Positions 1-64,000 of a DNA stretch of 64,000 nt are shown here, one piece after another. This stretch comes from an uncultured Candidatus Saccharibacteria bacterium (GTDB lineage: Bacteria > Patescibacteriota > Saccharimonadia > Saccharimonadales > Saccharimonadaceae). Within the stretch, counting starts at the first letter, position 1. Each line of letters opens with the position of its first letter. The position numbers and the translations under genes are program-made. Under the pieces are notes generated by a model. The model saw only the letters and a program-made list of their open reading frames with translations, searched no databases and was not told the DNA's origin. The stretch lies in assembly GCA_964599775.1 (NCBI GenBank), contig CAZRGZ010000004.1, forward strand, positions 7,373 through 71,372. The letters are read 5' to 3'.

Positions 1-168
1 GCTTGGTTTAGGCTTATGACATGATTGTACCGTTTACACCGCTATTTTGCCATATCTGGCATAAGCACCCCGACAGAAAATCCGACCCTTTCAACTAAAA
101 AGAAAAAATCGGTTGGGGGAAATTCAAAAATGATTCAAGGGGCGGAATTTCCTCGAAAAGTTCGTTTT

Positions 169-244
169 TGGTACCCCGGGAGGGAATCGAACCCCCGACC
201 AAAAGCTTAGAAGTCTCTTGCTCTATCCACTGAGCTACCGGGGC
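169..244 (-). tRNA. tRNA-Arg (anticodon TCT)
   Basis: Cloverleaf read by eye on the minus strand: acceptor GCCCCGG, D-arm GCTCAGTGGATAGAGC, anticodon loop CT-TCT-AA, T-arm GGGGGTTCGATTCCCTC, genomically encoded CCA. Confidence 0.85.
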
Positions 245-281
245 AGATGCTGTTTTAGCATTGAAACTACACCTCGAATAC

Positions 282-343
282 CTCAGTGGATAGAGCGGCT
301 AATCGTTATTTGGCCGTTTCACTTGGCACTGAGCTACCGGGGC
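282..343. repeat. Scrambled partial copy of the tRNA-Arg 5' half
   Basis: CACTGAGCTACCGGGGC at 327-343 repeats 228-244 (first 17 nt of the tRNA, same orientation). CTCAGTGGATAGAGC at 282-296 is the D-arm in inverted orientation. Confidence 0.7.
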
Positions 344-390
344 GCAGCACATATATTATAACAGATGCGCAGCTAAATGCAGAGGTTGCG

Positions 391-738
391 CTACTTAAGG
401 CGGCCAAGGTGGGTGTGGTGAAAGCTGTCGCTGTGCTTCAGGCCGTAGCCAAACGCCCGATCGACAAAAATATGGAAAAACCATAGAAGACTGATGAAAA
501 GGATAATCTGATTGTGGGTGGGGAAATAAGAACTCAAGAGGAGCGTGGGGCCGATAAGGCTATGAGCAAGGTTGTAAGTGAAGGCGCCAATACGAGTGTT
601 GAAGAGGTAGCCCAAGGCACTAATATCGAAGGCTAAAAAGAACACGAGTAGCCAATACCACTCAAAGCCAGCAGCAAGATAAGCGACGATGGTAGCGAGG
701 CTGGCGAGGATGTATTCGGTTTTGAGGAGGTATTTCAT
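391..738 (-). CDS. DUF4260-like small membrane protein
   Basis: Track ORF 391..909 trimmed to the internal ATG (MKYLLKTEY...). Several hydrophobic helices and a GYLFN..GAFTYNLAHS motif resemble DUF4260. The upstream 57 aa of the track ORF look non-coding. Confidence 0.55.
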   Translation of the reverse strand: MKYLLKTEYILASLATIVAYLAAGFEWYWLLVFFLAFDISALGYLFNTRIGAFTYNLAHSLIGPTLLLSSYFPTHNQIILFISLLWFFHIFVDRAFGYGLKHSDSFHHTHLGRLK

Positions 739-933
739 GGTGACAATTGCCTCTTGAGGTATCTTCCTTATTTTATCAGATATGTAGCTAATATCATGCT
801 CAAAATAAACTTCTGCGTATGACACTCGTTCATGAACCCACGGCTTGCGCCAGCAAGCTGACGCACTGTGACTCCAGTTCATTATGTCATCCCAAGTTAA
901 AAATCCCACTCGCAGGGAGTGAGATTTTTAACT

Positions 934-1011
934 TGGGGCGAATGATGGGAATTGAACCCACGGCCTTCGGAGCCACAACCCGACGCTCTAACCGACTGAG
1001 CTACATTCGCC
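934..1011 (-). tRNA. tRNA-His (anticodon GTG)
   Basis: Minus strand: extra G-1 opposite C73, acceptor GCGAATG/CATTCGC, anticodon loop TT-GTG-GC, T-arm GTGGGTTCAATTCCCAT, encoded CCA. Confidence 0.85.
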
Positions 1012-1109
1012 ATAGCTTTTGCAAGTGGTATTATAGCAAATTTTAGGCAAAATGTACAGGGTCTTTGTGCTTTCGACAGCGGTCAAACTGTGGTATACTG
1101 TAGATATCT

Positions 1110-1184
1110 GCGGGTGTCGTATAATGGCTAATATACCTGCCTTCCAAGCAAGTGATGCGAGTTCGATTCTCGCCACCCGCACCA
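1110..1184 (+). tRNA. tRNA-Gly (anticodon TCC)
   Basis: GCGGGTG acceptor, anticodon stem-loop CCTGC-CTTCCAA-GCAAG, T-arm GCGAGTTCGATTCTCGC, CACCCGC-A-CCA. Confidence 0.9.
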
Positions 1185-1222
1185 ATGTATTAATATCATT
1201 TTAATGGTATTAATACATTGGT
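1181..1222 (+). terminator. Hairpin directly after tRNA-Gly
   Basis: 15-bp perfect inverted repeat ACCAATGTATTAATA / TATTAATACATTGGT overlapping the CCA end. Confidence 0.6.
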
Positions 1223-1268
1223 ATGTATGACGAGACCTGAACTCGCATCAGCGAACAAAGTGAGCGCT

Positions 1269-1637
1269 CTATCCTTTCATATCCAGATCTGGTAATTGCT
1301 TCACCTTGTGGTAATTGAGCGTCGCTGCGATACATTGCTTCAGTTTTGCATCCGGAACCTTATCGTTCATGTCAAACACAATGGCACGATCTTTCTCGTA
1401 TTTAAATAAGTCGTCAAACACCTTCTTAAACGTCGGCACAAGCTTACTAGTGCACTTGAAATATACTGCGTACTGCTCGGGCGCGCGCATTTTCCAGTCC
1501 ATTCGTAGCGTGCTGCCATGCTTCGTCAAGAAGCTCGGTTCACCCCATTTTAGAGTCTCCTCTAGCTCTGTGATACCTTCCATCTCACGAGCAGTTTCGT
1601 GAACGAGCTGTCGAAGATGCTTCATCTTCTTTTGCAC
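1269..1637 (-). CDS. DUF1801 (YdhG-like) domain protein
   Basis: 122-aa ORF. The LKWGEPSF...YFKC...KDRAIVF pattern is typical of the DUF1801 family as I recall it. Confidence 0.55.
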   Translation of the reverse strand: MQKKMKHLRQLVHETAREMEGITELEETLKWGEPSFLTKHGSTLRMDWKMRAPEQYAVYFKCTSKLVPTFKKVFDDLFKYEKDRAIVFDMNDKVPDAKLKQCIAATLNYHKVKQLPDLDMKG

Positions 1638-1763
1638 TTTAGATGGGTATTCTTTGAAGTGCTTCGTGAATGCCGGATCCGTTTTTATTTTTAGCCCTTT
1701 TATATAATAAGTATACTGTCATATGCGCTGTGATGTAAATGTTTGCGAGCGCAAGGTGCAAGC

Positions 1764-3581
1764 CTAACGATGAGTCAAGCGTTGGCGCACCATGAGTGCA
1801 CTGACGAGCCCGATTACTAACATAAATAAACCAGTAAAAGCAGCCCATGGAATATTGTCGCCAGTATCGGCAAGTGTTCCACTGGGATTGCTTGGATCTA
1901 AGGGTTCGGACGGATAGGTAGGCATGACTACATTGTTGCTAAATTCTGAGGTGTTGCCGTCGGCATCAGTTGCAGTGGCGCTCACGTACTGCCCATCTTG
2001 CACATTTACGTCAAAAGTAAAGTGGAATGTGGAAATACCGCTCGCATCAGTGGTGATCTCGCCGCTGCCAATCCATGTTTGACCTTCACCATGGCCGGAT
2101 GGGTCGATGGTTTCGTTGACGTAGAAGTCGAGCATAAAAGTTTGGCTGGCAGGCCCTTCATATGTGCCCTGCACAACTGCCGAGCCTGGCTCGAACCCGG
2201 TGATGGTGGGGTAATTTAGTAAATTATTTGGTCCGCTGCGTACTTCACCGGCTGGGGCGTTTGGCGTCACGCCGTCGCCAAAGAAGTCGCCGGTGGTAAG
2301 ATCAATGCCGAGACCGCCGTTGTTGTAGATAGCATTGCGGCGAATGGTCATGCCGAGTGGATCGGCGCCGGATCCGTTCGTCACCGAGACGCCAGCTGCG
2401 CCATTGTCTCTAATTTCGTTGCCCATAATGACGTAGTCGTTCGTGCCGGCGTTGCAGTTACTTGGAGAGGTGATGCTGATGCCCGACTCTGCATAGTTGG
2501 CTATCAGGTTGCCTTCGCCAGGATCCAAGCTACCTATTTGTACACCTGTGGCGCATGCGGTATTTATGCCCGTGTTGGTGCCGCCAAGCGGGGAGCCATC
2601 AGGCGTAACGCCAATTTGGTTGCCAACAATCAGTGTATCGTGGGATGTCTCTTGTGTTGCTGCACTATACGAGGAGACGTTAATACCGCGGCCATAGTTG
2701 GCGACAAGGTTATCCCTCACAGTGGTGCCGGAGGCATTAATATCGACGAAAACGCCGCTTGAGGTGGCGCCTGCAGCACCAATACTATCGACATTGTCGT
2801 TATTTGTGCCAATGATATTAGATTCGACCACGGCGTCGGTGGTGTTGCGAACAAATACTGCTCGGTAATAGGAGCCGACTATATTGTTGCGGATTATCGC
2901 ATTGCTTGCGCCAGAAATTTCGAGTCCTCGGCTCGCACCGCTGTCGCCAAGCCCGGTAGTTCCGGCATTATCGGTGCCGACGATGTTGTATTCGTATAAG
3001 ACGTTAGGCGTATTGGTGGCCACAACTGCGTGAGTGCGATTGCTCGAACAAGGGATAGGAATCCCTGGAGGTGGGCAGATGTATTGGCTAATGCGGTTGA
3101 TGGCGATGCCACGAATGGTGACGTCGGAGGTGTTGTTGATCCGAAGCCCTGCATCAGTTGAGGAGAGGCCTTTTGGCTCGGCTATGCTTCCCGTATAGTC
3201 ACCACGAATCTCGATCATAGAGGTGAGCGAATTGATAGCGCAGTCGCTACCTGCCTGGCTACAGCCGTCGATTGTCATGGGGGTTACGATGTGCGGTAGC
3301 CCACCAATTTCATCTGGATCGCTCGGGTTGACCCCTTCACGAATGTAGTTGATGCTGTGCGGGCCGGCACCTGGAATGTTAAATTCGATGGTGTCGTGAT
3401 CTGGCGTAGCGTTAGCATCGACGATTGCTTGGTAAAGCGACCCAGCGCCGTCTGCATTCGTATTAGTGACGGTAAAAGTTGCCGCGCTTGCAGTGTTTGC
3501 ACCGAGTAGGGTAATAATGGCTGCCGCGGTAACACCCGCAAAAATGACCAGTGGCCGGGGTATGTTTATAGTTATCCTCAC
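1764..3581 (-). CDS. Secreted right-handed beta-helix repeat protein with LADTG sorting signal
   Basis: Signal peptide (VIFAGVTAAAIITLLGANTASA) and repeated N-N-I-V/I-G-type parallel beta-helix turns. The C-terminal LADTG (1860-1874) is followed by a hydrophobic helix and an RQRLTHR tail. GTG start with AAGGAGAGG SD. Confidence 0.8.
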   Translation of the reverse strand: MRITINIPRPLVIFAGVTAAAIITLLGANTASAATFTVTNTNADGAGSLYQAIVDANATPDHDTIEFNIPGAGPHSINYIREGVNPSDPDEIGGLPHIVTPMTIDGCSQAGSDCAINSLTSMIEIRGDYTGSIAEPKGLSSTDAGLRINNTSDVTIRGIAINRISQYICPPPGIPIPCSSNRTHAVVATNTPNVLYEYNIVGTDNAGTTGLGDSGASRGLEISGASNAIIRNNIVGSYYRAVFVRNTTDAVVESNIIGTNNDNVDSIGAAGATSSGVFVDINASGTTVRDNLVANYGRGINVSSYSAATQETSHDTLIVGNQIGVTPDGSPLGGTNTGINTACATGVQIGSLDPGEGNLIANYAESGISITSPSNCNAGTNDYVIMGNEIRDNGAAGVSVTNGSGADPLGMTIRRNAIYNNGGLGIDLTTGDFFGDGVTPNAPAGEVRSGPNNLLNYPTITGFEPGSAVVQGTYEGPASQTFMLDFYVNETIDPSGHGEGQTWIGSGEITTDASGISTFHFTFDVNVQDGQYVSATATDADGNTSEFSNNVVMPTYPSEPLDPSNPSGTLADTGDNIPWAAFTGLFMLVIGLVSALMVRQRLTHR

Positions 3582-3654
3582 ATCCTCTCCTTTTTGTTTG
3601 TTAGCTCGTATACCCCCATTTTAGCCAAAGCGCTTATGGCTGTATTGTAAAAAA

Positions 3655-4587
3655 TTACCCTTTGGTGGAGAGGTCGGTGTGCACCCATTCATCAGCTGGT
3701 TTATTAACACGCATAACAGTCGAGAACCATTCTGTCGGTGTGAGACCGGTGAAGCTTTTAAAAAGTTTTATAAAGTGGCTTTGGTCGTAAAGGCCGAGTT
3801 CGGCGGCGACCTCTCGCCAGTTCACTGGTGGTGATGATTGGTTGATGAAATCGATAAGCCGCGAAATGACATACACGTGCGATAAACTTTTGGGCGTGAG
3901 GCCGGTGTATTTTGTGGCTAAAGTATGCAGCCCTCGTTTAGTGACGCCCACTTGTGCCGCTACTTCATCCAAGCTTATGCTGGTATCCTTGGCAAGTATA
4001 TTGCACATGGTCCTGAGGTGGGTGAGGTCGGGCTCTGGAAGTGGCGTAATTGTATGGTTAAGGTAGGCCTCGAGAATAGCGAGACGGTCCGCGGGCAGCG
4101 CCTGCATGAGGCTTGTCCGCAGTTGAGCGACATGCGGGAATATCCCACTAGCGTTAATGATCCGGTTTGTGAAAGGCGTTGTGTGCGTAAAAGCGGGTAG
4201 GGCAAAGGGCTCGAAATAGACGCCGATAGAGGTGTTGTTATGTAGCCGCCCAAAACGCACCGGCTTAGTGTGTAGGTGATAAATTTTATTAAAGGCTGAT
4301 GTTTTTGCGATGGTATGCCCTTTGCGGTCAAGATAGTACGCGGCGACGGGCGTGTCGGTGAGATTGATGATTAAATGACAGTTGGGGTGCGGAAGAATAA
4401 CTCTTCCTTCGTCGGCAGATAAGCCTTCGCAATGAAAAAGCCGCTCCACATAGCCATATAGCTTCGATGTATTGTTTATCTGCTTTCGCTGTTCCCTCAT
4501 TTCGTTAATAGTGTACCTGAAAGCGTCGCTATTGGCTAATCGCGCACTCTCTTGTACCATTGTTTCAGTATAATAATTGCCTAGCAT
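3655..4587 (-). CDS. AraC-family transcriptional regulator
   Basis: C-terminal double HTH (SLDEVAAQVGVTKRGLHTLATKYTGLTPKS ... WREVAAELGLYDQSHFIKLFKSFTGLTPTEW). Confidence 0.85.
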   Translation of the reverse strand: MLGNYYTETMVQESARLANSDAFRYTINEMREQRKQINNTSKLYGYVERLFHCEGLSADEGRVILPHPNCHLIINLTDTPVAAYYLDRKGHTIAKTSAFNKIYHLHTKPVRFGRLHNNTSIGVYFEPFALPAFTHTTPFTNRIINASGIFPHVAQLRTSLMQALPADRLAILEAYLNHTITPLPEPDLTHLRTMCNILAKDTSISLDEVAAQVGVTKRGLHTLATKYTGLTPKSLSHVYVISRLIDFINQSSPPVNWREVAAELGLYDQSHFIKLFKSFTGLTPTEWFSTVMRVNKPADEWVHTDLSTKG

Positions 4588-4651
4588 GAAACCATAAGCA
4601 AAATATGCTACACTAAAGTAAACAAGTGTCTACTGCGAGGATACGAAAGTA

Positions 4652-5293
4652 ATGAGATACCACTACCAAATTGGCGCGACCAAAGACAAGAAGGGGATTG
4701 GCAAAGGTAAAATTGCCTTTTTTGTGTTGATTGTGCTGCCAATACTGGGCTACGTTGGCTTTTTAATGGCTTTGCCTAGTGTGGGTGGTTGGCCGCTCCG
4801 TGGGGGCGAGGAAGTGGTGAACACGGTACGTTCGGTAGAGCCAGGCGCGAACGGCAACAAACTATACATTCCACAAGTAAATGTTGCGCTTGATCTTGAT
4901 TCGCGCGATGTACAACGTGAAGGTGAGTTTGGTGCGGGCAAATCAGCCAGTATAAGCGCTGTCAAGTTCGCATTTGGGGTCACGCCAAACCATATTCTAG
5001 AGGCCTCGCCATTCTACCGCTTGGCAGAGTTAGGTGTGGGGGATGAATTTTACGTCGATTACGATGGCACGCGCTACGCCTACAGGGTCAGCGATGAAGT
5101 GACGGCGGAATCGCGGCTCGTGCTTTCAACGAAAGATGAAAGCGTGGCGGTGAATGCTGAGCCAATTGGCATTGTCGCCTGGAACGGTGGGCAGCCACGT
5201 ATAGAAGCGCAAACACCGGAGGTAGAACCAGCCGCCGAGGAAGAGATTGACCCTTCTTCAGCGGCTGAGATGTTTGTGAATGATCAACTGTAA
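4652..5293 (+). CDS. Sortase-like membrane-anchored protein lacking the catalytic Cys
   Basis: N-terminal TM helix. LYIPQVNVALDL, ...TPNHILE...FYRLAELGVGDEFYV..YAYRV... follow the sortase beta-barrel pattern, but the position of the TLxTC motif reads RLVLSTKD and the mature part has no Cys. Confidence 0.45.
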   Translation: MRYHYQIGATKDKKGIGKGKIAFFVLIVLPILGYVGFLMALPSVGGWPLRGGEEVVNTVRSVEPGANGNKLYIPQVNVALDLDSRDVQREGEFGAGKSASISAVKFAFGVTPNHILEASPFYRLAELGVGDEFYVDYDGTRYAYRVSDEVTAESRLVLSTKDESVAVNAEPIGIVAWNGGQPRIEAQTPEVEPAAEEEIDPSSAAEMFVNDQL

Positions 5294-5320
5294 GAACGTA
5301 TTTTTCGCTCCATCTAGCTC

Positions 5321-5443
5321 ACCCGCCTTTTGATTCATAATCACAGACTGTTACACGCCAGGTACATTCTCGGGCCATCCGGCTCCGGGAATTAACTTGG
5401 GTTGCACATGCATTTAGTCTGTTCTTATGAATCAAAAGGCGGG
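5321..5443. repeat. 123-bp palindromic element (29-bp arms)
   Basis: ACCCGCCTTTTGATTCATAATCACAGACT (5321-5349) versus the reverse complement of AGTCTGTTCTTATGAATCAAAAGGCGGGT (5415-5443), with 2 mismatches and a 65-nt loop. It lies between convergent genes. Confidence 0.75.
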
Positions 5444-5490
5444 TTCTGAATCGCCATCGATGATTATACCTCCTTTAAGCGTCGTGCAGC

Positions 5491-5536
5491 CCAGGATTTT
5501 CCGGCCTTTACTGTGTAATGGTCCGAAAAATCCTGG
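5491..5536. terminator. Second intergenic hairpin
   Basis: CCAGGATTTTCCGG / CCGAAAAATCCTGG, 13 of 14 paired, between convergent genes. Confidence 0.45.
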
Positions 5537-5589
5537 AGCGTGGGCGGTCTGTTTGGCGAAGGGAGGGTGAAGGCGAACAAAGTGGGCTA

Positions 5590-7122
5590 TCAAATCTCCC
5601 GGAAAGTCTCGATTTCTGCCCCAATAGTGTTTAAACGCTCGGCTAGGTCTTCGTACCCCCGGGTAATGGAATAAATATTACGCAACACCGAGGTGCCAGG
5701 GGCGGCGAGCATCCCAAGTAGTATGACAACCGCAGGCCGCAGCGCCGGCGGGCAAATAACTTCGGCCGACTTCCAGCGAGTGGGGCCTTCTATATAAATA
5801 CGGTGCGGGTCCACCATTTGCACGTTGGCATTGAGCTTCGTAAGTTCGGTAAAGTAAATAGCGCGGTTTTCGTATACCCAGTCATGAATCATGGTGCGGC
5901 CTTCGGCCACAGCGGCGATGTTGGCAAAGAATGGCAAATTATCAATATTCAAACCAGGGAAAGGCATGGGGTGGATTTTGTCTTTTGGCGCCCGTAGTTC
6001 AGATGGTTTCACCGTAATATCTACCAACCGAGTTTGCTGATTACGCGCCTTGTATTCATCGCTGCGCTCATACTGTAGCCCCATGTCATCGAGCATTTGT
6101 AGCTCAATTTCCATAAATTCAATCGGCACACGCTGCACGGTAATTTCGGAGTGCGTCACGATGCCAGCGGTAATTAAGCTCATTGCCTCGATCGGGTCTT
6201 CGCTAGGGTAGTATTCTACATTAGTATTAATATTTTTCACACCGGTGATCTTTAGTGTGGTGGTACCAATACCTTCAATTTTTACCCCGAGTTTTTGCAG
6301 GAAGAAACAGAGGTCCTGCACCATGTAGTTAGGGCTGGCGTTGCGGATGATGGTGGTTTCTTCGAATTTGGCGGCGGCCATGAGCAAGTTTTCGGTCACA
6401 GTGTCGCCGCGTTCGGTGAGGATGATTGCCTTTTGGGCCGGGTGCCGCTGCACGGTTGATTCATAGAACCCCACATTGCACATGGCATCTACCTCAAGCC
6501 CAAAGTGTTTTAGGCCATCGAGGTGCGGCTCCACCGTGCGCTTGCCAAGGTTACAACCACCGGCGTAGGGTAGGCTAAATTCGTCAAATAAATGCAGCAG
6601 CGGGCCAAGGAACATTATCACCGTACGGGTTTTGCGGGCGGCTTCTAGGTCCATGTCTTGCAGCCGTAATTTGGCTGGCGGGGTGATTTCAAGGTCGTTT
6701 TGCTCGTTCAGCCAGCGAGTTTTTACCCCAATGCTGTTTAATACTTCAATAATACGGTTTACTTCTTCAATACGCGCCACGCGGCGAAGCGTAGTGGTGC
6801 CTTTGTTCAGCAGCGACGCACAAAGCAAGGCCACGGCAGCATTCTTGCTCGTCTTGACCTCAATGCTACCAGATAGCTTCTTACCCCCGTGCACACGGAG
6901 GTTTAGGGTGCCCGGTTTTTTCAGGCTCACAATCTCGCTATTTAGCACATCGCTAATACGCGCCAGCATTTCCATGCTCAGGTTCTGCCCACCATTTTCT
7001 ATGCGGTTAATGGCACTTTGGCTGGTGCCCAGCGCTTTCGCCATCTCTGTTTGAGTCATGCCGCGCTCTTGGCGGTTCTTTTGAATTAACTTACCAATCT
7101 TTTCCTTGTACGTTGTTTCCAT
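5590..7122 (-). CDS. murA: XRE-type HTH domain fused to UDP-N-acetylglucosamine 1-carboxyvinyltransferase
   Basis: The first ~70 aa read IGKLIQKNRQERGMTQTEMAKALGTSQSAINRIENGGQNLSMEML (Cro/C1 HTH). The remainder is full-length MurA (GSIEVKTSKNAAVALL, active-site GGCNLGKRTVEPHLDGL). Start taken at METTYKEK (7122), where TATAAT ends 7 nt upstream; the alternative start at 7161 adds 13 aa. Confidence 0.85.
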   Translation of the reverse strand: METTYKEKIGKLIQKNRQERGMTQTEMAKALGTSQSAINRIENGGQNLSMEMLARISDVLNSEIVSLKKPGTLNLRVHGGKKLSGSIEVKTSKNAAVALLCASLLNKGTTTLRRVARIEEVNRIIEVLNSIGVKTRWLNEQNDLEITPPAKLRLQDMDLEAARKTRTVIMFLGPLLHLFDEFSLPYAGGCNLGKRTVEPHLDGLKHFGLEVDAMCNVGFYESTVQRHPAQKAIILTERGDTVTENLLMAAAKFEETTIIRNASPNYMVQDLCFFLQKLGVKIEGIGTTTLKITGVKNINTNVEYYPSEDPIEAMSLITAGIVTHSEITVQRVPIEFMEIELQMLDDMGLQYERSDEYKARNQQTRLVDITVKPSELRAPKDKIHPMPFPGLNIDNLPFFANIAAVAEGRTMIHDWVYENRAIYFTELTKLNANVQMVDPHRIYIEGPTRWKSAEVICPPALRPAVVILLGMLAAPGTSVLRNIYSITRGYEDLAERLNTIGAEIETFREI

Positions 7123-7261
7123 GCCACTTATTATAGCATATGTGATATACACTGCAACCATTTTAGGCTTTGTTTTTCTCAGCTTTCGGGGTAAAATATA
7201 AGCATGATCTAGCTATTTATCGTTCACCACTACACACCACTTATAACCATGGAGATTCCCG

Positions 7262-8539
7262 ATGAACGATACGACTATTGCAAAACTTATCCAGGCCGAA
7301 GAAGCACGCCAGCTGGCGGGCCTCGAGCTTATTCCATCTGAAAATTATGTCAGCCGCGATGTATTGACGGCGCTAGGCAGCGTACTAACCAATAAATATT
7401 CCGAAGGCTATCCCCAGCGGCGCTACTACGGCGGGCAGGAAAACACCGACCAAATAGAGCAAATCGCTATAGACCGCGCCAAGGCGCTATTTGGTGCCGA
7501 CCACGCCAACGTACAGCCACACTCTGGCGCGCAGGCCAATGAATCTGCCTACCATGCGTGGCTAGAGCCGGGCGACACCGTGCTGGCGATGGATTTGGGG
7601 CATGGTGGCCATCTCACACACGGACACCCCGTAACGGTGTTGGCGCGCCAGTACAACTTCATCCGCTACGGCATGAAAAATGTAGAAACGGGCGAGATAG
7701 ACTACGACCAACTGCGTGAACTCGCCCTAAAACACAAGCCAAAAATCATCCTGGCGGGCTTTTCTGCCTACCCGCGCGAGCTCGACTACGCCAAATTTGC
7801 TGAAATAGGCAACGAAGTTGGCGCCGTGCTAATGGCCGACATGGCGCACATCGCCGGGCTCATTGTGGCCGGCGTAGCCAAAAACCCGTTCGACTACGGT
7901 TTCCACATCATTACCACCACCACGCACAAAACCCTGCGCGGCCCACGCGGTGGTATGATTTTAAGCCGCGGTGTAGTAGGTAACCCGCTGAAGAAGCCAG
8001 AAAAAACAGTAGAAAATTTGCCCACCCTTATAGACCGCACTGTTTTCCCCGGCGTGCAAGGCGGCCCGCACATGAACACCATCGCCGCCAAAGCCGTGGC
8101 ATTTGGCGAAGCCGCCACACCAGAATTTAAAGCTTACGCCCAGCAGACGCTCAAAAATGCCAAAAAGCTTGCCGAAGAACTCACCACTCGTGGCTTCAAG
8201 CTCGTCACCGGTGGCACCGACAACCACCTTATACTCGCCGACGTCCACGCCAGCTTTGGCGTACACGGCGGGGAAGTAGAAGCCGCACTAGATAAAATAG
8301 GCCTCAACGCCAACAAAAACGCCACGCCTGATGACACCCTACCACCCTTCCGCCCCAGCGGCCTCCGCCTCGGCACCCCGGCCATAACCACACGCGGCCT
8401 CACGGAAAGCCACATGACGCAAATTGCCGAGTGGATGAAGCAGGCTATAGATGCCCGCAATGATGAAAGCAAGCTTACTCAGCTACAGCAAGAAGTGACA
8501 GAGCTTGCGAAGCAGTTCCCGCTGCCGAGCTCACGGTAA
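7262..8539 (+). CDS. glyA: Serine hydroxymethyltransferase
   Basis: LELIPSENYVS, YSEGYPQRRYYGG and TTTTHKTLRGPRGG (PLP-lysine region), 425 aa. Confidence 0.95.
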   Translation: MNDTTIAKLIQAEEARQLAGLELIPSENYVSRDVLTALGSVLTNKYSEGYPQRRYYGGQENTDQIEQIAIDRAKALFGADHANVQPHSGAQANESAYHAWLEPGDTVLAMDLGHGGHLTHGHPVTVLARQYNFIRYGMKNVETGEIDYDQLRELALKHKPKIILAGFSAYPRELDYAKFAEIGNEVGAVLMADMAHIAGLIVAGVAKNPFDYGFHIITTTTHKTLRGPRGGMILSRGVVGNPLKKPEKTVENLPTLIDRTVFPGVQGGPHMNTIAAKAVAFGEAATPEFKAYAQQTLKNAKKLAEELTTRGFKLVTGGTDNHLILADVHASFGVHGGEVEAALDKIGLNANKNATPDDTLPPFRPSGLRLGTPAITTRGLTESHMTQIAEWMKQAIDARNDESKLTQLQQEVTELAKQFPLPSSR

Positions 8540-8590
8540 ACAAAGAAAGCGCCGAATAGCAATCGGCGCTTTTAATATCCTAGCCACTTC

Positions 8591-9465
8591 TTAACGATCT
8601 TCGTGACGCTCAATACGCTTTTCAAGAGCCTTTAGTTTATTCTGCAATTCGCGGTATTGTGGCTGTACCTTCAGCGGAGTGAAACTACGGGTGGATTGCA
8701 TTTGCATAGATTGCAGTAGGTCGTGCTCTTCATCACCTGCGTTAGATGCTATAAAGTCTTGCAGGCGTATTGCACCCCAATCATCGTGGTCGTTGGCGCC
8801 GTTTTGGCCGGTGGAGTAATCTATGAGCTCGAATTGCTTGTCGTAGTTCATGGCGCTTGGGTAATCGTTACCATAGTTGGTGTCTATACCAGCAAATGAA
8901 CATTCAGGCACATCGTGAGTGCTGCCAGTAAGACATAAGTTATGGCCCAGCTCGTGGATAACGGTACCCGTGATGGCTTTCTCGGCCTGACCGGGCAGTA
9001 CGAAATTGTATTGTTCCTTCAGCGAGCCAAAGGCGACGAAAAAGTCATCGTCGCTCACGAGTGAAATGCCGGAGTTTCGAGGTGAAGTGCTGTCGTAACG
9101 GTAGCCAGAAAGCATGTAGTGATATATCTTGTACCTATCTTGGTTAAATTGCGCGCTTATGCCATCGCCGCCTTTTTTGTAGTCAAAGAAGTCAGCTTCG
9201 TTGGGGAAAATACCAAATTTCACTACTTCGTTATAGGGCACTTCGTTGCCGCCACCTAGCTGGCCGGTATCAAAGTGGGATGGAAGAGGCTTAATGAGCC
9301 ATCAGAGTTTGCCTGTAGATGCTTTGGCTGTACGGCATACGGCATCTGTTCCGCCTGGACGGCAGCATGAGCTGTACCTGGTATTAAGAGGGCGGTCAGA
9401 ATAGTTATGGTTAATACAATTATCCAGAAAAGTTTATTTAAGCTTAAGCTGTTTTGAGTTTGCAC
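8591..9465 (-). pseudogene. Secreted zinc metalloprotease, frameshifted
   Basis: Track ORF 9256..9465 carries only a signal peptide (LFWIIVLTITILTALLIPGTAHA). ORF 8591..9241 carries VIHELGHNLCL (HExxH) in another frame. The catalytic-domain frame stays open upstream to 9301 and overlaps the end of the leader ORF, so one +/-1 shift near 9260-9300 would join them. Confidence 0.6.
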
Positions 9466-9584
9466 TGCCGCTCGCTTTCTGCCGCGTGAAATTAGTTATG
9501 CTTATAATGTAATGTAGTTTGGGTGATTTTGCAAATAAAAGTAACCGGATTATCCGGTTACTTTTAGATATGTATTTTTAGTGG

Positions 9585-10028
9585 CTAAGCAGCGGTCGGA
9601 TCTTCACCGAGGATGCGTTCCTCTACTGCGTCAGTTTGCTCCGAAGTCCATGTAAGACGTACACCGTCGGCATCGCCTTCACACCCATAAACTTCTGGCC
9701 CCGTTGACTCCCCTGCTGCATTAAAGGATGATCCACTTCCTGGAGGAATTAAAGCGTCAGGATCTATATTCTCAATTGTCCCACCGGCTATCTGCGCACA
9801 GGTAGGGTAGGTGCCGTCGTGTGTAGTAGCATATGCTTGAACGGCAACTGCAATATTACGAATATCACTCTGTCGTTCAGAATCACGTGCACGTTGTTGG
9901 ATGCCTACGTACGCTGCGATAACTAACGCTGCCAAAATAGCAATCACAATAATCACGATCAAGAGCTCGACAATCGTGAAGCCTTCTTCGCGGCGGCGCA
10001 TTTGTTTCAATTTGTTGGTAAGAGTCAT
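9585..10028 (-). CDS. Type IV pilin-like protein
   Basis: Prepilin motif G-FTIVELLIVIIVIAILAALV after a short basic leader (MTLTNKLKQMRRREE). Start trimmed to the ATG with an AGGGGG SD. Ends with TAG. Confidence 0.85.
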   Translation of the reverse strand: MTLTNKLKQMRRREEGFTIVELLIVIIVIAILAALVIAAYVGIQQRARDSERQSDIRNIAVAVQAYATTHDGTYPTCAQIAGGTIENIDPDALIPPGSGSSFNAAGESTGPEVYGCEGDADGVRLTWTSEQTDAVEERILGEDPTAA

Positions 10029-10111
10029 TTCTCTTATGCCCCCTAATTTTATGTTACTTATGTTTATTAATATATCGTCTATTGCCTTAAAACGCAAGCT
10101 TTTTACTACAT

Positions 10112-10900
10112 TTAGTTGAGCTTGCTAACGCGTAGGGTGCGGGTGAGCTCGAAGGGCAGGCCCGAGAGGCGGCGGTCTATGCCTATTTCTACCTCTATGG
10201 TTTTGGCGGCGTTGAGGGCGTTGGGGTCGGTGGTGTTGTATACGTCTAGCACGTTTTGGGTTTCGGCGCTAGCATAGTAGCGCACATCGAAGGTGTTAAT
10301 GTCGGCTATCATGAGCTCGTCGTTGGTTTGGCATATGGCGTTGGGGCTGGCGAGGTCGGGCGGGCAGCTTTGGCGCTGGAACTGGGGCGCGCAGGTGGTT
10401 TGGTCGGTGCGGGTGAGCGTGCGGCGGTAAAGGTCATTGTCGCGCAAGAAGTAAATAATGTTGGTGGTAAGCGCCGGGTTGCTTAAAATAGTGTCGGCGG
10501 CGCAGCCGTTTTCATTTATGTATACCGGCTGTTTGTTGGAATGCCGTGGGCTTAGTGTGGTGGCGTAGGCGCGCAAAATGAGCTCACGGTCGCCGGCGCC
10601 GTCGCCTTTGTAGTACCAGCTGTCGCCAGCGCTATCGGGGCCGTAAGGGTCAGTGAAGGCGGGGTCGGTGGTGATGAGGAACTGTGAGGTGAGCTTGACG
10701 TCGTCTTCGATAGTATTGAGCGCGGCATTGGCCTCGTGTACAATAGCGACTTCTTGCCGGGCGGCCAGATTGTTACCCATAAGATTGATAAGCAAGGCCA
10801 GAATACCGGTAATCGCGATGATAACAATTGGCGCGACTACGGCGATTTCTATGAGGGTAAAGCCAGCCTGTGCTTCTTGCCTAGTTAACGTACGTGGCAT
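10112..10900 (-). CDS. Pilin-like / minor pilin protein
   Basis: N-terminal AQAGFTLIEIAVVAPIVIIAITGILALL cleavage/methylation motif, 262 aa. Confidence 0.75.
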   Translation of the reverse strand: MPRTLTRQEAQAGFTLIEIAVVAPIVIIAITGILALLINLMGNNLAARQEVAIVHEANAALNTIEDDVKLTSQFLITTDPAFTDPYGPDSAGDSWYYKGDGAGDRELILRAYATTLSPRHSNKQPVYINENGCAADTILSNPALTTNIIYFLRDNDLYRRTLTRTDQTTCAPQFQRQSCPPDLASPNAICQTNDELMIADINTFDVRYYASAETQNVLDVYNTTDPNALNAAKTIEVEIGIDRRLSGLPFELTRTLRVSKLN

Positions 10901-11297
10901 GGGTTACCTTTCTGTTGTCGCCAAATGTCACGGTGGATTCCAGCTTGGTGGGGAGGTCGGGGCCGCAGCCAGCTGGGGCGTAGGCGCGGATTTCTTGGCT
11001 TACCTGGCCAGGCAGGCCTTCGTAAGTGCCTGGCCCTTGGTTAAAAACAACTTGCCCTGGTGCAAATGCATTGAGGGTGAGGTCGGTGGTGCTATTGCAC
11101 GTAAAGCTGGCGGGGCGGGTGCTGAATTTACGCAGGTTGGTGTAGGCGAGATTGCTCGCGGTGGACTGCCAACGGGACTCGGTAGTGCTTTGGTCGATAA
11201 TGGTAAAAAGCTGGAAAAACGTCGCGATAAAGGCAAAGCCTACAAACAGGGTGATGAGTAGTTCTATGGTGGTGAAACCTTGGGATTTGGTGTGCAT
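10881..11297 (-). CDS. Pilin-like / minor pilin protein
   Basis: MHTKSQGFTTIELLITLFVGFAFI motif. Overlaps the downstream pilin gene by 20 nt. Confidence 0.75.
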   Translation of the reverse strand: MHTKSQGFTTIELLITLFVGFAFIATFFQLFTIIDQSTTESRWQSTASNLAYTNLRKFSTRPASFTCNSTTDLTLNAFAPGQVVFNQGPGTYEGLPGQVSQEIRAYAPAGCGPDLPTKLESTVTFGDNRKVTHATYVN

Positions 11298-11298
11298 A

Positions 11299-11853
11299 TT
11301 ATTGGTGCCTGCTCGTTATTTTACGTACTTCGTTGTTGGCTTCGTTCCAGTAAAAGAGATTAAAACGAATACAATGATCTTCGGAATCTGCAGTGAAGCC
11401 ACATGTAGTATTATCGGGGGTAAGTGATTGATATACATAAACATCATTGCCAGCTCCAGGCTGAGGAGTGACTCCTGTGGTAGTTTCATCGGTATTTGTA
11501 GCACCAATAAGGCTCATATTACTGTAATTGTCAGTTACTGGGACGTTTGGTGCAAAAAAAATGTTGCGATCTACTCCCTCGACTATCTCGGGTGCGGCGA
11601 GCGCTGCTTGAACTTGTCCGGGGTAAGAGGCGTACGAATCACCAGTGTATGGATTAATTGACTCATCGTAAAGAGATTCGAAATGGCGTGCGATCGCCTG
11701 TACGTCCTCCTCGCGCTCAGTATCCCGCGCAGTCACCTGAGAGTTCATAACATTAATAATGGCAAGCGACATTAATATCCCCAGCACCACAATTACTACC
11801 ACCATTTCAACAATGGTAAAGCCGTTTTGCTGAATGTTGTACTTTTGCGCCAT
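11299..11853 (-). CDS. Type IV pilin-like protein
   Basis: QQNGFTIVEMVVVIVVLGILMSLAIINV motif. First gene of a four-pilin operon. Confidence 0.8.
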   Translation of the reverse strand: MAQKYNIQQNGFTIVEMVVVIVVLGILMSLAIINVMNSQVTARDTEREEDVQAIARHFESLYDESINPYTGDSYASYPGQVQAALAAPEIVEGVDRNIFFAPNVPVTDNYSNMSLIGATNTDETTTGVTPQPGAGNDVYVYQSLTPDNTTCGFTADSEDHCIRFNLFYWNEANNEVRKITSRHQ

Positions 11854-11931
11854 GTCTACTATTAGCTTAATGATTTTTAGCTAAAAGCACAAGCGGTAAA
11901 GGCAGCTAGGTTGTGAAACTATGTAGGGGCT

Positions 11932-12951
11932 TTAAAGCTCCTCTGGTTCCTGCTCGAGCGTTATGCGGAAGCGGTCGCGTATTTGCGTGATGATTTCTTC
12001 GCGGAAGGCGGCGAGATCGGCATACGACTGAGCATTTTCGTTCACTACCACTAGTGCATTGTACTCGTAGGTTTTCATGCCGTGGTTGGCGTAACCTTTT
12101 AGGCCTGCTTGGTCTATAAGCCAGCCGGCGGGGACTTTGTAGCGGCCATCGGCCATTTTGAAATTAGGGATGTTATCGTAGGTTTTTTGCAGCTCGTTTA
12201 GTTGCCATTCTTCTATAATGGGGTTTTTGAAGAACGAACCAGTGTTGGCGATAAGCTTGGGGTCGGGGAGCTTGGTGCGGCGAATTTCTATCACCGCGTC
12301 GCGAATGGTTTGCGCCGTGTAATAGGTAATATTATGTGTATCTAAATACTGCTGCAAGCTGGCGTAAAAGGGTGGCTGAGGAGGCTGGTAGTGCAGCTTG
12401 AGGGTGAGGCTGAGAATAATGTACCGTCGGTTGGCGGTAGATTTAAAAATACTATTGCGGTAGGAAAAGCCGCAATCGGCATTGCTAAGGACTACAAAAC
12501 GGTCATCTTGCATGTCGTAAGCCTCTAGCTCGACGAGCGTATTTGAGATTTCCTGCCCGTAAGCCCCGACGTTTTGTACTGGGGTAGCACCGGTGGTCCC
12601 AGGGATGGCCGACATGGCTTCGATACCACTGAGGCCCATTTCGACCGTGCGTGCCACGGTGCGATCCCAGTTTTCGCCGGCACCTATTTTTATGGTGGCG
12701 GTCACACCGTCGTCCTCGAGTACTTCGAACCCGGGGATGCGATTAAGAATGATCATGCCATTAAAACCTTCGTCGTGCGCGATGACATTGCTGCCGCCAC
12801 CGAGCACAAAAAGGGGGAGGTTATTTTGCCGAGCCTTTAAAACCGTTGCACGAACTTCCTCGGGGGTGAGAGCTTCTACCATAAAACGAGCAGGGCCGCC
12901 AAGCCGCATGGTGGTGTAGTTTTTTAGCGGGGCTTGGGTGAAAGTGTTCAT
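11932..12951 (-). CDS. murB: UDP-N-acetylenolpyruvoylglucosamine reductase
   Basis: LKNYTTMRLGGPARF, FVLGGGSNVI, FAD-binding and C-terminal MurB pattern (GSFFKNP), 339 aa. Confidence 0.9.
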   Translation of the reverse strand: MNTFTQAPLKNYTTMRLGGPARFMVEALTPEEVRATVLKARQNNLPLFVLGGGSNVIAHDEGFNGMIILNRIPGFEVLEDDGVTATIKIGAGENWDRTVARTVEMGLSGIEAMSAIPGTTGATPVQNVGAYGQEISNTLVELEAYDMQDDRFVVLSNADCGFSYRNSIFKSTANRRYIILSLTLKLHYQPPQPPFYASLQQYLDTHNITYYTAQTIRDAVIEIRRTKLPDPKLIANTGSFFKNPIIEEWQLNELQKTYDNIPNFKMADGRYKVPAGWLIDQAGLKGYANHGMKTYEYNALVVVNENAQSYADLAAFREEIITQIRDRFRITLEQEPEEL

Positions 12952-12991
12952 GCTTTTATTATATCGTGCTTAAAGGGAAAAATATACCGTT

Positions 12992-13480
12992 CTACCTGCT
13001 GGTCATGATGTTTCGGAATGTGTCGCCGTGTAGGCGCATGAAGGTGTCGAACTGCGAATGGAGTGGGTCGGGTAATGCTTCGAGCGCAAACCAGCCGTGG
13101 TCGTCAAAAGTGTCGGGCTCGTTAATTTTTACTTTATGGGGCTCTACTTTGGCAGCAAAATCCATAGCAAGCCAGTGTGTGGGCGTGCCGTCGTCGAGCT
13201 GACGAAACACATCGCGGTAGCCGATGAAATCGATGCGTAATGGCTCGACATCGTATTCTTCTTTTAATTCCCGGCGCACATTTTCTTCCAGGGTGTTGCC
13301 GTGTTTTAGGCCACCGGCGCCGGGGTCCCATCTACCGTGCTCATCGCGCGCATTCTGGCTGCGTTTAGCGAGAAAGAGCCGGCAGCTACTATCGTAGCAC
13401 CAAAATACAGTGGTGATACCGGTGAAACTGACGCCTTTATGTTTACGAATATCTTCTGGAGGTAGTTTATTGATTGGCAT
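12992..13480 (-). CDS. NUDIX hydrolase
   Basis: Nudix box GAGGLKHGNTLEENVRRELKEEYDVE. Start trimmed to MPINKLPPE. Confidence 0.8.
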   Translation of the reverse strand: MPINKLPPEDIRKHKGVSFTGITTVFWCYDSSCRLFLAKRSQNARDEHGRWDPGAGGLKHGNTLEENVRRELKEEYDVEPLRIDFIGYRDVFRQLDDGTPTHWLAMDFAAKVEPHKVKINEPDTFDDHGWFALEALPDPLHSQFDTFMRLHGDTFRNIMTSR

Positions 13481-13598
13481 ATTTTGATGATAGCATGAAT
13501 GCAATTTTGTTATTTAGCTTGACTTCTCCGAATCTTATGGTTCACGGTAGGATGACATCGTTCATTCTCTCTTCATTCCTGGTGCGAGCACGATGCTA

Positions 13599-13638
13599 CC
13601 ATATTAAAACCCCTCCTTAAGGAGGGGTTTTAATATGG
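13599..13638 (-). terminator. Perfect 18-bp hairpin after tRNA-Arg(TCG)
   Basis: CCATATTAAAACCCCTCC-TTAA-GGAGGGGTTTTAATATGG, overlapping the tRNA CCA end. Confidence 0.7.
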
Positions 13639-13712
13639 TACACCCGGTAGGATTCGAACCTACGACACCTGGTTCCGAAGACCAGTGCTCTAATCCACTG
13701 AGCTACGGGTGC
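13636..13712 (-). tRNA. tRNA-Arg (anticodon TCG)
   Basis: Minus strand: GCACCCG acceptor, anticodon stem-loop CTGGT-CTTCGGA-ACCAG, T-arm GTAGGTTCGAATCCTAC, encoded CCA, 77 nt. Confidence 0.9.
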
Positions 13713-13778
13713 ATAACATCGGTTATTATAGCAAAAATGTGGCAAAAAAGCTAGTGAGGCCTGTAATGCTAAACTTAA

Positions 13779-13808
13779 AACCCCCGGCGGTCGAACCTGC
13801 CGGGGGTT
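13779..13808 (-). terminator. GC-rich hairpin after 13825..14163
   Basis: CCCCCGGC-GGTCGAACCT-GCCGGGGG flanked by A/T runs. Confidence 0.6.
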
Positions 13809-13824
13809 AGCGTATGTAGCAAGG

Positions 13825-14163
13825 CTATTGCTGTTGCTTTCGCATTGCTTGAGGTGGCATGGTGTGCTGTGACTTGCCGTTTGTTGGATTGCCGCCAGCA
13901 AAGCGAAGTATGTAGCGCCCCATTTCTTTCAGCGATTTTTCGGCGCGTATGGTTGCTTCGTAGTTGTTGCCATCTTCTGGCCAGCCGGGAGGAGAGGTGT
14001 TCATGAATGAGTAGCCATACAATTTGCCAGTTTCGGTGTTCATAATGATCCCAGCGTCGTGACGGTTATTGCCATCTGGGTCGCTGGTAACGGTATCAAC
14101 GAGGCCAATTTTGTTTGTTAATACCACCGGATCACTATCGCGTAATTGGCTACGTATATTCAT
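13825..14163 (-). CDS. Hypothetical protein, possibly a C-terminal remnant of a beta-lactamase-like serine hydrolase
   Basis: 112 aa. VLTNKIGLVDT...NRHDAGIIMNTETGKLYGYSFM resembles the KTG-strand region of class A beta-lactamase-type folds, but the SxxK N-terminal half is absent. Confidence 0.3.
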   Translation of the reverse strand: MNIRSQLRDSDPVVLTNKIGLVDTVTSDPDGNNRHDAGIIMNTETGKLYGYSFMNTSPPGWPEDGNNYEATIRAEKSLKEMGRYILRFAGGNPTNGKSQHTMPPQAMRKQQQ

Positions 14164-14854
14164 GAAATCTCACGCTTAAAGGCAGCGCAAGCGGTGGGCA
14201 AGAGACATGGTATTGTAGCGCTTGAGCAGCTTACTTTTGAACAAAATCTTGAGGCACTGCTTTCTGCGAAAGAGCATCGTATTGCGGGCGCAACCTGGAA
14301 GACTTTACTTGACCTCGGGATAGTTGAAGGGGACGAGATTGATCGAACACATCAGCTTGTGCTGGAAATAAGCGATGAAAAGGATGCAATACATGCCGAG
14401 CTATTGCAAGCGACCTGTGTGCCGACAAAGGGGGCTGTCGAGTTTATTCAAACAGTAGCCCAGCGCAATATTCCTCAAGCAGTTGCCAGCGGTGCCGCAC
14501 TGCAAGAGATTAAAGTTTTCCTGGAGATGAATAAGCTATCAGAGCATTTTGAAGATCATCGCCTATTTGGGCGCGGTATGTACGAAGCGTTTAAGCCTCA
14601 TCCGGCATCTTTTGATGCAGGGTTTTTTGTCGCTTGGCTTAGAAGATACTGACAGGCACCGTGCTGCTGTTATTGCGTTTGAAGATGACCCGAAAGCGGT
14701 CGAATCGGCAAAATGTGCTGGTTTATTTGTATGTGCACTGACGACGCGTTTTGACGAAGAGCATCTTTTGTCTTATAACCACAAGCCGGATATTATTATC
14801 GATACCTTCGCTTCGCTGCTGGCAACAGGGAAAATCGGCAACTTTACAGTTTAG
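14146..14854 (+). pseudogene. HAD-superfamily hydrolase (beta-phosphoglucomutase-like), 5'-truncated and frameshifted
   Basis: ORF 14146..14652 carries the cap domain and KPHPASF. ORF 14549..14854, in another frame, carries LGLEDTDRHRAAVIAFEDDPKAVESAKCAGLFV. The shift lies near a T6 run at about 14620-14630, and no N-terminal DxDxT motif is present. Confidence 0.7.
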
Positions 14855-14880
14855 CATAATTCTGCTATACTAGCATCTGT

Positions 14881-14901
14881 TATGGGCCAGTAGCTCAGCT
14901 G
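14881..14901 (+). repeat. Partial copy of the tRNA-Lys 5' end
   Basis: TATGGGCCAGTAGCTCAGCTG is identical to 15007-15027 (3 nt of upstream flank plus the first 18 nt of tRNA-Lys). Confidence 0.85.
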
Positions 14902-15009
14902 CCCTGTCCGAGGCATTTATGCCGAGTAGTGATTAAAACGCACCAGGTGCTCTCACCGCTCGACGTCGTCCCCGGATTAAATGAAAGAGCTTGTACATTA
15001 CGTATTTAT

Positions 15010-15086
15010 GGGCCAGTAGCTCAGCTGGTTAGAGCACCTGCCTCTTAAGCAGGGTGTCGTGGGTTCGAGTCCCACCTGGCCCTCCA
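15010..15086 (+). tRNA. tRNA-Lys (anticodon CTT)
   Basis: GGGCCAG acceptor, anticodon stem-loop CCTGC-CTCTTAA-GCAGG, T-arm GTGGGTTCGAGTCCCAC, encoded CCA. Confidence 0.9.
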
Positions 15087-15315
15087 AGTAAAAAATCTTA
15101 TCCTTGTGGTAAAATTTTTTACTTGGGATGGATTTGATGAGGCTCGAACCGAAGGCGTAAATATCCAGTGGATGTTTACGTTTTCCTTGCTTGGCCTCGA
15201 GTGGAGGCGCGTGCGCCGAACGAGAGCAACGGTGGGAGGACTGCCAGGGGCAGTCCGAGTCATCAATACTTGGCCGAGCGAGGAACGCATTCCGAGCGAG
15301 CAAAATTATACGAGC

Positions 15316-15328
15316 CCCACCTGGCCCT
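15316..15328 (+). repeat. Partial copy of the tRNA-Lys 3' acceptor strand
   Basis: CCCACCTGGCCCT repeats 15071-15083, and the surrounding GAG.CCCACCTGGCCCT is also similar. It lies 229 bp downstream of the tRNA. Confidence 0.7.
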
Positions 15329-15347
15329 TTCAGTTATAATTAATAAC

Positions 15348-15905
15348 ATGAAAAGAACCATACTCATTACCGCAGTGGCTGGTTCCGGAAAGTCTACCGT
15401 ATGTAGAGCGCTTATTAAATTAGGCTACGAGGCATATGACATAGAAAGTATTCCGGGTTTATTTTCGCTTATAGATCCGCACACTGATAAAGTGTTGGAG
15501 GGAAAGCAGCTTGGGGACCTCAACGAGAACCTGGATGCGGACTGGGTGTGTGATACTGAAAAGCTAAAATTACTCATTGCGAATCAAAAAAATGAAGTAG
15601 CATTTTATTGCGGCGGTACTAGCCGCACAGAAGAGCTCATGGCGTTTTTTGATTCGACGGTTATATTACAAGTATCAGACGAAACGACACGTAATCGACT
15701 GTCGACTCGGCAGTCAGGAGAGTTTGGCGATAGCGAACAAACACGAGAATGGGTGCTCAGCTGGAAACACAGGGTAGAAGCGGATTGGCTAGCTGCCGGT
15801 GCAGTGAGCGTAAGTGGCGAGCCTGAACCTAGGGCTGTATCTAAAGATATTGTAAATAAAATATGTATTTCAGAAACCTGGACTAATCCGCAGAAGGATA
15901 AGTAA
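15348..15905 (+). CDS. P-loop NTPase / small-molecule kinase-like protein
   Basis: MKRTILITAVAGSGKSTV Walker A. Start trimmed from track ORF 15168, whose upstream part crosses the tRNA-derived spacer. Confidence 0.6.
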   Translation: MKRTILITAVAGSGKSTVCRALIKLGYEAYDIESIPGLFSLIDPHTDKVLEGKQLGDLNENLDADWVCDTEKLKLLIANQKNEVAFYCGGTSRTEELMAFFDSTVILQVSDETTRNRLSTRQSGEFGDSEQTREWVLSWKHRVEADWLAAGAVSVSGEPEPRAVSKDIVNKICISETWTNPQKDK

Positions 15906-16401
15906 TTGTATTACCATTTATTTTTGCAAAAGGCGTAAGCTTGTGCGGTTTTACAGCGGTACCGATGATATCTTCAGCGTGGACATCTTTTAGTAGAAGT
16001 GCATCACCAATGAGGGAGCGGTGGCAACGCCATGGGACAGCTTCGGCACACATAATAGCTGTGCGATTTTTCCGGGCTACTTCTAAAAGCTTATCGATAC
16101 CCGACCAGAAATCAGCCGTTTGCATATAATCGGCATAGCCGCGAAAGGAAGGGTTGTGCCACCCCTTGTTGATGGAATTTTTTGTAGTATGACGGAGACC
16201 GCCCAGTTTCTCTAACCTTTGGTAGGCAATACCAGCTTTGGCGAGGCTGGCTTCCAGCTCTTTTTCGTTAAACTGCGGGTTGTGCCGTGATTTTGCAATA
16301 GTGCGGACATCTGCTACCACTTCAATATTATGCGCTTTTAACATTTCAATAAATTCATCAATGGGGTGAGTCGAGTGACCAATAGTAAAAATTGTCAGTG
16401 C
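15883..16401 (-). CDS. DUF488 family protein
   Basis: MALTIFTIGHSTHPIDEFIEMLKAHNIEVVADVRTIAKSRHNPQFNKE...GGLRH and WRCHRSLI are typical of DUF488. Start trimmed. Confidence 0.75.
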   Translation of the reverse strand, partial: ALTIFTIGHSTHPIDEFIEMLKAHNIEVVADVRTIAKSRHNPQFNEKELEASLAKAGIAYQRLEKLGGLRHTTKNSINKGWHNPSFRGYADYMQTADFWSGIDKLLEVARKNRTAIMCAEAVPWRCHRSLIGDALLLKDVHAEDIIGTAVKPHKLTPFAKINGNTITYPSAD

Positions 16402-16502
16402 CATGCTTCTATAATAAGCCACTTTTACTACGGCGGCTACTTTAGGCTTGTGCTTTGTTGTTATGAGTATTACAAACAATACGGCTGGCGCTGACTGGGC
16501 CT

Positions 16503-16862
16503 ATGTGCCAGGTGGTGACGGACTTTACCGGGCTGGTGCTACTTTTTGCCTATGCTTTCAGCTGGATTAGTGCCACCATTGGTTTAGTGCTTAAAGATAC
16601 CGAAACTGTGCAAGTCTCTGGCCTGGTGTGGCTCTTTCCGCTGATGTTTGCTAGCTCGGTTTTTGTGCCGGTGACTACTATGCCAGACTGGTTGCAAGGT
16701 TTTGCGAGCAATCAGCCAGTCACTCAGGTAGTGGATGCGGTTCGTCATCTAACGCATGGCACTGGGAGTGGTGATGCTGTATGGTGGACGCTGATGTGGG
16801 TAGTGATTATTATGCTTATCTTTGTGCCACTAGCAGTGTGGCGATATCGTAAAATTCAGTAA
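16503..16862 (+). pseudogene. C-terminal remnant of an ABC-2 type transporter permease
   Basis: Only about 119 aa (FPLMFASSVFVPVTTMPDWLQGFASNQPVTQVVDAVR). The N-terminal TM helices are missing and no partner ATPase gene is adjacent. Confidence 0.6.
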
Positions 16863-16968
16863 TATTTAGATCTCGGATTGTATGTGTTCCACATGCTTAT
16901 TGATGCTTGACGTAGCCAATAAATTACGTTATAAAAGGTTGTTGGTAAATTAAGAAAGTGTAAAAGCA

Positions 16969-17544
16969 TTGAATAGAATAAAACCAAACCCGGATTTAAT
17001 TGAGTGGCAAGTAAGTAGTAATGGCGAGGGTATTTCACCGACAGCAATAGCGATGCTCGAGCAGGCGACGCAAAACGAGCAGATGATTCCACTAAACGAA
17101 AAGGTAGTAAAAGGCCATCGGTACAATGTTGTTGCCTGGCATATGGGCCGATTAGCCGGATATGCGGCTATTGGCGCATCGTATCGCATGCAAGACAGGA
17201 ATGATCGATGGCACGAAGCGGTTGAGCTTGGCGGTGCAGTAGTGCTGCCGGATTTTAGAGGCCAAGGGCTAGCGGGTAGGATGTTGGAAAAAAGGATTGA
17301 AATCCTGGAAGCTGGCTCCGAGTTTCAGTCGGGAACGCGAGCGGTCGTATTTACCAACGAAAAAAGCCATGGATATGTGAGAAAGCGTGACTTCGCGCCT
17401 TTAGATTCTGGTGAAAGACTTTCAAAAGAAGCTTTTGAGCTTTGTGGGGAATGTACACATTGCCCAACCGGCATCAAACCAATCGAAGATCCCACAGTAT
17501 GTTGTGATTACAATGGAATACTCGTTAAAGAAATCGTAAAATAG
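16969..17544 (+). CDS. GNAT-family N-acetyltransferase
   Basis: Acetyl-CoA binding motif VVLPDFRGQGLAGRMLEKRIE. Confidence 0.7.
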   Translation: MNRIKPNPDLIEWQVSSNGEGISPTAIAMLEQATQNEQMIPLNEKVVKGHRYNVVAWHMGRLAGYAAIGASYRMQDRNDRWHEAVELGGAVVLPDFRGQGLAGRMLEKRIEILEAGSEFQSGTRAVVFTNEKSHGYVRKRDFAPLDSGERLSKEAFELCGECTHCPTGIKPIEDPTVCCDYNGILVKEIVK

Positions 17545-17549
17545 ACTTT

Positions 17550-18653
17550 ATGGACCTTACGAATACCCTTTCCCAGCTTGTAGCTATTGCTTCGCCTTCG
17601 CGGCGAGAGGAGCATATTGTTGACTTTATTGAACAGTGGCTGAAAGCCAAGGGTAATGTATCATTACAGCGTGTAGGACGAAACCTACTGGTGTCTATAA
17701 CAGGTAGCGATAGTACAAAAGCCTTGATTTTTAATGGTCATATCGACACGGTGGAAGCAGGGGACGAAAAGCTTTGGCAGAGTGAACCATTGCGACTGCA
17801 TCATGAGCAAGGCAAGCTCTACGGCCTTGGTACGAGCGATATGAAAGGTGCGATTGCGGTGTTTTTGCATCTCATCGATGCGTATCATCAAACACCACCG
17901 CCATGTGATGTGTATTGTATGTTCGTGGCCGAAGAAGAAACGACCGGTGCTGGCACAAAGGAGCTCTTGGAATATATGTTGCCCACCCTAGAAAAGTACG
18001 ATCAAGTTGCCGGCATTATTGGTGAACCTTCTCAACTGCAGGTTGCGCTGGGGCATAGGGGGAACATTTTTGCAGAAGTCCACTTTACAGGGAAAGGTGG
18101 CCATAGTTCGCGGTTTATGCCTCATAACATGCAGGCTGCCCGAAAAGCGAATAAATTTATAGAATCTATAGACGACACGCTGGATCGGTGGACACACGAA
18201 TTTGCCGATGAGTATCTTGGCCCTCCAAGTGTTAACGTTACCAGTATTACTACCGGTAGCGACCATGCTATTAACCAAATACCAACGCATTGTTCGTTAA
18301 CCTTGGATATTCGTACAAATGCCGCTATTCATCCAAATATCATACCACTTATCGAGGCCTGGGTTCGCGACTACGATGGTGAGCTAAAAATATGTGCCAA
18401 CGCACCTGTTGGTTTTTGCCATCCTAGTGAAAAAATTGCCCATGTGGCCATGCAGCTTGCCAAGCAAAAAGATCCAGAAGTGCGCACAGGTTCCACTGAC
18501 CAATGTTTCTTTACCGAAGCGAGCATTCCAGCAATTATCTGTGGCCCAGGTGACCCAGCAAGCATCCACGCGCCAAACGAATACATTGAGGAAAGTCAGT
18601 TAATGTTTGCTCTGGAACGTTACAAGAGTATCGTGGAGAAGTGGGCAAGTTAG
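17550..18653 (+). CDS. M20 family metallopeptidase (ArgE/DapE-like deacylase)
   Basis: FNGHIDTVEAG, GLGTSDMKGAIAVFL, FVAEEETTGAG. Ends with TAG. Confidence 0.8.
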   Translation: MDLTNTLSQLVAIASPSRREEHIVDFIEQWLKAKGNVSLQRVGRNLLVSITGSDSTKALIFNGHIDTVEAGDEKLWQSEPLRLHHEQGKLYGLGTSDMKGAIAVFLHLIDAYHQTPPPCDVYCMFVAEEETTGAGTKELLEYMLPTLEKYDQVAGIIGEPSQLQVALGHRGNIFAEVHFTGKGGHSSRFMPHNMQAARKANKFIESIDDTLDRWTHEFADEYLGPPSVNVTSITTGSDHAINQIPTHCSLTLDIRTNAAIHPNIIPLIEAWVRDYDGELKICANAPVGFCHPSEKIAHVAMQLAKQKDPEVRTGSTDQCFFTEASIPAIICGPGDPASIHAPNEYIEESQLMFALERYKSIVEKWAS

Positions 18654-18658
18654 CTCAA

Positions 18659-19054
18659 CTACACGCCGCACTCCTTAATATACGCCTTAGCATTGGGCGA
18701 GAGATTGGCTTCTTGCGCTTTGAGTTCGTCAAGAGAGAAGTAGCCTAGCTTATCATGCAAGTGTGGCTCCTTGATGTGTGGCGTACCGGCCGCAATATGA
18801 GCCTCGAACCAAAGATAGTGTAGTGTGTTGCCATCTTCCTCGAACGTACAATTACCTACTTCTTGAACAATAGATACCTCAATCCCTAGCTCTTCTTTTA
18901 CTTCACGAACCGCTGTTTTAGTAGGTTCTTCACCTGCTTCAATTTTGCCACCAGGAATTTCCCACTGTGTCCGTTTTGCTGTATTACGGTGGATGAGCAA
19001 AATTTTACCTTGCTCATTTTTGATTATGCAACCGGCGAGCGCAATGTGTGCCAT
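18659..19054 (-). CDS. NUDIX hydrolase (MutT-like)
   Basis: Nudix box GGKIEAGEEPTKTAVREVKEELGIEV. Confidence 0.85.
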   Translation of the reverse strand: MAHIALAGCIIKNEQGKILLIHRNTAKRTQWEIPGGKIEAGEEPTKTAVREVKEELGIEVSIVQEVGNCTFEEDGNTLHYLWFEAHIAAGTPHIKEPHLHDKLGYFSLDELKAQEANLSPNAKAYIKECGV

Positions 19055-19140
19055 GTAGTCTCATTTCTATTAGTTTTTAAACTGTTTCTGCAACAAGAAT
19101 ACTTTTAGTATACAGGATATGAGTATGCTATAGTGGATTC

Positions 19141-19722
19141 ATGCGAAAGATTGTGCCTAAGGATGCACTTACTTTACCACCCGAGGCCAAGCGGGTATTT
19201 AAGGGGATTATCTTCGATGTCTATCACTGGCAGCAGCAGATGTACGATGGTACTTACGAAACGTTTGAGCGGCTAAAACGGCCAGATACAGTACAAATCA
19301 TAGCTGTTAAGGATGACAAAATAGTTCTCCAAAAGCAACAGCAAGCAGATTGGCCGGAGCCAAAATACAGTATTCCTGGTGGCCGCCGTGATGAGAATGA
19401 AGATGAACTCACCGCCGCGAAACGTGAGCTACTGGAAGAAACGGGGATGCGTTTTAAAACCTGGCGGCTTATTGTAGTGAAGCAGCCGCATAGTAAGATT
19501 GATTGGCTGGTGTATACTTTTTTAGCAACGGGTTTTGAGAGCCAAACCGAACCAACGCTTGATGCAGGCGAACGTATAATCACGGAGTTGGTCCCGTTTG
19601 CTAAAGCGAAAGACCTTTTGGCTTCAGATAAATCACGGTTTAATATAAAAGAGATTACCGAAGCCGGCTCGATAACAGAACTACTAGCTATGCCAGAATA
19701 CACAGGTGCAAATGAACACTAA
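19141..19722 (+). CDS. NUDIX hydrolase
   Basis: Nudix box PGGRRDENEDELTAAKRELLEETGM. Confidence 0.8.
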   Translation: MRKIVPKDALTLPPEAKRVFKGIIFDVYHWQQQMYDGTYETFERLKRPDTVQIIAVKDDKIVLQKQQQADWPEPKYSIPGGRRDENEDELTAAKRELLEETGMRFKTWRLIVVKQPHSKIDWLVYTFLATGFESQTEPTLDAGERIITELVPFAKAKDLLASDKSRFNIKEITEAGSITELLAMPEYTGANEH

Positions 19723-21514
19723 AAAACGCGACAAGTTTCTTTCACGGCGCATTCATAAGTTATTTTGGACGGCGCAATTTCAGGATAAGCCAACACTCGT
19801 TATTAGTTACCTATGTAGGATCCCTGCGGTAGCGGCTTATAACATTTTTATTCCCTTGGTGACTGCCCAGGCTGTACAAGCAATTATTGAACGCAACACG
19901 GAACAGCTATATAACAGCGTATAGTGGATTATTGGTTTAGCTGTGCTCTACTGCGTACTTTGGACGATTGCTGGTGTGGCTATATCGCGCAATGGGGTGC
20001 GTGGTTACAAGTTTGTTTAGCATGCGGTATTTGAGAAATTTATTCACAAAGACTACAACTTTTTTACCGATTCCTTTTTCGGTTCGCTCGGGGCTCAAGC
20101 AACACGCTTAGCAGATGCTTTTCCGAATTATGGCGAGATGACAACACTGGCTATCCCCAAGCAGATTGTGATTGTGGTAGCGGGAATTGCAGTGATTGCG
20201 TGGCAGTCGCCACTGCTGGCAGCTATTGCGCTATTGGCGATGGTACTTGTGCTCAGTGTGACACTTCTCAGTACATCGTGGCGGTTGAAATATCGCCGTC
20301 GAACGGCCATGGCGCGTAGCGAGGTGGCGGCGCACATTGGCGATGCGCTTTCGCATGGTATTGAAGTAAAAAGCTTTGCTATGGAGGGGTATGAACAAAA
20401 GCGGTTGAACGAACCACTTGCCAAATGGGGGAAAGCACAATTTACTTCTTGGGTGGCCGCTGCACCAGCCGACAACGCCCGAATGATTATGGCGGCAATT
20501 GCCACGGTAGTGCTGCTTATTTTCTCGGCCCAGCTTTATATGCAAGGAGCAATTGATATTGCTATAGTGGTGTTAATTCAGTTGTATGTTATTCGGCTCG
20601 TCGCAAGCACGCTCGAGATTAGCGAACTGGTAAAACGCTATGAAGAGGTCATGGCCGCTGCTTATGAGCCAATGAAAACCATGCTCATCCCCCAACACAT
20701 TCATGATCCCGAGAAGCCGCAGCGTTTGAAGCGGGCCAAGACGCATACACTAAGTCTTACTGATGTGTCTTTTGAGTATCCAGATGCTAAGGCTGGTCGC
20801 CAGGCAGTTTGTGATATCACCCTAAAAATCCAGCCAGGCGAGAAGATTGGCGTGGTGGGATATTCAGGCAGTGGAAAGACCACACTGACTAAACTATTGC
20901 TGCGTTATATGGATGTAACTGATGGCAGCATTGCCATTGACGATATTGATATTCGCCAGTTAAAGCAAGCCGATTTGCGGCGTACAATTTCATATGTGCC
21001 ACAAGAGCCATTACTTTTCCATCGTTCTATTGCCGAAAATATTATGTATGGCAACCCCAAAGCTTCGCAAAAAGCGATGCTCAGTGTCGCGCAACAAGCT
21101 TATGTTGATGAGTTTGTCAAAGATATGCCGCAGGGTTACGACACGCTGGTAGGTGAGCGGGGTGTGAAGCTTTCTGGCGGTCAGCGTCAGCGCGTAGCCA
21201 TCGCGCGGGCTTTGCTGAAGGATAGCCCTATTCTCGTACTCGACGAAGCTACTTCTGCACTCGATAGTCAAAGCGAACAGTATATCCAGCAAGCTCTATG
21301 GAAACTTATGAAAGGTCGCACGGCATTAGTGATTGCCCACCGCCTCAGTACTATCCAGCGTATGGACAAAATTGTCGTTATGGATAAAGGAACTATTGTG
21401 CAAGTGGGCACTCATGAAGAGCTGAAAAAACAAAAAGGTATTTACGCTGATCTTTGGAGCCATCAATCGGGTGGGTATATTGGGATTCCGCAGCAAGAAG
21501 ATACAGAGAAATAA
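19706..21514 (+). pseudogene. ABC exporter (fused TMD-NBD, MsbA-like) interrupted by two in-frame TAG codons
   Basis: ORFs 19706..19924 and 20138..21514 are in the same frame. Reading through TAG at 19922-19924 and 20018-20020 gives an uninterrupted exporter of about 603 codons. The NBD is intact (GYSGSGKTT, LSGGQRQRVAIARAL, LVLDEATSALD). Confidence 0.75.
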
Positions 21515-22231
21515 TTACTTCTCAAATGCCACAGCAATTTTCACTTTTTGCTGCTGCAAATAGTCAAGCAAGGCATAAAGTAAAAGCGCCGTACCAATCA
21601 GTTCCGAACCTTCCTCAACTGCATGTGAAATACTGGCGGCAAAAGTATTGCTAACATGATCAAACCCAAAAGTAGTAAAGTGAAGCGACTCCCAAAACGC
21701 CGCACCAAAAATAAAAATACCAGCGCTGACGCCAAGTAGCGCTTTAGTGCGAATGGGCAGTTTCCAAATAAACGGAAGATATAATATAGCGATAATACTC
21801 ACACCAAGCAGTGCAACCAACACCCAATCACGAAGAGTCACGAAGCCAAGATGCATGCCACTCCCGAACACCTGACCAATATGCACGCCCAATGTTTCGT
21901 GTATACTGGCACCCTCATCGAGCGAAAGGAAGAGAATAATACCAGCAATGCCTATCCAGTGCCAGCGTATGTTACGCTCGCCTTTAAAAGTGTAGGCAAT
22001 AAGACCTGCCACTGTAGCACTGGCTAGTAGCAGCGATTGGGAAAACCAGGTGGGAATGCTCGCTTCGTTATCCATATCTAGAAAAGTCGCCAGTGGAAAA
22101 GGCGGGGTATCGGTGTGCGTAAAAAGCCAAGCTTGGCTTGCAATATGCGCAATAAGCAGGAGGATAATAATACCAAGAGCCAGTAAAAAGACTCTCATTG
22201 CCGGAATTTTCATAACCGGTATAGTATACAC
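21515..22231 (-). CDS. Polytopic membrane protein, unknown function
   Basis: About 6-7 hydrophobic helices with no recognised motif. The start is uncertain (MKIPAM or MRVFLL are alternatives). Confidence 0.5.
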   Translation of the reverse strand: MYTIPVMKIPAMRVFLLALGIIILLLIAHIASQAWLFTHTDTPPFPLATFLDMDNEASIPTWFSQSLLLASATVAGLIAYTFKGERNIRWHWIGIAGIILFLSLDEGASIHETLGVHIGQVFGSGMHLGFVTLRDWVLVALLGVSIIAILYLPFIWKLPIRTKALLGVSAGIFIFGAAFWESLHFTTFGFDHVSNTFAASISHAVEEGSELIGTALLLYALLDYLQQQKVKIAVAFEK

Positions 22232-22266
22232 TTTTTTAATAGGCTTGTATAGCTATGAAGTGAAAG

Positions 22267-22293
22267 GCGGACACTTCTTCGTGAAGTGTCCGC
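22267..22293 (-). terminator. Hairpin after high-GC islet A
   Basis: GCGGACACTTC-TTCGT-GAAGTGTCCGC, 11-bp perfect stem. Confidence 0.7.
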
Positions 22294-22332
22294 GGGTATC
22301 ACCACCTTTATGTGTGAGGGTGTTCTCTTGGA

Positions 22333-22767
22333 CTACGTAGCGCAGTAGTTCAGCCGGGGGTCGCTGTGGACCAGCCGAGAGAGGTCGTCCGGAGTGGGCC
22401 ATCTCAGCACAGGTTCGAAGTCGAACTCCTCACCGTTTGCGTCGATGCCTTCGTCGAGAACGAAGAGTTCAACGTCGCGCGTCCCAAGGCGCACGGTGCT
22501 GTCCTCGCCCTTCTTGCGTTCGAGCTCGAGCTGGCAGCCGGCCACGACCACCTGTGCTTCCAGCACAGATTCCGTCTTGGTTCTGCCGCGACTGCTGGTC
22601 GTCTCGTCGTCCCAGCCGACCTTCTTGAGGTCGTAGTTGAGGGCGTGGACGAGATCATCCCTAAAATCGTGCCGCTGGTTCTCGCGCTGCTGTGTGTTCC
22701 AGTAGAACACCGCGGCGGTCGCCAGGATAGCTGCAGAGATCACTGCAATAATACCGAGAAGTCTCAT
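22333..22767 (-). CDS. High-GC islet A: membrane-anchored protein of unknown function
   Basis: MRLLGIIAVISAAILATAAVFYW anchor followed by G/C-ending codons. All six frames are open (stacked antisense track ORFs). AGGAAG SD 6 nt upstream, and an AT-rich TTGAAA-17-TTTAAT promoter-like sequence lies further upstream. Confidence 0.65.
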   Translation of the reverse strand: MRLLGIIAVISAAILATAAVFYWNTQQRENQRHDFRDDLVHALNYDLKKVGWDDETTSSRGRTKTESVLEAQVVVAGCQLELERKKGEDSTVRLGTRDVELFVLDEGIDANGEEFDFEPVLRWPTPDDLSRLVHSDPRLNYCAT

Positions 22768-22862
22768 CTGGTCTTCCTGGGTTGGTGGTTGAACTACCAT
22801 ATTAAACCATACCCTGTGTAAATTTTCAAGAATGAAAACCCCCGCTGGCTGCGGGGCAGGCT

Positions 22863-23288
22863 TCATGTGGCTTCACCTCTCTTCTTAGTAAAGACATACT
22901 TCGAATTGCTCTTGAAGTTGAAAATGCCGAGTAAAGAGATGGTGGTGAGGTATACTGCCATGTAATGCCAGTTCAATAGGCCGACGAACACAGCAAAGCT
23001 CAGCATATTGAGGCTCGAACTCACCAACTTTGTCAGGTGGAAGCGGTACCACTGCTGCCTCCATGAACCACTTCTTTGCTTGCGCCAGGTGATATTGCGG
23101 TGTAGACAGAAGTGAATTTGTGCTCCTATTATCATCCTTACCATATTGGCGATTATAGGTACGAGCTGGCAGACGCTGACCAGTATCAGAAGTAGTAGGC
23201 TATTGATAAGGGTCATGGTGCAACCAACAAGTACAAACAGCAGCTGCTTCTTTGTCGGGTGGGCAAATCGCATGTCAAGCCTCTCCAC
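22863..23288 (-). CDS. GtrA-family membrane protein
   Basis: Four helices and the FVLVGC..LIN...HRNITW pattern typical of GtrA-like proteins. Confidence 0.6.
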   Translation of the reverse strand: MERLDMRFAHPTKKQLLFVLVGCTMTLINSLLLLILVSVCQLVPIIANMVRMIIGAQIHFCLHRNITWRKQRSGSWRQQWYRFHLTKLVSSSLNMLSFAVFVGLLNWHYMAVYLTTISLLGIFNFKSNSKYVFTKKRGEAT

Positions 23289-23405
23289 TTGTGAAGCTTC
23301 TGATAAATTTTAAAATAAAACTTTATATTCGTCAACTGATTGTTAATTCTCAAAATGCAGTGCTATACTAAGAATACTCAGTAGTTAAAAAAAGCGGAGG
23401 TAGCC

Positions 23406-23624
23406 ATGGGTGCTATGGAAAACATTAACTACGATCTTGTAAAATTGTTGCAAAACAAGTTGCATATCGTGTGGGAGCTTGAAAACAGCTATATTAACGA
23501 TGCCGAGGAGGCAAAGTGCCACAGCGTGCCAGCCCTCAAAGAGATATTAGAGGACGAGAGACGTCACGTAAAAATGCTCGCCGAAGAAATTCGCTTGCGT
23601 GCCGAAGCAGGTAAATTTGAATAA
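23406..23624 (+). CDS. Small helical protein, unknown function
   Basis: 72-aa ORF with a GGAGG SD and no recognised family. Confidence 0.45.
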   Translation: MGAMENINYDLVKLLQNKLHIVWELENSYINDAEEAKCHSVPALKEILEDERRHVKMLAEEIRLRAEAGKFE

Positions 23625-23719
23625 ATAGATCATGCCTAGTTGTAGTTGTAGGCTTTCTGTGTTAAAAATAATGTACCTTGTAACGAACAACATATAAAAT
23701 GTGTAAATAACGAGGTACT

Positions 23720-24769
23720 ATGATTGAAACAGAGCTTTTAGATATTGCAGAATCTCCGGGGAAGTTTGACTACCCATTGGCAGAGCTGCATGCGCACCTT
23801 TCGACGGCAATTCACCCGTCGGTGTATTGGCGTATGGCGCAAGCCCAAGGGTTTAAGCTGCCAAAAAATAACTATCGTGATTTTTACGATTATGTTTCAT
23901 TGTCAGTGGATAAAACCACCACCATGAAGGATTATTTCGACAATATTTACCATAAGCTCCTCAACCCTTTAAGCTCTGGTACTTTTGCAGTCGAACAGGC
24001 AACGTATGAAATTATGAGCGAGTCCTATCGGGTAAATAACGTAACGGTTATTGAACTTCGCACCAACCCAATGAAACACAACAACAACGATAAAATCGAC
24101 CTCGACCACATGATTATGGCTATGCTGCGCGGCATGGAACGTGCGTTGTTAGAATACCCCGAGCTTTCCGCGGGGCTTATTTTTTGTTTGGACCGCCAGT
24201 TTAGTTACAAAATGAATGAAATCATTGTAAAAAAGGCAATAAAATACAGCCGACGTGGTGTGGTAGGCATAGATGTGGCCAATTACGACACCGGTATGTT
24301 TGATTTTGCGCAGTGCGAAGGTTTATTCCAACGTGCACGCGATGCTGGCCTCAAAATTACGATTCACTCTGGCGAAACGGCCGATACCAATGATATGTGG
24401 GATGTAGTAAAGCATGTTCGCCCGGAGCGAATTGGCCACGGTATTAAAGCCGCCTACGACGAACCTTTAATGCAAGAGCTTGCCCAGCAGGGAATTGTAC
24501 TTGAAGTATGCCCGATTTCAAATATCGCGAATAGTAATGTGAGTGGGGTAGATGAGCTACGTCATATTTTTCGCGAATTCATCAACCATAATGTAAAGTT
24601 TTGTATAAATTCCGACTGGCCTGCCATGATAAAAGAGGCTAATTTGCGCCGCCAGCTGGAATTTCTCCGAATACATGAACTCCTGAGCGAAGATGAAATC
24701 CAGCAGTGTAATAAAATCGCCTTTGAAAGTACTTTTATACAAGGTAAAGGCATACAGCCCTACCTATAA
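23720..24769 (+). CDS. add: Adenosine/adenine deaminase family protein
   Basis: AELHAHLSTAI, ITIHSGE, RIGHGI, LEVCPISN, INSDWP metal-dependent deaminase motifs. Confidence 0.8.
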   Translation: MIETELLDIAESPGKFDYPLAELHAHLSTAIHPSVYWRMAQAQGFKLPKNNYRDFYDYVSLSVDKTTTMKDYFDNIYHKLLNPLSSGTFAVEQATYEIMSESYRVNNVTVIELRTNPMKHNNNDKIDLDHMIMAMLRGMERALLEYPELSAGLIFCLDRQFSYKMNEIIVKKAIKYSRRGVVGIDVANYDTGMFDFAQCEGLFQRARDAGLKITIHSGETADTNDMWDVVKHVRPERIGHGIKAAYDEPLMQELAQQGIVLEVCPISNIANSNVSGVDELRHIFREFINHNVKFCINSDWPAMIKEANLRRQLEFLRIHELLSEDEIQQCNKIAFESTFIQGKGIQPYL

Positions 24770-24784
24770 ATTAGGTCTATCCGA

Positions 24785-26356
24785 ATGGAAAAGTCTGCAT
24801 GGTACGAAACAGCGGTCTTCTACGAAATATTTGTGCGGAGCTTTTATGATAGTAATGGCGACGGCTGGGGTGATTTAGCTGGCGTCACGGCCAAGCTTGA
24901 TTACTTGCAGTGGTTGGGTGTGGACTGTATTTGGCTGCTGCCTTTTTTCGACTCACCACTGAGAGATGGCGGGTACGATGTGCGGGATTTTTACAAAATT
25001 CACCCGAAGTACGGTACGCTGGAGGATTTTAAAACGCTGATTCGCGAAGCACATGCTCGCGATATAAAGGTAATTGGCGATCTGGTACTGAACCATACGT
25101 CAGATGAGAATGTATGGTTTCAGGAAGCTCGTGATCCAAGCTCACCCAAACACGATTGGTACGTGTGGTCGGAAACGACAGATAAGTATACCAGGGCAAG
25201 GGTCATATTCACCGACTATGAAGATTCGAATTGGCAATGGGATGAAAAGGCGGGGAAATATTACTGGCATCGCTTCTTCCGTTTTCAGCCTGATCTGAAT
25301 TATGACAACCCGGAAGTCCAGCAAGAGATGATCAACGTTGCGAAGTATTGGCTGGAGCTTGGGCTGGACGGCTTTCGGCTCGACGCTGTGCCGCATCTTT
25401 ATGAACGCGAGGGGACAGACTGTGAAAACTTGCCGGAAACGCACGCATTTTTACGTAAGCTTCGGGCGGAGGTAAATAAAGTAAAACCAGGCGCAGTACT
25501 GCTCGCTGAAACAAACCAAACGCCCAAAAAGTTATTGCCGTATTTCAATACCGGCGATGAATGCAATATGGCCTTTAATTTCCCAGTGATGGTAGATATT
25601 TTTAATGCACTACGGAAAGCTGACGGTACGGACCTATTGAAGGCGGTCGCACAAACCCCGAAGTTGCCAAATGGCTGCCAGTGGGGACTCTTTTTACGGA
25701 GTCACGATGAACTATCGCCAAAACGCCATTTGCCAGATGGCGAGCATGACGCCTTTTTAGATTATTATGCCAGCGAGCCAGGTGCACGGTTTAAATCTGG
25801 CTTGCGGAGGCGACTGGCGCCTATGTTTGATTTTTCGCTAGAGAAACTTAAGCTTGCCTATACACTGCTACTTACGCTTCCGGGTACTCCTGTGCTATAT
25901 TACGGCGATGAATTAGGCATGGGCGACGACCTAACCCTTGAAGATCGTGACCCAGTGCGAACGCCAATGCCGTGGAGCGATGACAAGAACGCTGGATTCT
26001 CAAAAGCAGCACAATTGCCGCTACCTGTCGTTACTCATAGCGCCGGCGGCTACAAGACGGTTAATGTTGCTGCGTCTCAGCAAGACGAAGACTCGCTATT
26101 AGTATGGATGCGCAATATGCTACAACTTCGTAAGCAGCACGGTGCCCTACGGAGTGGAGGGTATAGAATAGTAAAAACACAATCACCGCATCTGGCAGTA
26201 TTTGAAAGGTATTCTGTTAAGGATTGCCTGCGTGTTATCTTAAATCTTGGTTCGGCTGAGTGTGATGTCAGTGAACATATGCTTGAGAGTATTGTTGTGT
26301 CATCAGGTCTTCAGGGTAATACTCTGAGCGGCAGCGGTTTTATCATCATGAAATAA
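24785..26356 (+). CDS. treS: GH13 alpha-amylase family enzyme, trehalose synthase-like
   Basis: WYETAVFYEIFVRSFYDSNGDGWGDLAG...LPFFDSPLRDGGYDVRDF, GFRLDAVPHL, LLAETN, FLRSHDEL. Confidence 0.75.
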   Translation: MEKSAWYETAVFYEIFVRSFYDSNGDGWGDLAGVTAKLDYLQWLGVDCIWLLPFFDSPLRDGGYDVRDFYKIHPKYGTLEDFKTLIREAHARDIKVIGDLVLNHTSDENVWFQEARDPSSPKHDWYVWSETTDKYTRARVIFTDYEDSNWQWDEKAGKYYWHRFFRFQPDLNYDNPEVQQEMINVAKYWLELGLDGFRLDAVPHLYEREGTDCENLPETHAFLRKLRAEVNKVKPGAVLLAETNQTPKKLLPYFNTGDECNMAFNFPVMVDIFNALRKADGTDLLKAVAQTPKLPNGCQWGLFLRSHDELSPKRHLPDGEHDAFLDYYASEPGARFKSGLRRRLAPMFDFSLEKLKLAYTLLLTLPGTPVLYYGDELGMGDDLTLEDRDPVRTPMPWSDDKNAGFSKAAQLPLPVVTHSAGGYKTVNVAASQQDEDSLLVWMRNMLQLRKQHGALRSGGYRIVKTQSPHLAVFERYSVKDCLRVILNLGSAECDVSEHMLESIVVSSGLQGNTLSGSGFIIMK

Positions 26357-26439
26357 TTGTTAATTTCAAGGCTTGCCCAGTATTGTAAAATACGTTACAA
26401 TTTTAACATAAGCAAAAAATACAATGCTGTGAGGGTAAA

Positions 26440-29400
26440 ATGGCTGGCGCTGCAAAAAGATCTTGTGAATTCTTAATAGCATTATTTAGTAGGCAGCGTA
26501 ATTCGATAGTATGGTGGCTTTCGGCAATCTCTATTGGGGCGATATTATCGATGAGCCTAGCGACAAATGTCCGCGCAGCAGACATGCCAGAAATCTCGAA
26601 GGAATTTGTGCCTGGTCAGGTATTTGAGCATGGCTATACGACAGTCGTGTTTACCATCACAAATGATGACACGCTCACCTCATGGAACTGGTCATTTACC
26701 GATAACCTGCCAAGCGGCGTTACGGTAGCCGACCCAGCAGCAGCGACAATCGATTGTACGAACGGCGATATTACGGCTGCTCCGGGCAGTGGTACCATTC
26801 AGGTGAGTGGCGATATGGAGGTAGGTCAGGCAGATTGTACCGCAAGCGTACGCGTCACCTCTGCAAGCGCTGGTGCGTATGAAAACTGTGAGGCTAACTT
26901 TACTGATCTCGTCAATATTTATGCGCCAGCAGATTGTGCAGAGCTCACCTGTGAAGCGTACGATGGCGACTTGCCAGACTTTTTTATAAACTGTGAATCT
27001 GCCGAAGCGCCAGAAGAATTTGATTTTTCTATTCAGGAGTCATGGTCAACTGATGCTATAACTCAAGCCTACCAAACACCGATGGTAGGTGATTTGTATG
27101 GCACGGGCGAGCCAGTAGCGGTTGTAGCGGGTAACAGAAACTCTTCTGGTAACGGTGGGGGCATCAGTGTATTTAATCGACGTGCCCAAGATCTGCATAT
27201 TATTCGCACAAGCGACGGTACCTTGCTTCAGACCATTGAAACGCCATTCTTTGCATGGTCTGGCCACGCAGTTATGGCAATAGCTGACTTAGATAATGAT
27301 GGTCAGGGTGAAATCGTCCTAAAAACCTGGCGAGGCGACGCTAACGACCCGGGTGTGCTTATAGCCTATCGTAACGACGGAACAGTAATGTGGACCTCTA
27401 ACGAGCGTTACGATTATGGCGACTCATCTGGCCGTGGTGGGGCAAGCATGGGTATAGCTGATTTTAACGGTGACGGCAACCCGGAGGTATACGTAGGCAA
27501 CCAAATATTCAATGGACAAACAGGTACTCGTTTAGTCGCAGCAGATACGAATGCGAGTGCAGGGTGTCCGTACCGTGCAACTTATGGTTGTTTCTGGAGC
27601 CAGGCGACAGCAGCTGATATGAATAACGATGGCCAGCTAGAGATTGTGGCTGGCGATACTATCTATGAAGTAAACCTCACTAACCTGACGGGCGAAGCGG
27701 GGAACAGTCTCACGGTACTGCAGCAAGCGGATGCTGGCGTTGATGGCGTAGGTGATGGCTATACGGCTGTTGCTGACATGAACCTTGACGGTTTCCCTGA
27801 TGTTATCGTCTCGCGAACTATCAACGCTCAAGGTTCCGCAACACGTCTTTATGTATGGGATGGACAGACTGGTGAAGTAATGGGTGTCTTATCTGGTATT
27901 GGCAATGGTACTGGTGCGCCAATGATTGGTGATATCGATAACGATGGTGCGCCAGAGATTGTCATTCAGAACGGTAATTTGCGTGCGTTTGATTTCGATT
28001 CAGTGACTGGTTTATCCCAGAAGTGGAGTATTAATACGAACGATGGCTCTGCGCAAACTTCTTTAGCAATGTTTGATTTCAATAACGACGGTAGGCAAGA
28101 GCTCGTGTATCGTGATGAAACCGACCTTCGTATTATTGACGGCAGCGGTGCCACAGCGACAAACTTGGCTACTTTCCCATGTATATCAAGCACGGGTAAC
28201 GAGATGCCGGTAATAGCCGACGTTGACGGCTCCCGCGAAGCGCGAATATTAGTATCATGTGGGGTAGGAAATGGACACAATAATGCTGCACTACGAGCTT
28301 TTGAAGCTGCCGGTGACCCATGGGCAAATACTCGCCCGGTTTGGAACCAGCAAGCGTACTTTGCGGCTCATGTTAACAATGACCTGACTATTCCGAGCGA
28401 GCAAGCACCACACTGGCAAGCCTTTGAAGATCCGCTCCAACAGTGTAGTGATGGCGTGAACCGCCCAATGAACTCATTCCAACAGCAAATGACCGATCTT
28501 GATCCAGATACTGGTTGTGAGGTTCGTTGTGTGCCACCGCTTGACTATGGCGATGCACCAGCAAGCTATGGAACGCTCCGCGAGAATGATGGTGCTCGCC
28601 ATCTTTCACCTTCATATGACCAAGGCTCTAATACGGCCTCGCTCATGCTTGGACAGTTGGTAGACACAGAGCGTGAAGGTTTCCCCGGCGCAGCGGCAGA
28701 TGGTGACGATACTGATAACATCAACGACGAAGACGGCGTCGCTGACCCAATCTATTTTGTCGCTGGCAGCCCCACTGCAGTTGAGGTATTTGTGACAAAC
28801 AATACCTCGCAGCCAGCCACGCTTGCTGGGTGGCTCGATAGCAACGTCAATGGTACCTTTGAGGCAGGCGAACGCGCACCGCTCGTCACCGTACCGGCAA
28901 ATACTTCAGATATCTACACCGTTACCTTCCCTGCTGGCACAGCAACAACAGACACCTTTGCTCGCTTCCGCGTCTTTGCTGGTGAAGTTGCGAACCCGCA
29001 GCCGACTGGCTTTGTTACGGGTGGTGAGGTGGAGGACTACCAAGCGCTGGCTGGGAGCGTTGAGTTCCGCAAGACAGTGAGCCCGCAAGATGTCACCGAA
29101 CTTGTCCCAGGCGAGACCTTTACTTACACGATTACGGTAGAGAATACCGGCAGCGCGCCACTGACTGGCCTCTCATTTACTGATGATCTCTCTGAAGTGA
29201 TCGATGACGCGACCTACCAGAATGACGTGACCGCTACTATTGGCACGGCAGTCTTTAACTCGCCAGATGAAATCAGCTGGTCGGGTGATCTCACGCCAGG
29301 GCAAACAGCGACCATAACCTATTCAGTCGAAGTGAACAGCCCGCTCTCCGGCGATGGCGTCATGATAAACGGCGTAGTTGGTAATGGTCCAGGCTCTAAC

Positions 29401-30447
29401 TGTACGGATAGCCCCGCTATTGACCCAGATTGTCGTACGCGATTACCATTGCCCGATGTTAGTAGCGAGAAAACCCTTGTAAGCCCTGATAGCCCAGGCG
29501 CAGGCGATGTCGTGACATACAGGTTTACGGTGACAAACAATAGCGATGAACCTGCGCCGAGTATAGTGGTCGCCGATGATCTGACTGGTGTCTTGGACGA
29601 CGCAGCGTATAACAATGACGCTTCAGTGGATGTTGGCGCTGTAACGTATAATGCAGTGATGGGCCGTCTTAATTGGATAGGCGATTTGGCCGCCAACGGC
29701 CAACCAGGCGATACGGCGACAATTACCTATACAGTCACAGTGAACGATGCAACAAGCTTGGGTGACGGCATTCTGCAAAATGCGCTTATCTCTACCGACT
29801 GTCCGAATCCGCCAATATTTGATCCAGGCAACCCTAATTTTGACCCATCTTGTGCCACTGTCGATCCTGTCAGTGCATGGCTGGCGAGCAAAACCATCAT
29901 TCCTGGCAACTTTGAGCCAGGCGGTACCATTAACTATCGTGTCGATATAGAAAACGTCGGTGCTGCAGATCTCTCTGGCGTGTCCGTGACCGACAACCTC
30001 GTTGATGTGATTGATGACGCAACCTACAATAATGACGTCGCGGCGACAGCTGGCAGCGCTACCTTCACACCGCCTGAAAGCATTCACTGGAATGGCGACC
30101 TTGCAGCCGGTGCTTCTGCTACCATGACGTACTCATTCACCATTAACGATCCTGAAAACCAAAGCAACCATATGGTGATAAATACCATTACCGGTTCGCC
30201 AAATTGCCCAAGCCCAGCCATTACTGACCCTGAAGATCCGGGCTTTAACGCAGATTGCGTTACCTTTACGCCACTGCAATACGAGAACGATACCGATGAC
30301 CCAGGCGTTCCTGGTGGTCCGCTAGACGGTTTATTGAGTGAAACTGGCCGCAATATCCTCACGTATATTCTTATCGCTGGAGCACTTGTTACTACGGGGC
30401 TTGCTGTCATCTTTCGTAAGCGGCTCATCGCACTTGCCCGCCGATAA
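26440..30447 (+). CDS. Giant surface protein: FG-GAP/VCBS repeats, GEVED-type segment, DUF11-like repeats, LSETG sorting signal
   Basis: Repeated D-x-N/D-x-D-G-x-x-E-I/V motifs (DLDNDGQGEIV, DFNGDGNPEVYV, DMNNDGQLEIV, DIDNDGAPEIV, DFNNDGRQELV) and GGEVEDYQ. There are four repeats of the type TYxxTVxNTGxxxLxGxxxxDDLxxVxDDAxYNND. LSETG (30334-30348) is followed by a TM helix and a basic tail. Confidence 0.85.
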   Translation: MAGAAKRSCEFLIALFSRQRNSIVWWLSAISIGAILSMSLATNVRAADMPEISKEFVPGQVFEHGYTTVVFTITNDDTLTSWNWSFTDNLPSGVTVADPAAATIDCTNGDITAAPGSGTIQVSGDMEVGQADCTASVRVTSASAGAYENCEANFTDLVNIYAPADCAELTCEAYDGDLPDFFINCESAEAPEEFDFSIQESWSTDAITQAYQTPMVGDLYGTGEPVAVVAGNRNSSGNGGGISVFNRRAQDLHIIRTSDGTLLQTIETPFFAWSGHAVMAIADLDNDGQGEIVLKTWRGDANDPGVLIAYRNDGTVMWTSNERYDYGDSSGRGGASMGIADFNGDGNPEVYVGNQIFNGQTGTRLVAADTNASAGCPYRATYGCFWSQATAADMNNDGQLEIVAGDTIYEVNLTNLTGEAGNSLTVLQQADAGVDGVGDGYTAVADMNLDGFPDVIVSRTINAQGSATRLYVWDGQTGEVMGVLSGIGNGTGAPMIGDIDNDGAPEIVIQNGNLRAFDFDSVTGLSQKWSINTNDGSAQTSLAMFDFNNDGRQELVYRDETDLRIIDGSGATATNLATFPCISSTGNEMPVIADVDGSREARILVSCGVGNGHNNAALRAFEAAGDPWANTRPVWNQQAYFAAHVNNDLTIPSEQAPHWQAFEDPLQQCSDGVNRPMNSFQQQMTDLDPDTGCEVRCVPPLDYGDAPASYGTLRENDGARHLSPSYDQGSNTASLMLGQLVDTEREGFPGAAADGDDTDNINDEDGVADPIYFVAGSPTAVEVFVTNNTSQPATLAGWLDSNVNGTFEAGERAPLVTVPANTSDIYTVTFPAGTATTDTFARFRVFAGEVANPQPTGFVTGGEVEDYQALAGSVEFRKTVSPQDVTELVPGETFTYTITVENTGSAPLTGLSFTDDLSEVIDDATYQNDVTATIGTAVFNSPDEISWSGDLTPGQTATITYSVEVNSPLSGDGVMINGVVGNGPGSNCTDSPAIDPDCRTRLPLPDVSSEKTLVSPDSPGAGDVVTYRFTVTNNSDEPAPSIVVADDLTGVLDDAAYNNDASVDVGAVTYNAVMGRLNWIGDLAANGQPGDTATITYTVTVNDATSLGDGILQNALISTDCPNPPIFDPGNPNFDPSCATVDPVSAWLASKTIIPGNFEPGGTINYRVDIENVGAADLSGVSVTDNLVDVIDDATYNNDVAATAGSATFTPPESIHWNGDLAAGASATMTYSFTINDPENQSNHMVINTITGSPNCPSPAITDPEDPGFNADCVTFTPLQYENDTDDPGVPGGPLDGLLSETGRNILTYILIAGALVTTGLAVIFRKRLIALARR

Positions 30448-30474
30448 TCGTATCTTTGCAGAAATAGCAAAAAA

Positions 30475-31284
30475 ATGAATAAGTATGGTATACTGCAAGG
30501 CATGAAAGCAGTACGACAATTATCGAAGATTACCAAAGTGGCAGTTATCGTTCTCGCTGTAGTTGCCATACTTATTCCGCAGGATGCGTCCGCGGCAAGC
30601 AGCTCGCAAATTCGCTAAGCGCAACAGATTATGACAAAGTTCGGTCTTCCGGCTGGTCCCGTAGATGGCTTAATGGGGTCACAAACGCAGCGTGGACTTT
30701 GTGCTTTTCGTTACATTTCAGGCATGACCGTTACCCGCAGGTCCGCTCTGACTGTCAGCACCATGAATAAGCTGCGTGAGTACGACAAAAAGTATTCTTC
30801 GCTCAAACAAGTTCCTGACCGCAAAAGTTACAATGGCGAATACATGGTCGCACAAAAAACCTGTCAGGTGCTTTTTCACATAAACAAAGGTAAATTTAAT
30901 AAGGCAATGGCGATGTCTTCAGGCATAAAAACTCGTGCTGGCGGTATCGAAACGCCAAACAAGCCACGCAACGCTAACCGTAATTATTTTATACTCGGCA
31001 ATACACAGCGCGGCTGGCACTGCAGTAACCAATACCCAGAGTCCTGCCGCCATGAAACAGTCGGACGCTTCGCGAATGTGTCAAGCTATGGCAACATGTA
31101 TAACATGCGCTGGATGAACGACGGCGGGCTTTACGTTCACGGTTCAATGAGGGTTCCTACGAAGCCTGGCAGTGCTGGTTGTATACGCGTGACCGTAAAG
31201 GACTCTGACTGGATGTGGGATCATGTGGGCAATAATGGAGCGATTCGGCTTTATGTCGAAGGCGCATATAATTGGAACCATTAA
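30475..31284 (+). pseudogene. L,D-transpeptidase (PG-binding + YkuD domains) with an in-frame TAA after the signal peptide
   Basis: A 47-codon ORF (MNKYGILQGMKAVRQLSKITKVAVIVLAVVAILIPQDASAASSSQIR) ends at TAA 30616-30618. It is in the same frame as track ORF 30631..31284 (PG_binding-like GLPAGPVDGLMGSQTQRGLCAF; catalytic HGS...GSAGCIRV). Confidence 0.6.
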
Positions 31285-31323
31285 TCAAAAATGAGCGGGC
31301 GACCGCTCATTTTTCATAGTATG

Positions 31324-31821
31324 CTATTTACCGTGGCCCGTTCCACCACCACGATGGTTACTGCCGCTACCATTGCCATAGCCCCCGCCGCCAGAAACGA
31401 TCACTACCGTACTGTTATTGCCGCCGGAGTTATCGCCATCAAGACGCGTGATATCTATTTCTGCTTCGCGGGCATCTGGAGTTGTAGAACTGTTATTCTC
31501 TACTTCATATTCAATTTCATTCCGGGTGAAGGTTATTTCGCTGTTCGGAGATACCGTCAGCCCTGATGCGATCAGTGTTTCATTGTCGTTGGTAACTTTC
31601 AGCCCTTCCCCGTTTGTCGTCAGATGAAGCGTGCTACCTTCGCCAATTGTAGCTGTTACTCCATCGCCACAACCCGCTCGATGTGAGCCTGACATTTCAC
31701 AGCCAGTGAGAGCCACGCTTGCAAGAGCGAGGACGGCACCAGTTTTCTGCAGAGGGTTCAGTTTGTTCGGGTCAGAGGGTATTTCAGCAGATCTCGTAAT
31801 ATTATTATATACCATTTTCAT
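31324..31821 (-). CDS. Lipoprotein with Gly-rich C-terminus
   Basis: Lipobox LALASVALTGC and tail GGGGYGNGSGSNHRGGGTGHGK. The start is uncertain. Confidence 0.55.
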   Translation of the reverse strand: MKMVYNNITRSAEIPSDPNKLNPLQKTGAVLALASVALTGCEMSGSHRAGCGDGVTATIGEGSTLHLTTNGEGLKVTNDNETLIASGLTVSPNSEITFTRNEIEYEVENNSSTTPDAREAEIDITRLDGDNSGGNNSTVVIVSGGGGYGNGSGSNHRGGGTGHGK

Positions 31822-31893
31822 ATTAAAGTCAATGTATGTTGCTTCTTGCTGTATTTTTTGGGACAATAGGCATAAGCATAAACGGGGGAGGCA

Positions 31894-32814
31894 ATGTCAG
31901 AGCTTGGTGAAAGTGCTGTTATTACGGCGAAAGGATTGGTAAAGAGCTTCGGTGCCGTACGGGCGTTAGATGGTGTCGATCTATTGGTCAAAAAGGGCGA
32001 AGTACATGGTTTCCTGGGGCCAAATGGGGCTGGGAAATCCACTACCATTCGAATTTTACTGGGTTTGCTGCGTAAAACCGAGGGTGACATAGCATTATTC
32101 GGCGAAGACCCTTGGCATGAAGCAACCAGGCTACATAGACGCTTGGCTTATGTGCCCGGCGAAGTGAATTTTTGGCCTAACCTTTCGGGTGGTGAAGTGA
32201 TTGACCTATTAATATCACTGCGCGGGAATGGTATACACAAAGAACGCAGGGCACAATTGCTTGAACGGTTTTCGCTCGACCCCACTCGCAAATTCCACAC
32301 GTATTCTAAAGGTAATCGCCAAAAGGTAGCGCTGGTGGCCGGTTTAGCGGCTGATGTGGAGCTATATATACTCGACGAGCCGACCTCTGGGCTCGACCCA
32401 TTGATGGAAGCGGTATTTCAGGATGTGATTCGAGAGTTGAAAAAAGAGGGGAAAACCATTCTGCTTTCGAGCCATATTTTGGCTGAAGTAGAAGCCTTGT
32501 GCGATACCGTTACCATTATTCGAAAGGGTAAAACAGCACTAGATGGCACGCTCAGTGACCTCCGTAAACTGCACCATAATATTATGACTGTTGAAACTGC
32601 GCACAGCCTAGAGGGGCTTGAAAAGCTAAAAGGCGTGCATAGCGTGACACGAGAGAAAGAAAACGAAGTTCGTTTTGAAGTCGACGATAAGCATATACCA
32701 GAAATTCTGAGCTTTTTATCCAAGTACGATATCAAGCACCTGACGAGCCATCATCCCACTCTTGAAGATCTCTTTTTGCGGCAGTATGGCATGGCTGAAG
32801 AAGAGGAGGAGTAA
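31894..32814 (+). CDS. ABC transporter ATP-binding protein
   Basis: GPNGAGKSTT, YSKGNRQKVAL signature variant, LYILDEPTSGLD. Confidence 0.9.
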   Translation: MSELGESAVITAKGLVKSFGAVRALDGVDLLVKKGEVHGFLGPNGAGKSTTIRILLGLLRKTEGDIALFGEDPWHEATRLHRRLAYVPGEVNFWPNLSGGEVIDLLISLRGNGIHKERRAQLLERFSLDPTRKFHTYSKGNRQKVALVAGLAADVELYILDEPTSGLDPLMEAVFQDVIRELKKEGKTILLSSHILAEVEALCDTVTIIRKGKTALDGTLSDLRKLHHNIMTVETAHSLEGLEKLKGVHSVTREKENEVRFEVDDKHIPEILSFLSKYDIKHLTSHHPTLEDLFLRQYGMAEEEEE

Positions 32815-32816
32815 TA

Positions 32817-34445
32817 ATGGGGGCGTTTCAAGGCACATGGCGCCTGGTATTACTAGCACTGCGGCGTGACCGCATAAAGCTGACAATATGGATTTTAGCA
32901 ATTGCTGGCATTTTATTCGTTAGTATACCAGCGGTAGAGGAAACGTATAGCACTGAAGAACAGCGGACCGTCTATGCGACCACGATTTCTACAAGCATTG
33001 TTGGCCGTGCTTATGGTGGCGTGCCCGATGGCACTAGCCTCGGCTCGGTGGCAATGGTTGAAATGTTTACTTTTACTGCGGTACTAGTGGCCTTTATGAG
33101 TACACTGGCTGTTATTCGCCACACCCGCCAAAATGAAGAAATGGGTAGTGCCGAGCTGATTGGCTCGACCGCAGTGGGGCGCTGGGCGCAACTAGCGGCC
33201 GGGGTGATGGTGGCTACTGGTGCGAATATCCTGCTCGGTATTTTAGGCAGCCTTATTATGCTACAGTCCGGCGCGTTTTCGGCAGCAGCTTCGTGGTGTT
33301 TTGGCCTCTCATTGATGGCGGTAGGTATTGCCTTTACAGCAATTGCTGCTGTGGCTGCGCAGTTGACGACAACCAGCCGGGCAGCTAATGCCATCGCGGG
33401 TGGAAGTATTGGCGTCGCGTATCTTTTGCGGGCAATAGGCGATGCCTTTGGCGAAGTACATTTACAAAGCTTTAGTGTTACCAGCGCCTGGCCGTCATGG
33501 CTTTCGCCGATTGGCTGGGGGCAACAAATACACCCACTTACGCAGCAAAATTGGCAGGTATTTTGGGTGTTTGGCGGCTTTGTAATTGCTATGATAGTCC
33601 TAGCTTTTGTATTGCTGCGGGTACGCGATGAAGGTGCTGGACTATTGCCAGCCCGTGGCGGCCCAGCAACAGCGCCACGTGGTTTACGTCACCCACTTGG
33701 GCTGGCATGGCGGTTGCAACGGGGTGTGTTGTTAGGTTGGCTGATTTCGTTTGCACTTTTAGGGGTGATTTTTGGCGGTATGGCCAATGAGTTCCAATCA
33801 CTTATAGATAGCGTAGACCTCGCTCAGCAATATTTAATAACGCTTGGCGGCAGCGGCGATGTGCAGGACGCTTTTTTTGGCGCAATGTTTAGCGTTACCG
33901 CAATTGCGGCACTTGGCTATGCGGTGCAGGCACTTACCAAGCTACGCACTGAAGAAACCAGCGGGCGCATGGAGGCGGTGCTCGCAACTGCCGTACATCG
34001 GGTGCAGTGGTTATTCTCGCACGCCATTATTGTGCTGGTGGGAGTAGCTATGCTTTTGTTTGCGGTAGGTGCCAGCGCTGGTATTTCATACGTCGTATTT
34101 GCTGATGCCTCAACTTCCGAGGTGGCACGTTTGGCGGGTGCCGCTATCGTGCAATTGCCCGCTGTGTTTGTGATGTCAGCAGCAATTGTATTGTTGTTCG
34201 CCGCGTTGCCACGCTTTATGGTGGCTTTTGGTTGGGCTCTTTTTATCGCGGCCATGCTTATAAGCCAATTGGGCGCTTTGCTTAAGCTACCAGACTGGGT
34301 ACTAGATATCTCACCCTTTACGCACATGCCATCGGCGCCGTTAGAAGAGCCAACGCTTGCCGTGATTGCCTGGCCAGTGGGTATTGGTGTGGCTCTATTA
34401 ATCATCGCGAGTTTTATGTTCCGATACAGAAACATGACAACATAA
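32817..34445 (+). CDS. ABC-2 type exporter permease (12-TM, polyketide-exporter-like)
   Basis: Starts 3 nt after the ATPase gene. 542 aa, highly hydrophobic in two 6-helix halves. Confidence 0.7.
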   Translation: MGAFQGTWRLVLLALRRDRIKLTIWILAIAGILFVSIPAVEETYSTEEQRTVYATTISTSIVGRAYGGVPDGTSLGSVAMVEMFTFTAVLVAFMSTLAVIRHTRQNEEMGSAELIGSTAVGRWAQLAAGVMVATGANILLGILGSLIMLQSGAFSAAASWCFGLSLMAVGIAFTAIAAVAAQLTTTSRAANAIAGGSIGVAYLLRAIGDAFGEVHLQSFSVTSAWPSWLSPIGWGQQIHPLTQQNWQVFWVFGGFVIAMIVLAFVLLRVRDEGAGLLPARGGPATAPRGLRHPLGLAWRLQRGVLLGWLISFALLGVIFGGMANEFQSLIDSVDLAQQYLITLGGSGDVQDAFFGAMFSVTAIAALGYAVQALTKLRTEETSGRMEAVLATAVHRVQWLFSHAIIVLVGVAMLLFAVGASAGISYVVFADASTSEVARLAGAAIVQLPAVFVMSAAIVLLFAALPRFMVAFGWALFIAAMLISQLGALLKLPDWVLDISPFTHMPSAPLEEPTLAVIAWPVGIGVALLIIASFMFRYRNMTT

Positions 34446-34449
34446 TAAT

Positions 34450-35055
34450 ATGGATGAAATTGTATTACTCATCATTGTTGCGCGATTGATTGTCCCACTG
34501 TTTATTTTGCGTTTTCCGCTGATTGGTACACTGGCGAGTGCCGCCATCGATGTATACGATTATCATTTTATTGGCGGCAACGGCTGGTATCAGCATGTCG
34601 ATAAATTACTTGATGTTTACTATTTAAGTTTCGCCGCTTTCACGGTACTACGGTGGCATGATGTTATTGCAAAACGTATTGCCTTGTGGTCGTACGTGTA
34701 TAGAATTATTGGTGTTGCATTGGTGATTCTTACCGATCAACGGTGGCTATTGGTGTTGTTCCCTAACTTTTTTGAACCTTTCTTTATTTTCTATTTGGTA
34801 TTCGTGTATGTGAGTGGCACAAAACAAATGATTGTGTCGAAAGGAGTATTACTTCTTATTGCTGCCAGTCTTTTAATCCCCAAACTTATACAAGAATATG
34901 TGCTACATATTTACCAGCCCAACCCCGCTATGGTACCAGAATGGGTCACGCATATTGTCGCCACTTTTCAAGAAATGAAAGGGGCGGTGATACTGCTATA
35001 CCTATTGCCGCCAGCTGCCGCGCTCGCGTGGCTATGGTTGCGGCGGATTCGTTGA
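34450..35055 (+). CDS. Membrane protein, unknown function
   Basis: 201 aa with 5-6 helices. Starts 5 nt after the permease gene. Confidence 0.5.
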   Translation: MDEIVLLIIVARLIVPLFILRFPLIGTLASAAIDVYDYHFIGGNGWYQHVDKLLDVYYLSFAAFTVLRWHDVIAKRIALWSYVYRIIGVALVILTDQRWLLVLFPNFFEPFFIFYLVFVYVSGTKQMIVSKGVLLLIAASLLIPKLIQEYVLHIYQPNPAMVPEWVTHIVATFQEMKGAVILLYLLPPAAALAWLWLRRIR

Positions 35056-36072
35056 TTATTGTTTAAGCTGTAGGTTGCTTTTTGCCGATTCCATAATAGA
35101 AAACCCGACATCATATGGGCTCAACGGTTCGCCAACACCAAGAACTGCACCAATGAGGTTGATTTCTTTACCGTCAATTTTGTGCTTGGTAGTAAAAATG
35201 AGGGTTCGGCCGGCTTCGTCAGTGTCACCTGGCTTCAGGCCGGTGTACCCATGTTGCGTCACAAGCCGATTGAAATTTTCTATTACCGCAACGCCGGGCA
35301 GGTCAGTTTGGTGTAGGCCAGCTACTTCCATAAGTACAGGGGCATTTAGCGCGAGTTCGCCCAGTTTAATCAAATCTTCGGTGGTGCTGACGGTCTCGGG
35401 ACTGTAGCCACTGGCATCACCGCCAACGGTAGTATTACGAAGACCATATTTCTTCAGCATATTATTAGCGTATTTGTGGTATTCCTCCATCGAACCAAAA
35501 CCCCAAATGGCAGCCGTATCTGCTATATTGTTGGCGCTCGGTAGCATCATGGCCTCGATTGCGTGGCGTAGGCTCATACTTTCGCCAGCTGTCACTGGTA
35601 TAACTGAGCCATTTTTTGCGATATATTCCTGATACAGGGCTTCATCTGCTGGGGTGAAAGGGATATCGGGCCCGGCTTCACCGGGTTTAAGGTTGTGTTT
35701 TTCTATTAATGCCAGGCAGGTAATAACCTTCGCCACACTGGCAATGGGCCGTTTATTGGTATCGCCGGTTTGTGCTACCATACCTTGCCCATGGACCCCA
35801 ATAGCTGCCGCCGCCACATGTTCGGCCGGCCATTCTGGAGCTGTGGTGTATTCTGGGCCTTTTGCCTGAGCGTTTTGAAAAGGGAGGTGCAGATCGCTGC
35901 CAGTAGAGGGTGCGCCGAGCTGCTTGAGGCCAATGAAGGCACCCACCCCTACTACAAGAATTACAGCACCAACAACAATTGCCTTACGCCAAAAATGCGC
36001 ACGATAATGCGCCCGGCGATGATGTCGAAGCTGGAGGGTGTGGTGGGAACGTTTTCTCACGCTATCAATCAT
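35056..36072 (-). CDS. D-alanyl-D-alanine carboxypeptidase (S11, PBP5-like)
   Basis: N-terminal anchor, SxxK (IASVAKV), SxN (PSANN), KxG region (LKPGDT). Confidence 0.7.
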   Translation of the reverse strand: MIDSVRKRSHHTLQLRHHRRAHYRAHFWRKAIVVGAVILVVGVGAFIGLKQLGAPSTGSDLHLPFQNAQAKGPEYTTAPEWPAEHVAAAAIGVHGQGMVAQTGDTNKRPIASVAKVITCLALIEKHNLKPGEAGPDIPFTPADEALYQEYIAKNGSVIPVTAGESMSLRHAIEAMMLPSANNIADTAAIWGFGSMEEYHKYANNMLKKYGLRNTTVGGDASGYSPETVSTTEDLIKLGELALNAPVLMEVAGLHQTDLPGVAVIENFNRLVTQHGYTGLKPGDTDEAGRTLIFTTKHKIDGKEINLIGAVLGVGEPLSPYDVGFSIMESAKSNLQLKQ

Positions 36073-36150
36073 ACCATTTTTTGCGCTTTATTTGAATACA
36101 TTGTATAATGTATTTGAATCGTGTTGTCGATGAGAGGCAGGTGAGGCAAG

Positions 36151-36336
36151 GTGAAGGACAAGTTCAGGATGATCGCAATGATCATCGGAGCAATCATCGT
36201 TGGCTTGCTACTACTCGGAGAGAGTCAGGTGGCGGCTGACTTCGCCAACGGCGTCATGGGGTTCATCGCGGACTTCTTCGCTGCACTGAAGGAGTTTGCA
36301 GGTGCGCTCAACCCGCCTGACATGCCGAACGAATGA
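36151..36336 (+). CDS. High-GC islet B: small membrane protein
   Basis: 61 aa (possibly starting at the internal MIAMIIGAIIVGLLLL). GC-rich codons. Preceded by an AT-rich TGTATAATG -10-like element. Confidence 0.5.
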   Translation: MKDKFRMIAMIIGAIIVGLLLLGESQVAADFANGVMGFIADFFAALKEFAGALNPPDMPNE

Positions 36337-36348
36337 TGGAATGACGCT

Positions 36349-36385
36349 CGGTGGCAGGGTATCCGAGTGGGTGCCCTGCCGCCCG
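36349..36385 (+). terminator. GC-rich hairpin after islet B
   Basis: GGCAGGG...CCCTGCC stem with flanking CGG/CCG, followed by a T-run at about 36394. Confidence 0.6.
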
Positions 36386-36435
36386 GCAACACGATCTTTT
36401 TCTAGTTTCTGAAAACCAAGGTATAATTAATAATA

Positions 36436-37263
36436 ATGAAACTACTCAACGGTGCCGAACTCCGCGACTATATTAAAGAACGCCAAGCCAAACAAGTGCG
36501 TGGCCTGCGCCAGGCATGGCATGTTTTTCCCAAGCTTGCTATTATTCAGTGTAACGATACACCAGTAATAGACACTTACGTAAAATTAAAACAGCGCTAC
36601 GGTGCAGATATCTTGATTGATGTAGAAGTGTATAAAATCCCTCAAAGCGAAGCACTTGCGACTATACAGCGGCTCAACAAAGACGAGACCGTCCACGGTA
36701 TTATTGTGCAGCTCCCACTAGTAGACCCACCAGAACAGACAGAAGAGGTTTTAAATGCTGTCGCGCCACAGAAGGATGTCGACGCCCTGGGTGCAAATGC
36801 GACGCTCGACCCGGCTACTCCTATGGCCATTAACTGGCTACTCGCGGGGTATAATATCGACCTGGCAGGTAAAAAAATCGTCATTATAGGAAATGGCCGC
36901 CTGGTTGGCGCACCTTTGGCACGCATGTGGCAGAATTCTGGCTACGATGTGCAGGTGCTCACTCGTGCTGATGGCGACATTTCGCAAAAAGTTCTTGCGG
37001 CCGATGTAGTGGTGAGCGCAACCGGCACTGCTGGGCTCGTTACCGCCAGAATGCTCAAAATTGGTGCGGTAGTAGTAGATGCAGGCACGGCTTCGGAAGG
37101 CGGCGTCATAAAAGGCGATATTGCACCCGAGGTCTACGACACTCGCCACGACTTAAAAATCACTCCAGTAAAAGGTGGCGTTGGCCCGCTTACCGTAGCG
37201 GCACTATTCGATAATGTTATTCGCGCCGCGCGAGCCGTAGCTAATAAAAGTGAAAGAGAATAA
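36436..37263 (+). CDS. folD: Bifunctional methylenetetrahydrofolate dehydrogenase/cyclohydrolase
   Basis: GIIVQLPL, VIIGNGRLVGAPLARML, TPVKGGVGPLTVAALFDNV. Confidence 0.9.
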   Translation: MKLLNGAELRDYIKERQAKQVRGLRQAWHVFPKLAIIQCNDTPVIDTYVKLKQRYGADILIDVEVYKIPQSEALATIQRLNKDETVHGIIVQLPLVDPPEQTEEVLNAVAPQKDVDALGANATLDPATPMAINWLLAGYNIDLAGKKIVIIGNGRLVGAPLARMWQNSGYDVQVLTRADGDISQKVLAADVVVSATGTAGLVTARMLKIGAVVVDAGTASEGGVIKGDIAPEVYDTRHDLKITPVKGGVGPLTVAALFDNVIRAARAVANKSERE

Positions 37264-37426
37264 GGCAGTCTCCAACCTTCCTTGGCTTTTTTGACTGCTG
37301 AGGTAGTTTGCGAACAATAAGCGCGCTCTTTAGCGGAAAGAGAAAGGAGTTTTTACTTCTCGCTCGTTGACAACACGATGGACAACCAATTAGAGAAGGG
37401 GTGCTGTCGATGGCAAGCTCTACTTC

Positions 37427-37726
37427 GTGGCCAGTTCGTGCGATAGCGCGTCGTGCACCTCGGACTCGCCCGTGCGGCTTTACGCCGTGTCGATGGATGT
37501 CGGCATGGACTACCCGCGCGGTGCGCTGCAACCAACGCAAACGCCGACGCCAACGTGCCCCTCGCTCTTCTTGGTGGGAGTGCGAGGCTCGGGTGAGTCT
37601 GGCGATAGCGCCGGTGGCCTCGGTACTACCGTGGGCGATGTTCGTGACCGGCTCGCGCAGCAGTTCCCGCATATGAAGACGGCCGCGATCGACTACGCGG
37701 CTGTCGACATCGGGTACGGCAACTAG
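37427..37726 (+). pseudogene. High-GC islet C1: N-terminal fragment of a cutinase-like serine esterase
   Basis: CPSLFLVGVRGSGESGDSAGGLGTTVG...AAIDYAAV matches the start of actinobacterial cutinases (C-P-x-V-x-V-x-x-A-R-G-T/S-x-E). It stops before the GYSQG nucleophile and has no convincing signal peptide. Confidence 0.5.
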
Positions 37727-37796
37727 GGGCATACTCGTTTGCTATTACCGCATTATTATTATAAAATTCGTATGTCCCTAGCTGATAGGAGAAGCA

Positions 37797-38168
37797 ATGG
37801 CAACTGCCGAAGAAATACGCGAAGCAGTAGAGCTGGGAACGCGCCATCGGTTCGTCGAGCCTGACGGCATCATCGTTGCGTATGCGCGCCTCAACGATGG
37901 TGGCGTGCTCGCGTATGTCGGGGTCCCAAACTCTCATGAGCCCGTCGAGGGCCTAGAAGGAGCGAAGACAATGATGGCTGGCTACCGCCAGGTGGTCATC
38001 CTGAACCTCGACTCCTTGGCCGAACTCGAGCAGCCCGTGCTCGCAGAAGCAGTTCGCATAGACTGCAAAGGACCATGCAGTGCAGTGAGGGCGCACAAAA
38101 CACTACACGACTGTCTCTTCAATAGTGTTCGCGCCAAAACACTGCCCAAGCGGCGCCGCAGCTACTAG
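37797..38168 (+). CDS. High-GC islet C2: hypothetical protein
   Basis: 123 aa with G/C-ending codons. An AT-rich TTATAAAAT -10-like element and AGGAGAAGCA SD lie directly upstream. Confidence 0.55.
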   Translation: MATAEEIREAVELGTRHRFVEPDGIIVAYARLNDGGVLAYVGVPNSHEPVEGLEGAKTMMAGYRQVVILNLDSLAELEQPVLAEAVRIDCKGPCSAVRAHKTLHDCLFNSVRAKTLPKRRRSY

Positions 38169-38173
38169 TGGAT

Positions 38174-38207
38174 GTCCGGCCCTGCGGGTGTTTCCGTAGG
38201 GCCGGAC
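38174..38207 (+). terminator. GC-rich hairpin after islet C2
   Basis: GTCCGGCCCT-14 nt-AGGGCCGGAC, 10-bp perfect stem 6 nt after the stop. Confidence 0.7.
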
Positions 38208-38289
38208 GTGAGGTTTACCGAAGTACAAGCCTTGTGAGCGATTGCCTATTTGCTATACAATGCGTAAAAGAGAGCAGATAGGAGGTCAT

Positions 38290-38535
38290 ATGAGTGAAGT
38301 GTTAACCATTCCGTATGGAAAAAGTGAAGAAAACCCAACCGAGAATCGAGAATTTGAAGCGCTCCCTCCATTAAACCTGCAGGAAGTTGGAACGGCCGCA
38401 GTGAAACCACTCGTAGAAATAACAATGGGAAAGCCCAAAGAGAATGGTGATGAAAAAGACCGTCCATTAGGGGATAGAGAAGAAGATGTGGAACCTGATC
38501 CAAGTAAGGAAAGCCCTAACGGAGATAGGAAATAG
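38290..38535 (+). CDS. Small acidic protein, unknown function
   Basis: Start trimmed to MSEVLTIPYG, which has a GGAGG SD. Low-complexity E/K/P-rich. Confidence 0.4.
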   Translation: MSEVLTIPYGKSEENPTENREFEALPPLNLQEVGTAAVKPLVEITMGKPKENGDEKDRPLGDREEDVEPDPSKESPNGDRK

Positions 38536-38546
38536 CTACTAAACTA

Positions 38547-39101
38547 TTAATTTCGTTTAATAAGCAAGTTCCTCATTTTTAAACTATAAAAAGTAAGTGC
38601 AAAGAAGATTATTGGGCCATGGCCTATTATGAATATCTGACTTTGGCGTATACCCATTAGTCGTCTTCTTAAAGTAGGAATTTTTTCATCATATAGGCCA
38701 TATATACAAACAATCCGTTGTTTCTGTTCTGGCTCTAATCGGTTTAATATCATTTCTGCATTTTGCTGTGAAGTAAATAAGTCGTCATTGTTAAGATGTG
38801 GCACAGCCGAGTAGGGTGTGGCGATAGTTGCGATACCCTGAACCTTTTCCGGCCTTTTGTAAAGTGCGGTAATTGCAGCTGTGCCCCCGGCACTCACGCC
38901 AATAACGTAAATCGGGGCAGGTGTATTATCGATTACTGCTAATAACCGCTCGAGTTTTGCTTCGTAGGTTAGTTGATTATTCCAACCGAATACAAAAATC
39001 TCTACATCAAAACCAAGCAAATGCCATAGAAATTTATTCCAAGTATACAGCCAACCCCTATCACCAAGGCCAGGAATAATGATGAGTTTTGGCCGTTTCA
39101 T
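38547..39101 (-). CDS. Alpha/beta hydrolase (lipase/esterase-like)
   Basis: IIIPGLGD and nucleophile elbow GVSAGG. Confidence 0.65.
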   Translation of the reverse strand: MKRPKLIIIPGLGDRGWLYTWNKFLWHLLGFDVEIFVFGWNNQLTYEAKLERLLAVIDNTPAPIYVIGVSAGGTAAITALYKRPEKVQGIATIATPYSAVPHLNNDDLFTSQQNAEMILNRLEPEQKQRIVCIYGLYDEKIPTLRRRLMGIRQSQIFIIGHGPIIFFALTFYSLKMRNLLIKRN

Positions 39102-39168
39102 AGGTTAATAATATCATGTTTATTGATAGATATTGTGTTTTAAGCCAACTTATATTATAGTGACAGCC

Positions 39169-40008
39169 ATGCCAGATGTAGAGCGTAGGCGAGGCACTTT
39201 TAACCAACTAAAGGACACGGGTATTTTTGATGATGTAAAACGTCGGGTGGGTGAAATCGGAGTCGCCGCAGCAGTGCGCGAAGAGCTAGAGAAGGCAGGT
39301 GTCACTATAAATGTTAGAAACGAGTCCGAGGAATGGGAGACCACTTCGCAACCAGCAATTGCTGTTGGTGATCATAGTAAAGGGCTAGAATGCCTCTTGC
39401 TCGTGGGTGCATGTGGTATGACAGGCAGAAACGACCTTGGACTAACGGCAAAACCGTATGCACCCACAGGCCAATTTATTAATGCTATATCTGAGCCGGG
39501 TGAAAATCTTCTGCCTCTTATTCCTACGAGTGTGGCGATTGATCGAAAAGATGGCGACTTTCGTTCAAAAGTACATCGACGTGCCTTCGGGCGGTATTTG
39601 CTTACCAAGGAAGAAACACGAGCTTTCAATAAAGATACCATGCAGCGTGCCGTATCTATGATTGAGGACGAGGGCCGGCTTGTCAGTATTTTCCCTACCG
39701 GTGGCGTATATGATGCTGCAAAGTCGCCATGGCGTAATGGTGTGGGACACATGGCTGCTGATCTCTCAAAAGATACATTCGAGGAAACGGCTGTATTGCC
39801 TTTCAAATTTGAAGGGATTAGACCAAGCCGCATATTATTAGCTATGGTGCGTAGTCGGCTAGGACTGGGTGCGAAACCGCAACATCTTGATATCGTGCTT
39901 GGAAAAGCAGAGACGCTTGGCTCGATATTCCATAGAGATGACGATCGATCACCAGCAAACATCACTCAGGTATTACAGGAAAGATACCAAAAAGAATTTG
40001 CTGAGTAA
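39169..40008 (+). CDS. Acyltransferase-like protein (lysophospholipid acyltransferase fold, tentative)
   Basis: GDHSKGLE (HxxxxD/E-like) and IFPTGG (FPEG-like) motifs. Start trimmed to MPDVERRRG. Confidence 0.4.
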   Translation: MPDVERRRGTFNQLKDTGIFDDVKRRVGEIGVAAAVREELEKAGVTINVRNESEEWETTSQPAIAVGDHSKGLECLLLVGACGMTGRNDLGLTAKPYAPTGQFINAISEPGENLLPLIPTSVAIDRKDGDFRSKVHRRAFGRYLLTKEETRAFNKDTMQRAVSMIEDEGRLVSIFPTGGVYDAAKSPWRNGVGHMAADLSKDTFEETAVLPFKFEGIRPSRILLAMVRSRLGLGAKPQHLDIVLGKAETLGSIFHRDDDRSPANITQVLQERYQKEFAE

Positions 40009-41103
40009 TTATGCTGCTTCTTGTAAATCTTCCGTGTACCAACGCTTGAGCTGGTCAACCATAGATTCATTACGGGTTGCAACAGCAATCTCTGCATTGC
40101 CGCCGGCAATGCCGCTCGAGTTAAAATTAGACGAGCCAAATATACCCATGTCATCGATGATGAGCATTTTAGTATGATTAAGGCGGCGATAGGTTTTACC
40201 ATAAAAACACACGTCTATACCGGCCGCCTCTAACTGCCGCCGGTTCGTTAGTGATTTCATGCGGTCCACAGGGTAGTTATTATATCGTGGTAATATAACA
40301 CGCACATCAAGTTCGGGGTTATTATTCTTAGCTTCAGCCAGCGCTGACCCCATATGCTTCATATCTAAATAAGGTGTCTCTAGCCATATCATATCTCTTG
40401 CTTGCCTAATAGCAGACAAGCTAAAGTCCATAATTTGTTCTTCATGTCCTGAATCGGTAAGTAAATAGGTATCTGCCTCTTGATCGGGTAAAAATTTTGC
40501 CGCACGATTCTCGCCATTCCAGCTATCTTCAAAGTCTTGTTGCACTAGCTCTGAGATTGACCCGCGCATGCGCACCATAAAATCGTTCCACCTAAAACTC
40601 CGAGCTGCAAGATTAACACCCCCTATGTATGTGTAGCCTTCAGGCGATTGCGCGTCGATGGCTACAAGCTTCTTATGATCGCGTGTCGCGATATTAGCAA
40701 GCCCTTCGGCGACGCGCACTCTTTTAAGGTTAGCGCATGCTAGCTGTTCAATCTCGCGGTTCATTTTGAGAGTAGGCCAAAGTCTGCGCGGGTCACTTAC
40801 GAGGTGATCTACCAAAAACCTTACCTCAACCCCGCGAGAAGCCGCATCAAGACTTGCCTCTACTACCTTTTTTGTGACATTGTCAGCTTCGAGAGTATAA
40901 AACTGAAGATCGACTGTTTCTTCTGCTTCTTGAATGCGCTCTACGAGCTCCTCGACAAATAAATGGGCTGTAGGAATAATCTCGAATTGATTCGTTTGCG
41001 AAGCATTGCGAGGCATTTTTGAATCATACGGAAAGAACGAAGGATGAAGAGCCTCATACATATCCGTCGATACTTGCCGCGATGGCCGACTTTGTTCTGA
41101 CAT
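40009..41103 (-). CDS. Phospholipase D family protein, cardiolipin synthase-like
   Basis: Two HKD motifs (DHKKLVAID...GGVNL, NHTKMLIIDDMGIFGSSNFNSSG) and the Cls-like W-N-D...F-E-D-S-W pattern. Confidence 0.8.
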   Translation of the reverse strand: MSEQSRPSRQVSTDMYEALHPSFFPYDSKMPRNASQTNQFEIIPTAHLFVEELVERIQEAEETVDLQFYTLEADNVTKKVVEASLDAASRGVEVRFLVDHLVSDPRRLWPTLKMNREIEQLACANLKRVRVAEGLANIATRDHKKLVAIDAQSPEGYTYIGGVNLAARSFRWNDFMVRMRGSISELVQQDFEDSWNGENRAAKFLPDQEADTYLLTDSGHEEQIMDFSLSAIRQARDMIWLETPYLDMKHMGSALAEAKNNNPELDVRVILPRYNNYPVDRMKSLTNRRQLEAAGIDVCFYGKTYRRLNHTKMLIIDDMGIFGSSNFNSSGIAGGNAEIAVATRNESMVDQLKRWYTEDLQEAA

Positions 41104-41177
41104 TTTTATAACAATATCATGAAATGGTGGATGAGTCTATATTGCTTTCGGATATGTAGTGTGTATTTATGTCAAAT

Positions 41178-42146
41178 TCATTCCGGTAGCTTTGCGCTGA
41201 ATAGATATTCGCCAATCGTATGGTCAAAAATAAATTCTCTATCTAAACTACCAATATGCAAGGAAGTGTGATTCAGCATTTCACGAATATTTTGATGTGT
41301 TACGATAGACTGCCATTGTGTCTTGCCTGCGATGCAAGACGTTGCACGGAACAAAGTATCCATGATTAAGTCACTTCTCGGTAAGGTAAGCATGTCATTA
41401 TTTATATACGATTGTAAGCTTTTAATGAATGCTGGTGTATTGATACTTGTGAGCCCTTTTTCTATGTGATCCGCCATTTCTTCATAAGCAACATCCTTAA
41501 AGGATGAATATTCCATGAGGCGTACTATATATTCTTTTTCGTAAGTATCTTTAAAATCAATTTTGCAAGGGAACTTTTCTTGTATGGTATGTACTATTTG
41601 CATAAATAATGGCTCAATAACGAGGCGGAAGAGTAACGGGGCATGTGTAGTGCTAGTAAGATATGGGCCTTTTAGCCTGGCGAGGATGAAGTTTTTATTT
41701 AAGTTCAGATCACCAATTTCTCTAATGAGTTGATTATCTATTCTCGAATTCCTTGGGGCACTATAAAATGGGAAGTCTTCAAAGTCATTCCAACCTTCGC
41801 GCGCAAGCTCCATGAGCTTTTTCTCGATAGTCTCTAAGTCGTAGATGAAATCCTTACGGCTCTCATTCCTTATTTTATCTATACCACGCTGTATAGAGTT
41901 ATGATTAATATTTACGTCTGTTTTTAGTACATCTCTAACAATATCCTCCTGAAGTGAGCTGAAGTTTATTGTTAATACTATAACTTCGTTATTAAGTTCC
42001 TTTAAGCTATAAAGGTAGTCTATACTCGTGAACAAATCCCTTCGACGCATTTCTGTAATAATTGATTCGAGGAAGATACGACCATATAAGTAAAGAATAT
42101 TTTTACTACATCCTGTTTTTTGTTTAATAAGAATGATTCTTTTCAT
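41178..42146 (-). CDS. AT-rich orphan protein, unknown function
   Basis: 322-aa ORF, visibly more AT-rich than its neighbours, with no motif I recognise. Confidence 0.5.
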   Translation of the reverse strand: MKRIILIKQKTGCSKNILYLYGRIFLESIITEMRRRDLFTSIDYLYSLKELNNEVIVLTINFSSLQEDIVRDVLKTDVNINHNSIQRGIDKIRNESRKDFIYDLETIEKKLMELAREGWNDFEDFPFYSAPRNSRIDNQLIREIGDLNLNKNFILARLKGPYLTSTTHAPLLFRLVIEPLFMQIVHTIQEKFPCKIDFKDTYEKEYIVRLMEYSSFKDVAYEEMADHIEKGLTSINTPAFIKSLQSYINNDMLTLPRSDLIMDTLFRATSCIAGKTQWQSIVTHQNIREMLNHTSLHIGSLDREFIFDHTIGEYLFSAKLPE

Positions 42147-42183
42147 GGGTTTATTCTAGTATAACTTTCGCTTAGGGTAGTGA

Positions 42184-42216
42184 CCCCTGCTTCCGCACTG
42201 GGTACGGAAGCAGGGG
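42184..42216 (-). terminator. GC-rich hairpin after islet D
   Basis: CCCCTGCTTCCG-9 nt-CGGAAGCAGGGG, 12-bp perfect stem. Confidence 0.75.
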
Positions 42217-42240
42217 TGTGAGGTGTCGACGAACTGTCGC

Positions 42241-42450
42241 CTACACGCTCTGGTTGGTGCCGGTCTCAGACGCGGCCTTGTCGGCGCCCCCCTGCTCGAC
42301 AGCGTCGCGCGCGGCGCTTGCCTGGCCGAGGGACTGACCGATCTCCTGGCCCATGTCGGCCAGCTGACCATCATTGAGTATGCCACCCGCCATGCTGGCG
42401 GCGGCACCGGCTCCGAGGAGGGCGTTCTCCGCCGTCTCCTTGATACCCAT
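42241..42450 (-). CDS. High-GC islet D: small Gly/Ala-rich protein
   Basis: MGIKETAENALLGAGAAASMAGG... 69 aa. GGGGGTGAAGG SD. GC-rich codons. Confidence 0.55.
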   Translation of the reverse strand: MGIKETAENALLGAGAAASMAGGILNDGQLADMGQEIGQSLGQASAARDAVEQGGADKAASETGTNQSV

Positions 42451-42564
42451 ATCCTTCACCCCCTTTCGGGAGGACGGTCTCTCCAAAGCCTCATAAGGAA
42501 AGATGGGTGGCTATGGTAGGCTTTCCCATAGAAGCCAAGCATACCGCTGGGTTCGGCTTCAATT

Positions 42565-42589
42565 TATCGAAGGTTGCCTCTATTGTCAA
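42565..42589 (-). promoter_or_regulatory. Promoter-like element of islet D with conserved spacer
   Basis: Minus strand reads TTGACA-ATAGAGGCAACCTTCGA-TAAATT. It shares TTGAC....GAGGCAACCT..GATA with the islet E upstream region. Confidence 0.55.
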
Positions 42590-42628
42590 TTAGTTTATAG
42601 ACATATGTAGTATGTATATAAACAGTTG

Positions 42629-42868
42629 TTACGGAGTAAACATATGAAGAAAACTGCCTATCAATTGCAAGACAGTCTTGCTTAACGAGATAAGGAAACC
42701 ACCGATTATAAGCCCAAGGCTTACAGCCCACAATATATCGGCGGAATTATAAAACGGAATAATAAAGCTAATGAGACAGAAGCCAATAACTATCATTAAT
42801 ACGCCAATAACTATTCGTAGTCGTTGCAGTTTTGTAGTTGCGGTGTTAACTTTCATGGGTAGTATCAT
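42629..42868 (-). CDS. Small two-helix membrane protein
   Basis: AT-rich ORF trimmed to MILPMKVNTATTK. Two hydrophobic helices. Confidence 0.45.
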   Translation of the reverse strand: MILPMKVNTATTKLQRLRIVIGVLMIVIGFCLISFIIPFYNSADILWAVSLGLIIGGFLISLSKTVLQLIGSFLHMFTP

Positions 42869-42942
42869 CTTTACCTTATATTGTACCGAGTCGAGCGCGC
42901 GGTGTAAATAAAGCGCAACACCCCCCACGTACGGTTGTGGAG

Positions 42943-43293
42943 TCAGCACCTCCTACCGTAGAGGCCCTGGGCCTCCCACGGGATAGCGCTGAGGACGAAC
43001 GACACACATCTGTCCTCGTTGGCGTACTGGACGACGAACCATCGGTGAGCCATCATCACCAAGGCGAAGGCCGCCTGTGTAAGGCCCGTGACACCGTAGA
43101 CGTTGCCAGGGATGTTGGGCAGGATGTTGTGGTAAGCCCAGTCACGGGTCTCCTTCTTGCTGAGATGGAGGGCACATCGATGACCCTCGCATCTGATGTC
43201 GGCAGCCTCCGAAGCAGGCGCATGGGTGATGCCAATTCCCGCCAATAGAGCGATCAGAAGCCCGATCGCGGCGAGACGTCGAACGATTGACAC
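42943..43293 (-). CDS. High-GC islet E: small secreted 4-Cys protein
   Basis: Signal peptide MSIVRRLAAIGLLIALLAGIGITHAPASEA. GTG start with a GGAAGGGAAGAG SD. The mature ~86 aa carry 4 Cys. Confidence 0.6.
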   Translation of the reverse strand: MSIVRRLAAIGLLIALLAGIGITHAPASEAADIRCEGHRCALHLSKKETRDWAYHNILPNIPGNVYGVTGLTQAAFALVMMAHRWFVVQYANEDRCVSFVLSAIPWEAQGLYGRRC

Positions 43294-43341
43294 CGCTCTT
43301 CCCTTCCGTGTGGATGGTCTAGGTTAAGACCATCGTCAGGC

Positions 43342-43366
43342 TATCCTAGGTTGCCTCAGACGTCAA
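43342..43366 (-). promoter_or_regulatory. Promoter-like element of islet E with conserved spacer
   Basis: Minus strand reads TTGACG-TCTGAGGCAACCTAGGA-TAGCCT. It has the same GAGGCAACCT 10-mer as upstream of islet D. Confidence 0.5.
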
Positions 43367-43589
43367 ACATCTACTTATACGCTATGTATATGATACACGA
43401 AGCAGCTACCCCATGCGATGTGTATTTTCAAGGGTTTATTTATTTTGGGGGAGGGGATATAATGGTATTATTGGGAGTAGGACTTAAGACTTCCCTAAAC
43501 TAAGTAGTGGCTCAATTACAGTTTAATGTAGTAGAGGATATACGTATGGTTCGTTTAGATGGCGATAGCGATTAATTAGAATAAATTTT

Positions 43590-43608
43590 AACCACCTTCC
43601 CGGTGGTT
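43590..43608 (-). terminator. Hairpin after the HTH-methyltransferase gene
   Basis: AACCACC-TTCCC-GGTGGTT flanked by A/T runs. Confidence 0.6.
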
Positions 43609-44799
43609 TTATTTTAGGTCGGCAATTAAAATCGCTCCTTCATGATTTAATCGTTGCGCGTATAGGAGAGGGTTAAAACCATTTTTGTAGAATAAATCTT
43701 TCGGTGAACCAAAAGTACTATTAAAGTGAGCTCGTGCAGTTAGAACTGCTTCATCTTTATTAAGATTAACTATCCAGGTACCTTTTGATAGCTTGAATTC
43801 AATCGTTAGTGCATATTTAGGACGTATTCGTGCATATCGAATTCTTGCTTCCTCATCAAATCCAACTTCTACATTGTACAGGGATTCTTTAATTCCCATC
43901 ATATCGAGAACAAGCTTACACTGTTTTTGATAACTATATAGGAAACTCACCTGATTCTTTACGGCTGGTGCATCTAACCTGAAACTACAGATATAAAGAT
44001 CTTCCGGATTCATACTTCTACTTATCGTTCTTAGAATATCTTCAGGATGTCTGAAATTAGAAATATAGCCACCGAGTGAGAGAACGATGTTAATTGTTTT
44101 TTGATGATAATCTTGTTCATCGATAGGCTCTGCGATGATATCACTGAATAATTCATGACTAATATCTTTTATGTGGGTTTCTACTTTAACCTCATTATTA
44201 AACCACTGACTGATATTTCGTGTAGTGATATCGATCATAGCTTGACTAATGTCTATTCCAATGTAGCGGTTAAGCTTTCCCGCCTTATGAAGTTGTTCGA
44301 TTAGTGGTCGTGCTGCTGCACCGGTTCCTACACCTAGATCAACTATATTGATGGCATCATATTGTTCAATCGCATGGGTGATATAACTGCTAACTGCTTT
44401 GAGCAGTGTTTCAGGGTCCATATGTCTTTCCGGCTGAGTTCGAAAAACCTCCCACATTTTTGCGCCTTCACCAAAATATGAGTATTGGAGTGGTAATTCA
44501 CGATATGAATTAAGGCTTTTAATGATATCGTGAATTTGTGTTTCGTTATATTGCTGGTAAAACTCTGGCGAAGGAGTCAGAACTTTACGGCTTTGCTGGT
44601 TTAGGTATTTGCGGCGTTCACTCACAATACTTTCAAGTCGTTGTTGATTAAATCGAGACTTGATAATGTAGAATTCGTCCTTATCTTGATCAAGCTCTAA
44701 ATCAAGCTTCCCCTCCCGAGTTTGCTTAATCCAATTCGTCACCGTCCTACGGCTGACACCGTATAGATCTGCTAGTTCCTGGCTTTTGTAATAATGCAT
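43609..44799 (-). CDS. HTH domain fused to an EgtD-like (Methyltransf_33) SAM-dependent methyltransferase
   Basis: N-terminus QELADLYGVSRRTVTNWIKQ (MerR/excisionase-type HTH). Followed by YFGEGAKMWEVF, IVDLGVGTGAAARPLIEQL, YIGIDISQAMIDIT and the extended C-terminal domain typical of histidine-N-alpha-methyltransferase-like enzymes. Confidence 0.65.
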   Translation of the reverse strand: MHYYKSQELADLYGVSRRTVTNWIKQTREGKLDLELDQDKDEFYIIKSRFNQQRLESIVSERRKYLNQQSRKVLTPSPEFYQQYNETQIHDIIKSLNSYRELPLQYSYFGEGAKMWEVFRTQPERHMDPETLLKAVSSYITHAIEQYDAINIVDLGVGTGAAARPLIEQLHKAGKLNRYIGIDISQAMIDITTRNISQWFNNEVKVETHIKDISHELFSDIIAEPIDEQDYHQKTINIVLSLGGYISNFRHPEDILRTISRSMNPEDLYICSFRLDAPAVKNQVSFLYSYQKQCKLVLDMMGIKESLYNVEVGFDEEARIRYARIRPKYALTIEFKLSKGTWIVNLNKDEAVLTARAHFNSTFGSPKDLFYKNGFNPLLYAQRLNHEGAILIADLK

Positions 44800-44841
44800 A
44801 TCAGTTAATTATATAAAATCGCTAAAAAATGAAAAATAGTG

Positions 44842-44871
44842 TTGACATGTTTCCCCAGTTTGGGTTATGAT
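44842..44871 (+). promoter_or_regulatory. Sigma-70-like promoter of the 45048..46051 operon
   Basis: TTGACA, 18-nt spacer, TATGAT, about 175 nt upstream of the first ATG. The leader contains three hairpins. Confidence 0.6.
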
Positions 44872-45047
44872 CCGGGCAGGTAATGTTGCCCGCGTATTTA
44901 GAAACATATTTACTGTACCACGTATCTATGTTTCTCGCAAATTCTTGCGCTTTTACTTACTTTACTTGGGTAACCTACTAACATTAGATAAGCGGGGATA
45001 TATGTTAGGGCTTCCTAGCGGCAACCCCAGGAGGGAATTATAGAAGA

Positions 45048-45347
45048 ATGCAGTATGCATTGAACGCAAAAATAAATAATCCGACTGCTAAAAAAACCAA
45101 CGTGATAGATACCTTTACACTTGGCCCTGGCCAAAGCACAAAGGTGCCGCTTGGTGTGTTCGAGGCGCATATGCCTCAGCCGGTATTTGAGATTGAATAC
45201 GAGCCTAAGGCAGAGGCTGGCGATGGCGTCGCTGCTGCACTGGAGCGGGTAGATAAGGGCGATGAATATTGGCTGGTGTACTTTTTCCAGAATTTTAGCG
45301 ATGACACCTTTCATATTAGTGTGAAAGAAAGGTATACCGAAATTTAA
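45048..45347 (+). CDS. Hypothetical protein (operon gene 1)
   Basis: 99 aa, AGGAGGGA SD, no recognised family. Confidence 0.55.
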   Translation: MQYALNAKINNPTAKKTNVIDTFTLGPGQSTKVPLGVFEAHMPQPVFEIEYEPKAEAGDGVAAALERVDKGDEYWLVYFFQNFSDDTFHISVKERYTEI

Positions 45348-45384
45348 AGGTTTCCCGTATAATAGGTAACATGAGGTATAAACG

Positions 45385-45624
45385 ATGAAGGACGATTTGG
45401 CAGTAACGTGTATCATCTGCCAGCAGAATGTGCCTTTTACTGACGCCACTGCTGGCGCCTTGTATGCTGACGGCCGACAAGCATTTGCCTGCCTAGAACA
45501 CACCTGGAACAAAGCGTCCTGGCTACTTGCCTGGGCGCGTTTTTCTATAGAGCAGCAGGAATACAGCATGCAAGAAAAGGACAAGGAAGTATATAGGAAG
45601 AACGAACGTGTCGTATCTTGTTGA
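45385..45624 (+). CDS. Hypothetical Cys-containing protein (operon gene 2)
   Basis: 79 aa, GAGGT SD, CIIC...ACLEH possibly metal-binding. Confidence 0.5.
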   Translation: MKDDLAVTCIICQQNVPFTDATAGALYADGRQAFACLEHTWNKASWLLAWARFSIEQQEYSMQEKDKEVYRKNERVVSC

Positions 45625-46051
45625 AGAGCGTTTATTACCCACCAAGGCAGCAGTATCGGCGGATATTGCCCGCCATTTACAGCTGCGCCAACAAGTGGGC
45701 CGAGCCGTCGTGGTTGCGCCACGTTCCAGTATAGTGCTATCGACGGTACGCCGCCAGTGGATGAAGCTCGTGCAAGCCCTGCAGCGCGAAAATGCGCGTA
45801 CTCTAGATGGGGCCTTAAGGGCTGAGCTTTCCCGGCAGCTGTCCACTATGGAAAGCCTTCGTTTTGTATCGCAGCCACCTGAGCGTCAGCCCGATGCTGA
45901 TATTTACTTTCTGGAAGAAGAAGATTTCACGGTATTACCCGAAAACTGCCGCACAGTGTATTTTTGTACACAAATAAACCAGCTTGAAAAGCTACAGCGA
46001 TATATCACACAAGATTGTGTGGTGGTGAAGTATATTACCAAGAGCGATTAA
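45608..46051 (+). CDS. Hypothetical protein (operon gene 3)
   Basis: 147 aa. GTG start overlapping gene 2 by 17 nt, with GGAAG upstream. Confidence 0.5.
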   Translation: MSYLVEERLLPTKAAVSADIARHLQLRQQVGRAVVVAPRSSIVLSTVRRQWMKLVQALQRENARTLDGALRAELSRQLSTMESLRFVSQPPERQPDADIYFLEEEDFTVLPENCRTVYFCTQINQLEKLQRYITQDCVVVKYITKSD

Positions 46052-46054
46052 AAG

Positions 46055-46426
46055 CTATTCTTTTGCCAGCACTTCTTTGACTCGTTCTACCACTTGGCGT
46101 GGCGTGTAGTCTGCTTTTACGATGTAGCTGTCGATGCCGAGCGACTTTAAATCATCGGGAGCTTCTTCGGCGCCAAGATTAGTAAGTACAATCACTGGGA
46201 TGTCCTTGCCCCACTCCTGTTTACGAATTTCACGTAGCGCCTCGGCGCCATCCATGATGGGCATATGTAAATCCAGCAGAATAAGGTCGGGCTTGATATC
46301 TTCAACCATCGCCACCCCAAGTTTACCGTTCTCTGCCCACTGAACGTCGTACCCCTCGGCGGTTAGCTTCATAATGTACATTTGGCTAATAACTTGGTCG
46401 TCTTCGATGATTGCTATTCTTAACAT
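46055..46426 (-). CDS. Stand-alone response-regulator receiver protein (CheY-like)
   Basis: IIEDD, phospho-acceptor region LILLDLHMPIMDG, VIVLTNLG. No output domain. Confidence 0.9.
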   Translation of the reverse strand: MLRIAIIEDDQVISQMYIMKLTAEGYDVQWAENGKLGVAMVEDIKPDLILLDLHMPIMDGAEALREIRKQEWGKDIPVIVLTNLGAEEAPDDLKSLGIDSYIVKADYTPRQVVERVKEVLAKE

Positions 46427-46580
46427 ATTTTTATGATACCCCAGCCTTAGGCTTTAGTGCAATGTCATTATACTACTTACTATACATTTTACATTGCCAA
46501 TACTATATACACATGGTATGGTCATTTTCTTTTTTTGAAATAATTATATAATAAGTATAGAGCGGTAGAAGGAGATTATC

Positions 46581-47399
46581 ATGCTGAATTTTGAGGGTCT
46601 GCCAAAATCAAGAGCGGATTTTGAAAAGATAACTTCACGGCGTTCGCGTTATGAAGAGAAGTATGGTGACATGCTTGCTAACCGTACGATTGAAGTACAG
46701 CGCACCAGACCCAGTGGAGAACAGTGGGATGGGATAGGCAAATTAAGAGGCCGCGTGTATGTCCATGAGAATGGTTACCTTCCGGAATCGGTGTTGGATA
46801 ATAAGGGGAGAGAATATGACGAATATGACGAATATGACGATACTGTGCATATTTGTGCCTCCAATGAGCAAGGTGATGTAGTTGGCTACGTAAGGATCTT
46901 GACTAAAGGTGATGGAACCCGGCTGTTGCCAGCAGAAAAGGTGTTTGAGCAGCAGATTGATGAAATGAACATACCTATCTTTGATAACGTCACTGAGGTA
47001 TCACGTTTGATTTCTGCAGGGGAAGGGCTTGAGTCCCCCTTGATTACCGCTTCTCTCATTCGTGCAGCGGCACATGAACTCGGGCGAAGAGATAAAAACT
47101 ATTCGGCAACAACTCTAGCGGTCGTTGAGCCATTTTTAGAACGATACCTAAAAGATATAATTGGTGTTCCGGTAAGCGAGCTGATTCCAGTTACGCCCAC
47201 TCCTGAATATGGAGGATCAAATAATAAGCTCGTCGCTATTTGGCCAACCGGCATTGTAGAGCGAGCTTCAGAGCTCGACGAAGAGGGGAGAAGGTTGGTT
47301 GTTTTGCCGGATAGGATGGGTCCATTTTTCGATTCTATGCGAGAAAGCCATGGCTTAGGGAAAGTTGCATTAAATTTATCCAATGATTTAAAAAGGTAA
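46581..47399 (+). CDS. GNAT-fold acyltransferase resembling autoinducer / N-acyl amino acid synthases (LuxI/FeeM-like)
   Basis: LRGRVYVHENGYLPE, acidic EYDEYDEYDD, VVGYVRIL, EVSRLIS. GGAGATTATC SD. Confidence 0.5.
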   Translation: MLNFEGLPKSRADFEKITSRRSRYEEKYGDMLANRTIEVQRTRPSGEQWDGIGKLRGRVYVHENGYLPESVLDNKGREYDEYDEYDDTVHICASNEQGDVVGYVRILTKGDGTRLLPAEKVFEQQIDEMNIPIFDNVTEVSRLISAGEGLESPLITASLIRAAAHELGRRDKNYSATTLAVVEPFLERYLKDIIGVPVSELIPVTPTPEYGGSNNKLVAIWPTGIVERASELDEEGRRLVVLPDRMGPFFDSMRESHGLGKVALNLSNDLKR

Positions 47400-48352
47400 T
47401 GAATATGAGTGAAAAATCTAAGTATCCCATGTTGAACCCGGAGAGATTTGATAGAAATCTTGGTTTTATGACAGAGAGAGACCGCCATACACTTAACAAT
47501 TCGACTGTGGCAATTGCTGGTACGGGGGGCGATGGGGGTGAACTCGCGGTGAGACTAGCGCGAATGGGGGTAAGGAAATTTCACTTAGCTGATCCAGAAT
47601 CATTTGATATTGAAAATTTGAATCGACAAGAAGGCTCGAATTATGAAACTGTTGGTCGCAATAAGGCAGAAGTGGTCGCAGAGATTATTCAAAAAATTCA
47701 TCCTGACGCTGAGATTAAATTATATAGAGATGGCGTCACTGAGGAGAACGTGGAAGAATTTATTCACGGGACAGATGTAGTGGTTGACGAGAGTGAATAT
47801 ACTCGTATTGAAATAGGTGTTATGATTGCGCGTGAAGCTCGCAAGGAGAACCTACCTGTGTTTATGGGTTTGAATGTAGGTCATGGTGGACAAGTAACCG
47901 TTTATCCACCGTGGGGGAAAACTTTTGAAGAACATTTTGGTTTAGACCCCAACGCGCCTTTAGACGAAATTGCAAAAGCTGATGTTCCTATTGATAAATG
48001 GCTACATCGGCTACCTAAAGATACGGATATGGATGTTTTGAATGAGGTTGCAGAAGGTAATATATCAGCGCCCTCTGTAGTGACAGGAGTAGGGATGGCC
48101 GCAAATATGATGACTGCCTATGTGTCGGATTTTCTCATTGCTAAAGGTATAGAGGATCCGGTTGAAAAGCAGAAAAGATTGAAGGGGCTATTAAGCATTG
48201 ATGCGAACTTAGGCCGTTCTCGCTTTATGGATGCTCACGGAGAAAGTGTAGCAATAAGAAATAAAAAACTAAGCTTGGGCTTTTCAGCTCTTCGTGCAAC
48301 TGCTAGAAATAAGTTAGGTTTAACACCCAAAACCCATTACACAAAAAGTTAG
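47399..48352 (+). CDS. ThiF/MoeB/E1-like adenylyltransferase
   Basis: Nucleotide-binding AIAGTGGDGGELAVRLARMGV, DIENLNRQ, DVVVDESE. The ATG overlaps the upstream stop (TAATG). Confidence 0.75.
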   Translation: MNMSEKSKYPMLNPERFDRNLGFMTERDRHTLNNSTVAIAGTGGDGGELAVRLARMGVRKFHLADPESFDIENLNRQEGSNYETVGRNKAEVVAEIIQKIHPDAEIKLYRDGVTEENVEEFIHGTDVVVDESEYTRIEIGVMIAREARKENLPVFMGLNVGHGGQVTVYPPWGKTFEEHFGLDPNAPLDEIAKADVPIDKWLHRLPKDTDMDVLNEVAEGNISAPSVVTGVGMAANMMTAYVSDFLIAKGIEDPVEKQKRLKGLLSIDANLGRSRFMDAHGESVAIRNKKLSLGFSALRATARNKLGLTPKTHYTKS

Positions 48353-48391
48353 CATATGCTTTTTAGATTTTAACGTATATAATAACAGTAA

Positions 48392-50614
48392 ATGTCTGTT
48401 GAGTTGTTCATCATCAATCTTGTCAGTGCGCTCGTTATACTTTTCTTTATAGCGCTTGTTGCCCGAACAGGACTAGCAAAACCTCTCAATCGTAATTTTC
48501 TCTACTTTTTAATTGCACTTCTTGGCTGGGTTGTACTTAACTATTTTAGCAATCAAATTTTCCTTGATGAATGGCTTTTATTAATCAACCGGTTACTCTT
48601 TGTTGTTTCTGCGGTAACTATGGGATTAATGCTGCGTTTCTGTCTTTTCATCAGAGGCACACAGCAATTTTTTTCAAGAGATCTAGTATTGTTAAGTCTA
48701 ATTCTATTAGCAGTTGCCATATCCTTGACGCCGTTAGTCGTAGAAGATGTGAGCGGTAGAGGGGATGTCATAGGGGTTGTATTTGGATGGGCTGCTCCTG
48801 TCTACTTTGCAATACTTGGTATATTTGCAATTTGGATTATTACACGGTTATATATTGATGCAATTAAGGCGAGCGGTCTTGTGCGAGCACGGGCGCGGGC
48901 ATTATCTATTGCCTTTGGTCTAGGGCTTGGGCTACTTGCTATAACGAATGTTTTGCTGCCTACAATGTTTGACCTTTTCTACTTAAGTGCAATGGGCTCT
49001 CTTTTTATTGTTGTGATGCTTTCTGGAGTAGGATATTCTATTGTGAAGCATCATTTTCTTGATATACGATTATTTATTGCTCGTTCATTAGCCTACATAT
49101 TTACTATTGTTGTTCTGGCACTTTTATATAGTGTCTTAACTTTTGGTTTACTGACGCAAATCACTGGAGAAGCTCTTTCGTTAGCTCATGAAATTATTTA
49201 TTTCCTAATAGCATTAGTGTTAGGGCTTACGTTCGCGCCTATGAAGCGCTTTTTTGATAAACTTAGTGATAGGATTTTCTATAAGGATCACTACGAAATA
49301 CAAGAAGTCTTAAATTTCTTTAGTGAACTAATGCTTGGCGAGATACGACTTGACAAGCTCTTAAACGGGAGCCTAAAAATTCTTGGTGACTCACTGAAAT
49401 TTGATTTTGGTTATATATGTGTAGTTGATGAGCAAAATCGAATTGTTAAGCAAGAAAGCACAGATGATAAAGAAGTCTCAATTGGTGAGCTAGCTGCTAG
49501 TCTCGGGCCTCGTTACCAAGGCAGCATAGTAGTTAACAATTCTTTCAACGGAGTTAGCCAAGTGCCTAAAAGATTGCAAAAATTTTTGAGCGCAAACGGT
49601 ATAGAGGTAGTTCTCAATTTAAGAACTCCCGCAAATAGTTCAATTGGATATGTACTGCTTGGTGCGAAGAGGTCTGGTAGCATTTATACAGATCAGGATA
49701 TAAGACTTCTTAATCTAATTGCGAGTGCTCTAGGTGTTGCTATTGAAAGTAGTCTCCGTTTCGAAGAAATCCAAAACTTCAACGAAACGCTACAAGACAA
49801 GGTTGACGCAGCGACGCGGCGGCTGCGCAAGGCGAATGAGCGTTTGCGGCAGCTTGATGCTACGAAGGATGAGTTTGTGAGCATGGCATCGCACCAGCTA
49901 CGCACGCCACTGACGAGCGTGAAGGGGTATTTAAGTATGGTGTTAGAGGGTGACGCAGGTAAGTTAAATCCCACGCAGGAGAAGCTTTTAAAAGAGGCAT
50001 TTACGAGTTCGGAACGCATGGTGCGATTAATCGGCGACTTTTTGAATGTATCACGCCTGAGAACGGGTAAATTCGTGATAGAGCGCAAACCAGTAAATAT
50101 GGCTGAACTTGTAAAAGGTGAAGTGACACAGCTAAAGCCAACGGCGGAAGCACGAGAGCTAAGCTTGACCTACGAACAACCGAAGGATTTCCCTGAAATG
50201 GATATCGATAAAAGCAAAATCCAGCAGGTGGTGATGAACTTTCTCGATAATGCAATTTTCTACTCGAAACCAGGTGGGAAGATAACTGTCGAGCTGTATC
50301 AGAAACAAAATGATATTATTTTTAAGGTAAAAGACCAAGGTATTGGGGTGCCCGACGACGAGAAGAAACGCTTGTTTACCAAGTTTTACCGTGCCAGTAA
50401 TGCCCGTAAGCAGCGACCAGATGGTACTGGTATTGGGCTATTCATGGCGCAAAAAGTAATTATTGCCCATGGTGGGGCGGTGATCTTTGAGTCAAAAGAA
50501 GGCGAGGGGAGTACCTTTGGTTTCCGGTTGCCCTTGAAGCTATCTGCCGCCGATAAAGAACGGGCAGAAAGCGTGACGAATGAAATGAACCTGCTCGAAG
50601 GTATAACAGAATAG
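48392..50614 (+). CDS. Membrane sensor histidine kinase with GAF-like domain
   Basis: About 8 N-terminal TM helices and a GAF-like middle domain. H-box FVSMASHQLRTPLTSV, N-box NFLDNAIFYS, G1 DQGIGV, G2 GTGIGL. Confidence 0.9.
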   Translation: MSVELFIINLVSALVILFFIALVARTGLAKPLNRNFLYFLIALLGWVVLNYFSNQIFLDEWLLLINRLLFVVSAVTMGLMLRFCLFIRGTQQFFSRDLVLLSLILLAVAISLTPLVVEDVSGRGDVIGVVFGWAAPVYFAILGIFAIWIITRLYIDAIKASGLVRARARALSIAFGLGLGLLAITNVLLPTMFDLFYLSAMGSLFIVVMLSGVGYSIVKHHFLDIRLFIARSLAYIFTIVVLALLYSVLTFGLLTQITGEALSLAHEIIYFLIALVLGLTFAPMKRFFDKLSDRIFYKDHYEIQEVLNFFSELMLGEIRLDKLLNGSLKILGDSLKFDFGYICVVDEQNRIVKQESTDDKEVSIGELAASLGPRYQGSIVVNNSFNGVSQVPKRLQKFLSANGIEVVLNLRTPANSSIGYVLLGAKRSGSIYTDQDIRLLNLIASALGVAIESSLRFEEIQNFNETLQDKVDAATRRLRKANERLRQLDATKDEFVSMASHQLRTPLTSVKGYLSMVLEGDAGKLNPTQEKLLKEAFTSSERMVRLIGDFLNVSRLRTGKFVIERKPVNMAELVKGEVTQLKPTAEARELSLTYEQPKDFPEMDIDKSKIQQVVMNFLDNAIFYSKPGGKITVELYQKQNDIIFKVKDQGIGVPDDEKKRLFTKFYRASNARKQRPDGTGIGLFMAQKVIIAHGGAVIFESKEGEGSTFGFRLPLKLSAADKERAESVTNEMNLLEGITE

Positions 50615-50615
50615 A

Positions 50616-50837
50616 TTATAGAATAATTCGGAATAGTTCAATTAGCAGCCACACGATAACGGCCACTACTAAGATAACAATCAAGAGCGGCTTTAAGAAA
50701 GCTTTCTTATCGTGCCACCACTGGCCAATTTTACTGCGCTGTACTGCCTTGTATTTATGTACGGTCGGCCGATCAGGTGCCGCTGCATCTTGCCCGCTAT
50801 ATGCTTTGTTGCGTTTCTTCTTGTTTCGTTGTGCCAT
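50616..50837 (-). CDS. Small basic single-pass membrane protein
   Basis: 73 aa with a K/R-rich N-terminus and one C-terminal helix. A TATAAT-like box lies about 10 nt upstream. Confidence 0.5.
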   Translation of the reverse strand: MAQRNKKKRNKAYSGQDAAAPDRPTVHKYKAVQRSKIGQWWHDKKAFLKPLLIVILVVAVIVWLLIELFRIIL

Positions 50838-50972
50838 AGTTACTATGTATTATACCAGAAAACACTCCTAGAAAAAGGAGTGTTGTACGGAGCGGTCAGG
50901 CTTATGTAGATAACTATACTGCATGTGCCGTGCAGATGCAAGCACAAGCGATGTGTATCATAGAAACAAAAA

Positions 50973-51040
50973 ATGCAGTGTGGTGAGAATGAACTGAGAA
51001 GTAAGCGGCAACACTTCCAGTCATTCCCACCACGCTGCAT
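50973..51040. other. Long imperfect hairpin (about 28 bp), candidate structured RNA
   Basis: ATGCAGTGTGGTGAGAATGA (50973-50992) pairs with TCATTCCCACCACGCTGCAT (51021-51040). The inner extension CTG-GAAGT/ACTTC-CAG closes a 10-nt loop. It sits in a 446-bp intergenic region. Confidence 0.4.
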
Positions 51041-51228
51041 TCTTAGCGTGTGGGGCGAGGGTTTTATGTGGCCGCTTCCTCGTTTACTCATACACACATC
51101 TTATGTGTATGTATCTATATTAGCACCCTAAGTATGGAATGTCAATAACTTTTTTATAGTTATTATATTTTTTATACTAACAGTGTTTTAGGGTGGTTTC
51201 ACCTCTGTTTAGGTCATCATATCATAAC

Positions 51229-51258
51229 AAAAACTCCCCTTTTTGAAAAGGGGAGTTT
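51229..51258 (-). terminator. Hairpin after 51284..52927
   Basis: AAAACTCCCCTTTT-GAA-AAGGGGAGTTT. Confidence 0.75.
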
Positions 51259-51283
51259 GTTGTGTTTTTGTAATCTGCAGAGA

Positions 51284-52927
51284 TTACCGGTTGAACATTT
51301 TACCAAGTAGTTCACGGCGGCTCATGAAGTAGTAGTAACTTGCAGCACCGATAGAACCGATTCCAGCGAATGCGCCGATGAGGCTACCCGCACCGGTCTC
51401 AGGGATCACGGTAGGGGTTTCTTCACCTTTACCACCTTTTGGCTCTTCGGGAGTTTTTGGCTCCTCAGGAGTTACAGGGGTTTCGCCACAGTCTTTGCTG
51501 TCAGCTGGCAGCTCAGGGTTTTCTGGGCAAGGCTCGTAGCAGTCTTCGCTATCTTTTGGTAGCTCTGGGTTGTAAGGACATTTTGGCTCTTCACAATCCG
51601 GGTGGTCGATAGGCAACTCTGGATTGTAAGGGCAAGGTTCCTTAGGTTCCTCACAGTCTGGGTGGCCAACAGGCAACTCAGGGTTGTAAGGGCAGGGCTC
51701 TTCTTTGTCAGGAGAAGCCGTAACGCTTACTTCACAGTTCACACTTTTTACTGCACCGTCAACGTTGAATTTCAAGGTTGCGGTAGTAGTGTAGTCACCA
51801 GCTGCGGCGTAAGTGTGGGTCACGTTACCAAGCTCGCTTGGGGTAACACCATTCTTGCTGTTGCCGTCGCCGAAGTTAAAGTCTACACTGGTGAGTTCTG
51901 CACCGTTTTCAGCGGTGTACTCAAGGTTGTATTTGTAGGTGCGGTCAGTGACTTCACCGATTAGCTGTGCAGCCAGGGCGTCACAGTCATAAACTGGTGG
52001 TTGTGGTTCCTTACAGTCAGGGTGATCCTTAGGCAAGTCTGGATTGTAAGGGCAAGGTTCTGGTGCTTTACAATCTGGGTGGCCTTTTGGCAACTTAGGG
52101 TTGTAAGGACACGGTTCTGCCTTTACGTTGATTTTCGTCACACAGTGGCCTTCACTAGTTGTTTTAGTCTTGCCATCGTGTGTTTTAAAGGTTACTGCCG
52201 CTTTAATAGTGTATTCACCAGGAGTGGTTTGAGTGTAGCGGTAGTTCTTGCTGTTGCTGGTTTTAGAAGCAACTTTTTTGCCGCTAGCATCGTAGACGTT
52301 AAAGGTAACGCTCTTGAAAGATGCACGGTGCTGGCTGGTTGCAACAGACAGGTCGTAACGTGTACGGTCAACTTTCTGTGCGCTTAAGCCTTCACATTTG
52401 TAGGCAACTTTTGGCTTGGGCTTTGCCTTTACGGGGTTACCACAAGATGTAATAACGGCAGATTTAAACTCGCCATGTTGGTCGAAGAAGATGAAAGCTT
52501 TGATAGAGTTACTGCCGAAGCTAACACTCGTTTTACGCTCGTAGAACGTCTTACCACCAATAGTTACTTTGCTACTGCCAGGCATATAGTGTCGGCCAAC
52601 GCTTTTCGCGCCAGTGGCAACTACTTTACCGTCGACAACGACGTCACCGTTCTTTCGTACTTCACCAGCTTTGGCGCTAGAGAAGTTAGTAGGGACGTTG
52701 TAGTGCTTGAAGACAGCTGGCAAGTCACCTGTTTTATTCTCTTTATACTTTTTGGACAGTTCGCTTGAGCTACATGCCCCATTCTTTATAATGGCATTGT
52801 TGTCATTGTCGCGAGCACAGTTGCCAAAGCTCGTTGCCTCTGCGGGGGATGCAATTGCAAAGTAGGCGAAAATTCCACCGACTATAATTGCCAACCCAGC
52901 CACAAGGGCTAGTAATTTCTTCCTCAT
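51284..52927 (-). CDS. Surface protein with PKD-like domain, CPYNPxLPxxHPDC tandem repeats and IPETG sorting signal
   Basis: Start trimmed to MRKKLLALVAGLAII with a GAGGAGG SD. PKD hallmark FNFGDGNS...THTYAAAGDY. Seven Cys-Pro repeats. IPETG (51392-51406) is followed by a hydrophobic segment and a basic tail. Confidence 0.8.
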   Translation of the reverse strand: MRKKLLALVAGLAIIVGGIFAYFAIASPAEATSFGNCARDNDNNAIIKNGACSSSELSKKYKENKTGDLPAVFKHYNVPTNFSSAKAGEVRKNGDVVVDGKVVATGAKSVGRHYMPGSSKVTIGGKTFYERKTSVSFGSNSIKAFIFFDQHGEFKSAVITSCGNPVKAKPKPKVAYKCEGLSAQKVDRTRYDLSVATSQHRASFKSVTFNVYDASGKKVASKTSNSKNYRYTQTTPGEYTIKAAVTFKTHDGKTKTTSEGHCVTKINVKAEPCPYNPKLPKGHPDCKAPEPCPYNPDLPKDHPDCKEPQPPVYDCDALAAQLIGEVTDRTYKYNLEYTAENGAELTSVDFNFGDGNSKNGVTPSELGNVTHTYAAAGDYTTTATLKFNVDGAVKSVNCEVSVTASPDKEEPCPYNPELPVGHPDCEEPKEPCPYNPELPIDHPDCEEPKCPYNPELPKDSEDCYEPCPENPELPADSKDCGETPVTPEEPKTPEEPKGGKGEETPTVIPETGAGSLIGAFAGIGSIGAASYYYFMSRRELLGKMFNR

Positions 52928-53124
52928 TGGTACACTCCTCCTCTGGAATTCAATAAGTGTTGATATTATTAAAGCACAAAAGCTTAAAAAAATCAATACC
53001 TTTTAGTACTTTTTTGCATAAATTACGAAAAACTTATGCTTTTTGGTACCTTTTCCGATTGATTGTCCACCTATCGCATTATATAATGAAGACAACATAA
53101 AAAGGCATCAGGATCTGTTGTTAA

Positions 53125-53532
53125 ATGATCATTTCGCGAAATAAACAACAATATGGCTTCACAATAATAGAGTTATTGGTCATTATTGTGGTCATTGGGG
53201 TCCTGGCAGGTCTGGTGGTGGCTGGGTATACGACTATACAGCGGAGTACCGTGAATGCTTCTATAGAGTCTGACTTGCGTTCCATGGCAGACCTACAAGA
53301 GTTATACCGGCTTGATAACCCATCTGCAGCTGGTTTTGTGTATCCAAACGGCCCACAAGATAGTGAATTTGCGCCCAGCGAGGGCAATACTATTACGGTC
53401 ACTTTGCGTAACGGCGGCTATTGCATAAAAGGATATAACAGCGCTGGTTCATTTAGTAACCCTAGTAGTGCCATGACGTACGATTCTTTGGCTGGAGGGT
53501 TAAACAAAACGGGTAATGCCTGTGAGCCCTAG
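53125..53532 (+). CDS. Type IV pilin-like protein
   Basis: QQYGFTIIELLVIIVVIGVLAGLVVAGY prepilin motif. Confidence 0.85.
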   Translation: MIISRNKQQYGFTIIELLVIIVVIGVLAGLVVAGYTTIQRSTVNASIESDLRSMADLQELYRLDNPSAAGFVYPNGPQDSEFAPSEGNTITVTLRNGGYCIKGYNSAGSFSNPSSAMTYDSLAGGLNKTGNACEP

Positions 53533-53615
53533 TGTTGGAAGCTGCGCCAAAGCTATCTAGACAAAACGGCGATAGTTTGCTATATTATATCAGTCATCAG
53601 CATGATGCCACTTCT

Positions 53616-53690
53616 GGCCCCATCGTCTAGTGGTTAGGACACCAGGTTTTCATCCTGGCAACCGGAGTTCGATTCTCCGTGGGGTCACCA
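53616..53690 (+). tRNA. tRNA-Glu (anticodon TTC)
   Basis: GGCCCCA acceptor, anticodon stem-loop CCAGG-TTTTCAT-CCTGG, T-arm CGGAGTTCGATTCTCCG, encoded CCA. Confidence 0.9.
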
Positions 53691-53730
53691 AAGTAAAATA
53701 CCCATCTCATGATGGGTATTTTACTTTGGT
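53685..53730 (+). repeat. Direct repeat copy 1 (tRNA-Glu 3' end plus hairpin)
   Basis: TCACCAAAGTAAAATACCCATCTCATGATGGGTATTTTACTTTGGT is identical to 55351-55396. It contains a 15-bp hairpin that also serves as the tRNA terminator. Confidence 0.9.
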
Positions 53731-53837
53731 GATTCTTCCTAGTGAATTGAACTTCGATTGCGCGACGCTCTAGCGTCGCAAGTAACCGTGGTTTGTTAAT
53801 TAAAGCGATTGCGCAAATCTGATATTAAACTTTAGAA

Positions 53838-54410
53838 CTAGTCCTTATGGCAGATAAAGACCACCATACCACCCTCTTCAACAATGGCAACATCGACAAA
53901 TCTGGCACGGAGTTCATGTGACGTTGCTTCAAAGTCCACTGAGATCGGTCTCGCCTCATCAGCTCGCCGATGCACAGGAGTAATGACCACGAAAGTACCT
54001 TTTGGAGATAGAAGCTTATCGACACGATCTAAAAACACTGCGCGATCTTTAATAAATGCGTACACTAGCTTGCATGTAATAAGAGAGAAGGGCTGTATTG
54101 GCAGCTTGTCGATATCATCCTTCTCGATATCAAATTGAAGATAGTGCAACTCGTCGCTCCTCGTAGTAAGCGATTTTGCCAATCGTATAGCACTAAGTGA
54201 AATATCCACACCAACACACTCATAGCCACGATGATTAAGTTCCCTCGTGAGTTGACCGGTGCCACAACCGATATCTAAACAAATCTTCTTCAAGCTTTGA
54301 TCAGTATGTTCGAGCATAGTAGTTAACAAGCGGGAAGGGATCAGACGAAAATCTGCGTTTTTATCGTAGTAGGCGCTCCAGTGTTTGTCTAAATCGGTTT
54401 GCATATACAT
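53838..54410 (-). CDS. Class I SAM-dependent methyltransferase
   Basis: Motif I LDIGCGTGQLTRELNHRG, then CVGVDIS, 190 aa. Confidence 0.8.
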   Translation of the reverse strand: MYMQTDLDKHWSAYYDKNADFRLIPSRLLTTMLEHTDQSLKKICLDIGCGTGQLTRELNHRGYECVGVDISLSAIRLAKSLTTRSDELHYLQFDIEKDDIDKLPIQPFSLITCKLVYAFIKDRAVFLDRVDKLLSPKGTFVVITPVHRRADEARPISVDFEATSHELRARFVDVAIVEEGGMVVFICHKD

Positions 54411-54529
54411 TGATAATACTATAAATCCTCTAAAAAAGCGGAAAGCCCCCGTCCGCCACCACCCTGAGGGCAGCGGCGAACGGGGGTGACGCCTGTTCCG
54501 CCGATCTTCAGCGGTTCAGAACATCAGTG

Positions 54530-55036
54530 TCAGTGCTGGCAGCCGGAGTCGCCGTCCCCGCCACCGCCGCTGCACGAGTCGCCGCTGCAGTAGCCGCTGC
54601 AGTAGCTGCTGCAGTCGTGGCCCGTGTTGGCCCACAGCGGCTCGTCGACGATGAAGCCGTACTGCTTGAGCGCGGCGACCGTCCGCGCGATGTTGCCGGT
54701 GCCGTAGTCCACACCCTCCTCGTCGGAGGGCGCGTGGTGGATGAACTGACCCCCCACCCTCTGACAGAACGCCGCGTACTCGCGGGTGTAGAGGATGAAG
54801 GTGTGCCAGCCGATGTCCACCAGCGGCGAGGGCGAGTAGTGGCCGTTCGGGACCTTGGCGCAGAGCGCCAGGAAGCCGAGGGCCTGGTCCATGACGCGCT
54901 CGGCGAGCGGGCGCTCCATGTTCTCGTCCTTGACGATCCGGTTGACGAGCCTGTTCCACAGGCTCTCGTCGATGAGGCCCTTGTTGGTCGGCGCGGTGCC
55001 GACCGGGGTCTCGACGACGGTGGTTCCCACGGTCAT
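54530..55036 (-). CDS. High-GC islet F: GRDP/DUF1399-like protein (tentative) with Cys/Gly/Ser-rich tail
   Basis: Start trimmed to MTVGTTVV with a GAAGGGA SD. VDIGWHTFILYTREYAAFC resembles the glycine-rich-domain-protein-like core. The tail reads GHDCSSYCSGYCSGDSCSGGGGDGDSGCQH. Very high GC3. Confidence 0.5.
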   Translation of the reverse strand: MTVGTTVVETPVGTAPTNKGLIDESLWNRLVNRIVKDENMERPLAERVMDQALGFLALCAKVPNGHYSPSPLVDIGWHTFILYTREYAAFCQRVGGQFIHHAPSDEEGVDYGTGNIARTVAALKQYGFIVDEPLWANTGHDCSSYCSGYCSGDSCSGGGGDGDSGCQH

Positions 55037-55350
55037 TACCGTGTTCCCTTCACTTGACACAGACACACTTTTGTATGTCTAATAAATATTTTATAACTCA
55101 AATTACCTCAATTGCATATGGTGGAATTTACAACGAATGCAACATCGAGAGTCTATAACCCTCAATACGCATTAAAAGACGACACTCCTGTGAGTCACGA
55201 CGAATGGAGACGGCATAATTGCTACTGGGTATCAGCATGCATAGGGTCAGCCAAGTCTCTGAATAGTTTCGCTATACACCAGCTCTTCTAAGCTTCCGCT
55301 TAATCGACATAGAGCTAGGTGTAAAGTGTTCCAGTTTTTACCCCGCAGGC

Positions 55351-55396
55351 TCACCAAAGTAAAATACCCATCTCATGATGGGTATTTTACTTTGGT
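55351..55396 (+). repeat. Direct repeat copy 2
   Basis: Perfect 46-nt copy of 53685-53730. About 33 further nt downstream are roughly 70% similar to the sequence after copy 1. Confidence 0.9.
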
Positions 55397-55535
55397 TGTC
55401 TTCGTGGAGTTGAACTCCGGTTGCGCTGTAAAGTGGGCTGAGGTCATAATGGGTACTCATCTTCTTATTGTAGCAATAAGAGCTTATTCCGCCCCTTGTA
55501 TAATAATTACTAAATTATGTTATAATTTCCTAATT

Positions 55536-56321
55536 ATGGCAAGTCTATATTCTCCCGAAGATATTGCTGGCTTTCTTTTAGAAGAAAAGCTGGCTATTCA
55601 CGGGGTTTCGCCAGAAGTTTATACTCAGAACTTGCTGCTTGTGCAGGAGCTTGGAAAGGCTGCTACTGCTTCCTCAGATGCCTTACTTGCAGTACAGGTA
55701 ATTGGTAGTAGGGGTAATGGTACAAGCGGTCTTGAATCAGACCTTGACTTAGTGGCCGTAACTTTTGATGCTGATACGGCTGACGAAGATAGAGCTCGTC
55801 TTGCAGAGGCAGCCGAAGGTCTGGGCATCTCTACTGATACTGGTCTTGCAGCTCTTGCGAATGGAGTACACGACACAATACCAGCAGAAGGGCCTGACTT
55901 TATTTACTGGATTGACACCGAAACTCATAAAGCAAGTAGCTTATTTGAGAAGGGTATATATGCTTCGCCTAATCAACGGTTAGGGCAATTAGCGGTTACG
56001 AGTATGCTTGCTAGTTGTATGTCAGAAAGTATGGCTCAAGACCAGTGGAGTGATATCAGGAAAAGCCACGCATATACTTATCTAGGCGATTTGGGAAGAA
56101 TGCAAGAAAAACTAGTAGAAAGACTAGGGAGTGAGCAAGAAAAAGCTATTATGAAGGCGATTTCTAAGGATTTAATGCGTCAAAGACGTACGAAATACGC
56201 TATACCTAAAGATATGAGAGCATATCACGCTAAATTGGAAAATTGGGTTAAAAGAAACAAGGCTCAAGTGAAGAAGCTTTCTGGCTACGAACTCTATCAA
56301 GATGTTTTAAGTGAATTATAG
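55536..56321 (+). CDS. Nucleotidyltransferase-fold protein (pol-beta superfamily)
   Basis: GSRGNGTSGLESDLDLVAV (G-S-x9-13-D-x-D). Start trimmed to MASLYSPED. TATAAT at 55521-55526, only 9 nt upstream of the ATG, suggests a near-leaderless transcript. Confidence 0.6.
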   Translation: MASLYSPEDIAGFLLEEKLAIHGVSPEVYTQNLLLVQELGKAATASSDALLAVQVIGSRGNGTSGLESDLDLVAVTFDADTADEDRARLAEAAEGLGISTDTGLAALANGVHDTIPAEGPDFIYWIDTETHKASSLFEKGIYASPNQRLGQLAVTSMLASCMSESMAQDQWSDIRKSHAYTYLGDLGRMQEKLVERLGSEQEKAIMKAISKDLMRQRRTKYAIPKDMRAYHAKLENWVKRNKAQVKKLSGYELYQDVLSEL

Positions 56322-56703
56322 GTTAAAGCTCGATACGGTATAATATAGTTATAGGAACTGGACAACTTGACCCAGCCATTACTCTTTTTAATAGAAGAGG
56401 TACGCTTAGGTTCTAGACTACGCAGGGAGAGCTAATGACCACTTGAGTTCTCTAAGTGGATATGCGTTCAAAAATAGTATTGTACTCTGTTGTATTGTGA
56501 ATCCGATAGCCATCATCGCATAAAATTTCAATAGCGCTTCGTGAGGTGCTCGACGACCAATGCTTTTGTGTCGCTCATGTTTTTACTGTAGACTTTTTTA
56601 TTACGTTTTGCAACTGTGTTAGTTGAAGTGTCCGGTAAGCTTGTAATTTATTTAAATTTATAGTATAATATATAAAGGCTATCCCGACAAAGAAGGAGCC
56701 AAA

Positions 56704-57330
56704 ATGGCACAGAAGTTGGTGGTTGGCTGGGTCGACAAGTTCTTCCCCGAGCGCGGATTCGGATTCGTGTCCACCTCCGAAGGGGATGTGTTCATCCACG
56801 TCGACAGATGCCGCGAATTCACCGGCACGCCAGAGAAGCCCGGCATCGGAAAAACCCACCTCGGTGAGGACTGGGTTAGCAAGAACCTCATCCCCGCCCG
56901 GGGGCATGGAGGGCGCCGGCACGACTACTCCTACGTAGTCATGAAGGTCGTCCCCGGTCAAAAAGGGCCGCGCGCTGCGGTCTGGGCGGTGATCCCCCGC
57001 CGTAGGACGGTCGAGGACATCATGACGTACGGCGGCCTCGACAGCTACCTCGGCAAGGGGGTCGCTGTGCTGGCCGACAAGCCGTCCTCGCCCGAGGATG
57101 TGTGGGGCGCGCTCGCGGAGTGGTCGCTGCTCGAGGACTGCCTCACGCTCGTGCTCGAAGAGCCGAGGAAGGTGGGTAATGTTCGTGTGAAAGGCCCCAT
57201 AACACGGGTAATCAACTTCACGAGCATGGGGGTCCGCGAGGACTGCCCCGAACGCCTCGAACTCCTGTTCCGCCGGGAGGACGCGCCGTCGCTGAAGGTG
57301 GTCCTCTGGCGGCGGGAGCCGCGCAGCTGA
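56704..57330 (+). CDS. High-GC islet G: cold-shock-domain-like N-terminus fused to an unknown 140-aa region
   Basis: VGWVDKFFPERGFGFVSTSEGDVFIHV resembles the CSD RNP motifs. AAGGAG SD and AT-rich TAGTATAAT directly upstream. The GC jump starts at the ATG. Confidence 0.6.
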   Translation: MAQKLVVGWVDKFFPERGFGFVSTSEGDVFIHVDRCREFTGTPEKPGIGKTHLGEDWVSKNLIPARGHGGRRHDYSYVVMKVVPGQKGPRAAVWAVIPRRRTVEDIMTYGGLDSYLGKGVAVLADKPSSPEDVWGALAEWSLLEDCLTLVLEEPRKVGNVRVKGPITRVINFTSMGVREDCPERLELLFRREDAPSLKVVLWRREPRS

Positions 57331-57341
57331 TACGGCTGCCA

Positions 57342-57375
57342 CCGGAGCCTCAGAGCATCGACTCTGGGGCTCCGG
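57342..57375 (+). terminator. GC-rich hairpin after islet G
   Basis: CCGGAGCCTCAGAG-CATCGA-CTCTGGGGCTCCGG, 14-bp stem with one G-U pair. Confidence 0.7.
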
Positions 57376-57540
57376 CCTCAGACTAAGCGCTTACGATGTG
57401 AGCTTTTAGTCTAAGGATTGACGAGTGCAATTTTCGTGCATGCGGCGCCTACAATATACGTTGTGAAGTCATTCACATTATGCGGTATAGACAAACTTAC
57501 TAACTATGTATAATAGAACTATAAGCATAAGGGGAATACG

Positions 57541-57777
57541 ATGGCAGATGATTACAAAGTACGAAACTACCAAGACGAGCTCGACACCGATCCCGATAAA
57601 GAAGACATTATTACTGAAGAAATAAACGACGAAACACTTTCAGAATATACAGGGGTGCCCGAAAAAACGCTTGAGAAAGAATTTGACGAAATAGAAGCTG
57701 GCGATTCGCCACTTGGTACGCCTGATGATGTGCGCGAAGAGATTGAGGATAGGGACGAAGAGCTACAAATTAAGTAG
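57541..57777 (+). CDS. Small highly acidic protein
   Basis: 78 aa, D/E-rich, GGGGAATACG SD-like sequence upstream. Confidence 0.4.
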   Translation: MADDYKVRNYQDELDTDPDKEDIITEEINDETLSEYTGVPEKTLEKEFDEIEAGDSPLGTPDDVREEIEDRDEELQIK

Positions 57778-58264
57778 CAGGGAATTTTGTCGTTTTTAAT
57801 ACCTTGCGCTGATAGGGGTCTTCATTGGGGAAGAAATCTACTAAACTTAGAGCGTTAAAAATTACTTGGTCACCTTTACGTAGTCTTGCGTGTTTCTGCA
57901 CTGTCGCGTGGGGAAGAAAGCCAGTCTTCACGAATTGCGGGTTATTGGGTTTTAAGCCGCCTTGTTCGAATAAAGTAATCAAACTATTGTGCAGCTTTAT
58001 TAGTTCATTTGTCTTTTCAAGCAGTGTGACTCGCACCTGCTTTTGTGGGCCGAGCATTGTGTCTGATTTTGCAGTAGAGGGTATAGGTGCTTGATTTTTT
58101 GTGAATCGAGTTAGCTTTTCTGTCATGGTCGGCACGTCCCAATGGATAGCGAATACATCGATAAGAGTGATATGCAACGGCCAATTGTTGGCCGAAAACG
58201 ATGAGCCCTCTGGTATATCTTCCAGAAATTGAACAATAGTATATTTTTGGGTAAATTTTTCCAC
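57770..58264 (-). CDS. 2H phosphoesterase superfamily protein (LigT-like)
   Basis: Two H-x-T/S-x motifs (LHITL, PHATV) about 100 aa apart. Confidence 0.55.
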   Translation of the reverse strand: MEKFTQKYTIVQFLEDIPEGSSFSANNWPLHITLIDVFAIHWDVPTMTEKLTRFTKNQAPIPSTAKSDTMLGPQKQVRVTLLEKTNELIKLHNSLITLFEQGGLKPNNPQFVKTGFLPHATVQKHARLRKGDQVIFNALSLVDFFPNEDPYQRKVLKTTKFPAT

Positions 58265-58385
58265 AGCTTTATGTGAAATTATACGACATTTATTAAAAAT
58301 GTCTTGAAAACATAAGCAACTTTGCTATATACTAAACTTAGTCTTTAGTGAAAAGAGAAAGAGACAAACACTTTAAGGAGGGGAT

Positions 58386-60080
58386 ATGCAAATTGCAGGC
58401 GGACGCGTGTGTATAACTCGTAAAAACTTACATTTATGGGTGCTTGGCGCGCTAATAATAGCAGCAGCGCTACTGATTTTTAGCCCAAGTAAAACATGGG
58501 CAGTACCAAATCAGTTGGATGGTACGGTGTATTGGGACCAAAATGGTAACGGCGTACATGATGATGGCGAGCCAGGGCTGGAAGGTGTGGTAGTGCGATT
58601 TGGTTTCAATGTCGCCGCTACTACCACTGATGCCAATGGTAACTATACGCTCAGTGGAGTAAGCGGCAACAGCACTCTCGAGGTCCACAGTGGCTGGTTC
58701 CGTACACAGTGTAATGCGACGACTTGTCCAGCCGGCCCGGGTGTGGATAATGACTTTGCGGTCAATAATCAATTTATTCAGTTGACGGGGACTGATGCCG
58801 ATGTGGGAGGAACCTTCGATGTTGGGCTAGTGCCTGACCCTGGTAGCGATTATCCAATTACTGTTTATGACCAAGCTCGCCCTGTTGATATCGCAGCTCG
58901 ATTAAGCTATGAAGTCTCAGGGACTGGTTGTAATCAAGGAACTGCGGCAGAGCATTTATGTAGCCCTGGCGATGCCGTTCGTGTACGGGCAAATTTCCTT
59001 AACCAAGGAACAGGAGACATTAGCAATCCTGTCTTTGCCTTGCAAGTACCAGTAGGTCACACGGTCAATGCTTGGTTTGCAGATGGAGGCACTGCTCAGC
59101 CTGGCGCTAATACGGTGACAGAGGTGCAGCCCTTTGATCCTGCATTAGGTTACGGACTTTATCGGCTCAATGGCACAATTCCAGCCGGATCAAGCTCTTC
59201 GATGTACACAACCATATCGGTTGAAGCAAATGCCATTGGCAGTCCTACTCCGTATGCAGCGACCAGCCCTCGCGACAAAACAGCGGTACTACAAGTGCTT
59301 CAGATTGATCAAGCTGGTGATCCAGACTCTAACTTCTGTCTAGTGAGTGGGCAAGACTACGCCTTTGGGAGCTGTGATCTCAACCCACTTGGTCAGCACA
59401 ATAAGTTACTTCCGACTGATCACACCGATGGCGCAGACTGGAACGTAACTGGCACGCCAGAACCAAGAGTTGATTCGATGTCTGCAGCAATAGATAGCTC
59501 GTCGGTAGATATTTGTGAGCAAGATACGGTACAGACACAACTAATGGTTACCAATACCAGTACCGGTGATACGCCGCTTCGGAATGTTGAAGTTGCTATC
59601 GATATTCCATCTGGCTTGACGTTTGAACTGGCTGATAACCCGGGTTGGTTTACGGGGGGTGATGGGCGACCACATACCTTTGTGAACCTAGCACTCTTGC
59701 CGGATGGTAGCCAGACTATTCCGCTGAACTTTACCGTGAACGATGGCGTTACTTCGGCTGATAATGGTACGGCAGCACTGCAGATTACCAGTGAAATCGT
59801 TGCCTACGACACAGCTGAACTTGATGTAAACGATAATTTTACTCCCGGTAGTTTAAGTGGTACTTTAACATCGCAGAACGACATTACCGTCAATGATGAG
59901 AACTGTCAAGAACCAGAGCCAGGTCCTACCCCAGGCCCTGATAATGGCGGTGGCTCCACTCCTGCTGATGAGGGTGAGCTTGCGAGCACGGGTATGAACG
60001 TACTTACCCTTACAGTAGCTGCAGCGGGCCTCATTGGTAGCAGTGCTATCTTGTGGCGCCGATGGGCTGCTGGCCGCTAG
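58386..60080 (+). CDS. Surface protein with SdrD B-like / DUF11-like domains and LASTG sorting signal
   Basis: Signal peptide. GTVYWDQNGNGVHDDGEPGLEGVVV...TTDANGNYTLSGV. LASTG (59979-59993) is followed by a TM helix and a WRRWAAGR tail. AAGGAGG SD. Confidence 0.8.
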   Translation: MQIAGGRVCITRKNLHLWVLGALIIAAALLIFSPSKTWAVPNQLDGTVYWDQNGNGVHDDGEPGLEGVVVRFGFNVAATTTDANGNYTLSGVSGNSTLEVHSGWFRTQCNATTCPAGPGVDNDFAVNNQFIQLTGTDADVGGTFDVGLVPDPGSDYPITVYDQARPVDIAARLSYEVSGTGCNQGTAAEHLCSPGDAVRVRANFLNQGTGDISNPVFALQVPVGHTVNAWFADGGTAQPGANTVTEVQPFDPALGYGLYRLNGTIPAGSSSSMYTTISVEANAIGSPTPYAATSPRDKTAVLQVLQIDQAGDPDSNFCLVSGQDYAFGSCDLNPLGQHNKLLPTDHTDGADWNVTGTPEPRVDSMSAAIDSSSVDICEQDTVQTQLMVTNTSTGDTPLRNVEVAIDIPSGLTFELADNPGWFTGGDGRPHTFVNLALLPDGSQTIPLNFTVNDGVTSADNGTAALQITSEIVAYDTAELDVNDNFTPGSLSGTLTSQNDITVNDENCQEPEPGPTPGPDNGGGSTPADEGELASTGMNVLTLTVAAAGLIGSSAILWRRWAAGR

Positions 60081-60100
60081 AAATACTGACCTAATAAAAA

Positions 60101-60126
60101 CGACCGTCCTCAAGCGGTCGTTTTTT
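60101..60126 (+). terminator. Intrinsic terminator after 58386..60080
   Basis: CGACCG-TCCTCAAG-CGGTCG followed by T6. Confidence 0.75.
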
Positions 60127-60137
60127 GTATAGATAAA

Positions 60138-60857
60138 GTGTATAGTAATTATATGACTGAAGTTTCGCGCAAACAGAAACTGAAAGCTAAATTGCCACAT
60201 ATGATTGGCGGTGTATTGTTGATCTTGCTTATTGTGGCGCTTATTTTTTGGGGTGAACCACTTTGGGCTCTTTTCAGTAATCCTGATCGTGTTGAAGCTA
60301 TGGTGAAGGACGCTGGTCCGTGGGGGCCGCTGATTTTTATGCTCATGCAAATTGCGCAGGTATTTATTGCGCCTATTCCTGGGCAGGTGACGGGCTTTAT
60401 TGGCGGCTATCTTTTTGGGACCGCTTTTGGCACCCTGTATTCCATGATTGGTGCGGCGATTGGGTTGACGCTGATATTTGTTTTGGTGCGCAAGCTTGGT
60501 CGGCCGTTCGTTGAATATTTTGTTGACAAGAAAATGCTTGATAAGTTCGATTATATTGCCCGCAACCAAGGGGTTTTCGTGCTGTTTCTCATCTTTTTAC
60601 TTCCCGCTTTTCCAGATGATATTATTTGTTTTATTGCCGGTTTAACCAAGATCCCTATACGTACGCTCATAGTTATTTCCTTACTTGGTCGCTTCCCTGG
60701 CTATCTGGTGCTCAGTTTTGCGGGGAGTGGAACAGCAGATGGTAACATGCAATTAGTAATAGGGGTTGTGGCTGTCTTGCTTGTGGCTTCTGCTTTGGCT
60801 TTTTGGCAACGTGCTCGGTTGGAGCAGTTGGTGAAGCGACTGGCGAAAAGGAAATAA
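60138..60857 (+). CDS. TVP38/TMEM64 (DedA-related) membrane protein
   Basis: FIAPIPGQVTGFIGGYLFG and LLPAFPDDIICFIAGLTKIP motifs. Confidence 0.8.
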   Translation: MYSNYMTEVSRKQKLKAKLPHMIGGVLLILLIVALIFWGEPLWALFSNPDRVEAMVKDAGPWGPLIFMLMQIAQVFIAPIPGQVTGFIGGYLFGTAFGTLYSMIGAAIGLTLIFVLVRKLGRPFVEYFVDKKMLDKFDYIARNQGVFVLFLIFLLPAFPDDIICFIAGLTKIPIRTLIVISLLGRFPGYLVLSFAGSGTADGNMQLVIGVVAVLLVASALAFWQRARLEQLVKRLAKRK

Positions 60858-60890
60858 GGTCTGGCCGGGCTGAAATGATAATGTAGTTAT

Positions 60891-61565
60891 ATGGAAACAC
60901 TTAATTTAGCAGCACACCCCGATGATATTGAAGCAGTGCTCGGCAATGCCGTAACGCCATCAGATTATGCATTAGTAGCAACCAAAGGTGAAGGAACGAC
61001 GGTCAATTACCGCTCGGATGAGCAGTTTATTACCAAAGGCGGGCGTGTGGGGGAGTCAGAGGCTGGACTTTCCCGACTGGGAGTTTTACAAAGTAGGCAG
61101 TATTATCTTGATTTTCCAGATGGAGATCTGAAGTCTTTTATTCCCGAACTCGTGAATGAGATACTTCGAATTGTCAAAAGTAATGAACAGATTACCCATT
61201 TACGAACCTTGGGTGAGCGTGGCGTCGATGGACATCCTGACCATGAGGCAATGCATGAAGCCGCGCGTGAAGTGCAAGCGCGGATGAAAGGAAAGGGGCG
61301 ATATTTGACTATTCTCGCCGTTGATGAGCAGTTTAATGGTACAGTGCAACTGCTTATGACGCCCGAGAGGCAAGCACGTAAATTGGCAGCTATGGCGTGC
61401 CACCAAAGTCAGTTTTTGTTGTGGCGCACGGATGAACAGCCACGCAGTGAACACGGGATACCACTTGAAGACACCGACTTTATAGTAGATGCGGACTGGT
61501 GGCAGTCGTTTGGTGTGTTCCAAGCATACGTACTGCGCGGCGAAACCTACAATGAAATAACCTAG
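60891..61565 (+). CDS. PIG-L/LmbE family deacetylase
   Basis: AAHPDDIE and GHPDHEAMHEAA zinc-binding motifs. Confidence 0.7.
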   Translation: METLNLAAHPDDIEAVLGNAVTPSDYALVATKGEGTTVNYRSDEQFITKGGRVGESEAGLSRLGVLQSRQYYLDFPDGDLKSFIPELVNEILRIVKSNEQITHLRTLGERGVDGHPDHEAMHEAAREVQARMKGKGRYLTILAVDEQFNGTVQLLMTPERQARKLAAMACHQSQFLLWRTDEQPRSEHGIPLEDTDFIVDADWWQSFGVFQAYVLRGETYNEIT

Positions 61566-62350
61566 GCAAGATATTGTAATGTCGCACCGAGTGATGAATA
61601 GCCTTCGTTGAGCCCATCCAAAACAGCCATATCTTCGCCGGTGAGTTCAAAATCGAACACGTTTATATTTTCTTCAAGATGTGCTCGTTGATTCGCCTTG
61701 GGAAGTGGAATGACTTTATGCTGGAGATTCCATCGAATGATTATTTGCGCCGGTGTTTTGTTGTAAGTGCTCGCCATGTTTTGTAGTGTAATATTATCGA
61801 GCCGCGTGGTACGAGTGAGCGGGCTATAAGCCTGTATAATGATCTCTTGTTCGTTACAAAAATCATACATTGTCTGACTATAGCCAAAAGGACTCCACTC
61901 AATTTGGTTCACTACCGGCACCTCGCCTGTTCTGTCTATAAGTGCTTGTATTTGCTCGATGGAGTAGTTGCTGACGCCAATATCACGGGTGAGGCCTTCT
62001 TCTTTCGCTTGCATAAGTCCGCGCCAAAGCTCTTCGCCGACACCATCTGCTGGCGGGCGATGTATAAGCATAAGGTCGGCACAATCGAGTTCGAGCTCCT
62101 GTAGGTTGCGCTGGGTAGCCTCATAGGCGTTATCGGTTTCTTCTACTTTTGTTACTAAATAAAAATCATCTCGGGCGGCACCTGACTTTTTAATGCCTTC
62201 AGCAATCTCAGGCTGAGTGCCGTAATCGCCAGACGTATCGATCATGGGATATCCAAGCTCAAGTGCATAGACGATTGTGCCTGGTGTATTGTTTGTGAGT
62301 TGCCATGTGCCCAGCCCTATGACTGGTATTTCGTTGCCGCTGCGGCGCAC
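61562..62350 (-). CDS. Aldo/keto reductase
   Basis: GLGTWQL, IDTSGDYG, LMLIHRP, IPLPKANQRAHLEEN. Confidence 0.9.
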   Translation of the reverse strand: MRRSGNEIPVIGLGTWQLTNNTPGTIVYALELGYPMIDTSGDYGTQPEIAEGIKKSGAARDDFYLVTKVEETDNAYEATQRNLQELELDCADLMLIHRPPADGVGEELWRGLMQAKEEGLTRDIGVSNYSIEQIQALIDRTGEVPVVNQIEWSPFGYSQTMYDFCNEQEIIIQAYSPLTRTTRLDNITLQNMASTYNKTPAQIIIRWNLQHKVIPLPKANQRAHLEENINVFDFELTGEDMAVLDGLNEGYSSLGATLQYLA

Positions 62351-62574
62351 ATTGCCCAGGCATTGACCGAACGTGAAGACTTAGCAAAACGACTTGCTGA
62401 TCATAATATCCGCTATATTCTGCTTGCGACCGATATCAGTGATACGACTTTTAGTCAACTATCCGAAGTGGAGAACATAAAAACAGTAAGAAGGGGGGGG
62501 AACATTGACGCTATATGAAATTGTAAAGTAGTTTTAATGACAACGAATTAGTGAAAAAAATGACGAATACGTCG

Positions 62575-62592
62575 TCCAGGGTATACCCTGGA
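62575..62592. promoter_or_regulatory. Perfect 18-bp palindrome upstream of 62625..62918
   Basis: TCCAGGGTATACCCTGGA, 32 nt upstream of the ATG. Confidence 0.35.
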
Positions 62593-62624
62593 AAGAGTGA
62601 ATAAACATAAGCGAGGGAACTATT

Positions 62625-62918
62625 ATGAAAAGCATTACCCAATCGCTCTTAGATAAGAAAGCGGTATCAGGAAAGCTCATCTCTGGAGCAGTATTAGCGG
62701 TAGCCATGGTGCTATTTAGTGCGGGCATGGCAAGTGCGATGCACGATAAGCCATCGAAAGAGGACTGTGCACAGAACGGCTACAAGAACTATGGCCAATG
62801 TGTCAGCAATTTTGCACGTGACAATGGCAATGGCGGCGGTAACGGCTACGGTGGTGGTAACACAACCATCAACGTTGGCGGCGACTTGATCGTCGTTATC
62901 ATTAACTACTTCTTTTAG
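62625..62918 (+). CDS. Small secreted Gly/Asn-rich protein
   Basis: Signal peptide LISGAVLAVAMVLFSAGMASA, 2 Cys, GNGGGNGYGGGN stretch. Confidence 0.5.
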   Translation: MKSITQSLLDKKAVSGKLISGAVLAVAMVLFSAGMASAMHDKPSKEDCAQNGYKNYGQCVSNFARDNGNGGGNGYGGGNTTINVGGDLIVVIINYFF

Positions 62919-62937
62919 TAGTTAATATATAGCCTTG

Positions 62938-62967
62938 AAAAAGAGTCCCTTCAGGGGCTCTTTTTTG
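62938..62967 (+). terminator. Intrinsic terminator
   Basis: AAAAAGAGTCCC-TTCA-GGGGCTCTTTTTT. Confidence 0.75.
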
Positions 62968-62985
62968 GATACGATAGGACGCGCC

Positions 62986-63231
62986 TTAAATGGATAAATT
63001 TATAAAAATATCTCTGATGAAGTCTTTCACTTTCCCATCAAAAAATAATCTTATACCTAGGAGTAGTATTATAGTTCCTGGCAAAACTATATAGAATAAA
63101 GCTAAGATTTGTCCGCCTAAAAGCAAATATACTCCTAATCCGGTAAGGGCTAGACCAAAAAGTGATGTTGTTACAGCTAAAGCTATTTTCATTAAAAGTT
63201 GGTTTCTTAATTTACATATGTGAGAGATCAT
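62986..63231 (-). CDS. Small two-helix membrane protein
   Basis: 81 aa, hydrophobic. Overlaps the upstream gene by 20 nt. Confidence 0.45.
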   Translation of the reverse strand: MISHICKLRNQLLMKIALAVTTSLFGLALTGLGVYLLLGGQILALFYIVLPGTIILLLGIRLFFDGKVKDFIRDIFINLSI

Positions 63232-63751
63232 CCGCTGTAAGACTACCTGTTAGGAACTTTTCTGTGAGATCAATAGGTACACCATAGGCATAGAGAGGAA
63301 TTTGCTTTTGAGGAGGAAAATGCAATGTTGCACCGTGGCCTTTTATAAAGGCTTGAAACTCAGTATCGAGTTCACATTGTTCAAAAGCTGATGGGAGATT
63401 TGTGGTAGGCGGAAAAAGATTTGTTGAATGGTCAAACTGTACACCTTTTAGGTTGCTTTGAAAGGCAAAAAACATCCCATAGCTCTCATGTAAGTCAAGG
63501 TTTCTCGCGTCACATTTCCATAAGGACACAGGGAAAAACTTTTTACCTCGAAAACTAGCATTTGTTAGATTACAGTTATAAAAGCAAAGAAAACTTGACG
63601 GTATATCGCCAAGCTGGGTATCGGAAAGATCTAGGTCTTTTATATAAAATATTGACCCTTCTTGGCTGAAGGTATAGCGTATATAACGAAATGAATCCCA
63701 ATCTTGTGTTCGGAGAGCTTGGTATAGTTTTTGGGTCCATTCATTGTTCAT
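63212..63751 (-). CDS. Hypothetical protein, weakly pentapeptide-repeat-like
   Basis: DLSDTQL...CNLTNASFRG...CDARNLDLHES...SNLKGVQFD has loose A(D/N)LXX periodicity. Confidence 0.35.
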   Translation of the reverse strand: MNNEWTQKLYQALRTQDWDSFRYIRYTFSQEGSIFYIKDLDLSDTQLGDIPSSFLCFYNCNLTNASFRGKKFFPVSLWKCDARNLDLHESYGMFFAFQSNLKGVQFDHSTNLFPPTTNLPSAFEQCELDTEFQAFIKGHGATLHFPPQKQIPLYAYGVPIDLTEKFLTGSLTADDLSHM

Positions 63752-63776
63752 AATTTTAGTATACTATGTTGGGGGC

Positions 63777-63805
63777 GGGCCCTCCAGCGTTATGCTGGAG
63801 GGCCC
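63777..63805 (-). terminator. GC-rich hairpin after islet H
   Basis: GGGCCCTCCAGC-GTTAT-GCTGGAGGGCCC, 12-bp perfect stem. Confidence 0.7.
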
Positions 63806-63819
63806 CGAGGACGTGGGTA

Positions 63820-64000
63820 TTACTTCCAGTCCTTGTTCGCTTTGGTGTCAGCGAACGTGTCGTCCTCGTTGTAGACGGCGGTGGCCTTGTTGCCCTGGTC
63901 ATCCTGTTGAGACAGGAAGTAGCCCTGACCCTTGACGTTCGGGTCATTGGCGGCGTCGACCGTGTAGGTCGTGTCGCCCTCCTGCCACCGACCATCTTCG
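63820..64000 (-). CDS. High-GC islet H: 3' end of a gene running off the window (absent from the ORF track)
   Basis: Hand translation of the minus strand gives ...EDGRWQEGDTTYTVDAANDPNVKGQGYFLSQQDDQGNKATAVYNEDDTFADTKANKDWK-TAA. That is 59 open codons, almost all G/C-ending. The two track ORFs here are in other frames and are Arg/Pro-rich. Confidence 0.55.
   Translation of the reverse strand, partial: EDGRWQEGDTTYTVDAANDPNVKGQGYFLSQQDDQGNKATAVYNEDDTFADTKANKDWK

Follow-up and report, generated by a model that had tools for sequence, protein, structure and literature searches.

Background

In Lawrence and Ochman's account of amelioration, horizontally acquired islets are reportedly recognised by their atypical composition. 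The nine short GC-rich stretches considered here (islets A, B, C, D, E0, E, F, G and H), which occur in a 64-kb stretch of DNA analysed as a whole (the window), resemble acquired genomic islets: their GC content and codon usage are deviant, their edges are sharp, their taxonomic occurrence is patchy, and relatives lie on plasmids or integrative and conjugative elements (ICEs). They differ in being single small genes, each a unit with its terminator, nine of them within 42 kb of a genome that is itself very small, and in that neither an integrase nor a tRNA attachment site nor direct repeats came to light. Also, contrary to what amelioration predicts, F and G, at least, stay GC-rich at saturating divergence.

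Integron gene cassettes (a promoterless ORF plus an attC hairpin) share with the islets the succession of one short ORF and an imperfect palindrome, as well as an external promoter, but the islets form no array, come without intI and without an attC-like hairpin consensus, and lie scattered through ordinary intergenic regions. The islets are also reminiscent of the cargo of actinobacterial ICEs, AICEs and conjugative plasmids, given that two F genes and a methyltransferase (MT) lie amid Streptomyces mobility genes and that E-like genes occur on Rhodococcus plasmids. Unlike such cargo, the genes of the window lie outside any recognisable mobile element, and foreign composition is confined to the small ORF.

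Among Saccharibacteria, mammal-associated lineages have acquired the arginine deiminase system, an example of host-to-epibiont transfer (PMC8764695), to which the islets would be comparable as accessory genes gained laterally. TM7x, in turn, gave no strong indication of transfer from its Actinomyces host (PMC7427843), in contrast to the dense, compositional signal of the window. The signal of the F-MT module appears to run also towards a Streptomyces element.

Composition and codon usage

The assignment of the window to Saccharibacteria was supported, and its overall GC content is 47.4%. A scan of 200-nt segments, with the median plus 0.14 as cut-off, recovered the GC jumps that an earlier, sequence-only reading had listed at nine places between 22.3 and 64.0 kb, islet B (57-60% GC) falling just under the cut-off. 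In the 1-22 kb section the same scan flagged SHMT and a pilin-like gene and nothing else, and these two have native codon style. The GC3 of the islets ranges from 0.64 to 0.94, compared with a median of 0.47 (95th percentile 0.70) for 83 crude ORFs of the window. In frame, it amounts to 0.71 in A, 0.73 in B, 0.78 in C, 0.65 in D (the weakest codon signature of the nine), 0.82 in E0, 0.73 in E, 0.94 in F, 0.83 in G and about 0.68-0.83 in H.

In the islets both C3 and G3 are raised and A3 and T3 depleted, down to 0.01 and 0.02, respectively, in F. In native genes of high GC3, C3 alone is raised: SHMT has a C3 of 0.42 and a G3 of 0.21, and retains GTA, CTA and CCA codons, while the pilin-like genes (10112-11297) have a C3 of 0.50-0.56 and a G3 of 0.14. 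GC1 and GC2, and hence amino acid composition, are likewise shifted in the islets. Judged from the sequence, the islet signature is foreign, of the high-GC, mutational-bias, actinobacterial type, and distinct from native codon bias. The high density of islets noted earlier was borne out by comparison with 78 further loci, each 5 kb or longer and almost all of them Saccharibacteria FolD neighbourhoods (1.56 per 10 kb in the window versus a median of 0).

Edges, hairpins and junctions

Apart from islet A, the start of which is ambiguous, the islets have their upstream GC change-point between 48 nt before and 14 nt after the start codon, in agreement with the earlier placement of the jump at or near the start. 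The downstream change-point lies 50-92 nt past the stop, outside the hairpin. Perfect or near-perfect stems of 11-19 bp occur 3' of A, B, D, E0, F, G and H. Folding of the 90 nt after the stop gave minimum free energies of -27.8 to -59.7 kcal/mol for these seven islets, against a native median of -15.3 kcal/mol, and only 2 of 47 native genes reached -27 kcal/mol. A hairpin near the stop had been ascribed to all islets except E; this holds for seven of the nine, C being, like E, devoid of a convincing hairpin behind its ORF. The hairpins mostly lack a U-tract. Hairpins of this kind are common among actinobacterial terminators.

Sigma-70-like boxes were found 5' of islets G, D and C. That the AT-rich promoters are resident does not follow, since a similar AT-rich upstream region and 5' UTR precede the F genes of a Streptomyces ICE-like locus.

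The uniform ORF-plus-hairpin layout, together with the orientation of all nine islets, which is that of the respective downstream gene, could suggest a site-specific system, whether integron-like or mobile in another way, of which the islets would be the cassettes and the hairpin the recombination site. We regard this as very improbable: the islets are single and scattered rather than arrayed, their hairpin sequences are mutually unrelated, comparison of boundaries and hairpins yielded no common k-mer of 8 nt or longer, and the 41 neighbouring ORFs scanned gave no match to integrase or transposase families.

Metagenome-assembled genomes can hold chimeras, and the islets could in principle be actinobacterial reads wrongly joined into a Saccharibacteria contig during assembly or binning. 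Logan contigs tend to break near islets, one (L168) ending within C, as such an artefact might produce. Nevertheless, assemblies made independently from at least eight runs show the same junctions, with an identity of 98.3-100%. Both junctions of islet A are spanned in six other samples (Logan/ENA contigs, 98.3-100% identical), both junctions of B and the left junction of C are 100% identical in L168, and both junctions of F are spanned by a contig from another run (L084) with 2 SNPs in 969 bp. Similar junctions between F and the MT are also present in many unrelated assemblies. Chimeric assembly is unlikely at the junctions tested (A, B, the left edge of C, and F), and as a general explanation it is improbable in the extreme. 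Between strains, SNPs occur in patches, which suggests frequent recombination.

Islets A to E and H

Islet A (22267..22866, minus strand) encodes a TM-anchored protein of 155-177 aa. Its ORF spans 22333-22866 from the start chosen by the gene caller, an ATG that overlaps the GtrA stop as ATGA; an alternative ATG lies at 22800, and the hairpin (22267-22293) has a perfect 11-bp stem (-19 kcal/mol). Homologues among 5.8e9 proteins were restricted to its own species cluster, a result that gives the proposed outside donor no support.

Islet B (36151..36383, plus strand) comprises an ORF for a small membrane protein of 55-61 aa (36151-36336) and a hairpin with a 15-bp stem (36350-36383, -30 kcal/mol). 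In islet C (37392..37726, plus strand) the coding-like frame has its stop at 37726 and its earliest in-frame start, a GTG, at 37427, while an SD-plus-ATG at 37410 is out of frame with it. Given this upstream SD-plus-ATG in a different frame, C may be a gene remnant and looks degraded. Searches of C against Pfam, NCBIfam, PDB and plasmids gave no match, and its description as an N-terminal cutinase fragment found no support in the first three. Islet D (37797..38209, plus strand) holds an ORF of 123 aa (37797-38168) preceded by promoter-like TTGCTA-17-TAAAAT boxes (37739-37767) and followed by a 17-bp stem (38172-38209, -34 kcal/mol); no plasmid or viral relatives were found.

Islet E0 (42183..42450, minus strand) encodes a Gly/Ala-rich peptide of 69 aa (42241-42450), with a hairpin of 16-bp stem (42183-42217, -31 kcal/mol). 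Islet E (42943..43293, minus strand) encodes a 116-aa protein with four Cys and an N-terminal hydrophobic segment resembling a signal peptide. Distant relatives of E (32-39% identity) are hypothetical proteins on four Rhodococcus plasmids, mobilizable or conjugative, where they lie near conjugation genes. Islet H (63777..64000, minus strand) covers the 3' part of an ORF that leaves the window (stop at 63821-63823; C3 0.52, G3 0.31; 60% GC in the last 200 nt of the window), with a 12-bp stem at 63777-63806 (-28 kcal/mol). Plasmid searches with E0 and H were without match.

The sequence-only reading amounted to nine independent and recent captures from the current actinobacterial host, placed behind resident promoters and not yet ameliorated. 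The sharp edges, the extreme GC3 of F, G and E0, the actinobacterial style of the hairpins and the confinement of A to this species are all in line with such a history, as is the fact that 80 FolD-neighbourhood loci from other Saccharibacteria species and three F loci hold no islet homologue other than F itself in the latter three. Taken individually, A, B, C, E0 and H may have arisen in this way. As an account of all nine islets we consider it unlikely: no near-identical donor gene was found, F and G, described below, are shared with divergent genomes, and the AT-rich upstream region of F, found also in Streptomyces, is not simply resident.

Islet F and its methyltransferase partner

Islet F (54446..55036, minus strand) consists of an ORF (54530-55036) encoding a PF27765 protein (UCP032817-like, 'glycine-rich domain') with a Cys/Ser/Gly tail, and a hairpin with a 19-bp stem (54446-54486, -39 kcal/mol). 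Its 268 homologues include relatives in Streptomyces, Mycobacterium and Saccharimonadales, the family occurs on 172 plasmid records, and the most similar actinobacterial proteins are 73-76% identical to it. The actinobacterial links proposed earlier are thereby supported for F, as they are for E by the Rhodococcus plasmids.

Next to F lies a gene for a SAM-dependent methyltransferase of native composition (53838..54410, minus strand; Pfam Methyltransf_11/25/31; GC3 0.43). F is found directly upstream of the same MT in about 20 distinct, divergent loci, including named Saccharimonadales MAGs, each time with its own hairpin and elevated GC3. In low- and mid-GC contexts the GC3 of F is 0.51-0.97, usually 0.2-0.55 above that of the MT (0.25-0.55). 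Homologues of like composition in the same slot of relatives are what the earlier reading had itself named as evidence against capture. A Streptomyces locus (L171) carries, together, a resolvase (serine recombinase), DUF3846, F1, F2, MT, a TrwB-like ATPase and Replic_Relax; the low-GC outlier there is the MT, and its F genes have AT-rich upstream regions and a 5' UTR resembling that in the window. Since F occupies the same slot by the MT in about 20 divergent genomes and in this ICE-like locus, it is, as far as comparison of loci can tell, no private recent capture.

The two partners differ in their synonymous sites. Four-fold-site identity of F between the window and L002 is 0.80 (codon-usage-preserving null 0.50, z 5.3), and between the window and L098 it is 0.67 (z 4.0), while the MT is at the null in both pairs, its synonymous sites being saturated between loci. 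In the pair L106-L108, F is 81% and MT 38% identical. Distant F pairs, too, have a synonymous identity (about 0.6) that exceeds a codon-shuffled null (z 2.0-2.3), a baseline excess which could reflect site-specific codon constraint and not recency.

Islet G and the persistence of high GC3

Islet G (56704..57416, plus strand) encodes a 208-aa protein (56704-57330) in which a cold-shock domain is fused to an unknown beta domain. In its AlphaFold model (pLDDT 93.5) the N-terminal domain matches Csp structures, confirming the cold-shock fold recognised earlier. Promoter-like TTGTAA-17-TATAAT boxes lie at 56641-56669, and two hairpins follow the ORF (57342-57375 and 57376-57416, the second with a T-run after it); this double 3' element is conserved in three other loci (L170, L181 and L085). 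The family has 42 members. All five inspectable loci are in mid-GC genomes, with a GC3 of 0.62-0.87 that exceeds the flanks in each, and among the four compared the synonymous sites are saturated and GC3 is elevated at every locus. No actinobacterial relative of G was detected, so that composition and nothing else would argue for an actinobacterial origin. The family members are not GARP-rich; their mid-GC genomes and an amino acid composition that is not actinobacterial-looking tell against the donor once proposed for G.

A high GC3 of F and G in every context, even between saturated lineages, raises the question of long-resident genes whose GC-richness is actively maintained, either by selection at the nucleic acid level (for stability or structure of the mRNA, for escape from A/U-specific nucleases, or for certain codons at certain positions) or, in genes prone to recombination, by GC-biased gene conversion. 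The synonymous codons shared by distant F pairs, the contrast between high F and low MT repeated in the Streptomyces element, and the patchy SNPs with the recombination they suggest would all fit. Yet enrichment in both G3 and C3 over a whole ORF with such sharp edges has no known mechanism, native genes of the highly expressed type in the window are biased in C3 only, the shift extends to GC1, GC2 and amino acid composition, and F declines to a GC3 of 0.51-0.64 in some lineages, as amelioration would predict. On balance, this explanation seems doubtful.

Origin of the islets

We lean, with a confidence slightly above even, towards the islets being single-gene ORF-plus-terminator xenologs of mixed ages, drawn from a pool of genes shared with the mobile elements of actinobacteria. 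Each is an ORF lying between genes of a Saccharimonadales chromosome, probably transcribed from an AT-rich sigma-70-type promoter and having the composition of high-GC Actinomycetota; seven of the nine carry a GC-rich hairpin of their own. F and E, at least, belong to families borne by actinobacterial plasmids or ICE-like elements. The nine would not be equivalent, recent and private captures but would differ in age. F would be one of the two genes of an old module, in which the hairpin separates it from the SAM-methyltransferase and which many divergent genomes and a Streptomyces mobile element have in common, its alleles being apparently younger than the adjoining MT and uncoupled from it. 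G represents a family encountered in mid-GC genomes only, GC-enriched despite saturating divergence and retaining its own 3' RNA element. A is species-restricted and C apparently degraded. The claim of repeated capture from a high-GC, actinobacterial donor is sustained in part, by the codon signature and the relatives of F and E; the evidence on F and G weakens it, and A lends it no support.

The genes may have entered when high-GC DNA of actinobacterial hosts, or of the mobile elements of those hosts, was taken up and then recombined, with continuing exchange or replacement by the same route in the case of F. The promoter-proximal AT-rich part may travel with the unit, or may be kept because the RNA polymerase of the epibiont uses it. 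For none of the islets searched was a donor sequence found near enough to prove recent transfer. The N-terminal variable part of F is GC-rich as well, which is more than internal gene conversion by itself would produce.

That GC3 should stay high in lineages whose synonymous sites are saturated (the four G loci compared, and F in L104, L106 and L108) fits poorly with neutral amelioration, and would need repeated replacement at single loci or selection on composition. At least two of the islets, F and G, appear to be long-standing, widely shared, GC-rich genes and not fresh one-off captures.

Composition and codon usage of the islets

The window has a GC content of 47.4% and carries housekeeping genes for FolD, SHMT, MurB and a D-Ala-D-Ala carboxypeptidase, together with pilin-like proteins and tRNAs, the latter being all that an Rfam search of the whole window recovered. 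The best relatives of FolD among 185,579 species representatives belong nearly all to Candidatus Saccharibacteria/Saccharimonadales MAGs, at 50-71% identity, so the source organism is a Saccharibacterium that has no close sequenced species representative. The nearest ones found in a scan of FolD-centred contigs, directed at the surroundings of B, C, D, E0 and E, are ~70% identical in FolD and have no neighbouring genes in common with the window. The same species is present in several public metagenomes.

A sliding GC scan recovered the nine short high-GC single-ORF islets (A, B, C, D, E0, E, F, G and H), B falling slightly under the 200-nt cut-off, and in the first 22 kb of the window flagged only SHMT and one pilin-like gene. 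As the sequence-only reading had anticipated, GC3 is elevated in the islet ORFs (0.64-0.94, versus a median of 0.47 for 83 crude ORFs). In the frame with coding periodicity the values are 0.71 for A, 0.73 for B, 0.78 for C, 0.65 for D, 0.82 for E0, 0.73 for E, 0.94 for F and 0.83 for G, and H is also high. Both G3 and C3 are raised in the islets and A3 and T3 are nearly eliminated, whereas in SHMT and the pilin-like genes, the native genes of elevated GC3, only C3 goes up and the A-ending codons are kept. The islet pattern is therefore that of a high-GC mutational regime and not the codon bias of the genome itself. By the compositional definition the islets classify as horizontally acquired genes, with D, the weakest case, being borderline.

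The two pilin-like genes (10112-11297, minus strand), which have prepilin-type N-termini, show a GC3 of 0.65-0.70 with C3 at 0.50-0.56 and G3 at 0.14; this looks like a native expression-linked codon bias, against which the islets can usefully be compared. Mid-GC sequence is likewise interrupted by high-GC islets (GC3 of ~0.8-0.9) on other Saccharibacteria-type contigs (L002 at 8186-8782 and 3173-3417, L015 at 1-1560, L053 at 13035-15421, L014 at 19801-20467 and L018 at 17593-18376). None of these is a homologue of an islet of the window, and they suggest that the phenomenon is wider, if usually sparser than in the window.

Junctions and boundaries

Junctions of four of the islets recur on independent contigs assembled from other sequencing runs. 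Contig L084 (SRR29457731) spans both junctions of F with 2 SNPs in 969 bp, L168 (SRR7082976) is 100% identical across 1,466 bp taking in B and the left edge of C, and A is found in the same GtrA context in six ENA/Logan contigs at 98.3-100% identity. Where tested, that is for A, B, the left edge of C and F, an assembly artefact is thus unlikely. Conspecific contigs (L173/L174) compared with window 16591-32790 differ by 1-1.7% overall, and their SNPs are strongly clustered (a 500-bp bin near 25.2 kb, for example, holds 52 and the adjacent bins none), a pattern expected from frequent homologous recombination between strains. The SNP density of islet A between strains is below that of its flanks, a contrast that is not interpretable given such patchy diversity.

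Except for A, which has an ambiguous start, the GC content steps up at a point from 48 nt upstream to 14 nt downstream of the start codon and drops again 50-92 nt beyond the stop. Perfect or near-perfect GC-rich stems of 11-19 bp follow seven of the nine islets (A, B, D, E0, F, G and H), and the 90 nt after their stops fold with energies of -27.8 to -59.7 kcal/mol. For native genes the median over the same length is -15.3, and no more than 2 of 47 attain -27 kcal/mol. A hairpin had been described behind every islet except E; this holds for those seven, and C, like E, has no convincing hairpin downstream. A scan for canonical terminators, which needs a T run directly after the stem, reported the second hairpin of G and, at F, a T-tailed stem of just 5 bp at the base of its long hairpin. 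It did not pick up the long stems downstream of A, B, D, E0, G (first hairpin) and H, although A and B have partial T-runs a few bases past the stem. Sigma-70 promoter-like boxes occur upstream of G, D and C. All nine islets share orientation with the next downstream gene, which is weakly unusual in a compact genome.

No motif of at least 8 nt is common to the islets in their boundaries and hairpins, and a scan of 41 window ORFs gave no match to any integrase or transposase family. Integron cassettes are defined by attC sites with conserved R/L boxes, in an array next to intI and attI; this interpretation was rejected, there being no attC-like motif common to the hairpins or boundaries and no integrase among the 41 ORFs, and the units being dispersed. 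A phage origin was likewise set aside, as no islet protein matched a PHROG and no relatives of A or D were found in IMG/VR.

Islets A to E and H

Relatives of E, a 4-Cys protein (42943-43293), were found within the collections searched only on four Rhodococcus plasmids, two of them mobilizable or conjugative, as annotated hypothetical proteins of 32-39% identity. In the window (46581-48352) a ThiF-family gene and a GNAT/FeeM-like gene lie within 4-5 kb of the E-like gene, and on one of the Rhodococcus plasmids (L172, NZ_CP034155) the E-like gene is likewise near a ThiF gene (37% identical to that of the window, E 6e-45) and a GNAT/FeeM-like gene. The neighbourhood is missing on two other Rhodococcus plasmids with E homologues, so that an E-GNAT-ThiF module was not retained, and the proximity may be a coincidence.

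Among 5.8 billion proteins, the TM-anchored protein A had no match outside the cluster of its own species. The start assigned to it by gene callers is an ATG overlapping the stop codon of a native GtrA-family gene (ATGA, 22863-22866), and from this start its first ~22 codons have native composition and the rest is high-GC; A is possibly a foreign fragment fused to a native translational start. The identification of C as a cutinase fragment was abandoned: there is no Pfam or NCBIfam match at E<0.1, no PDB sequence match and no plasmid tblastn match, and the ORF ends ahead of any nucleophile motif. C may be a gene remnant, since its SD and ATG lie in a different frame from the coding-like one. 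Limited searches (profile-library, plasmid or viral-contig) gave no matches for B, D, E0 and H, and protein searches of plasmid records returned nothing for A, C, D, G, E0 or H.

Islet G and its 3' element

The N-terminal part of G (56704-57330, plus strand) is a cold-shock domain (OB-fold CSD with an RNP1-like GFGF motif), as had been proposed. The Pfam CSD match has an E of 1e-3, under the gathering score, and in a confident AlphaFold model (pLDDT 93.5) the N-terminal ~95 residues align with cold-shock proteins, with a Foldseek TM of about 0.75 to Csp structures, normalised to the target. For the C-terminal beta domain the PDB gave no match. An exhaustive HMMER search recovered 42 representative relatives of ~200-230 aa, characterized by the motifs GWV..F...KGFGF and VFFH.S.CR.V.GTPE.P. 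The G of the window has a 99% identical cluster in the protein collection; exact-sequence look-ups of window G and of P0168 found no record. The amino-acid composition of the family appears not to be actinobacterial, given its GARP/FYMINK ratio of 0.9-2.2.

All five G loci inspected (window, L085, L169, L170 and L181) lie in mid-GC genomes, with no synteny among them, and in every one the GC3 of G (0.62-0.87) exceeds that of the flanks. Synonymous sites are saturated among the four loci compared. GC-richness in mid-GC genomes at synonymous saturation contradicts, for G, the proposal that the nine islets are recent, private captures.

The 3' region of G forms a double hairpin (window 57342-57416, plus strand; L170 6676-6775; L181 728-822) that is conserved in these three loci and partially in L085 (10670-10750). 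The first hairpin shows compensatory changes (CCGGAGCC/GGCTCCGG, CCGAAGTC/GGCTTCGG and CCAGAGTT/GGCTCTGG) and the second (CCTCAGACTAAGCG..GAGCTTTTAG) is nearly invariant, even though the G proteins are just 41-46% identical and, for the three relatives compared, synonymous sites are saturated. No further copy of the double hairpin lies in the 1.7 Mb of loci retrieved, and Rfam has no match to it, yielding only chance-level miRNA hits in this region.

Islet F and the adjacent methyltransferase

F (54530-55036, minus strand) belongs to PF27765 (UCP032817-like, "glycine-rich domain-containing protein"). Of its 268 homologues the best is 79% identical, and every one of those listed carries a precomputed PF27765 domain; relatives occur on 172 plasmid records. 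Phylogenetically they fall both in Actinomycetota (among them Streptomyces, Mycobacterium, Mycobacteroides and Kibdelosporangium) and, at the same locus, in several Candidatus Saccharimonadales MAGs, with 71-79% identity. Homologues conserve both the core motif SPSPLVDIGWHTFILYT and the Cys-rich tail.

At ~20 distinct loci, F immediately precedes, in the same orientation, a homologue of the SAM-methyltransferase MT (53838-54410 in the window, minus strand), across a gap of 26-171 bp that mostly holds a GC hairpin. These loci include one in a named Saccharimonadales MAG (L001), one on a Logan contig (L002) and many on metagenome contigs. In low- and mid-GC contexts the GC3 of F is 0.51-0.97, usually 0.2-0.55 above that of MT (0.25-0.55), and on three high-GC contigs both genes are GC-rich. 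F is thus not a recent, un-ameliorated capture absent from this locus in relatives: its synteny with the orthologous methyltransferase, combined with elevated GC3, fails the test set for nine private captures.

Four-fold-site identity of F between the window and L002 is 0.80, versus 0.50±0.06 in a codon-usage-preserving shuffle (z 5.3), and 0.67 between the window and L098 (z 4.0). In both pairs the four-fold sites of MT are at the null and its amino-acid identity is just 47-52%. The similarities of the two genes are also uncoupled in L106-L108, with F 81% identical and MT 38%. F and MT therefore have had different histories. Some position-specific codon constraint may also act on F, since even distant F pairs show a modest four-fold-site excess of ~0.6 (z about 2).

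Neutral amelioration should long since have erased the GC-richness of F and G. The two genes may have been repeatedly replaced as a whole, or converted, by high-GC DNA taken up from outside; for F this is favoured by the synonymous-site contrast, and the DNA-uptake lifestyle of Saccharibacteria makes it plausible. Alternatively, selection may act on their nucleic-acid composition.

The module also occurs, as a tandem F1-F2-MT at 3262-5264, on a 205-kb contig (L171) of Streptomyces sp. bgisy034 (GCA_965343715.1), between genes for a serine recombinase, a DUF3846 protein, a TrwB-like ATPase and a Replic_Relax protein, an ICE-like setting. Here MT is a low-GC outlier, with a GC3 of 0.56 among genes mostly at 0.75-0.90. 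Both F1 and F2 have AT-rich upstream regions, and the 5' UTR of F2 closely resembles that of the window F (AGTG[G]AAGGGAA..CGGT.ATGACCGTGG). The AT-rich promoter, previously described as resident-looking, would thus be part of the F unit wherever it is present. Evidently the F-MT module has been transferred between a Saccharimonadales-type genome and a mobile element of Streptomyces, and the composition of MT suggests that at least this gene travelled towards Streptomyces.

The C-terminal tail of F (DCSSYCSG[YCSG]DSCSGGGGDGDSGCQH; 54533-54620, minus strand; alignment A2) hardly varies among the homologues from Saccharimonadales, Streptomyces and Mycobacteroides, and is partly duplicated in the window copy. 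A radical SAM gene lies near a Streptomyces plasmid copy of F (L179). The tail, the adjacent MT and this radical SAM gene are together reminiscent of a modified-peptide system.

Discussion

The islets are a real feature of this genome, and they are probably horizontally acquired islets, with a twist, in that F and G are still GC-rich. The simplest account that accommodates all the observations is that they are xenologs, each an ORF mostly with a putative terminator, of actinobacterial compositional type and of mixed ages, drawn from a gene pool common to Saccharimonadales and actinobacterial plasmids/ICEs.

Saccharibacteria are obligate epibionts of Actinomycetota, naturally competent and reliant on imported nucleotides. 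Among the mechanisms that could operate in such a setting, we raise as a speculative and rather improbable one that a subset of genes is kept permanently host-like in composition. High-GC actinobacterial DNA would be continually imported, and residents resembling genes of the host or of its mobile elements would be overwritten again and again, by whole-gene replacement or gene conversion. Modules of the F-MT type would thus stay compositional mosaics for very long, and would flow back into Streptomyces ICEs. If this overwriting takes place, the islets would record the hosts of uncultured Saccharimonadales and would reveal a two-way gene traffic between epibiont and host.

Full-text literature searches found neither dense high-GC single-gene islets nor the F-MT mosaic described. 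In TM7x no strong indication was obtained of genes transferred from its Actinomyces host (PMC7427843). Lateral gain of the arginine deiminase system is documented for mammal-associated Saccharibacteria (PMC8764695). A host prophage binds TM7x with limited infection (PMC13578794), which is one conceivable route for high-GC DNA.

Across deeply diverged genomes, the F-MT module keeps one gene at a GC3 of 0.85-0.97 and its partner at genome composition, and this mosaic offers a clean test case of amelioration versus recurrent replacement versus selection on foreign-gene composition. That 42 kb should hold nine single-gene inserts of actinobacterial style challenges the view, published for TM7x, that signs of host-derived genes are few (PMC7427843), and one of the islet genes, F, belongs to a module that is also present in a Streptomyces ICE-like element. 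Together, the islets and the shared module are concrete candidates for host-linked functions, and the islets may provide a sequence-based route to inferring the hosts of uncultured soil lineages.

Follow-up and report, generated by a model that had tools for sequence, protein, structure and literature searches.

N-acyl amino acids are the products of the acyltransferases OxzA, TyzA and TrzA; in the corresponding acyl-oxazolone and N-acyl-dehydrotyrosine pathways (OxzA–OxzB of Pseudoalteromonas rubra; TyzA–TyzB–TyzC and TrzA–TrzS of Mycobacterium tuberculosis) the ThiF-like proteins OxzB, TyzB and TrzS catalyse their ATP-dependent cyclisation. NasY–ThiF–nitroreductase clusters of Stieleria, Thalassotalea and Massilia are further systems of this type. 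The cyclised, non-oxidised intermediate of the pathway builds up under O2 limitation or when the oxidase has been disabled. The combination of a FeeM-type synthase with a ThiF-like ATP-dependent cyclase is thus already described as the acyl-oxazolone pathway, and an earlier interpretation of the present locus from its letters (the sequence-only reading) was mistaken in supposing that no acyltransferase/E1-like pairing had been described, since the Oxz, Tyz and Trz systems do exactly this; its guess of an acylated, adenylate-activated amino acid fits the known chemistry of the pairing.

Pairs of LuxI homologues and sensor kinases from 18 CPR genomes were tabulated in 2020 (PMC7567580, Table S4), Saccharibacteria included, so this synteny, which the sequence-only reading had taken as a make-and-sense circuit, is not new either. 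In Candidatus Saccharibacteria RIFCSPHIGHO2_12_FULL_47_16 the LuxI homologue is gene 598 and the kinases are genes 600 and 602, which matches the layout of one relative examined here (L029: acyltransferase, ThiF, kinase, methyltransferase, kinase); the tabulated pairs are almost certainly the same loci as the module described below. That study takes the acyltransferase as an acyl-homoserine lactone (AHL) synthase, whereas we predict an N-acyl amino acid synthase; the string ‘thif’ has 0 occurrences in its text and supplements, and the intervening ThiF gene goes unmentioned.

The locus (Table 1) lies within the 64-kb stretch of DNA analysed here (the window), whose host, a Saccharibacteria-type bacterium with a tiny genome, belongs to the Patescibacteria, a point of difference from the oxazolone systems. 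All four open reading frames described in the sequence-only reading were found at its coordinates and with its motifs; they are far beyond chance, because they are long, have significant family matches and have conserved orthologues. The TAATG overlap between the acyltransferase stop and the ThiF start is real, although Shine-Dalgarno spacing favours the ATG at ThiF codon 3 (47405), and gene calls in sister contigs begin there; the proposed coupling by overlap may therefore be a 5-nt gap instead, the genes being tightly coupled in both cases. The kinase gene begins 39 nt past the ThiF stop. A sigma-70-like scan gave one match in the divergent intergenic region (46494–46522, +), fewer sites than in shuffled sequence, and the match was rejected as promoter evidence.

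Table 1. Features of the acyltransferase–ThiF–kinase locus (positions in the window).
Feature	Position	Strand	Basis
RR, receiver-only response regulator, 123 aa, divergent	46055..46426	-	Pfam Response_reg
Divergent intergenic region between RR and GNAT-ThiF-HK operon, 154 nt, AT-rich	46427..46580	.	Sequence inspection
GNAT, LuxI/FeeM-fold N-acyltransferase (predicted), 272 aa	46581..47399	+	Pfam, AF2, Foldseek
ThiF/E1-like adenylating enzyme (predicted), 317 aa (315 aa if start 47405)	47399..48352	+	Pfam, AF2
HK, histidine kinase, 740 aa, whole gene	48392..50614	+	HisKA + HATPase_c
HK polytopic membrane sensor region, aa 1-290, HisKA_7TM type	48392..49261	+	Hydropathy
HK cytoplasmic GAF-like domain, aa 320-452	49349..49747	+	GAF_2/GAF_3 sub-threshold
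HK transmitter core: HisKA aa 492-559, HATPase_c aa 606-716	49865..50614	+	Pfam
Small tail-anchored membrane protein, 73 aa	50616..50837	-	Conserved position

The acyltransferase (GNAT), which carries LRGRVYVHENGYLPE, EYDEYDEYDD, VVGYVRIL and EVSRLIS, has the LuxI/FeeM fold, as the sequence-only reading had proposed. Its Pfam matches exceed the cut-offs for FeeM (38.5 bits; cut-off 27), Acetyltransf_5 (34.3 bits; cut-off 22.4) and Autoind_synth (29.7 bits; cut-off 24), the last scoring below FeeM, and the AF2 model (pLDDT 89.5) returns TofI, LasI, RpaI, FeeM and EsaI as top Foldseek matches. Profile matches include the AHL synthases BjaI, RpaI and LasI, with the CoA-dependent BjaI and RpaI best. 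The LuxI signature (R, aromatic, ExDxxD, R, ExSR) is nearly fully conserved, and R56, Y60, E78, D80, D83, R105, E139, S141 and R142 are invariant in the family alignment; additional elements are present at the N-terminus (11–32) and C-terminus (222–263). By homology the protein is a probable N-acyl amino acid synthase, with acyl-CoA or acyl-ACP as the most likely donor; the acceptor may be a free amino acid or SAM.

The ThiF-like protein carries AIAGTGGDGGELAVRLARMGV and ENLNRQ, and matches PF00899 with 116 bits. Its best NCBIfam match is PRK08223 (173 bits, under the model cut-off), which is also the best model common to the GNAT-linked ThiF proteins (the window, L014/L030, Rhodococcus, Chitinophagales and the fusions). 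R19, the glycines of GxGxxG (G41/G43/G46), D65, N73, R76 and K89 are invariant in the alignment, and D126 and D130 nearly so; by these residues the adenylation site is intact. The protein contains no cysteine, and hence no CxxC, over its 317 residues and reaches none of the ThiF, MoeB and TcdA model cut-offs. It is not an ordinary thiamine/molybdopterin ThiF/MoeB, because an intact adenylation site is present without cysteine; the fusion to the acyltransferase in relatives (below) agrees with this, and the sequence-only reading, which had named the ordinary enzyme as the case against it, is borne out on this point. The AF2 model has pLDDT 90.7, and the nearest solved relatives are AclA (9EGB), TcdA and ThiF. 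TcdA/CsdL and AclA (Tenacibaculum discolor, PDB 9EGB/9EGC), nearest by both sequence and fold, are likewise small ThiF-like enzymes, and TcdA/CsdL (t6A cyclodehydratase) uses ATP to cyclodehydrate an amino-acid moiety that bears an N-acyl group; TcdA, however, acts on tRNA, and its model scores 52 bits against the window protein (cut-off 304). The Rv1355c/TrzS family model also matches weakly (70 bits; cut-off 476).

The kinase matches HisKA (66.8 bits) and HATPase_c (92.9 bits) strongly, with the H-box SHQLRTPL at aa 500, and about 8–9 TM helices in a hydropathy scan, close to the eight expected from the sequence-only reading. The GAF domain proposed there is sub-threshold in the window (GAF_2 23 bits, GAF_3 19 bits) but clear in orthologues, with GAF and GAF_2 matches in L011; L014 and L030 have shorter, type-2 kinases that lack it. 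HisKA_7TM is likewise sub-threshold (17.6 bits) but clear in orthologues of L004, L009, L014 and L030, and the TM region is homologous to that of the L014 kinase (E 2.9e-9). The profile searches suggested by that reading matched FeeM, Acetyltransf_5, Autoind_synth, ThiF PF00899 and HisKA. The divergent regulator is receiver-only as described: Response_reg is its sole Pfam match (E 1.6e-21, residues 4–116), with no output domain, and Asp9/Asp10, Asp52, Thr82 and Lys104 are present. Orthologues of 123–126 aa (56–68% identity) hold the same position in L001, L002, L009, L011, L013 and L029, as do homologues of the 73-aa protein, which lies tail-to-tail with the kinase and has a basic N-terminus (KKKRxKxYxG), one C-terminal TM helix, 49% mean column identity (alignment A5) and no family match in profile searches. 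It is possibly an accessory member of the module.

In Vibrio, the LuxM/LuxN and CqsA/CqsS systems place a synthase gene beside a polytopic-membrane histidine kinase that binds the lipophilic autoinducer. The locus in the window shares this layout, without a LuxR-type receptor, although neither its synthase family nor its chemistry is related to theirs; LuxN and CqsS feed the LuxU/LuxO phosphorelay to transcription, whereas the partner in the window is a receiver-only protein.

In many relatives, the acyltransferase and ThiF-like enzyme form one protein of ~550 aa; around 40 clusters have this GNAT(N)–ThiF(C) fusion, the domains being joined without a linker, and the two are functionally linked. 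In the window, and at all CPR-type loci examined (L001, L002, L004, L009, L011, L013, L014, L016, L029 and L030), the pair is found together with a 7TM kinase and receiver-only regulators, across different flanking genes and two gene orders, L014 and L030 (type 2) having ThiF before FeeM; the conservation that the sequence-only reading had proposed to test thus extends to distant relatives. Such a module of four or five genes is widespread in Patescibacteria, in Saccharimonadia-type and other CPR lineages. Rhodococcus has the pair as a bare overlapping operon with no kinase, which shows that a dedicated kinase is not needed for the enzymes to work, and a Chitinophagales contig has FeeM and ThiF, likewise without a kinase, beside a nitroreductase-family gene, its ThiF being 41% identical to that of the window, a likeness to the oxazolone systems. 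The acyltransferase in those systems is, as here, usually upstream in an overlapping operon; their ThiF, however, is fused to the oxidase, whereas in the window and its relatives it is coupled or fused to the acyltransferase. They also have no dedicated sensor kinase and regulator, and a nitroreductase/flavin-dependent oxidase is neither fused nor adjacent at the window or CPR-type loci examined, with no nitroreductase-type desaturase within the 64-kb window or ±6 kb around the CPR-type relatives. Identities range over 27–49% for the synthase, 34–76% for ThiF and 24–59%/20–48% for the kinase sensor domains, while the regulator and kinase core hold about 56–68% (the core alone 57–64% across orthologues); this parallel divergence is weak evidence, because faster evolution of the sensor domains than of the core is general among kinases. 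The folds, intact catalytic motifs, fusion and conserved synteny are established.

The reading we prefer, giving it slightly better than an even chance as a whole, is that the acyltransferase produces an N-acyl amino acid, that ThiF activates or cyclises it, and that the kinase detects the product. The acyltransferase would N-acylate an amino acid, leaving a free carboxylate; the cysteine-free ThiF would adenylate this carboxylate with ATP, leading to intramolecular cyclisation or to transfer of the activated acyl group onto a nucleophile. If the side chain offers no nucleophile, cyclisation would yield a saturated azlactone, the 5(4H)-oxazolone type known from OxzB/TyzB/TrzS; if it does, a lactone or lactam would form. 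Both enzymatic steps are probable by homology. Since no nitroreductase-type desaturase was found, the pathway would stop at a non-oxidised, labile, lipid-like product. The real end product may differ, because a saturated azlactone hydrolyses easily and, unless something downstream traps it, ThiF would spend ATP in a futile cycle. The co-transcribed kinase would most likely detect the product in or at the membrane and phosphorylate the divergently encoded regulator, which would act by protein–protein contacts and not by DNA binding; that the kinase ligand is the enzymatic product is probable from conserved synteny and parallel divergence.

A rather unlikely but serious alternative is that the biosynthetic pair is the output, with the kinase reading a host or environmental cue and the two-component system controlling how an effector derived from an N-acyl amino acid (for example a membrane lipid, antibiotic or host-modulating molecule) is made or used. 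A receiver-only regulator could bind an enzyme directly, the Saccharimonadia kinase has a cytoplasmic GAF domain, kinase-free FeeM–ThiF pairs occur in Rhodococcus and Chitinophagales, and oxazolones have no known physiological role in the literature. Synthase and sensor domains nevertheless diversify together, and the two paralogous kinases and methyltransferase of L029 resemble signal/receptor diversification; a polytopic kinase adjacent to a synthase is moreover the typical self-sensing layout (LuxM/N, CqsA/S).

It is improbable that ThiF acts first, adenylating a fatty acid or amino acid so that an acyl-adenylate replaces acyl-ACP/acyl-CoA as GNAT donor in organisms without fatty-acid synthesis, as Saccharibacteria are reported to be. 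The fused domains and the type-2 gene order (ThiF, then FeeM) would suit this, but in all NAS/ThiF systems characterised so far the acyltransferase, using acyl-CoA, comes first, and ThiF then works on the resulting N-acyl amino acid; CoA-dependent BjaI and RpaI are the best matches of the GNAT, and no E1-like enzyme is known for fatty acid activation (review). More doubtful still is a classical LuxI-type AHL synthase (the reading of PMC7567580) with an unconventional kinase receptor and ThiF as a bystander: the above-cut-off Autoind_synth match, the retained signature residues and the AHL synthases among the top fold matches are set against ThiF being fused in-frame in dozens of clusters and syntenic in every locus, against the higher FeeM score, and against a LuxI reaction that needs no carboxylate activation because loss of MTA drives lactonisation. 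Sulfur-carrier (ThiS/MoaD) adenylation, or peptide (RiPP) or ubiquitin-like protein modification, is scarcely credible, as generic E1-domain fold matches, including the CBASS Cap2 E1 region, are outweighed by the missing cysteine and CxxC, the unreached model cut-offs, the lack of an N-terminal peptide-clamp or RRE domain in the AF2 model and fold matches, the lack of a ThiS/MoaD/Ubl, E2 or JAB gene or conserved precursor peptide in any locus examined, and the lack of a PADLOC match for the GNAT.

What is new relative to the acyl-oxazolone pathway is that no desaturase was found at the CPR-type loci examined, that many relatives carry the two enzymes as a fusion, and that the enzymes have a two-component system of their own hard-wired to them; for the Patescibacteria in which these synthase–kinase loci were read as AHL systems, the ThiF partnership alters the predicted chemistry.

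The window holds a real and conserved module in which a putative N-acyl amino acid synthase and a ThiF-like (E1-like) protein, together forming a cassette without a desaturase, are wired to a two-component system. The four open reading frames lie where the sequence-only reading had placed them, and every motif that it quoted is present in the encoded proteins. The TAATG overlap that it described between the acyltransferase and ThiF genes is real, but an ATG at 47405 is better spaced from its Shine-Dalgarno sequence, and sister contigs have the gene called from that codon. No terminator-like site was found in a scan of the window between the three plus-strand genes, and promoter and terminator scans of the module region gave no signal beyond chance.

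Genes of the module and of its surroundings (window coordinates)
Feature	Position	Strand	Remarks
FolD	36436-37263		directly abuts the regulator gene in relatives
Inserted stretch	37300-46050		G+C lower, 0.41-0.46
PLD-like protein	40009-41103		in inserted stretch
HTH + Methyltransf_33 (EgtD/EasF-like) protein	43609-44799		in inserted stretch
Three small ORFs	45048-46051		in inserted stretch; no family match
Receiver-only response regulator, 123 aa	46055-46426	-	Response_reg 77 bits; putative phospho-acceptor D52 in LLDLHMP
Acyltransferase (GNAT), 272 aa	46581-47399	+	FeeM, Acetyltransf_5, Autoind_synth (Pfam)
ThiF-like protein, 317 aa	47399-48352	+	PF00899, 116 bits
Histidine kinase, 740 aa	48392-50614	+	begins 39 nt past ThiF stop; HisKA 66.8 bits, HATPase_c 92.9 bits
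Tail-anchored membrane protein, 73 aa	50616-50837	-	conserved position in relatives; no family match
PKD-domain surface protein, 570 aa	51284-52996	-	IPETG sorting signal
Type IV pilin-like protein	53125-53532	+	N-terminal FTIIELLVIIVVIGVLAG segment; about 2.5 kb from module

The acyltransferase had been assigned to the autoinducer-synthase/N-acyl amino acid synthase branch of the GNAT fold, and the HMM searches and structure prediction agree with this. It scores above the Pfam gathering cut-offs for FeeM (PF21926; 38.5 bits, cut-off 27, residues 52-183), Autoind_synth (PF00765; 29.7 bits, cut-off 24) and Acetyltransf_5. The AF2 model (pLDDT 89.5) adopts the LuxI/FeeM variant of the GNAT fold rather than an unrelated one, with TofI, LasI, RpaI, FeeM (2G0B) and EsaI as the first Foldseek matches (E 3e-9 to 3e-6; TM-score 0.62-0.76, normalised to target). 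The family profile retrieves 563 cluster representatives at E ≤ 1e-10 from 1.84 billion proteins. Residues R56, Y60, E78, D80, D83, R105, E139, S141 and R142 are invariant in the family; these we take to be the signature positions of the LuxI family (R, F/Y, W, ExDxxD, R, ExSR), of which the Trp position is occupied by Tyr in the present family. By homology the protein is a putative N-acyl amino acid synthase of the FeeM/NasY/OxzA/TyzA type.

Alignment of the ThiF-like protein with 35 homologues reveals that R19, the GxGxxG motif, D65, N73, R76 and K89 are invariant, with D126 and D130 nearly so; D130 presumably corresponds to D130 of MoeB and D217 of TrzS. Judged from this conservation, the predicted ATP/Mg site is intact. 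The best curated model for the protein is the uncharacterised PRK08223 (173 bits vs a cut-off of 266), which is also the best model common to all GNAT-linked ThiF proteins compared. Among proteins of solved structure, its closest relatives are ThiF, the t6A cyclodehydratase TcdA and AclA of Tenacibaculum discolor. AclA, which of these stands nearest to the GNAT-linked clade and shares with it an N-terminal R-[FY]-x-RN motif and an N-[VL]-G-x-GG motif, is represented by a 2025 structure ‘in complex with substrate’ (PDB 9EGB/9EGC), and its chemistry may bear directly on that of the GNAT-linked ThiF proteins. No published function for AclA or PRK08223 was found in the literature searched.

The strongest evidence that the acyltransferase and the ThiF-like protein work together is of the Rosetta-stone type. 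Searching with the window ThiF retrieved about 40 clusters of ~540-555-aa proteins, one of them annotated as Candidatus Saccharimonadales, in which the GNAT domains are N-terminal and ThiF is C-terminal, the two halves abutting with no linker. Conservation of the pair outside the window, which the sequence-only reading had proposed to check by synteny, is evident in other arrangements too: as split genes in relatives at 30-50% identity, with the order reversed in contigs L014 and L030, in a Chitinophagales contig beside a gene of the nitroreductase family (ThiF 41% identical to that of the window), and as a bare, overlapping two-gene FeeM-ThiF operon on mobile elements of Rhodococcus. Some longer proteins with a C-terminal GNAT domain (P0163, P0165, P0218 and P0225) are not ThiF fusions.

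The Rhodococcus operon, found in R. erythropolis and R. qingshengii (contigs L031/L032, 5348-6843; L028, 2846-5729), has neither an oxidase nor a kinase; its surroundings encode a resolvase and ParA-like, Lsr2, GmrSD and restriction-enzyme proteins, and the pair is interrupted in L028 by an IS256 element. A scan of a genome collection used a single peptide pattern, G[RE]EYD[EK][YF]D, and recovered only two loci of the patescibacterial (CPR) type, together with proteobacterial acyltransferases without ThiF. The latter (L018-L027) come from Mesorhizobium, Shinella, Tepidicaulis, Parvularculaceae, Tenderia and Panacagrimonas, have no ThiF neighbour, and are probably LuxI-type or exosortase-associated (TIGR03694-like) enzymes.

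The kinase has both transmitter domains of a two-component histidine kinase, HisKA and HATPase_c, with the H-box SHQLRTPL at residue 500. In loci of the Saccharimonadia type the gene order is FolD, regulator (minus strand), acyltransferase-ThiF (split or fused), kinase and a small conserved membrane protein (minus strand); the kinases, of about 710-740 aa, are polytopic membrane sensors, a GAF domain being detected in some of them. The acyltransferase-ThiF-kinase order is retained in L004, though its acyltransferase is only 31% identical to that of the window. L014 and L030 differ in what flanks the module, which there runs ThiF-FeeM-7TM kinase-receiver(s); here too the receivers lack output domains. 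A commonly sampled Saccharibacteria genome (L029, 9179-12416) has two further genes behind the first kinase, for a SAM-methyltransferase and for a paralogous kinase of 741 aa, which may reflect product tailoring and receptor duplication. In L001, L002, L009, L011, L013 and L029, too, the 73-aa protein, with its basic KKKRxKxYxG N-terminus, lies tail-to-tail with the kinase; it is possibly the module's fifth component.

On the basis of homology and fusion, we infer that the enzymes synthesise an N-acyl amino acid and then activate or cyclise it. [quoted passage not shown] The lipophilic, short-lived product would be sensed by the polytopic kinase, which would phosphorylate the receiver-only regulator, itself acting on a non-transcriptional target. 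For sensing and signalling, gene context is the evidence, and the main rival applies here: the kinase may sense another cue, with the acyltransferase-ThiF enzymes as its controlled output. Domain-wise identity to the window proteins is near constant for the regulator (56-68%) and the kinase core (57-64%), and falls together for the acyltransferase (27-49%), ThiF (34-76%), the kinase transmembrane region (24-59%) and GAF (20-48%). This parallel divergence fits a co-diversifying signal/receptor pair, as product sensing by the kinase would have it, but carries little weight, as fast evolution is usual for sensor domains. To a different order of catalysis, with ThiF acting first as an acyl-activating enzyme, we assign a low probability.

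It is likewise improbable that the acyltransferase is a true AHL synthase beside which ThiF is a bystander. Searched against the PDB, the family profile does retrieve AHL synthases only (BjaI at 1.3e-7, then RpaI, LasI, EsaI and TofI), and a published survey (PMC7567580), which tabulated LuxI homologues adjoining sensor kinases in 18 CPR genomes, read these pairs as AHL systems and nowhere mentions ThiF. One Saccharibacterium of that survey has its LuxI homologue at gene 598 and its kinases at genes 600 and 602, a spacing that is the layout of L029. Unlike a self-sufficient LuxI enzyme, which takes SAM as acceptor and lactonises without ATP, the present acyltransferase is tied obligately, by coupling or fusion, to an adenylating ThiF, and its partner is a histidine kinase, with no LuxR-type gene in any locus examined.

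Nor does the ThiF-like gene encode a TcdA or an ordinary ThiF/MoeB, the latter an identity that the sequence-only reading had recognised would undo its proposal if a ThiS/MoaD partner were encoded elsewhere. Despite the shared PF00899 domain, the protein falls below every curated cut-off (best ThiF model 86.5 vs 159; MoeB 64.5 vs 449; TcdA and MoeZ likewise not reached), is fused to GNAT in relatives, and contains no cysteine, which leaves it without a zinc site and without chemistry of the thioester or persulfide kind; no ThiS/MoaD-like gene was present at any locus examined. RiPP or Ubl modification is similarly improbable, with precursor, Ubl, E2 and JAB genes absent from the loci examined and no RRE domain in the protein; the AF2 model and structure comparison also reveal no N-terminal peptide-binding domain as in MccB and PaaA. 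A known defence system was rejected on PADLOC and PHROGs scans; in PADLOC, ThiF matched only the generic E1 part of CBASS E1-E2 models (at most 60 bits) and the acyltransferase and 73-aa protein had no PADLOC match.

The closest precedents for the proposed chemistry are acyl-oxazolone pathways, and these overturn the earlier suggestion that no described system pairs this acyltransferase type with an E1-like enzyme. OxzA (N-acyltransferase) and OxzB (ThiF-nitroreductase) of Pseudoalteromonas rubra produce tyrazolones; in Mycobacterium tuberculosis, acyl-oxazolones are made by TyzA, TyzB (ThiF) and TyzC (oxidase) and by TrzA and TrzS; and related NasY-ThiF-nitroreductase clusters are found in Planctomycetota and Proteobacteria. 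According to a 2025 review, no ThiF-like enzyme other than OxzB is known to have a small-molecule substrate. As in these systems, the synthase gene adjoins a gene for a ThiF-like protein, here with a stop/start overlap and conserved or fused in relatives, and ATP/Mg-site residues are conserved. Unlike in them, ThiF is fused in relatives to the acyltransferase and not to the oxidase, and a dedicated 7TM kinase belongs to the module together with receiver-only regulators. Among the neighbours at eleven CPR-type loci, a search for Nitroreductase family matches revealed no oxidase of the nitroreductase type, fused or adjacent, and tblastn with the nitroreductase-family protein of L015 gave no match in the 64-kb window or the CPR-type loci. 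In the oxazolone pathway a disabled oxidase or a shortage of O2 makes the non-oxidised cyclic intermediate build up; the oxazolone ring opens with acid and alcohols, and at pH 8 tyrazolones are hydrolysed in a matter of hours. The window ThiF may belong to one sequence cluster with TyzB, OxzB and TrzS: its 41% identity to the ThiF of the Chitinophagales FeeM-nitroreductase cluster and the shared best model PRK08223 lend indirect support. It scores 70 bits against the TrzS family model (Rv1355c; cut-off 476), and a Rhodococcus homologue used as query toward TyzB/MoeW retrieved no mycobacterial sequence. No publication tying ThiF to the patescibacterial module was found in the literature searched.

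In the window, about 8.8 kb are inserted between FolD and the regulator; several ORFs of this stretch are without a family match. Downstream, the PKD-domain protein repeats the Cys-Pro motif CPYNP[ED]LPxxHPDC, present six times or more, and ends in an LPXTG-like sorting signal followed by a hydrophobic tail; PKD or CLIPPER-domain proteins occupy the matching position in relatives. The pilin-like protein beyond it is of possible interest because a receiver-only regulator needs a non-transcriptional target.

Patescibacteria, which live as obligate epibionts and have minimal genomes, communicate from cell to cell in ways that are hardly known. Recognition of the obligate ThiF partner shifts the prediction for CPR ‘LuxI’ genes from an AHL to an ATP-activated N-acyl amino acid derivative, and corrects their earlier AHL reading. 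For biocatalysis, the fused, desaturase-less enzyme offers a compact candidate with which to activate N-acyl amino acids at the expense of ATP. The hard-wiring of a sensor kinase to the core enzymes gives a testable signalling hypothesis and a concrete candidate receptor for oxazolone/N-acyl dehydro-amino acid metabolites, compounds of obscure biological role, those of M. tuberculosis included. We put forward only tentatively, as a doubtful proposal when taken whole, that it represents a patescibacterial class of quorum or contact sensing, in which the acyltransferase and ThiF make an ATP-cyclised lipoamino-acid autoinducer (a saturated azlactone, or a lactone or lactam formed without SAM), the 7TM kinase is its receptor, and the receiver-only protein acts on non-transcriptional targets such as pili and host attachment. 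Were this true, the kinase would be the first receptor assigned to oxazolone/N-acyl amino acid metabolites.

Follow-up and report, generated by a model that had tools for sequence, protein, structure and literature searches.

A perfect 46-bp direct repeat that begins in the 3' end of an intact tRNA-Glu gene encloses a mobile two-gene operon in the 64,000-nucleotide stretch of Candidatus Saccharibacteria DNA analysed here (hereafter, the window). With partial support from sequence comparison, a footprint of recombination around imported cargo is the best reading of the repeat, and on balance we think it probable that the 1,666-bp unit is a non-autonomous cassette that was inserted into the tRNA-Glu(UUC) trailer by a single crossover. 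The second copy of the repeat is an orphan, the operon moves between genomic settings, other DNA occupies the same slot in relatives, and no recombinase was found in the window.

The repeat and the tRNA terminator hairpin

As reported in an initial annotation of this DNA, there are exactly two copies of the 46-mer TCACCAAAGTAAAATACCCATCTCATGATGGGTATTTTACTTTGGT, both on one strand: 53685-53730 and, 1666 bp further on, 55351-55396. No third copy exists in the window with up to three mismatches, shuffled sequences gave none (0/100), and no such match is expected by chance. The intact tRNA-Glu(ttc) gene spans 53616..53690 on the + strand (UUC anticodon; ARAGORN; Rfam tRNA, 62.5 bits), and the repeat therefore opens with the final 6 nt of the tRNA, TCACCA. 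Copy 1 (53685..53730, + strand; attL-like) thus consists of the discriminator, the CCA and a terminator hairpin, whose stem pairs 53685-53706 with 53711-53732 over 22 perfect base pairs around the loop TCAT; copy 2 (55351..55396, + strand; attR-like) forms a perfect 20-bp stem with the same loop. The earlier description of the repeat, as the last 6 nt of tRNA-Glu plus its terminator hairpin, therefore stands. An Rfam search of the region returned the tRNA plus spurious microRNA-like hairpin matches, and no structured RNA family.

The CCA-anchored hairpin is the ordinary tRNA terminator of this lineage, a hairpin of this design being found at five of the six tRNAs of the window. Perfect hairpins with a stem of at least 13 bp number five in the 64 kb, and copy 2 is the sole orphan among them. 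Copy 1 has the make-up of an intrinsic terminator, a stable hairpin with a T-rich 3' side right after a gene, and it probably terminates both tRNA-Glu on the + strand and the enclosed operon on the - strand. Copy 2 has the same sequence, yet no gene reads into it; it has no tRNA and lies between two divergent genes, and there is therefore nothing obvious for it to terminate. Only 6 nt of the duplicated sequence belong to the tRNA, the other 40 nt being downstream trailer and terminator. This duplicated tRNA stretch is far shorter than the usual displaced fragment, which is a counterpoint to insertion. A second partial tRNA duplication in the window involves the 5' end of tRNA-Lys (14880-14901 and 15006-15027).

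In different genomes, the identical stem follows different tRNAs (Glu-UUC, Glu-CUC and Arg-GCG) with differing loops. The loops differ between genomes, yet both window copies carry TCAT, which implies that the donor was very closely related or that the copies were homogenised once the insertion had taken place. The 10-12 nt k-mers of the stem are confined to the two hairpins of the window and occur once per related locus; since they are not over-represented, an uptake sequence or a REP/BIME-like dispersed repeat was rejected.

The flanks of the two copies

How far does the similarity reach beyond the 46 bp? On the right, flanks of about 35 nt agree at 24 of 35 positions (69%), a score equalled by none of 1000 shuffles, which bears out the roughly 70% similarity noted at the outset. 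On the left, 11 of 26 positions agree, which is not significant, as 433 of 1000 shuffles did equally well; an extension of the repeat leftward into the tRNA T-arm was rejected on this ground. An extended alignment of 54 nt at 94% identity depends on five matching bases out of eight. The edges of identity are thus sharp (46/46 against 11/26 on the left and 24/35 on the right), which argues against the uniform decay of an old duplication, because 46 perfect bases would not survive beside about 31% divergence.

The sequence to the right of the copy 1 hairpin (attL side, GATTCTTCC) lies in a flank at 53733..53779 that holds a decayed, inverted tRNA-Glu T-arm (15/18) and a small GC hairpin at 53762-53779. 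Together, tRNA, hairpin and flank of copy 1 are 81% identical over 167 nt to the tRNA-Glu(CUC) trailer of locus L022. To the right of the copy 2 hairpin (attR side, TGTCTTCG), the flank at 55397..55454 carries an inverted pseudo T-arm of tRNA-Glu at 55407-55424 (16/18); this flank differs among strains, with about 40 nt exchanged in contig L001. Both right flanks are therefore tRNA-Glu-type trailers with an inverted pseudo T-arm, and two different trailer alleles have been brought together at this locus. The pseudo T-arm was also considered as a guide to which right flank is native, and was discarded because the difference between 16/18 and 15/18 is too small. To the left of the copy 2 hairpin (attR side, CCGCAGGC), the sequence is not tRNA-like and belongs to the low-GC 5' region, or promoter side, of the operon (55037..55350, - strand), which extends as far as the start of copy 2. 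The roughly 100 nt of this region that adjoin the reading frame are conserved with L018, where homology extends to 55134.

These flanks bear directly on an alternative explanation, in which the tRNA-Glu trailer was duplicated locally, for example through a tandem tRNA-Glu duplication or slippage at the palindrome, and the genes gathered later, with no integration here. Because the hairpin is the tRNA terminator of the lineage, a duplicated terminator could have been kept identical by selection for terminator or insulator function, or by gene conversion. The normal design of the hairpin, at 5/6 tRNAs, is consistent with this explanation, as are the ready rearrangement of long perfect palindromes, the resemblance of both right flanks to tRNA-Glu trailers, the shared TCAT loop (which fits conversion) and the partial duplication of the tRNA-Lys 5' end. 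Local duplication is nevertheless unlikely: identity falls abruptly, from 100% to 42% (left) and 69% (right), no remnant of a tRNA body precedes copy 2, and copy 2 has no gene to terminate. Further objections, set out below, are that the enclosed operon is mobile in other genomes and that the slot hosts a recombinase element in relatives.

The cargo operon

The annotation of the enclosed genes as a SAM methyltransferase and a high-GC reading frame was borne out, and both are read from the - strand. The first gene of the operon ("islet F", 54530..55036) encodes a 168-aa "glycine-rich domain-containing protein" of the PF27765 (UCP032817-like) type, with the start taken as the ATG at 55036, preceded by GAAGGGAA. 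It has a GC content of 0.68, a GC3 of 0.96 and a Cys/Gly-rich C-terminal tail. The protein had no match in the local Pfam copy, NCBIfam or PADLOC, and its best PDB match (E = 0.15) is unconvincing. A GC-rich hairpin read from the sequence directly downstream of this gene (54446..54487, - strand) is part of the same high-GC block; it is present with one SNP in contig L005, and a terminator-like site lies on the - strand at 54451-54439. The second gene (53838..54410) encodes a 190-aa class I SAM-dependent methyltransferase (Pfam Methyltransf_11/25/31; E = 8e-17 for Methyltransf_11) with a GC content of 0.44 and a GC3 of 0.435. Its NCBIfam matches are to generic methyltransferases only, its PADLOC match to "mad2" is confined to the methyltransferase domain, and the exact protein sequence has no database record for either candidate start codon.

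The pair of genes recurs in L016/L017, L018, L030 and L031, with different neighbours each time, and the cargo is thus a pre-assembled mobile operon with at least four other genomic contexts. In L018 the contig that bears the operon also encodes a tyrosine integrase, an HTH_17 protein and a serine recombinase. No direct repeats were found flanking the operon in L016, L018, L030 or L031, and the region upstream of the operon in L016 had no Rfam match.

It had been proposed that the repeat provides the route by which this high-GC islet arrived, and this part of the initial annotation does not hold. The high-GC block (about 54440-55040) lies well within the two repeats, and in other Saccharibacteria, too, a high-GC gene is paired with a methyltransferase of low GC (GC3 0.74-0.98 versus 0.34-0.63), so that the chimeric operon is older than the insertion. 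With the two genes already joined beforehand, the repeat cannot explain the arrival of actinobacterial-like DNA. In a rough neighbour-joining tree of the PF27765 homologues, the Saccharimonadales fall into several clades, some of them beside Streptomyces; the tree has no support values, and thus no conclusion is drawn on the number of transfers. A remote possibility, linked to the dedicated-site idea discussed below, is that the gene keeps its Streptomyces-like codon usage (GC3 up to 0.98) in diverged Saccharibacteria through repeated replacement from actinobacterial hosts.

The tRNA-Glu slot in related genomes

The right boundary of the slot is a nucleotidyltransferase-like gene (55536..56321, + strand), whose orthologues in the closest relatives, L024 and L029, are conserved at 90-92% identity. 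Between tRNA-Glu and this orthologue, L029 carries, in this order, an intact serine recombinase (at least 539 aa) and a DUF5681 gene. The recombinase has Resolvase and Recombinase domains, and its best named matches are CcrB and XisF. L024 retains a remnant of the enzyme, 92% identical to that of L029, which has lost the catalytic domain. In L024, L025 and L029 alike, the slot is occupied by an element different from the cassette of the window, and the slot between tRNA-Glu and the nucleotidyltransferase gene is a recombination hotspot. Another Saccharibacteria contig, L023, shows an analogous arrangement: of tRNA-Glu it has no more than the final 18 nt, and these and the same hairpin lie beside conjugation-type genes (Mrr, T4SS coupling protein, CHAP and VirB4-like). 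In L021 a housekeeping gene comes after the tRNA-Glu 3' end with the same hairpin and a similar flank.

Homology between the window and L024/L029 ends 2 nt past the CCA (53692) and restarts at about 55455-55492. The stretch at 55455..55535 consists of intergenic sequence common to both relatives followed by the nucleotidyltransferase promoter, and within it 55455-55481 aligns with the start-codon region of the DUF5681 gene over about 25 nt. This segment is probably the scar of a lost serine-recombinase element, as judged from the alignment. A candidate remnant of the recombinase 3' end right of copy 2, the 16-mer CTGTAAAGTGGGCTGA, scored within the range of shuffles and is weak evidence only.

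The position of these breakpoints raises the question of whether the whole block, including both hairpins, was acquired from a related Saccharibacterium by natural transformation, replacing a resident serine-recombinase element. Homologous recombination would have been anchored in the conserved tRNA-Glu gene, and the repeat would have arisen in the donor. The segment that differs from L024/L029 does run from CCA+2 to about 55455 and takes in both hairpins, and the 40-mer at the tRNA-Glu 3' end, which many candidate-phyla genomes share without a change, would serve well as a homology anchor. The probable DUF5681 start-codon scar is consistent with such a replacement, as is natural competence, with which the Saccharibacteria are endowed. 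On the other hand, block import leaves the repeat unexplained, since it only shifts the question of how it arose to another genome, the scar depends on about 25 nt, and the 16-mer at the recombinase 3' end is no better than shuffles. We consider block import fairly improbable.

Scans of a genome collection and of metagenomes found no empty site, no attP circle and no presence/absence polymorphism. With the tRNA-Glu 3' 40-mer as query, the genome collection yielded ten loci, none of them syntenic and none with the hairpin; the stem with a free loop yielded five metagenomic loci, all from other species and none with the loop TCAT. The species of the window was absent from both. The empty site that the initial annotation had proposed to look for was thus not recovered, in that no syntenic genome was present and the hairpin was found in other species only. 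In viral contigs, searches for the hairpin and for relatives of the serine recombinase also came back empty.

The annotated lack of an integrase was upheld. Neither of the two cassette genes is an integrase or a transposase, a Pfam search of the neighbouring genes found no recombinase, and the 64-kb window had no tblastn match to any of three query recombinases (a large serine recombinase, a tyrosine integrase and a small serine recombinase). An IS, MITE or transposon with a target-site duplication was rejected, as the sequence within the direct repeats lacks terminal inverted repeats and neither of the enclosed genes encodes a transposase; no target-site duplication is known to be as long as 46 bp.

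Independent contigs

Contigs from other samples show that the repeat is not specific to one assembly. Among the Logan contigs, for which k = 31 was assumed, L002 and L004 stop precisely at the final 31-mer that is specific to the tRNA side (equivalent to window position 53714), and L001 opens precisely with the first one specific to the right side of copy 2 (equivalent to window position 55367). Contig L005, which comes from a different sample, matches the window at 99.8% identity across both junctions between low-GC and high-GC sequence. Both left and both right contexts of the repeat coexist in at least two other samples.

The initial annotation had allowed that the second repeat might be an assembly artefact. 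In such a case, the repeat would have served as the join between an empty site and either a 1.67-kb circle or a second locus, or between the sequences of mixed strains. The Logan contigs do break at the repeat in all samples examined, with none spanning it, and an assembly graph built with k below 46 is the same whether the cassette is integrated or excised. Nevertheless, the assembly of the window crosses both junctions, the left and right contexts occur together in those other samples, and L005 confirms the interior of the cassette. We judge an artefact very improbable; an excised circle, which this explanation implies, would itself support mobility.

A proposed route of insertion

The interpretation of the repeat as an attachment-site footprint, offered at the outset, survives in part: the repeat, the orphan copy 2, the mobile cargo and the use of the slot by other elements speak for it, while the missing empty site and the mere 6 nt of tRNA speak against it. 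We suggest the following route. A circular DNA would have carried the assembled PF27765 and methyltransferase operon together with a copy of a tRNA-Glu trailer. One crossover between circle and chromosome, within the shared 46 bp of discriminator, CCA and terminator hairpin, would have left the tRNA intact and given it the cassette-borne right flank (53733..53779), and would have placed the other hairpin copy, with its own flank, 1.67 kb downstream, before the nucleotidyltransferase gene. The catalyst may have been a site-specific recombinase acting in trans, as with CIMEs and ccr-less SCC, or RecA acting on the 46 bp of identity. A trans-acting recombinase and a RecA-mediated single crossover between similar trailers seem about equally likely. 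The L024/L029 element adjoins a trailer hairpin of different sequence, and hence an L029-type recombinase need not recognise the site in the window.

Perhaps the CCA-anchored hairpin is itself a dedicated recombination site, at which Saccharibacteria swap small cassettes at tRNA trailers by means of L029-like serine recombinases, in the manner of SCC elements or integrons. The hairpin has perfect 20-bp palindromic arms and an asymmetric 4-nt spacer. Such a site would explain why the same stem appears with different loops behind different tRNAs across genomes, why inverted, decayed tRNA halves are found past the hairpin (through integration in either orientation at a palindrome) and why the flank beside the hairpin varies among strains. 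This idea is quite improbable.

Comparison with known mobile elements

Insertion of a cassette would place the locus close to the Islander-type islands of tRNA and tmRNA genes (PMC4383910), with an intact tRNA, here tRNA-Glu(ttc), at one end and a direct repeat that starts within the tRNA 3' end at the far side. Also like these islands, the locus has foreign, mobile cargo, and a recombinase element uses the same tRNA slot in relatives. The differences are that the cassette is without an integrase and very small (1.67 kb), that the duplicated part is only TCACCA of the tRNA plus 40 nt of trailer, and that the enzyme found in the slot of relatives is a large serine recombinase, the usual one being a tyrosine integrase.

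CIMEs (of the ICESt1/ICESt3 family) and ccr-less SCC at rlmH are non-autonomous cassettes that are mobilised in trans. Like them, the cassette is flanked by att-like direct repeats and lacks its own recombinase, and its slot is used by recombinase-bearing elements, the enzyme of the relatives matching CcrB/XisF. Unlike them, it is known from sequence alone, no tandem array with an autonomous element was seen, and the recombinase element of the relatives lies beside a different trailer hairpin. Campbell-type integration of a circle that carries a chromosomal segment likewise duplicates a block of identity around the insert, with different flanks; here it would require a circular intermediate and RecA acting on a mere 46 bp of identity.

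Integron cassettes are likewise small units, of one or two genes, with a palindromic site at the boundary. However, there is no intI, attI or Pc, and the cassette has its own promoter region. The attC sites of integrons pair imperfectly and have bulged bases, whereas the hairpin stem in the window is perfect over 20-22 bp; with no integrase homologue in the window, an integron gene cassette was rejected.

Significance

Saccharibacteria are ultra-small epibionts of Actinobacteria with reduced genomes. Full-text literature searches found no description of tRNA-linked integration in this group. The mechanism is the ordinary biology of tRNA-linked islands, here without an integration enzyme of its own. 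The tRNA-Glu trailer is a hotspot whose slot exists in three states among close relatives: it holds a serine-recombinase mini-element that is intact, one that has decayed, or a cassette without a recombinase between 46-bp repeats. For at least one "high-GC islet", the context is a conserved mobile operon that is spreading among Saccharibacteria; a single capture from a host at this locus does not account for it. The locus thus offers a concrete, testable case of tRNA-linked integration in a little-studied bacterial group.

The repeat at tRNA-Glu

The initial annotation described a perfect 46-bp direct repeat that begins in the 3' end of tRNA-Glu, and this description holds. The sequence TCACCAAAGTAAAATACCCATCTCATGATGGGTATTTTACTTTGGT occurs as two exact copies, copy 1 at 53685-53730 and copy 2 at 55351-55396, which are the sole sites in the window with three or fewer mismatches; 100 shuffles gave no chance match. 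Since tRNA-Glu(ttc) (53616-53690; ARAGORN, Rfam 62.5 bits) ends at 53690, the first six bases of the repeat, TCACCA, are the 3' terminus of the tRNA. The remainder of the repeat is a perfect hairpin with the loop TCAT and a stem of 22 bp in copy 1 and 20 bp in copy 2. The right flanks of the two copies are alike at 24 of 35 positions (0/1000 shuffles as good), in keeping with the likeness of about 70% first noticed there, while the left flanks agree at 11 of 26, which is not significant (equalled by 433 of 1000 shuffles). The block of identity is therefore sharp-edged at the left and passes into a diverged but related stretch at the right.

Could the second copy be a product of ambiguous assembly? 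No short-k contig spans the repeat, and the integrated order comes from the window assembly alone. Contigs from other sequencing runs, however, behave as predicted for a true repeat: L002 and L004 terminate at the last 31-mer unique to the tRNA side, and the conspecific contig L001 begins with the first 31-mer found exclusively to the right of copy 2. All four flanking contexts, two left and two right, are thus present together in those samples. In addition, a contig from yet another run (L005) crosses both low-GC/high-GC junctions of the high-GC ORF between the copies at 99.8% identity, so a chimera does not account for the GC mosaic. Given these contigs, we regard an assembly error as quite improbable.

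Hairpins behind tRNA genes

Five of the six tRNA genes in the window, those for His (934-1010), Gly (1110-1184), Arg-tcg (13636-13712), Lys (15010-15086) and Glu, are followed directly on the 3' side by a hairpin of about 15-22 bp, whose A-rich 5' arm starts from the discriminator or the CCA and whose 3' arm is T-rich. The CCA-anchored hairpin is thus the usual tRNA terminator of this lineage. Its stem k-mers are not over-represented elsewhere in the window, which rules out an uptake sequence, a REP-like element or another dispersed repeat. The 64 kb hold only five perfect hairpins with a stem of at least 13 bp, and copy 2 is the sole CCA-built one among them without an adjoining tRNA.

Beyond the hairpin, three of these genes carry a decayed inverted copy of their own T-arm (Gly 19/23, Lys 11/13, Glu 15/18; equalled by 0, 16 and 2 per 1000 shuffles, respectively), and the 3' half of the tRNA thus forms one arm of a long decayed palindrome. 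Folding predictions for a read-through transcript pair the tRNA-Glu T-arm with its inverted copy (-87 kcal/mol, z = -10). The inverted tRNA-Glu T-arm is found in the right flanks of both 46-mers (16/18 at copy 2, 15/18 at copy 1). Each copy is therefore where a full tRNA-Glu-type trailer begins, and these trailers represent two distinct alleles.

A separate observation concerns tRNA-Lys(ctt). A perfect 22-nt direct repeat, TTATGGGCCAGTAGCTCAGCTG, lies at 14880-14901 and 15006-15027, 126 nt apart, and consists of 4 nt of leader and the first 18 nt of the tRNA, with 104 nt of unrelated sequence enclosed. As a displaced 5' fragment of tRNA-Lys, it is a second tRNA-end duplication in the window.

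When metagenomes were scanned for the stem with any loop allowed, five loci came up, in other Saccharibacteria contigs. The identical 20-bp stem directly follows tRNA-Arg(gcg) in two (L019, 5637-5668; L020, 2256-2287) and tRNA-Glu(ctc) in one (L022, 5324-5355), and it follows tRNA-Glu 3' ends at contig edges in the last two (L021, 37-68; L023, 24-55). The 4-nt loops differ: ATTT (AAAT on the listed strand of L019), GATT, ATTC and TTCT. In L023 only the last 18 nt of tRNA-Glu precede the hairpin, and the DNA on the side of this fragment encodes an Mrr endonuclease, an XRE regulator, a T4SS coupling protein, a CHAP hydrolase and a VirB4-like ATPase; by analogy with copy 2, this arrangement is an attR-like footprint. 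Because Saccharibacteria commonly carry type IV secretion genes, those of L023 are not necessarily part of a conjugative element. In L021, 36 nt of the tRNA-Glu 3' end lead into the same hairpin, followed by a similar flank and then pyruvate kinase, and this locus may be the unoccupied counterpart.

The same slot in relatives

Copy 2 is followed on its right by a nucleotidyltransferase gene (55536-56321, plus strand), orthologues of which are 90% identical in contigs L024 and L025 and 92% identical in L029. L024 has a CCA-hairpin of different sequence behind tRNA-Glu(ttc) and beyond it, in order, a large serine recombinase reduced to a remnant, DUF5681 in truncated form and the nucleotidyltransferase. 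The remnant (425 aa, minus strand) retains the Recombinase domain and zinc-ribbon-like cysteine motifs, without the catalytic domain. L029 begins inside the tRNA-Glu 3' end. Its recombinase is intact (at least 539 aa, with the Resolvase and Recombinase domains) and has CcrB and XisF as its best named matches; a complete DUF5681 gene and then the nucleotidyltransferase come after it. Over residues 129-537 of the L029 recombinase, the L024 remnant shares 92% identity. In these closest relatives, the mini-element of recombinase and DUF5681 gene directly behind tRNA-Glu is intact in L029 (1-2465) and decayed in L024 (8449-9913), where the catalytic domain and half of DUF5681 are lost. Its recombinase ORF extends antisense across the terminator into the tRNA.

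Homology between the window and L024/L029 ends two bases past the CCA (53692) and returns clearly at 55492, with indels from ~55455, aligned to the DUF5681 start-codon region. Judged from this alignment, the ~55455 boundary is probably a scar left when a recombinase element was lost. The match of a 16-mer, located right of copy 2, to the 3' end of the recombinase in L024 scored no better than shuffled sequence. In L001, ~40 nt immediately right of copy 2 are replaced. From this replacement and the differing occupancy in the window, L024 and L029, the slot between tRNA-Glu and the nucleotidyltransferase is a recombination hotspot with several states; an empty state was not found among L024, L025 and L029 or in genome-collection and metagenome scans. 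A distant orthologue of the nucleotidyltransferase (64% identical; L026/L027, 9872-10846) lies directly downstream of tRNA-Pro(tgg), so the gene is tRNA-adjacent in another lineage too.

The cargo operon

Between the copies lie, as initially annotated, a class I SAM methyltransferase gene (53838-54410, minus strand) and a high-GC islet, the latter an ORF of 168 aa (54530-55036, minus strand; GC 68%, GC3 0.96) with a GC-rich hairpin 3' of it on the coding strand. The ORF belongs to PF27765 (UCP032817-like; 'glycine-rich domain-containing protein' in the sources), with named homologues in Streptomyces, Mycobacterium and several metagenome-assembled Saccharimonadales genomes. In every context fetched, the next gene on the same strand, immediately downstream of the PF27765 gene, encodes a methyltransferase (~185-190 aa): L016/L017 (79% amino acid identity to the window PF27765 protein; pair at L016 10001-11144), L018 (75%; 6097-7265), the 899-kb contig L030 (78%; 8001-9126) and L031, from the NCBI Saccharimonadales assembly GCA_036378955.1 (72%; 8001-9138). 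The neighbouring genes are different in each, and L018 also carries a tyrosine integrase, an HTH_17 protein and a serine recombinase. The GC contrast is kept in five genomes (GC3 0.74-0.98 for the PF27765 gene, 0.34-0.63 for the methyltransferase). The operon was therefore assembled and mobile before it reached tRNA-Glu. No flanking direct repeats were found in L016, L018, L030 or L031.

In DNA, the PF27765 ORF is far more conserved than its partner or the flanks: between the window and L016 it is 84.5% identical, whereas the methyltransferase aligns only over 99 nt (72%) and the flanks are unalignable. No explanation tested accounts for both the GC contrast and the better-kept ORF. The suggestion that the repeat was the arrival route of the high-GC islet fails, because the high-GC block (~54440-55040) is set in from the repeats by some 700 and 300 nt and the operon was pre-assembled elsewhere; the repeat cannot be the entry route of the actinobacterial-like DNA.

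Two other features may be recorded here. Upstream of the operon in L016, 48-nt hairpin-containing repeats (9508-9555 and 9693-9740; 75% identical, 185 nt apart) flank a T-loop-like motif, GGTTCAAGTCC, where neither ARAGORN nor Rfam finds a gene. Just past the nucleotidyltransferase in the window is a second high-GC gene (56704-57330, 64% GC; block ~56712-57431), whose 208-aa product has a weakly cold-shock-like N-terminus (Pfam CSD, E = 0.001); no direct repeat flanking it was found.

Origin of the segment

How might the segment have arisen? The best fit, which we favor somewhat above even odds, is that a circular cassette with a similar trailer recombined with the trailer of the chromosomal tRNA-Glu in one reciprocal crossover. 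Such an event predicts the features observed: an intact tRNA, a directly repeated block of perfect identity, unrelated sequence left of copy 2 and two distinct yet related trailer flanks at the right. A duplication that decayed uniformly cannot yield 46/46 identity beside ~31% divergence. The trailer could instead have been duplicated locally, with conversion or selection keeping the copies identical, an origin that we consider unlikely. Slightly less likely still is import of the whole block from a relative, with the repeat having arisen elsewhere.

If the cassette was inserted by crossover, the catalyst could have been a recombinase acting in trans, or RecA acting on the 46 bp of identity to give the same product; we rate the two about equally. 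The former is plausible because relatives carry a serine-recombinase element in the same slot and integrases lie beside the operon in L018, though the relatives' recombinase adjoins a different hairpin from that of the 46-mer. Both copies have the loop TCAT even though loops vary among genomes, which suggests that the donor was very closely related or that the copies were homogenized afterwards.

The repeat itself is thus confirmed, and its reading as an att footprint is partly supported: the repeat, the mobile cargo and the hotspot speak for it, while no empty site was found, only 6 nt of tRNA are repeated and RecA would give the same product. By the criteria for Islander-type islands (PMC4383910), the cassette falls outside the definition in having no integrase, an absence already remarked in the initial annotation; of the displaced tRNA fragment that the criteria call for, it shows those same six bases. 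In its workings the segment resembles tRNA-linked genomic islets. CIMEs and ccr-less SCC cassettes are att-flanked elements without a recombinase that are mobilized in trans. The present segment is similarly bounded by att-like repeats without a recombinase of its own, and may be mobilized likewise. An integron cassette was rejected (perfect hairpin stem; no integrase homologue in the window), as was an IS or MITE, by repeat analysis and the gene content of the segment.

Full-text literature searches, which were not exhaustive, found no description of such elements in Saccharibacteria. The kind of element, a tRNA-linked islet, is already known, and this locus is a further example. What deserves to be followed up is the occurrence of one hairpin stem behind different tRNAs in different genomes, and the persistence of Streptomyces-like codon usage in the first cassette gene next to its low-GC partner.
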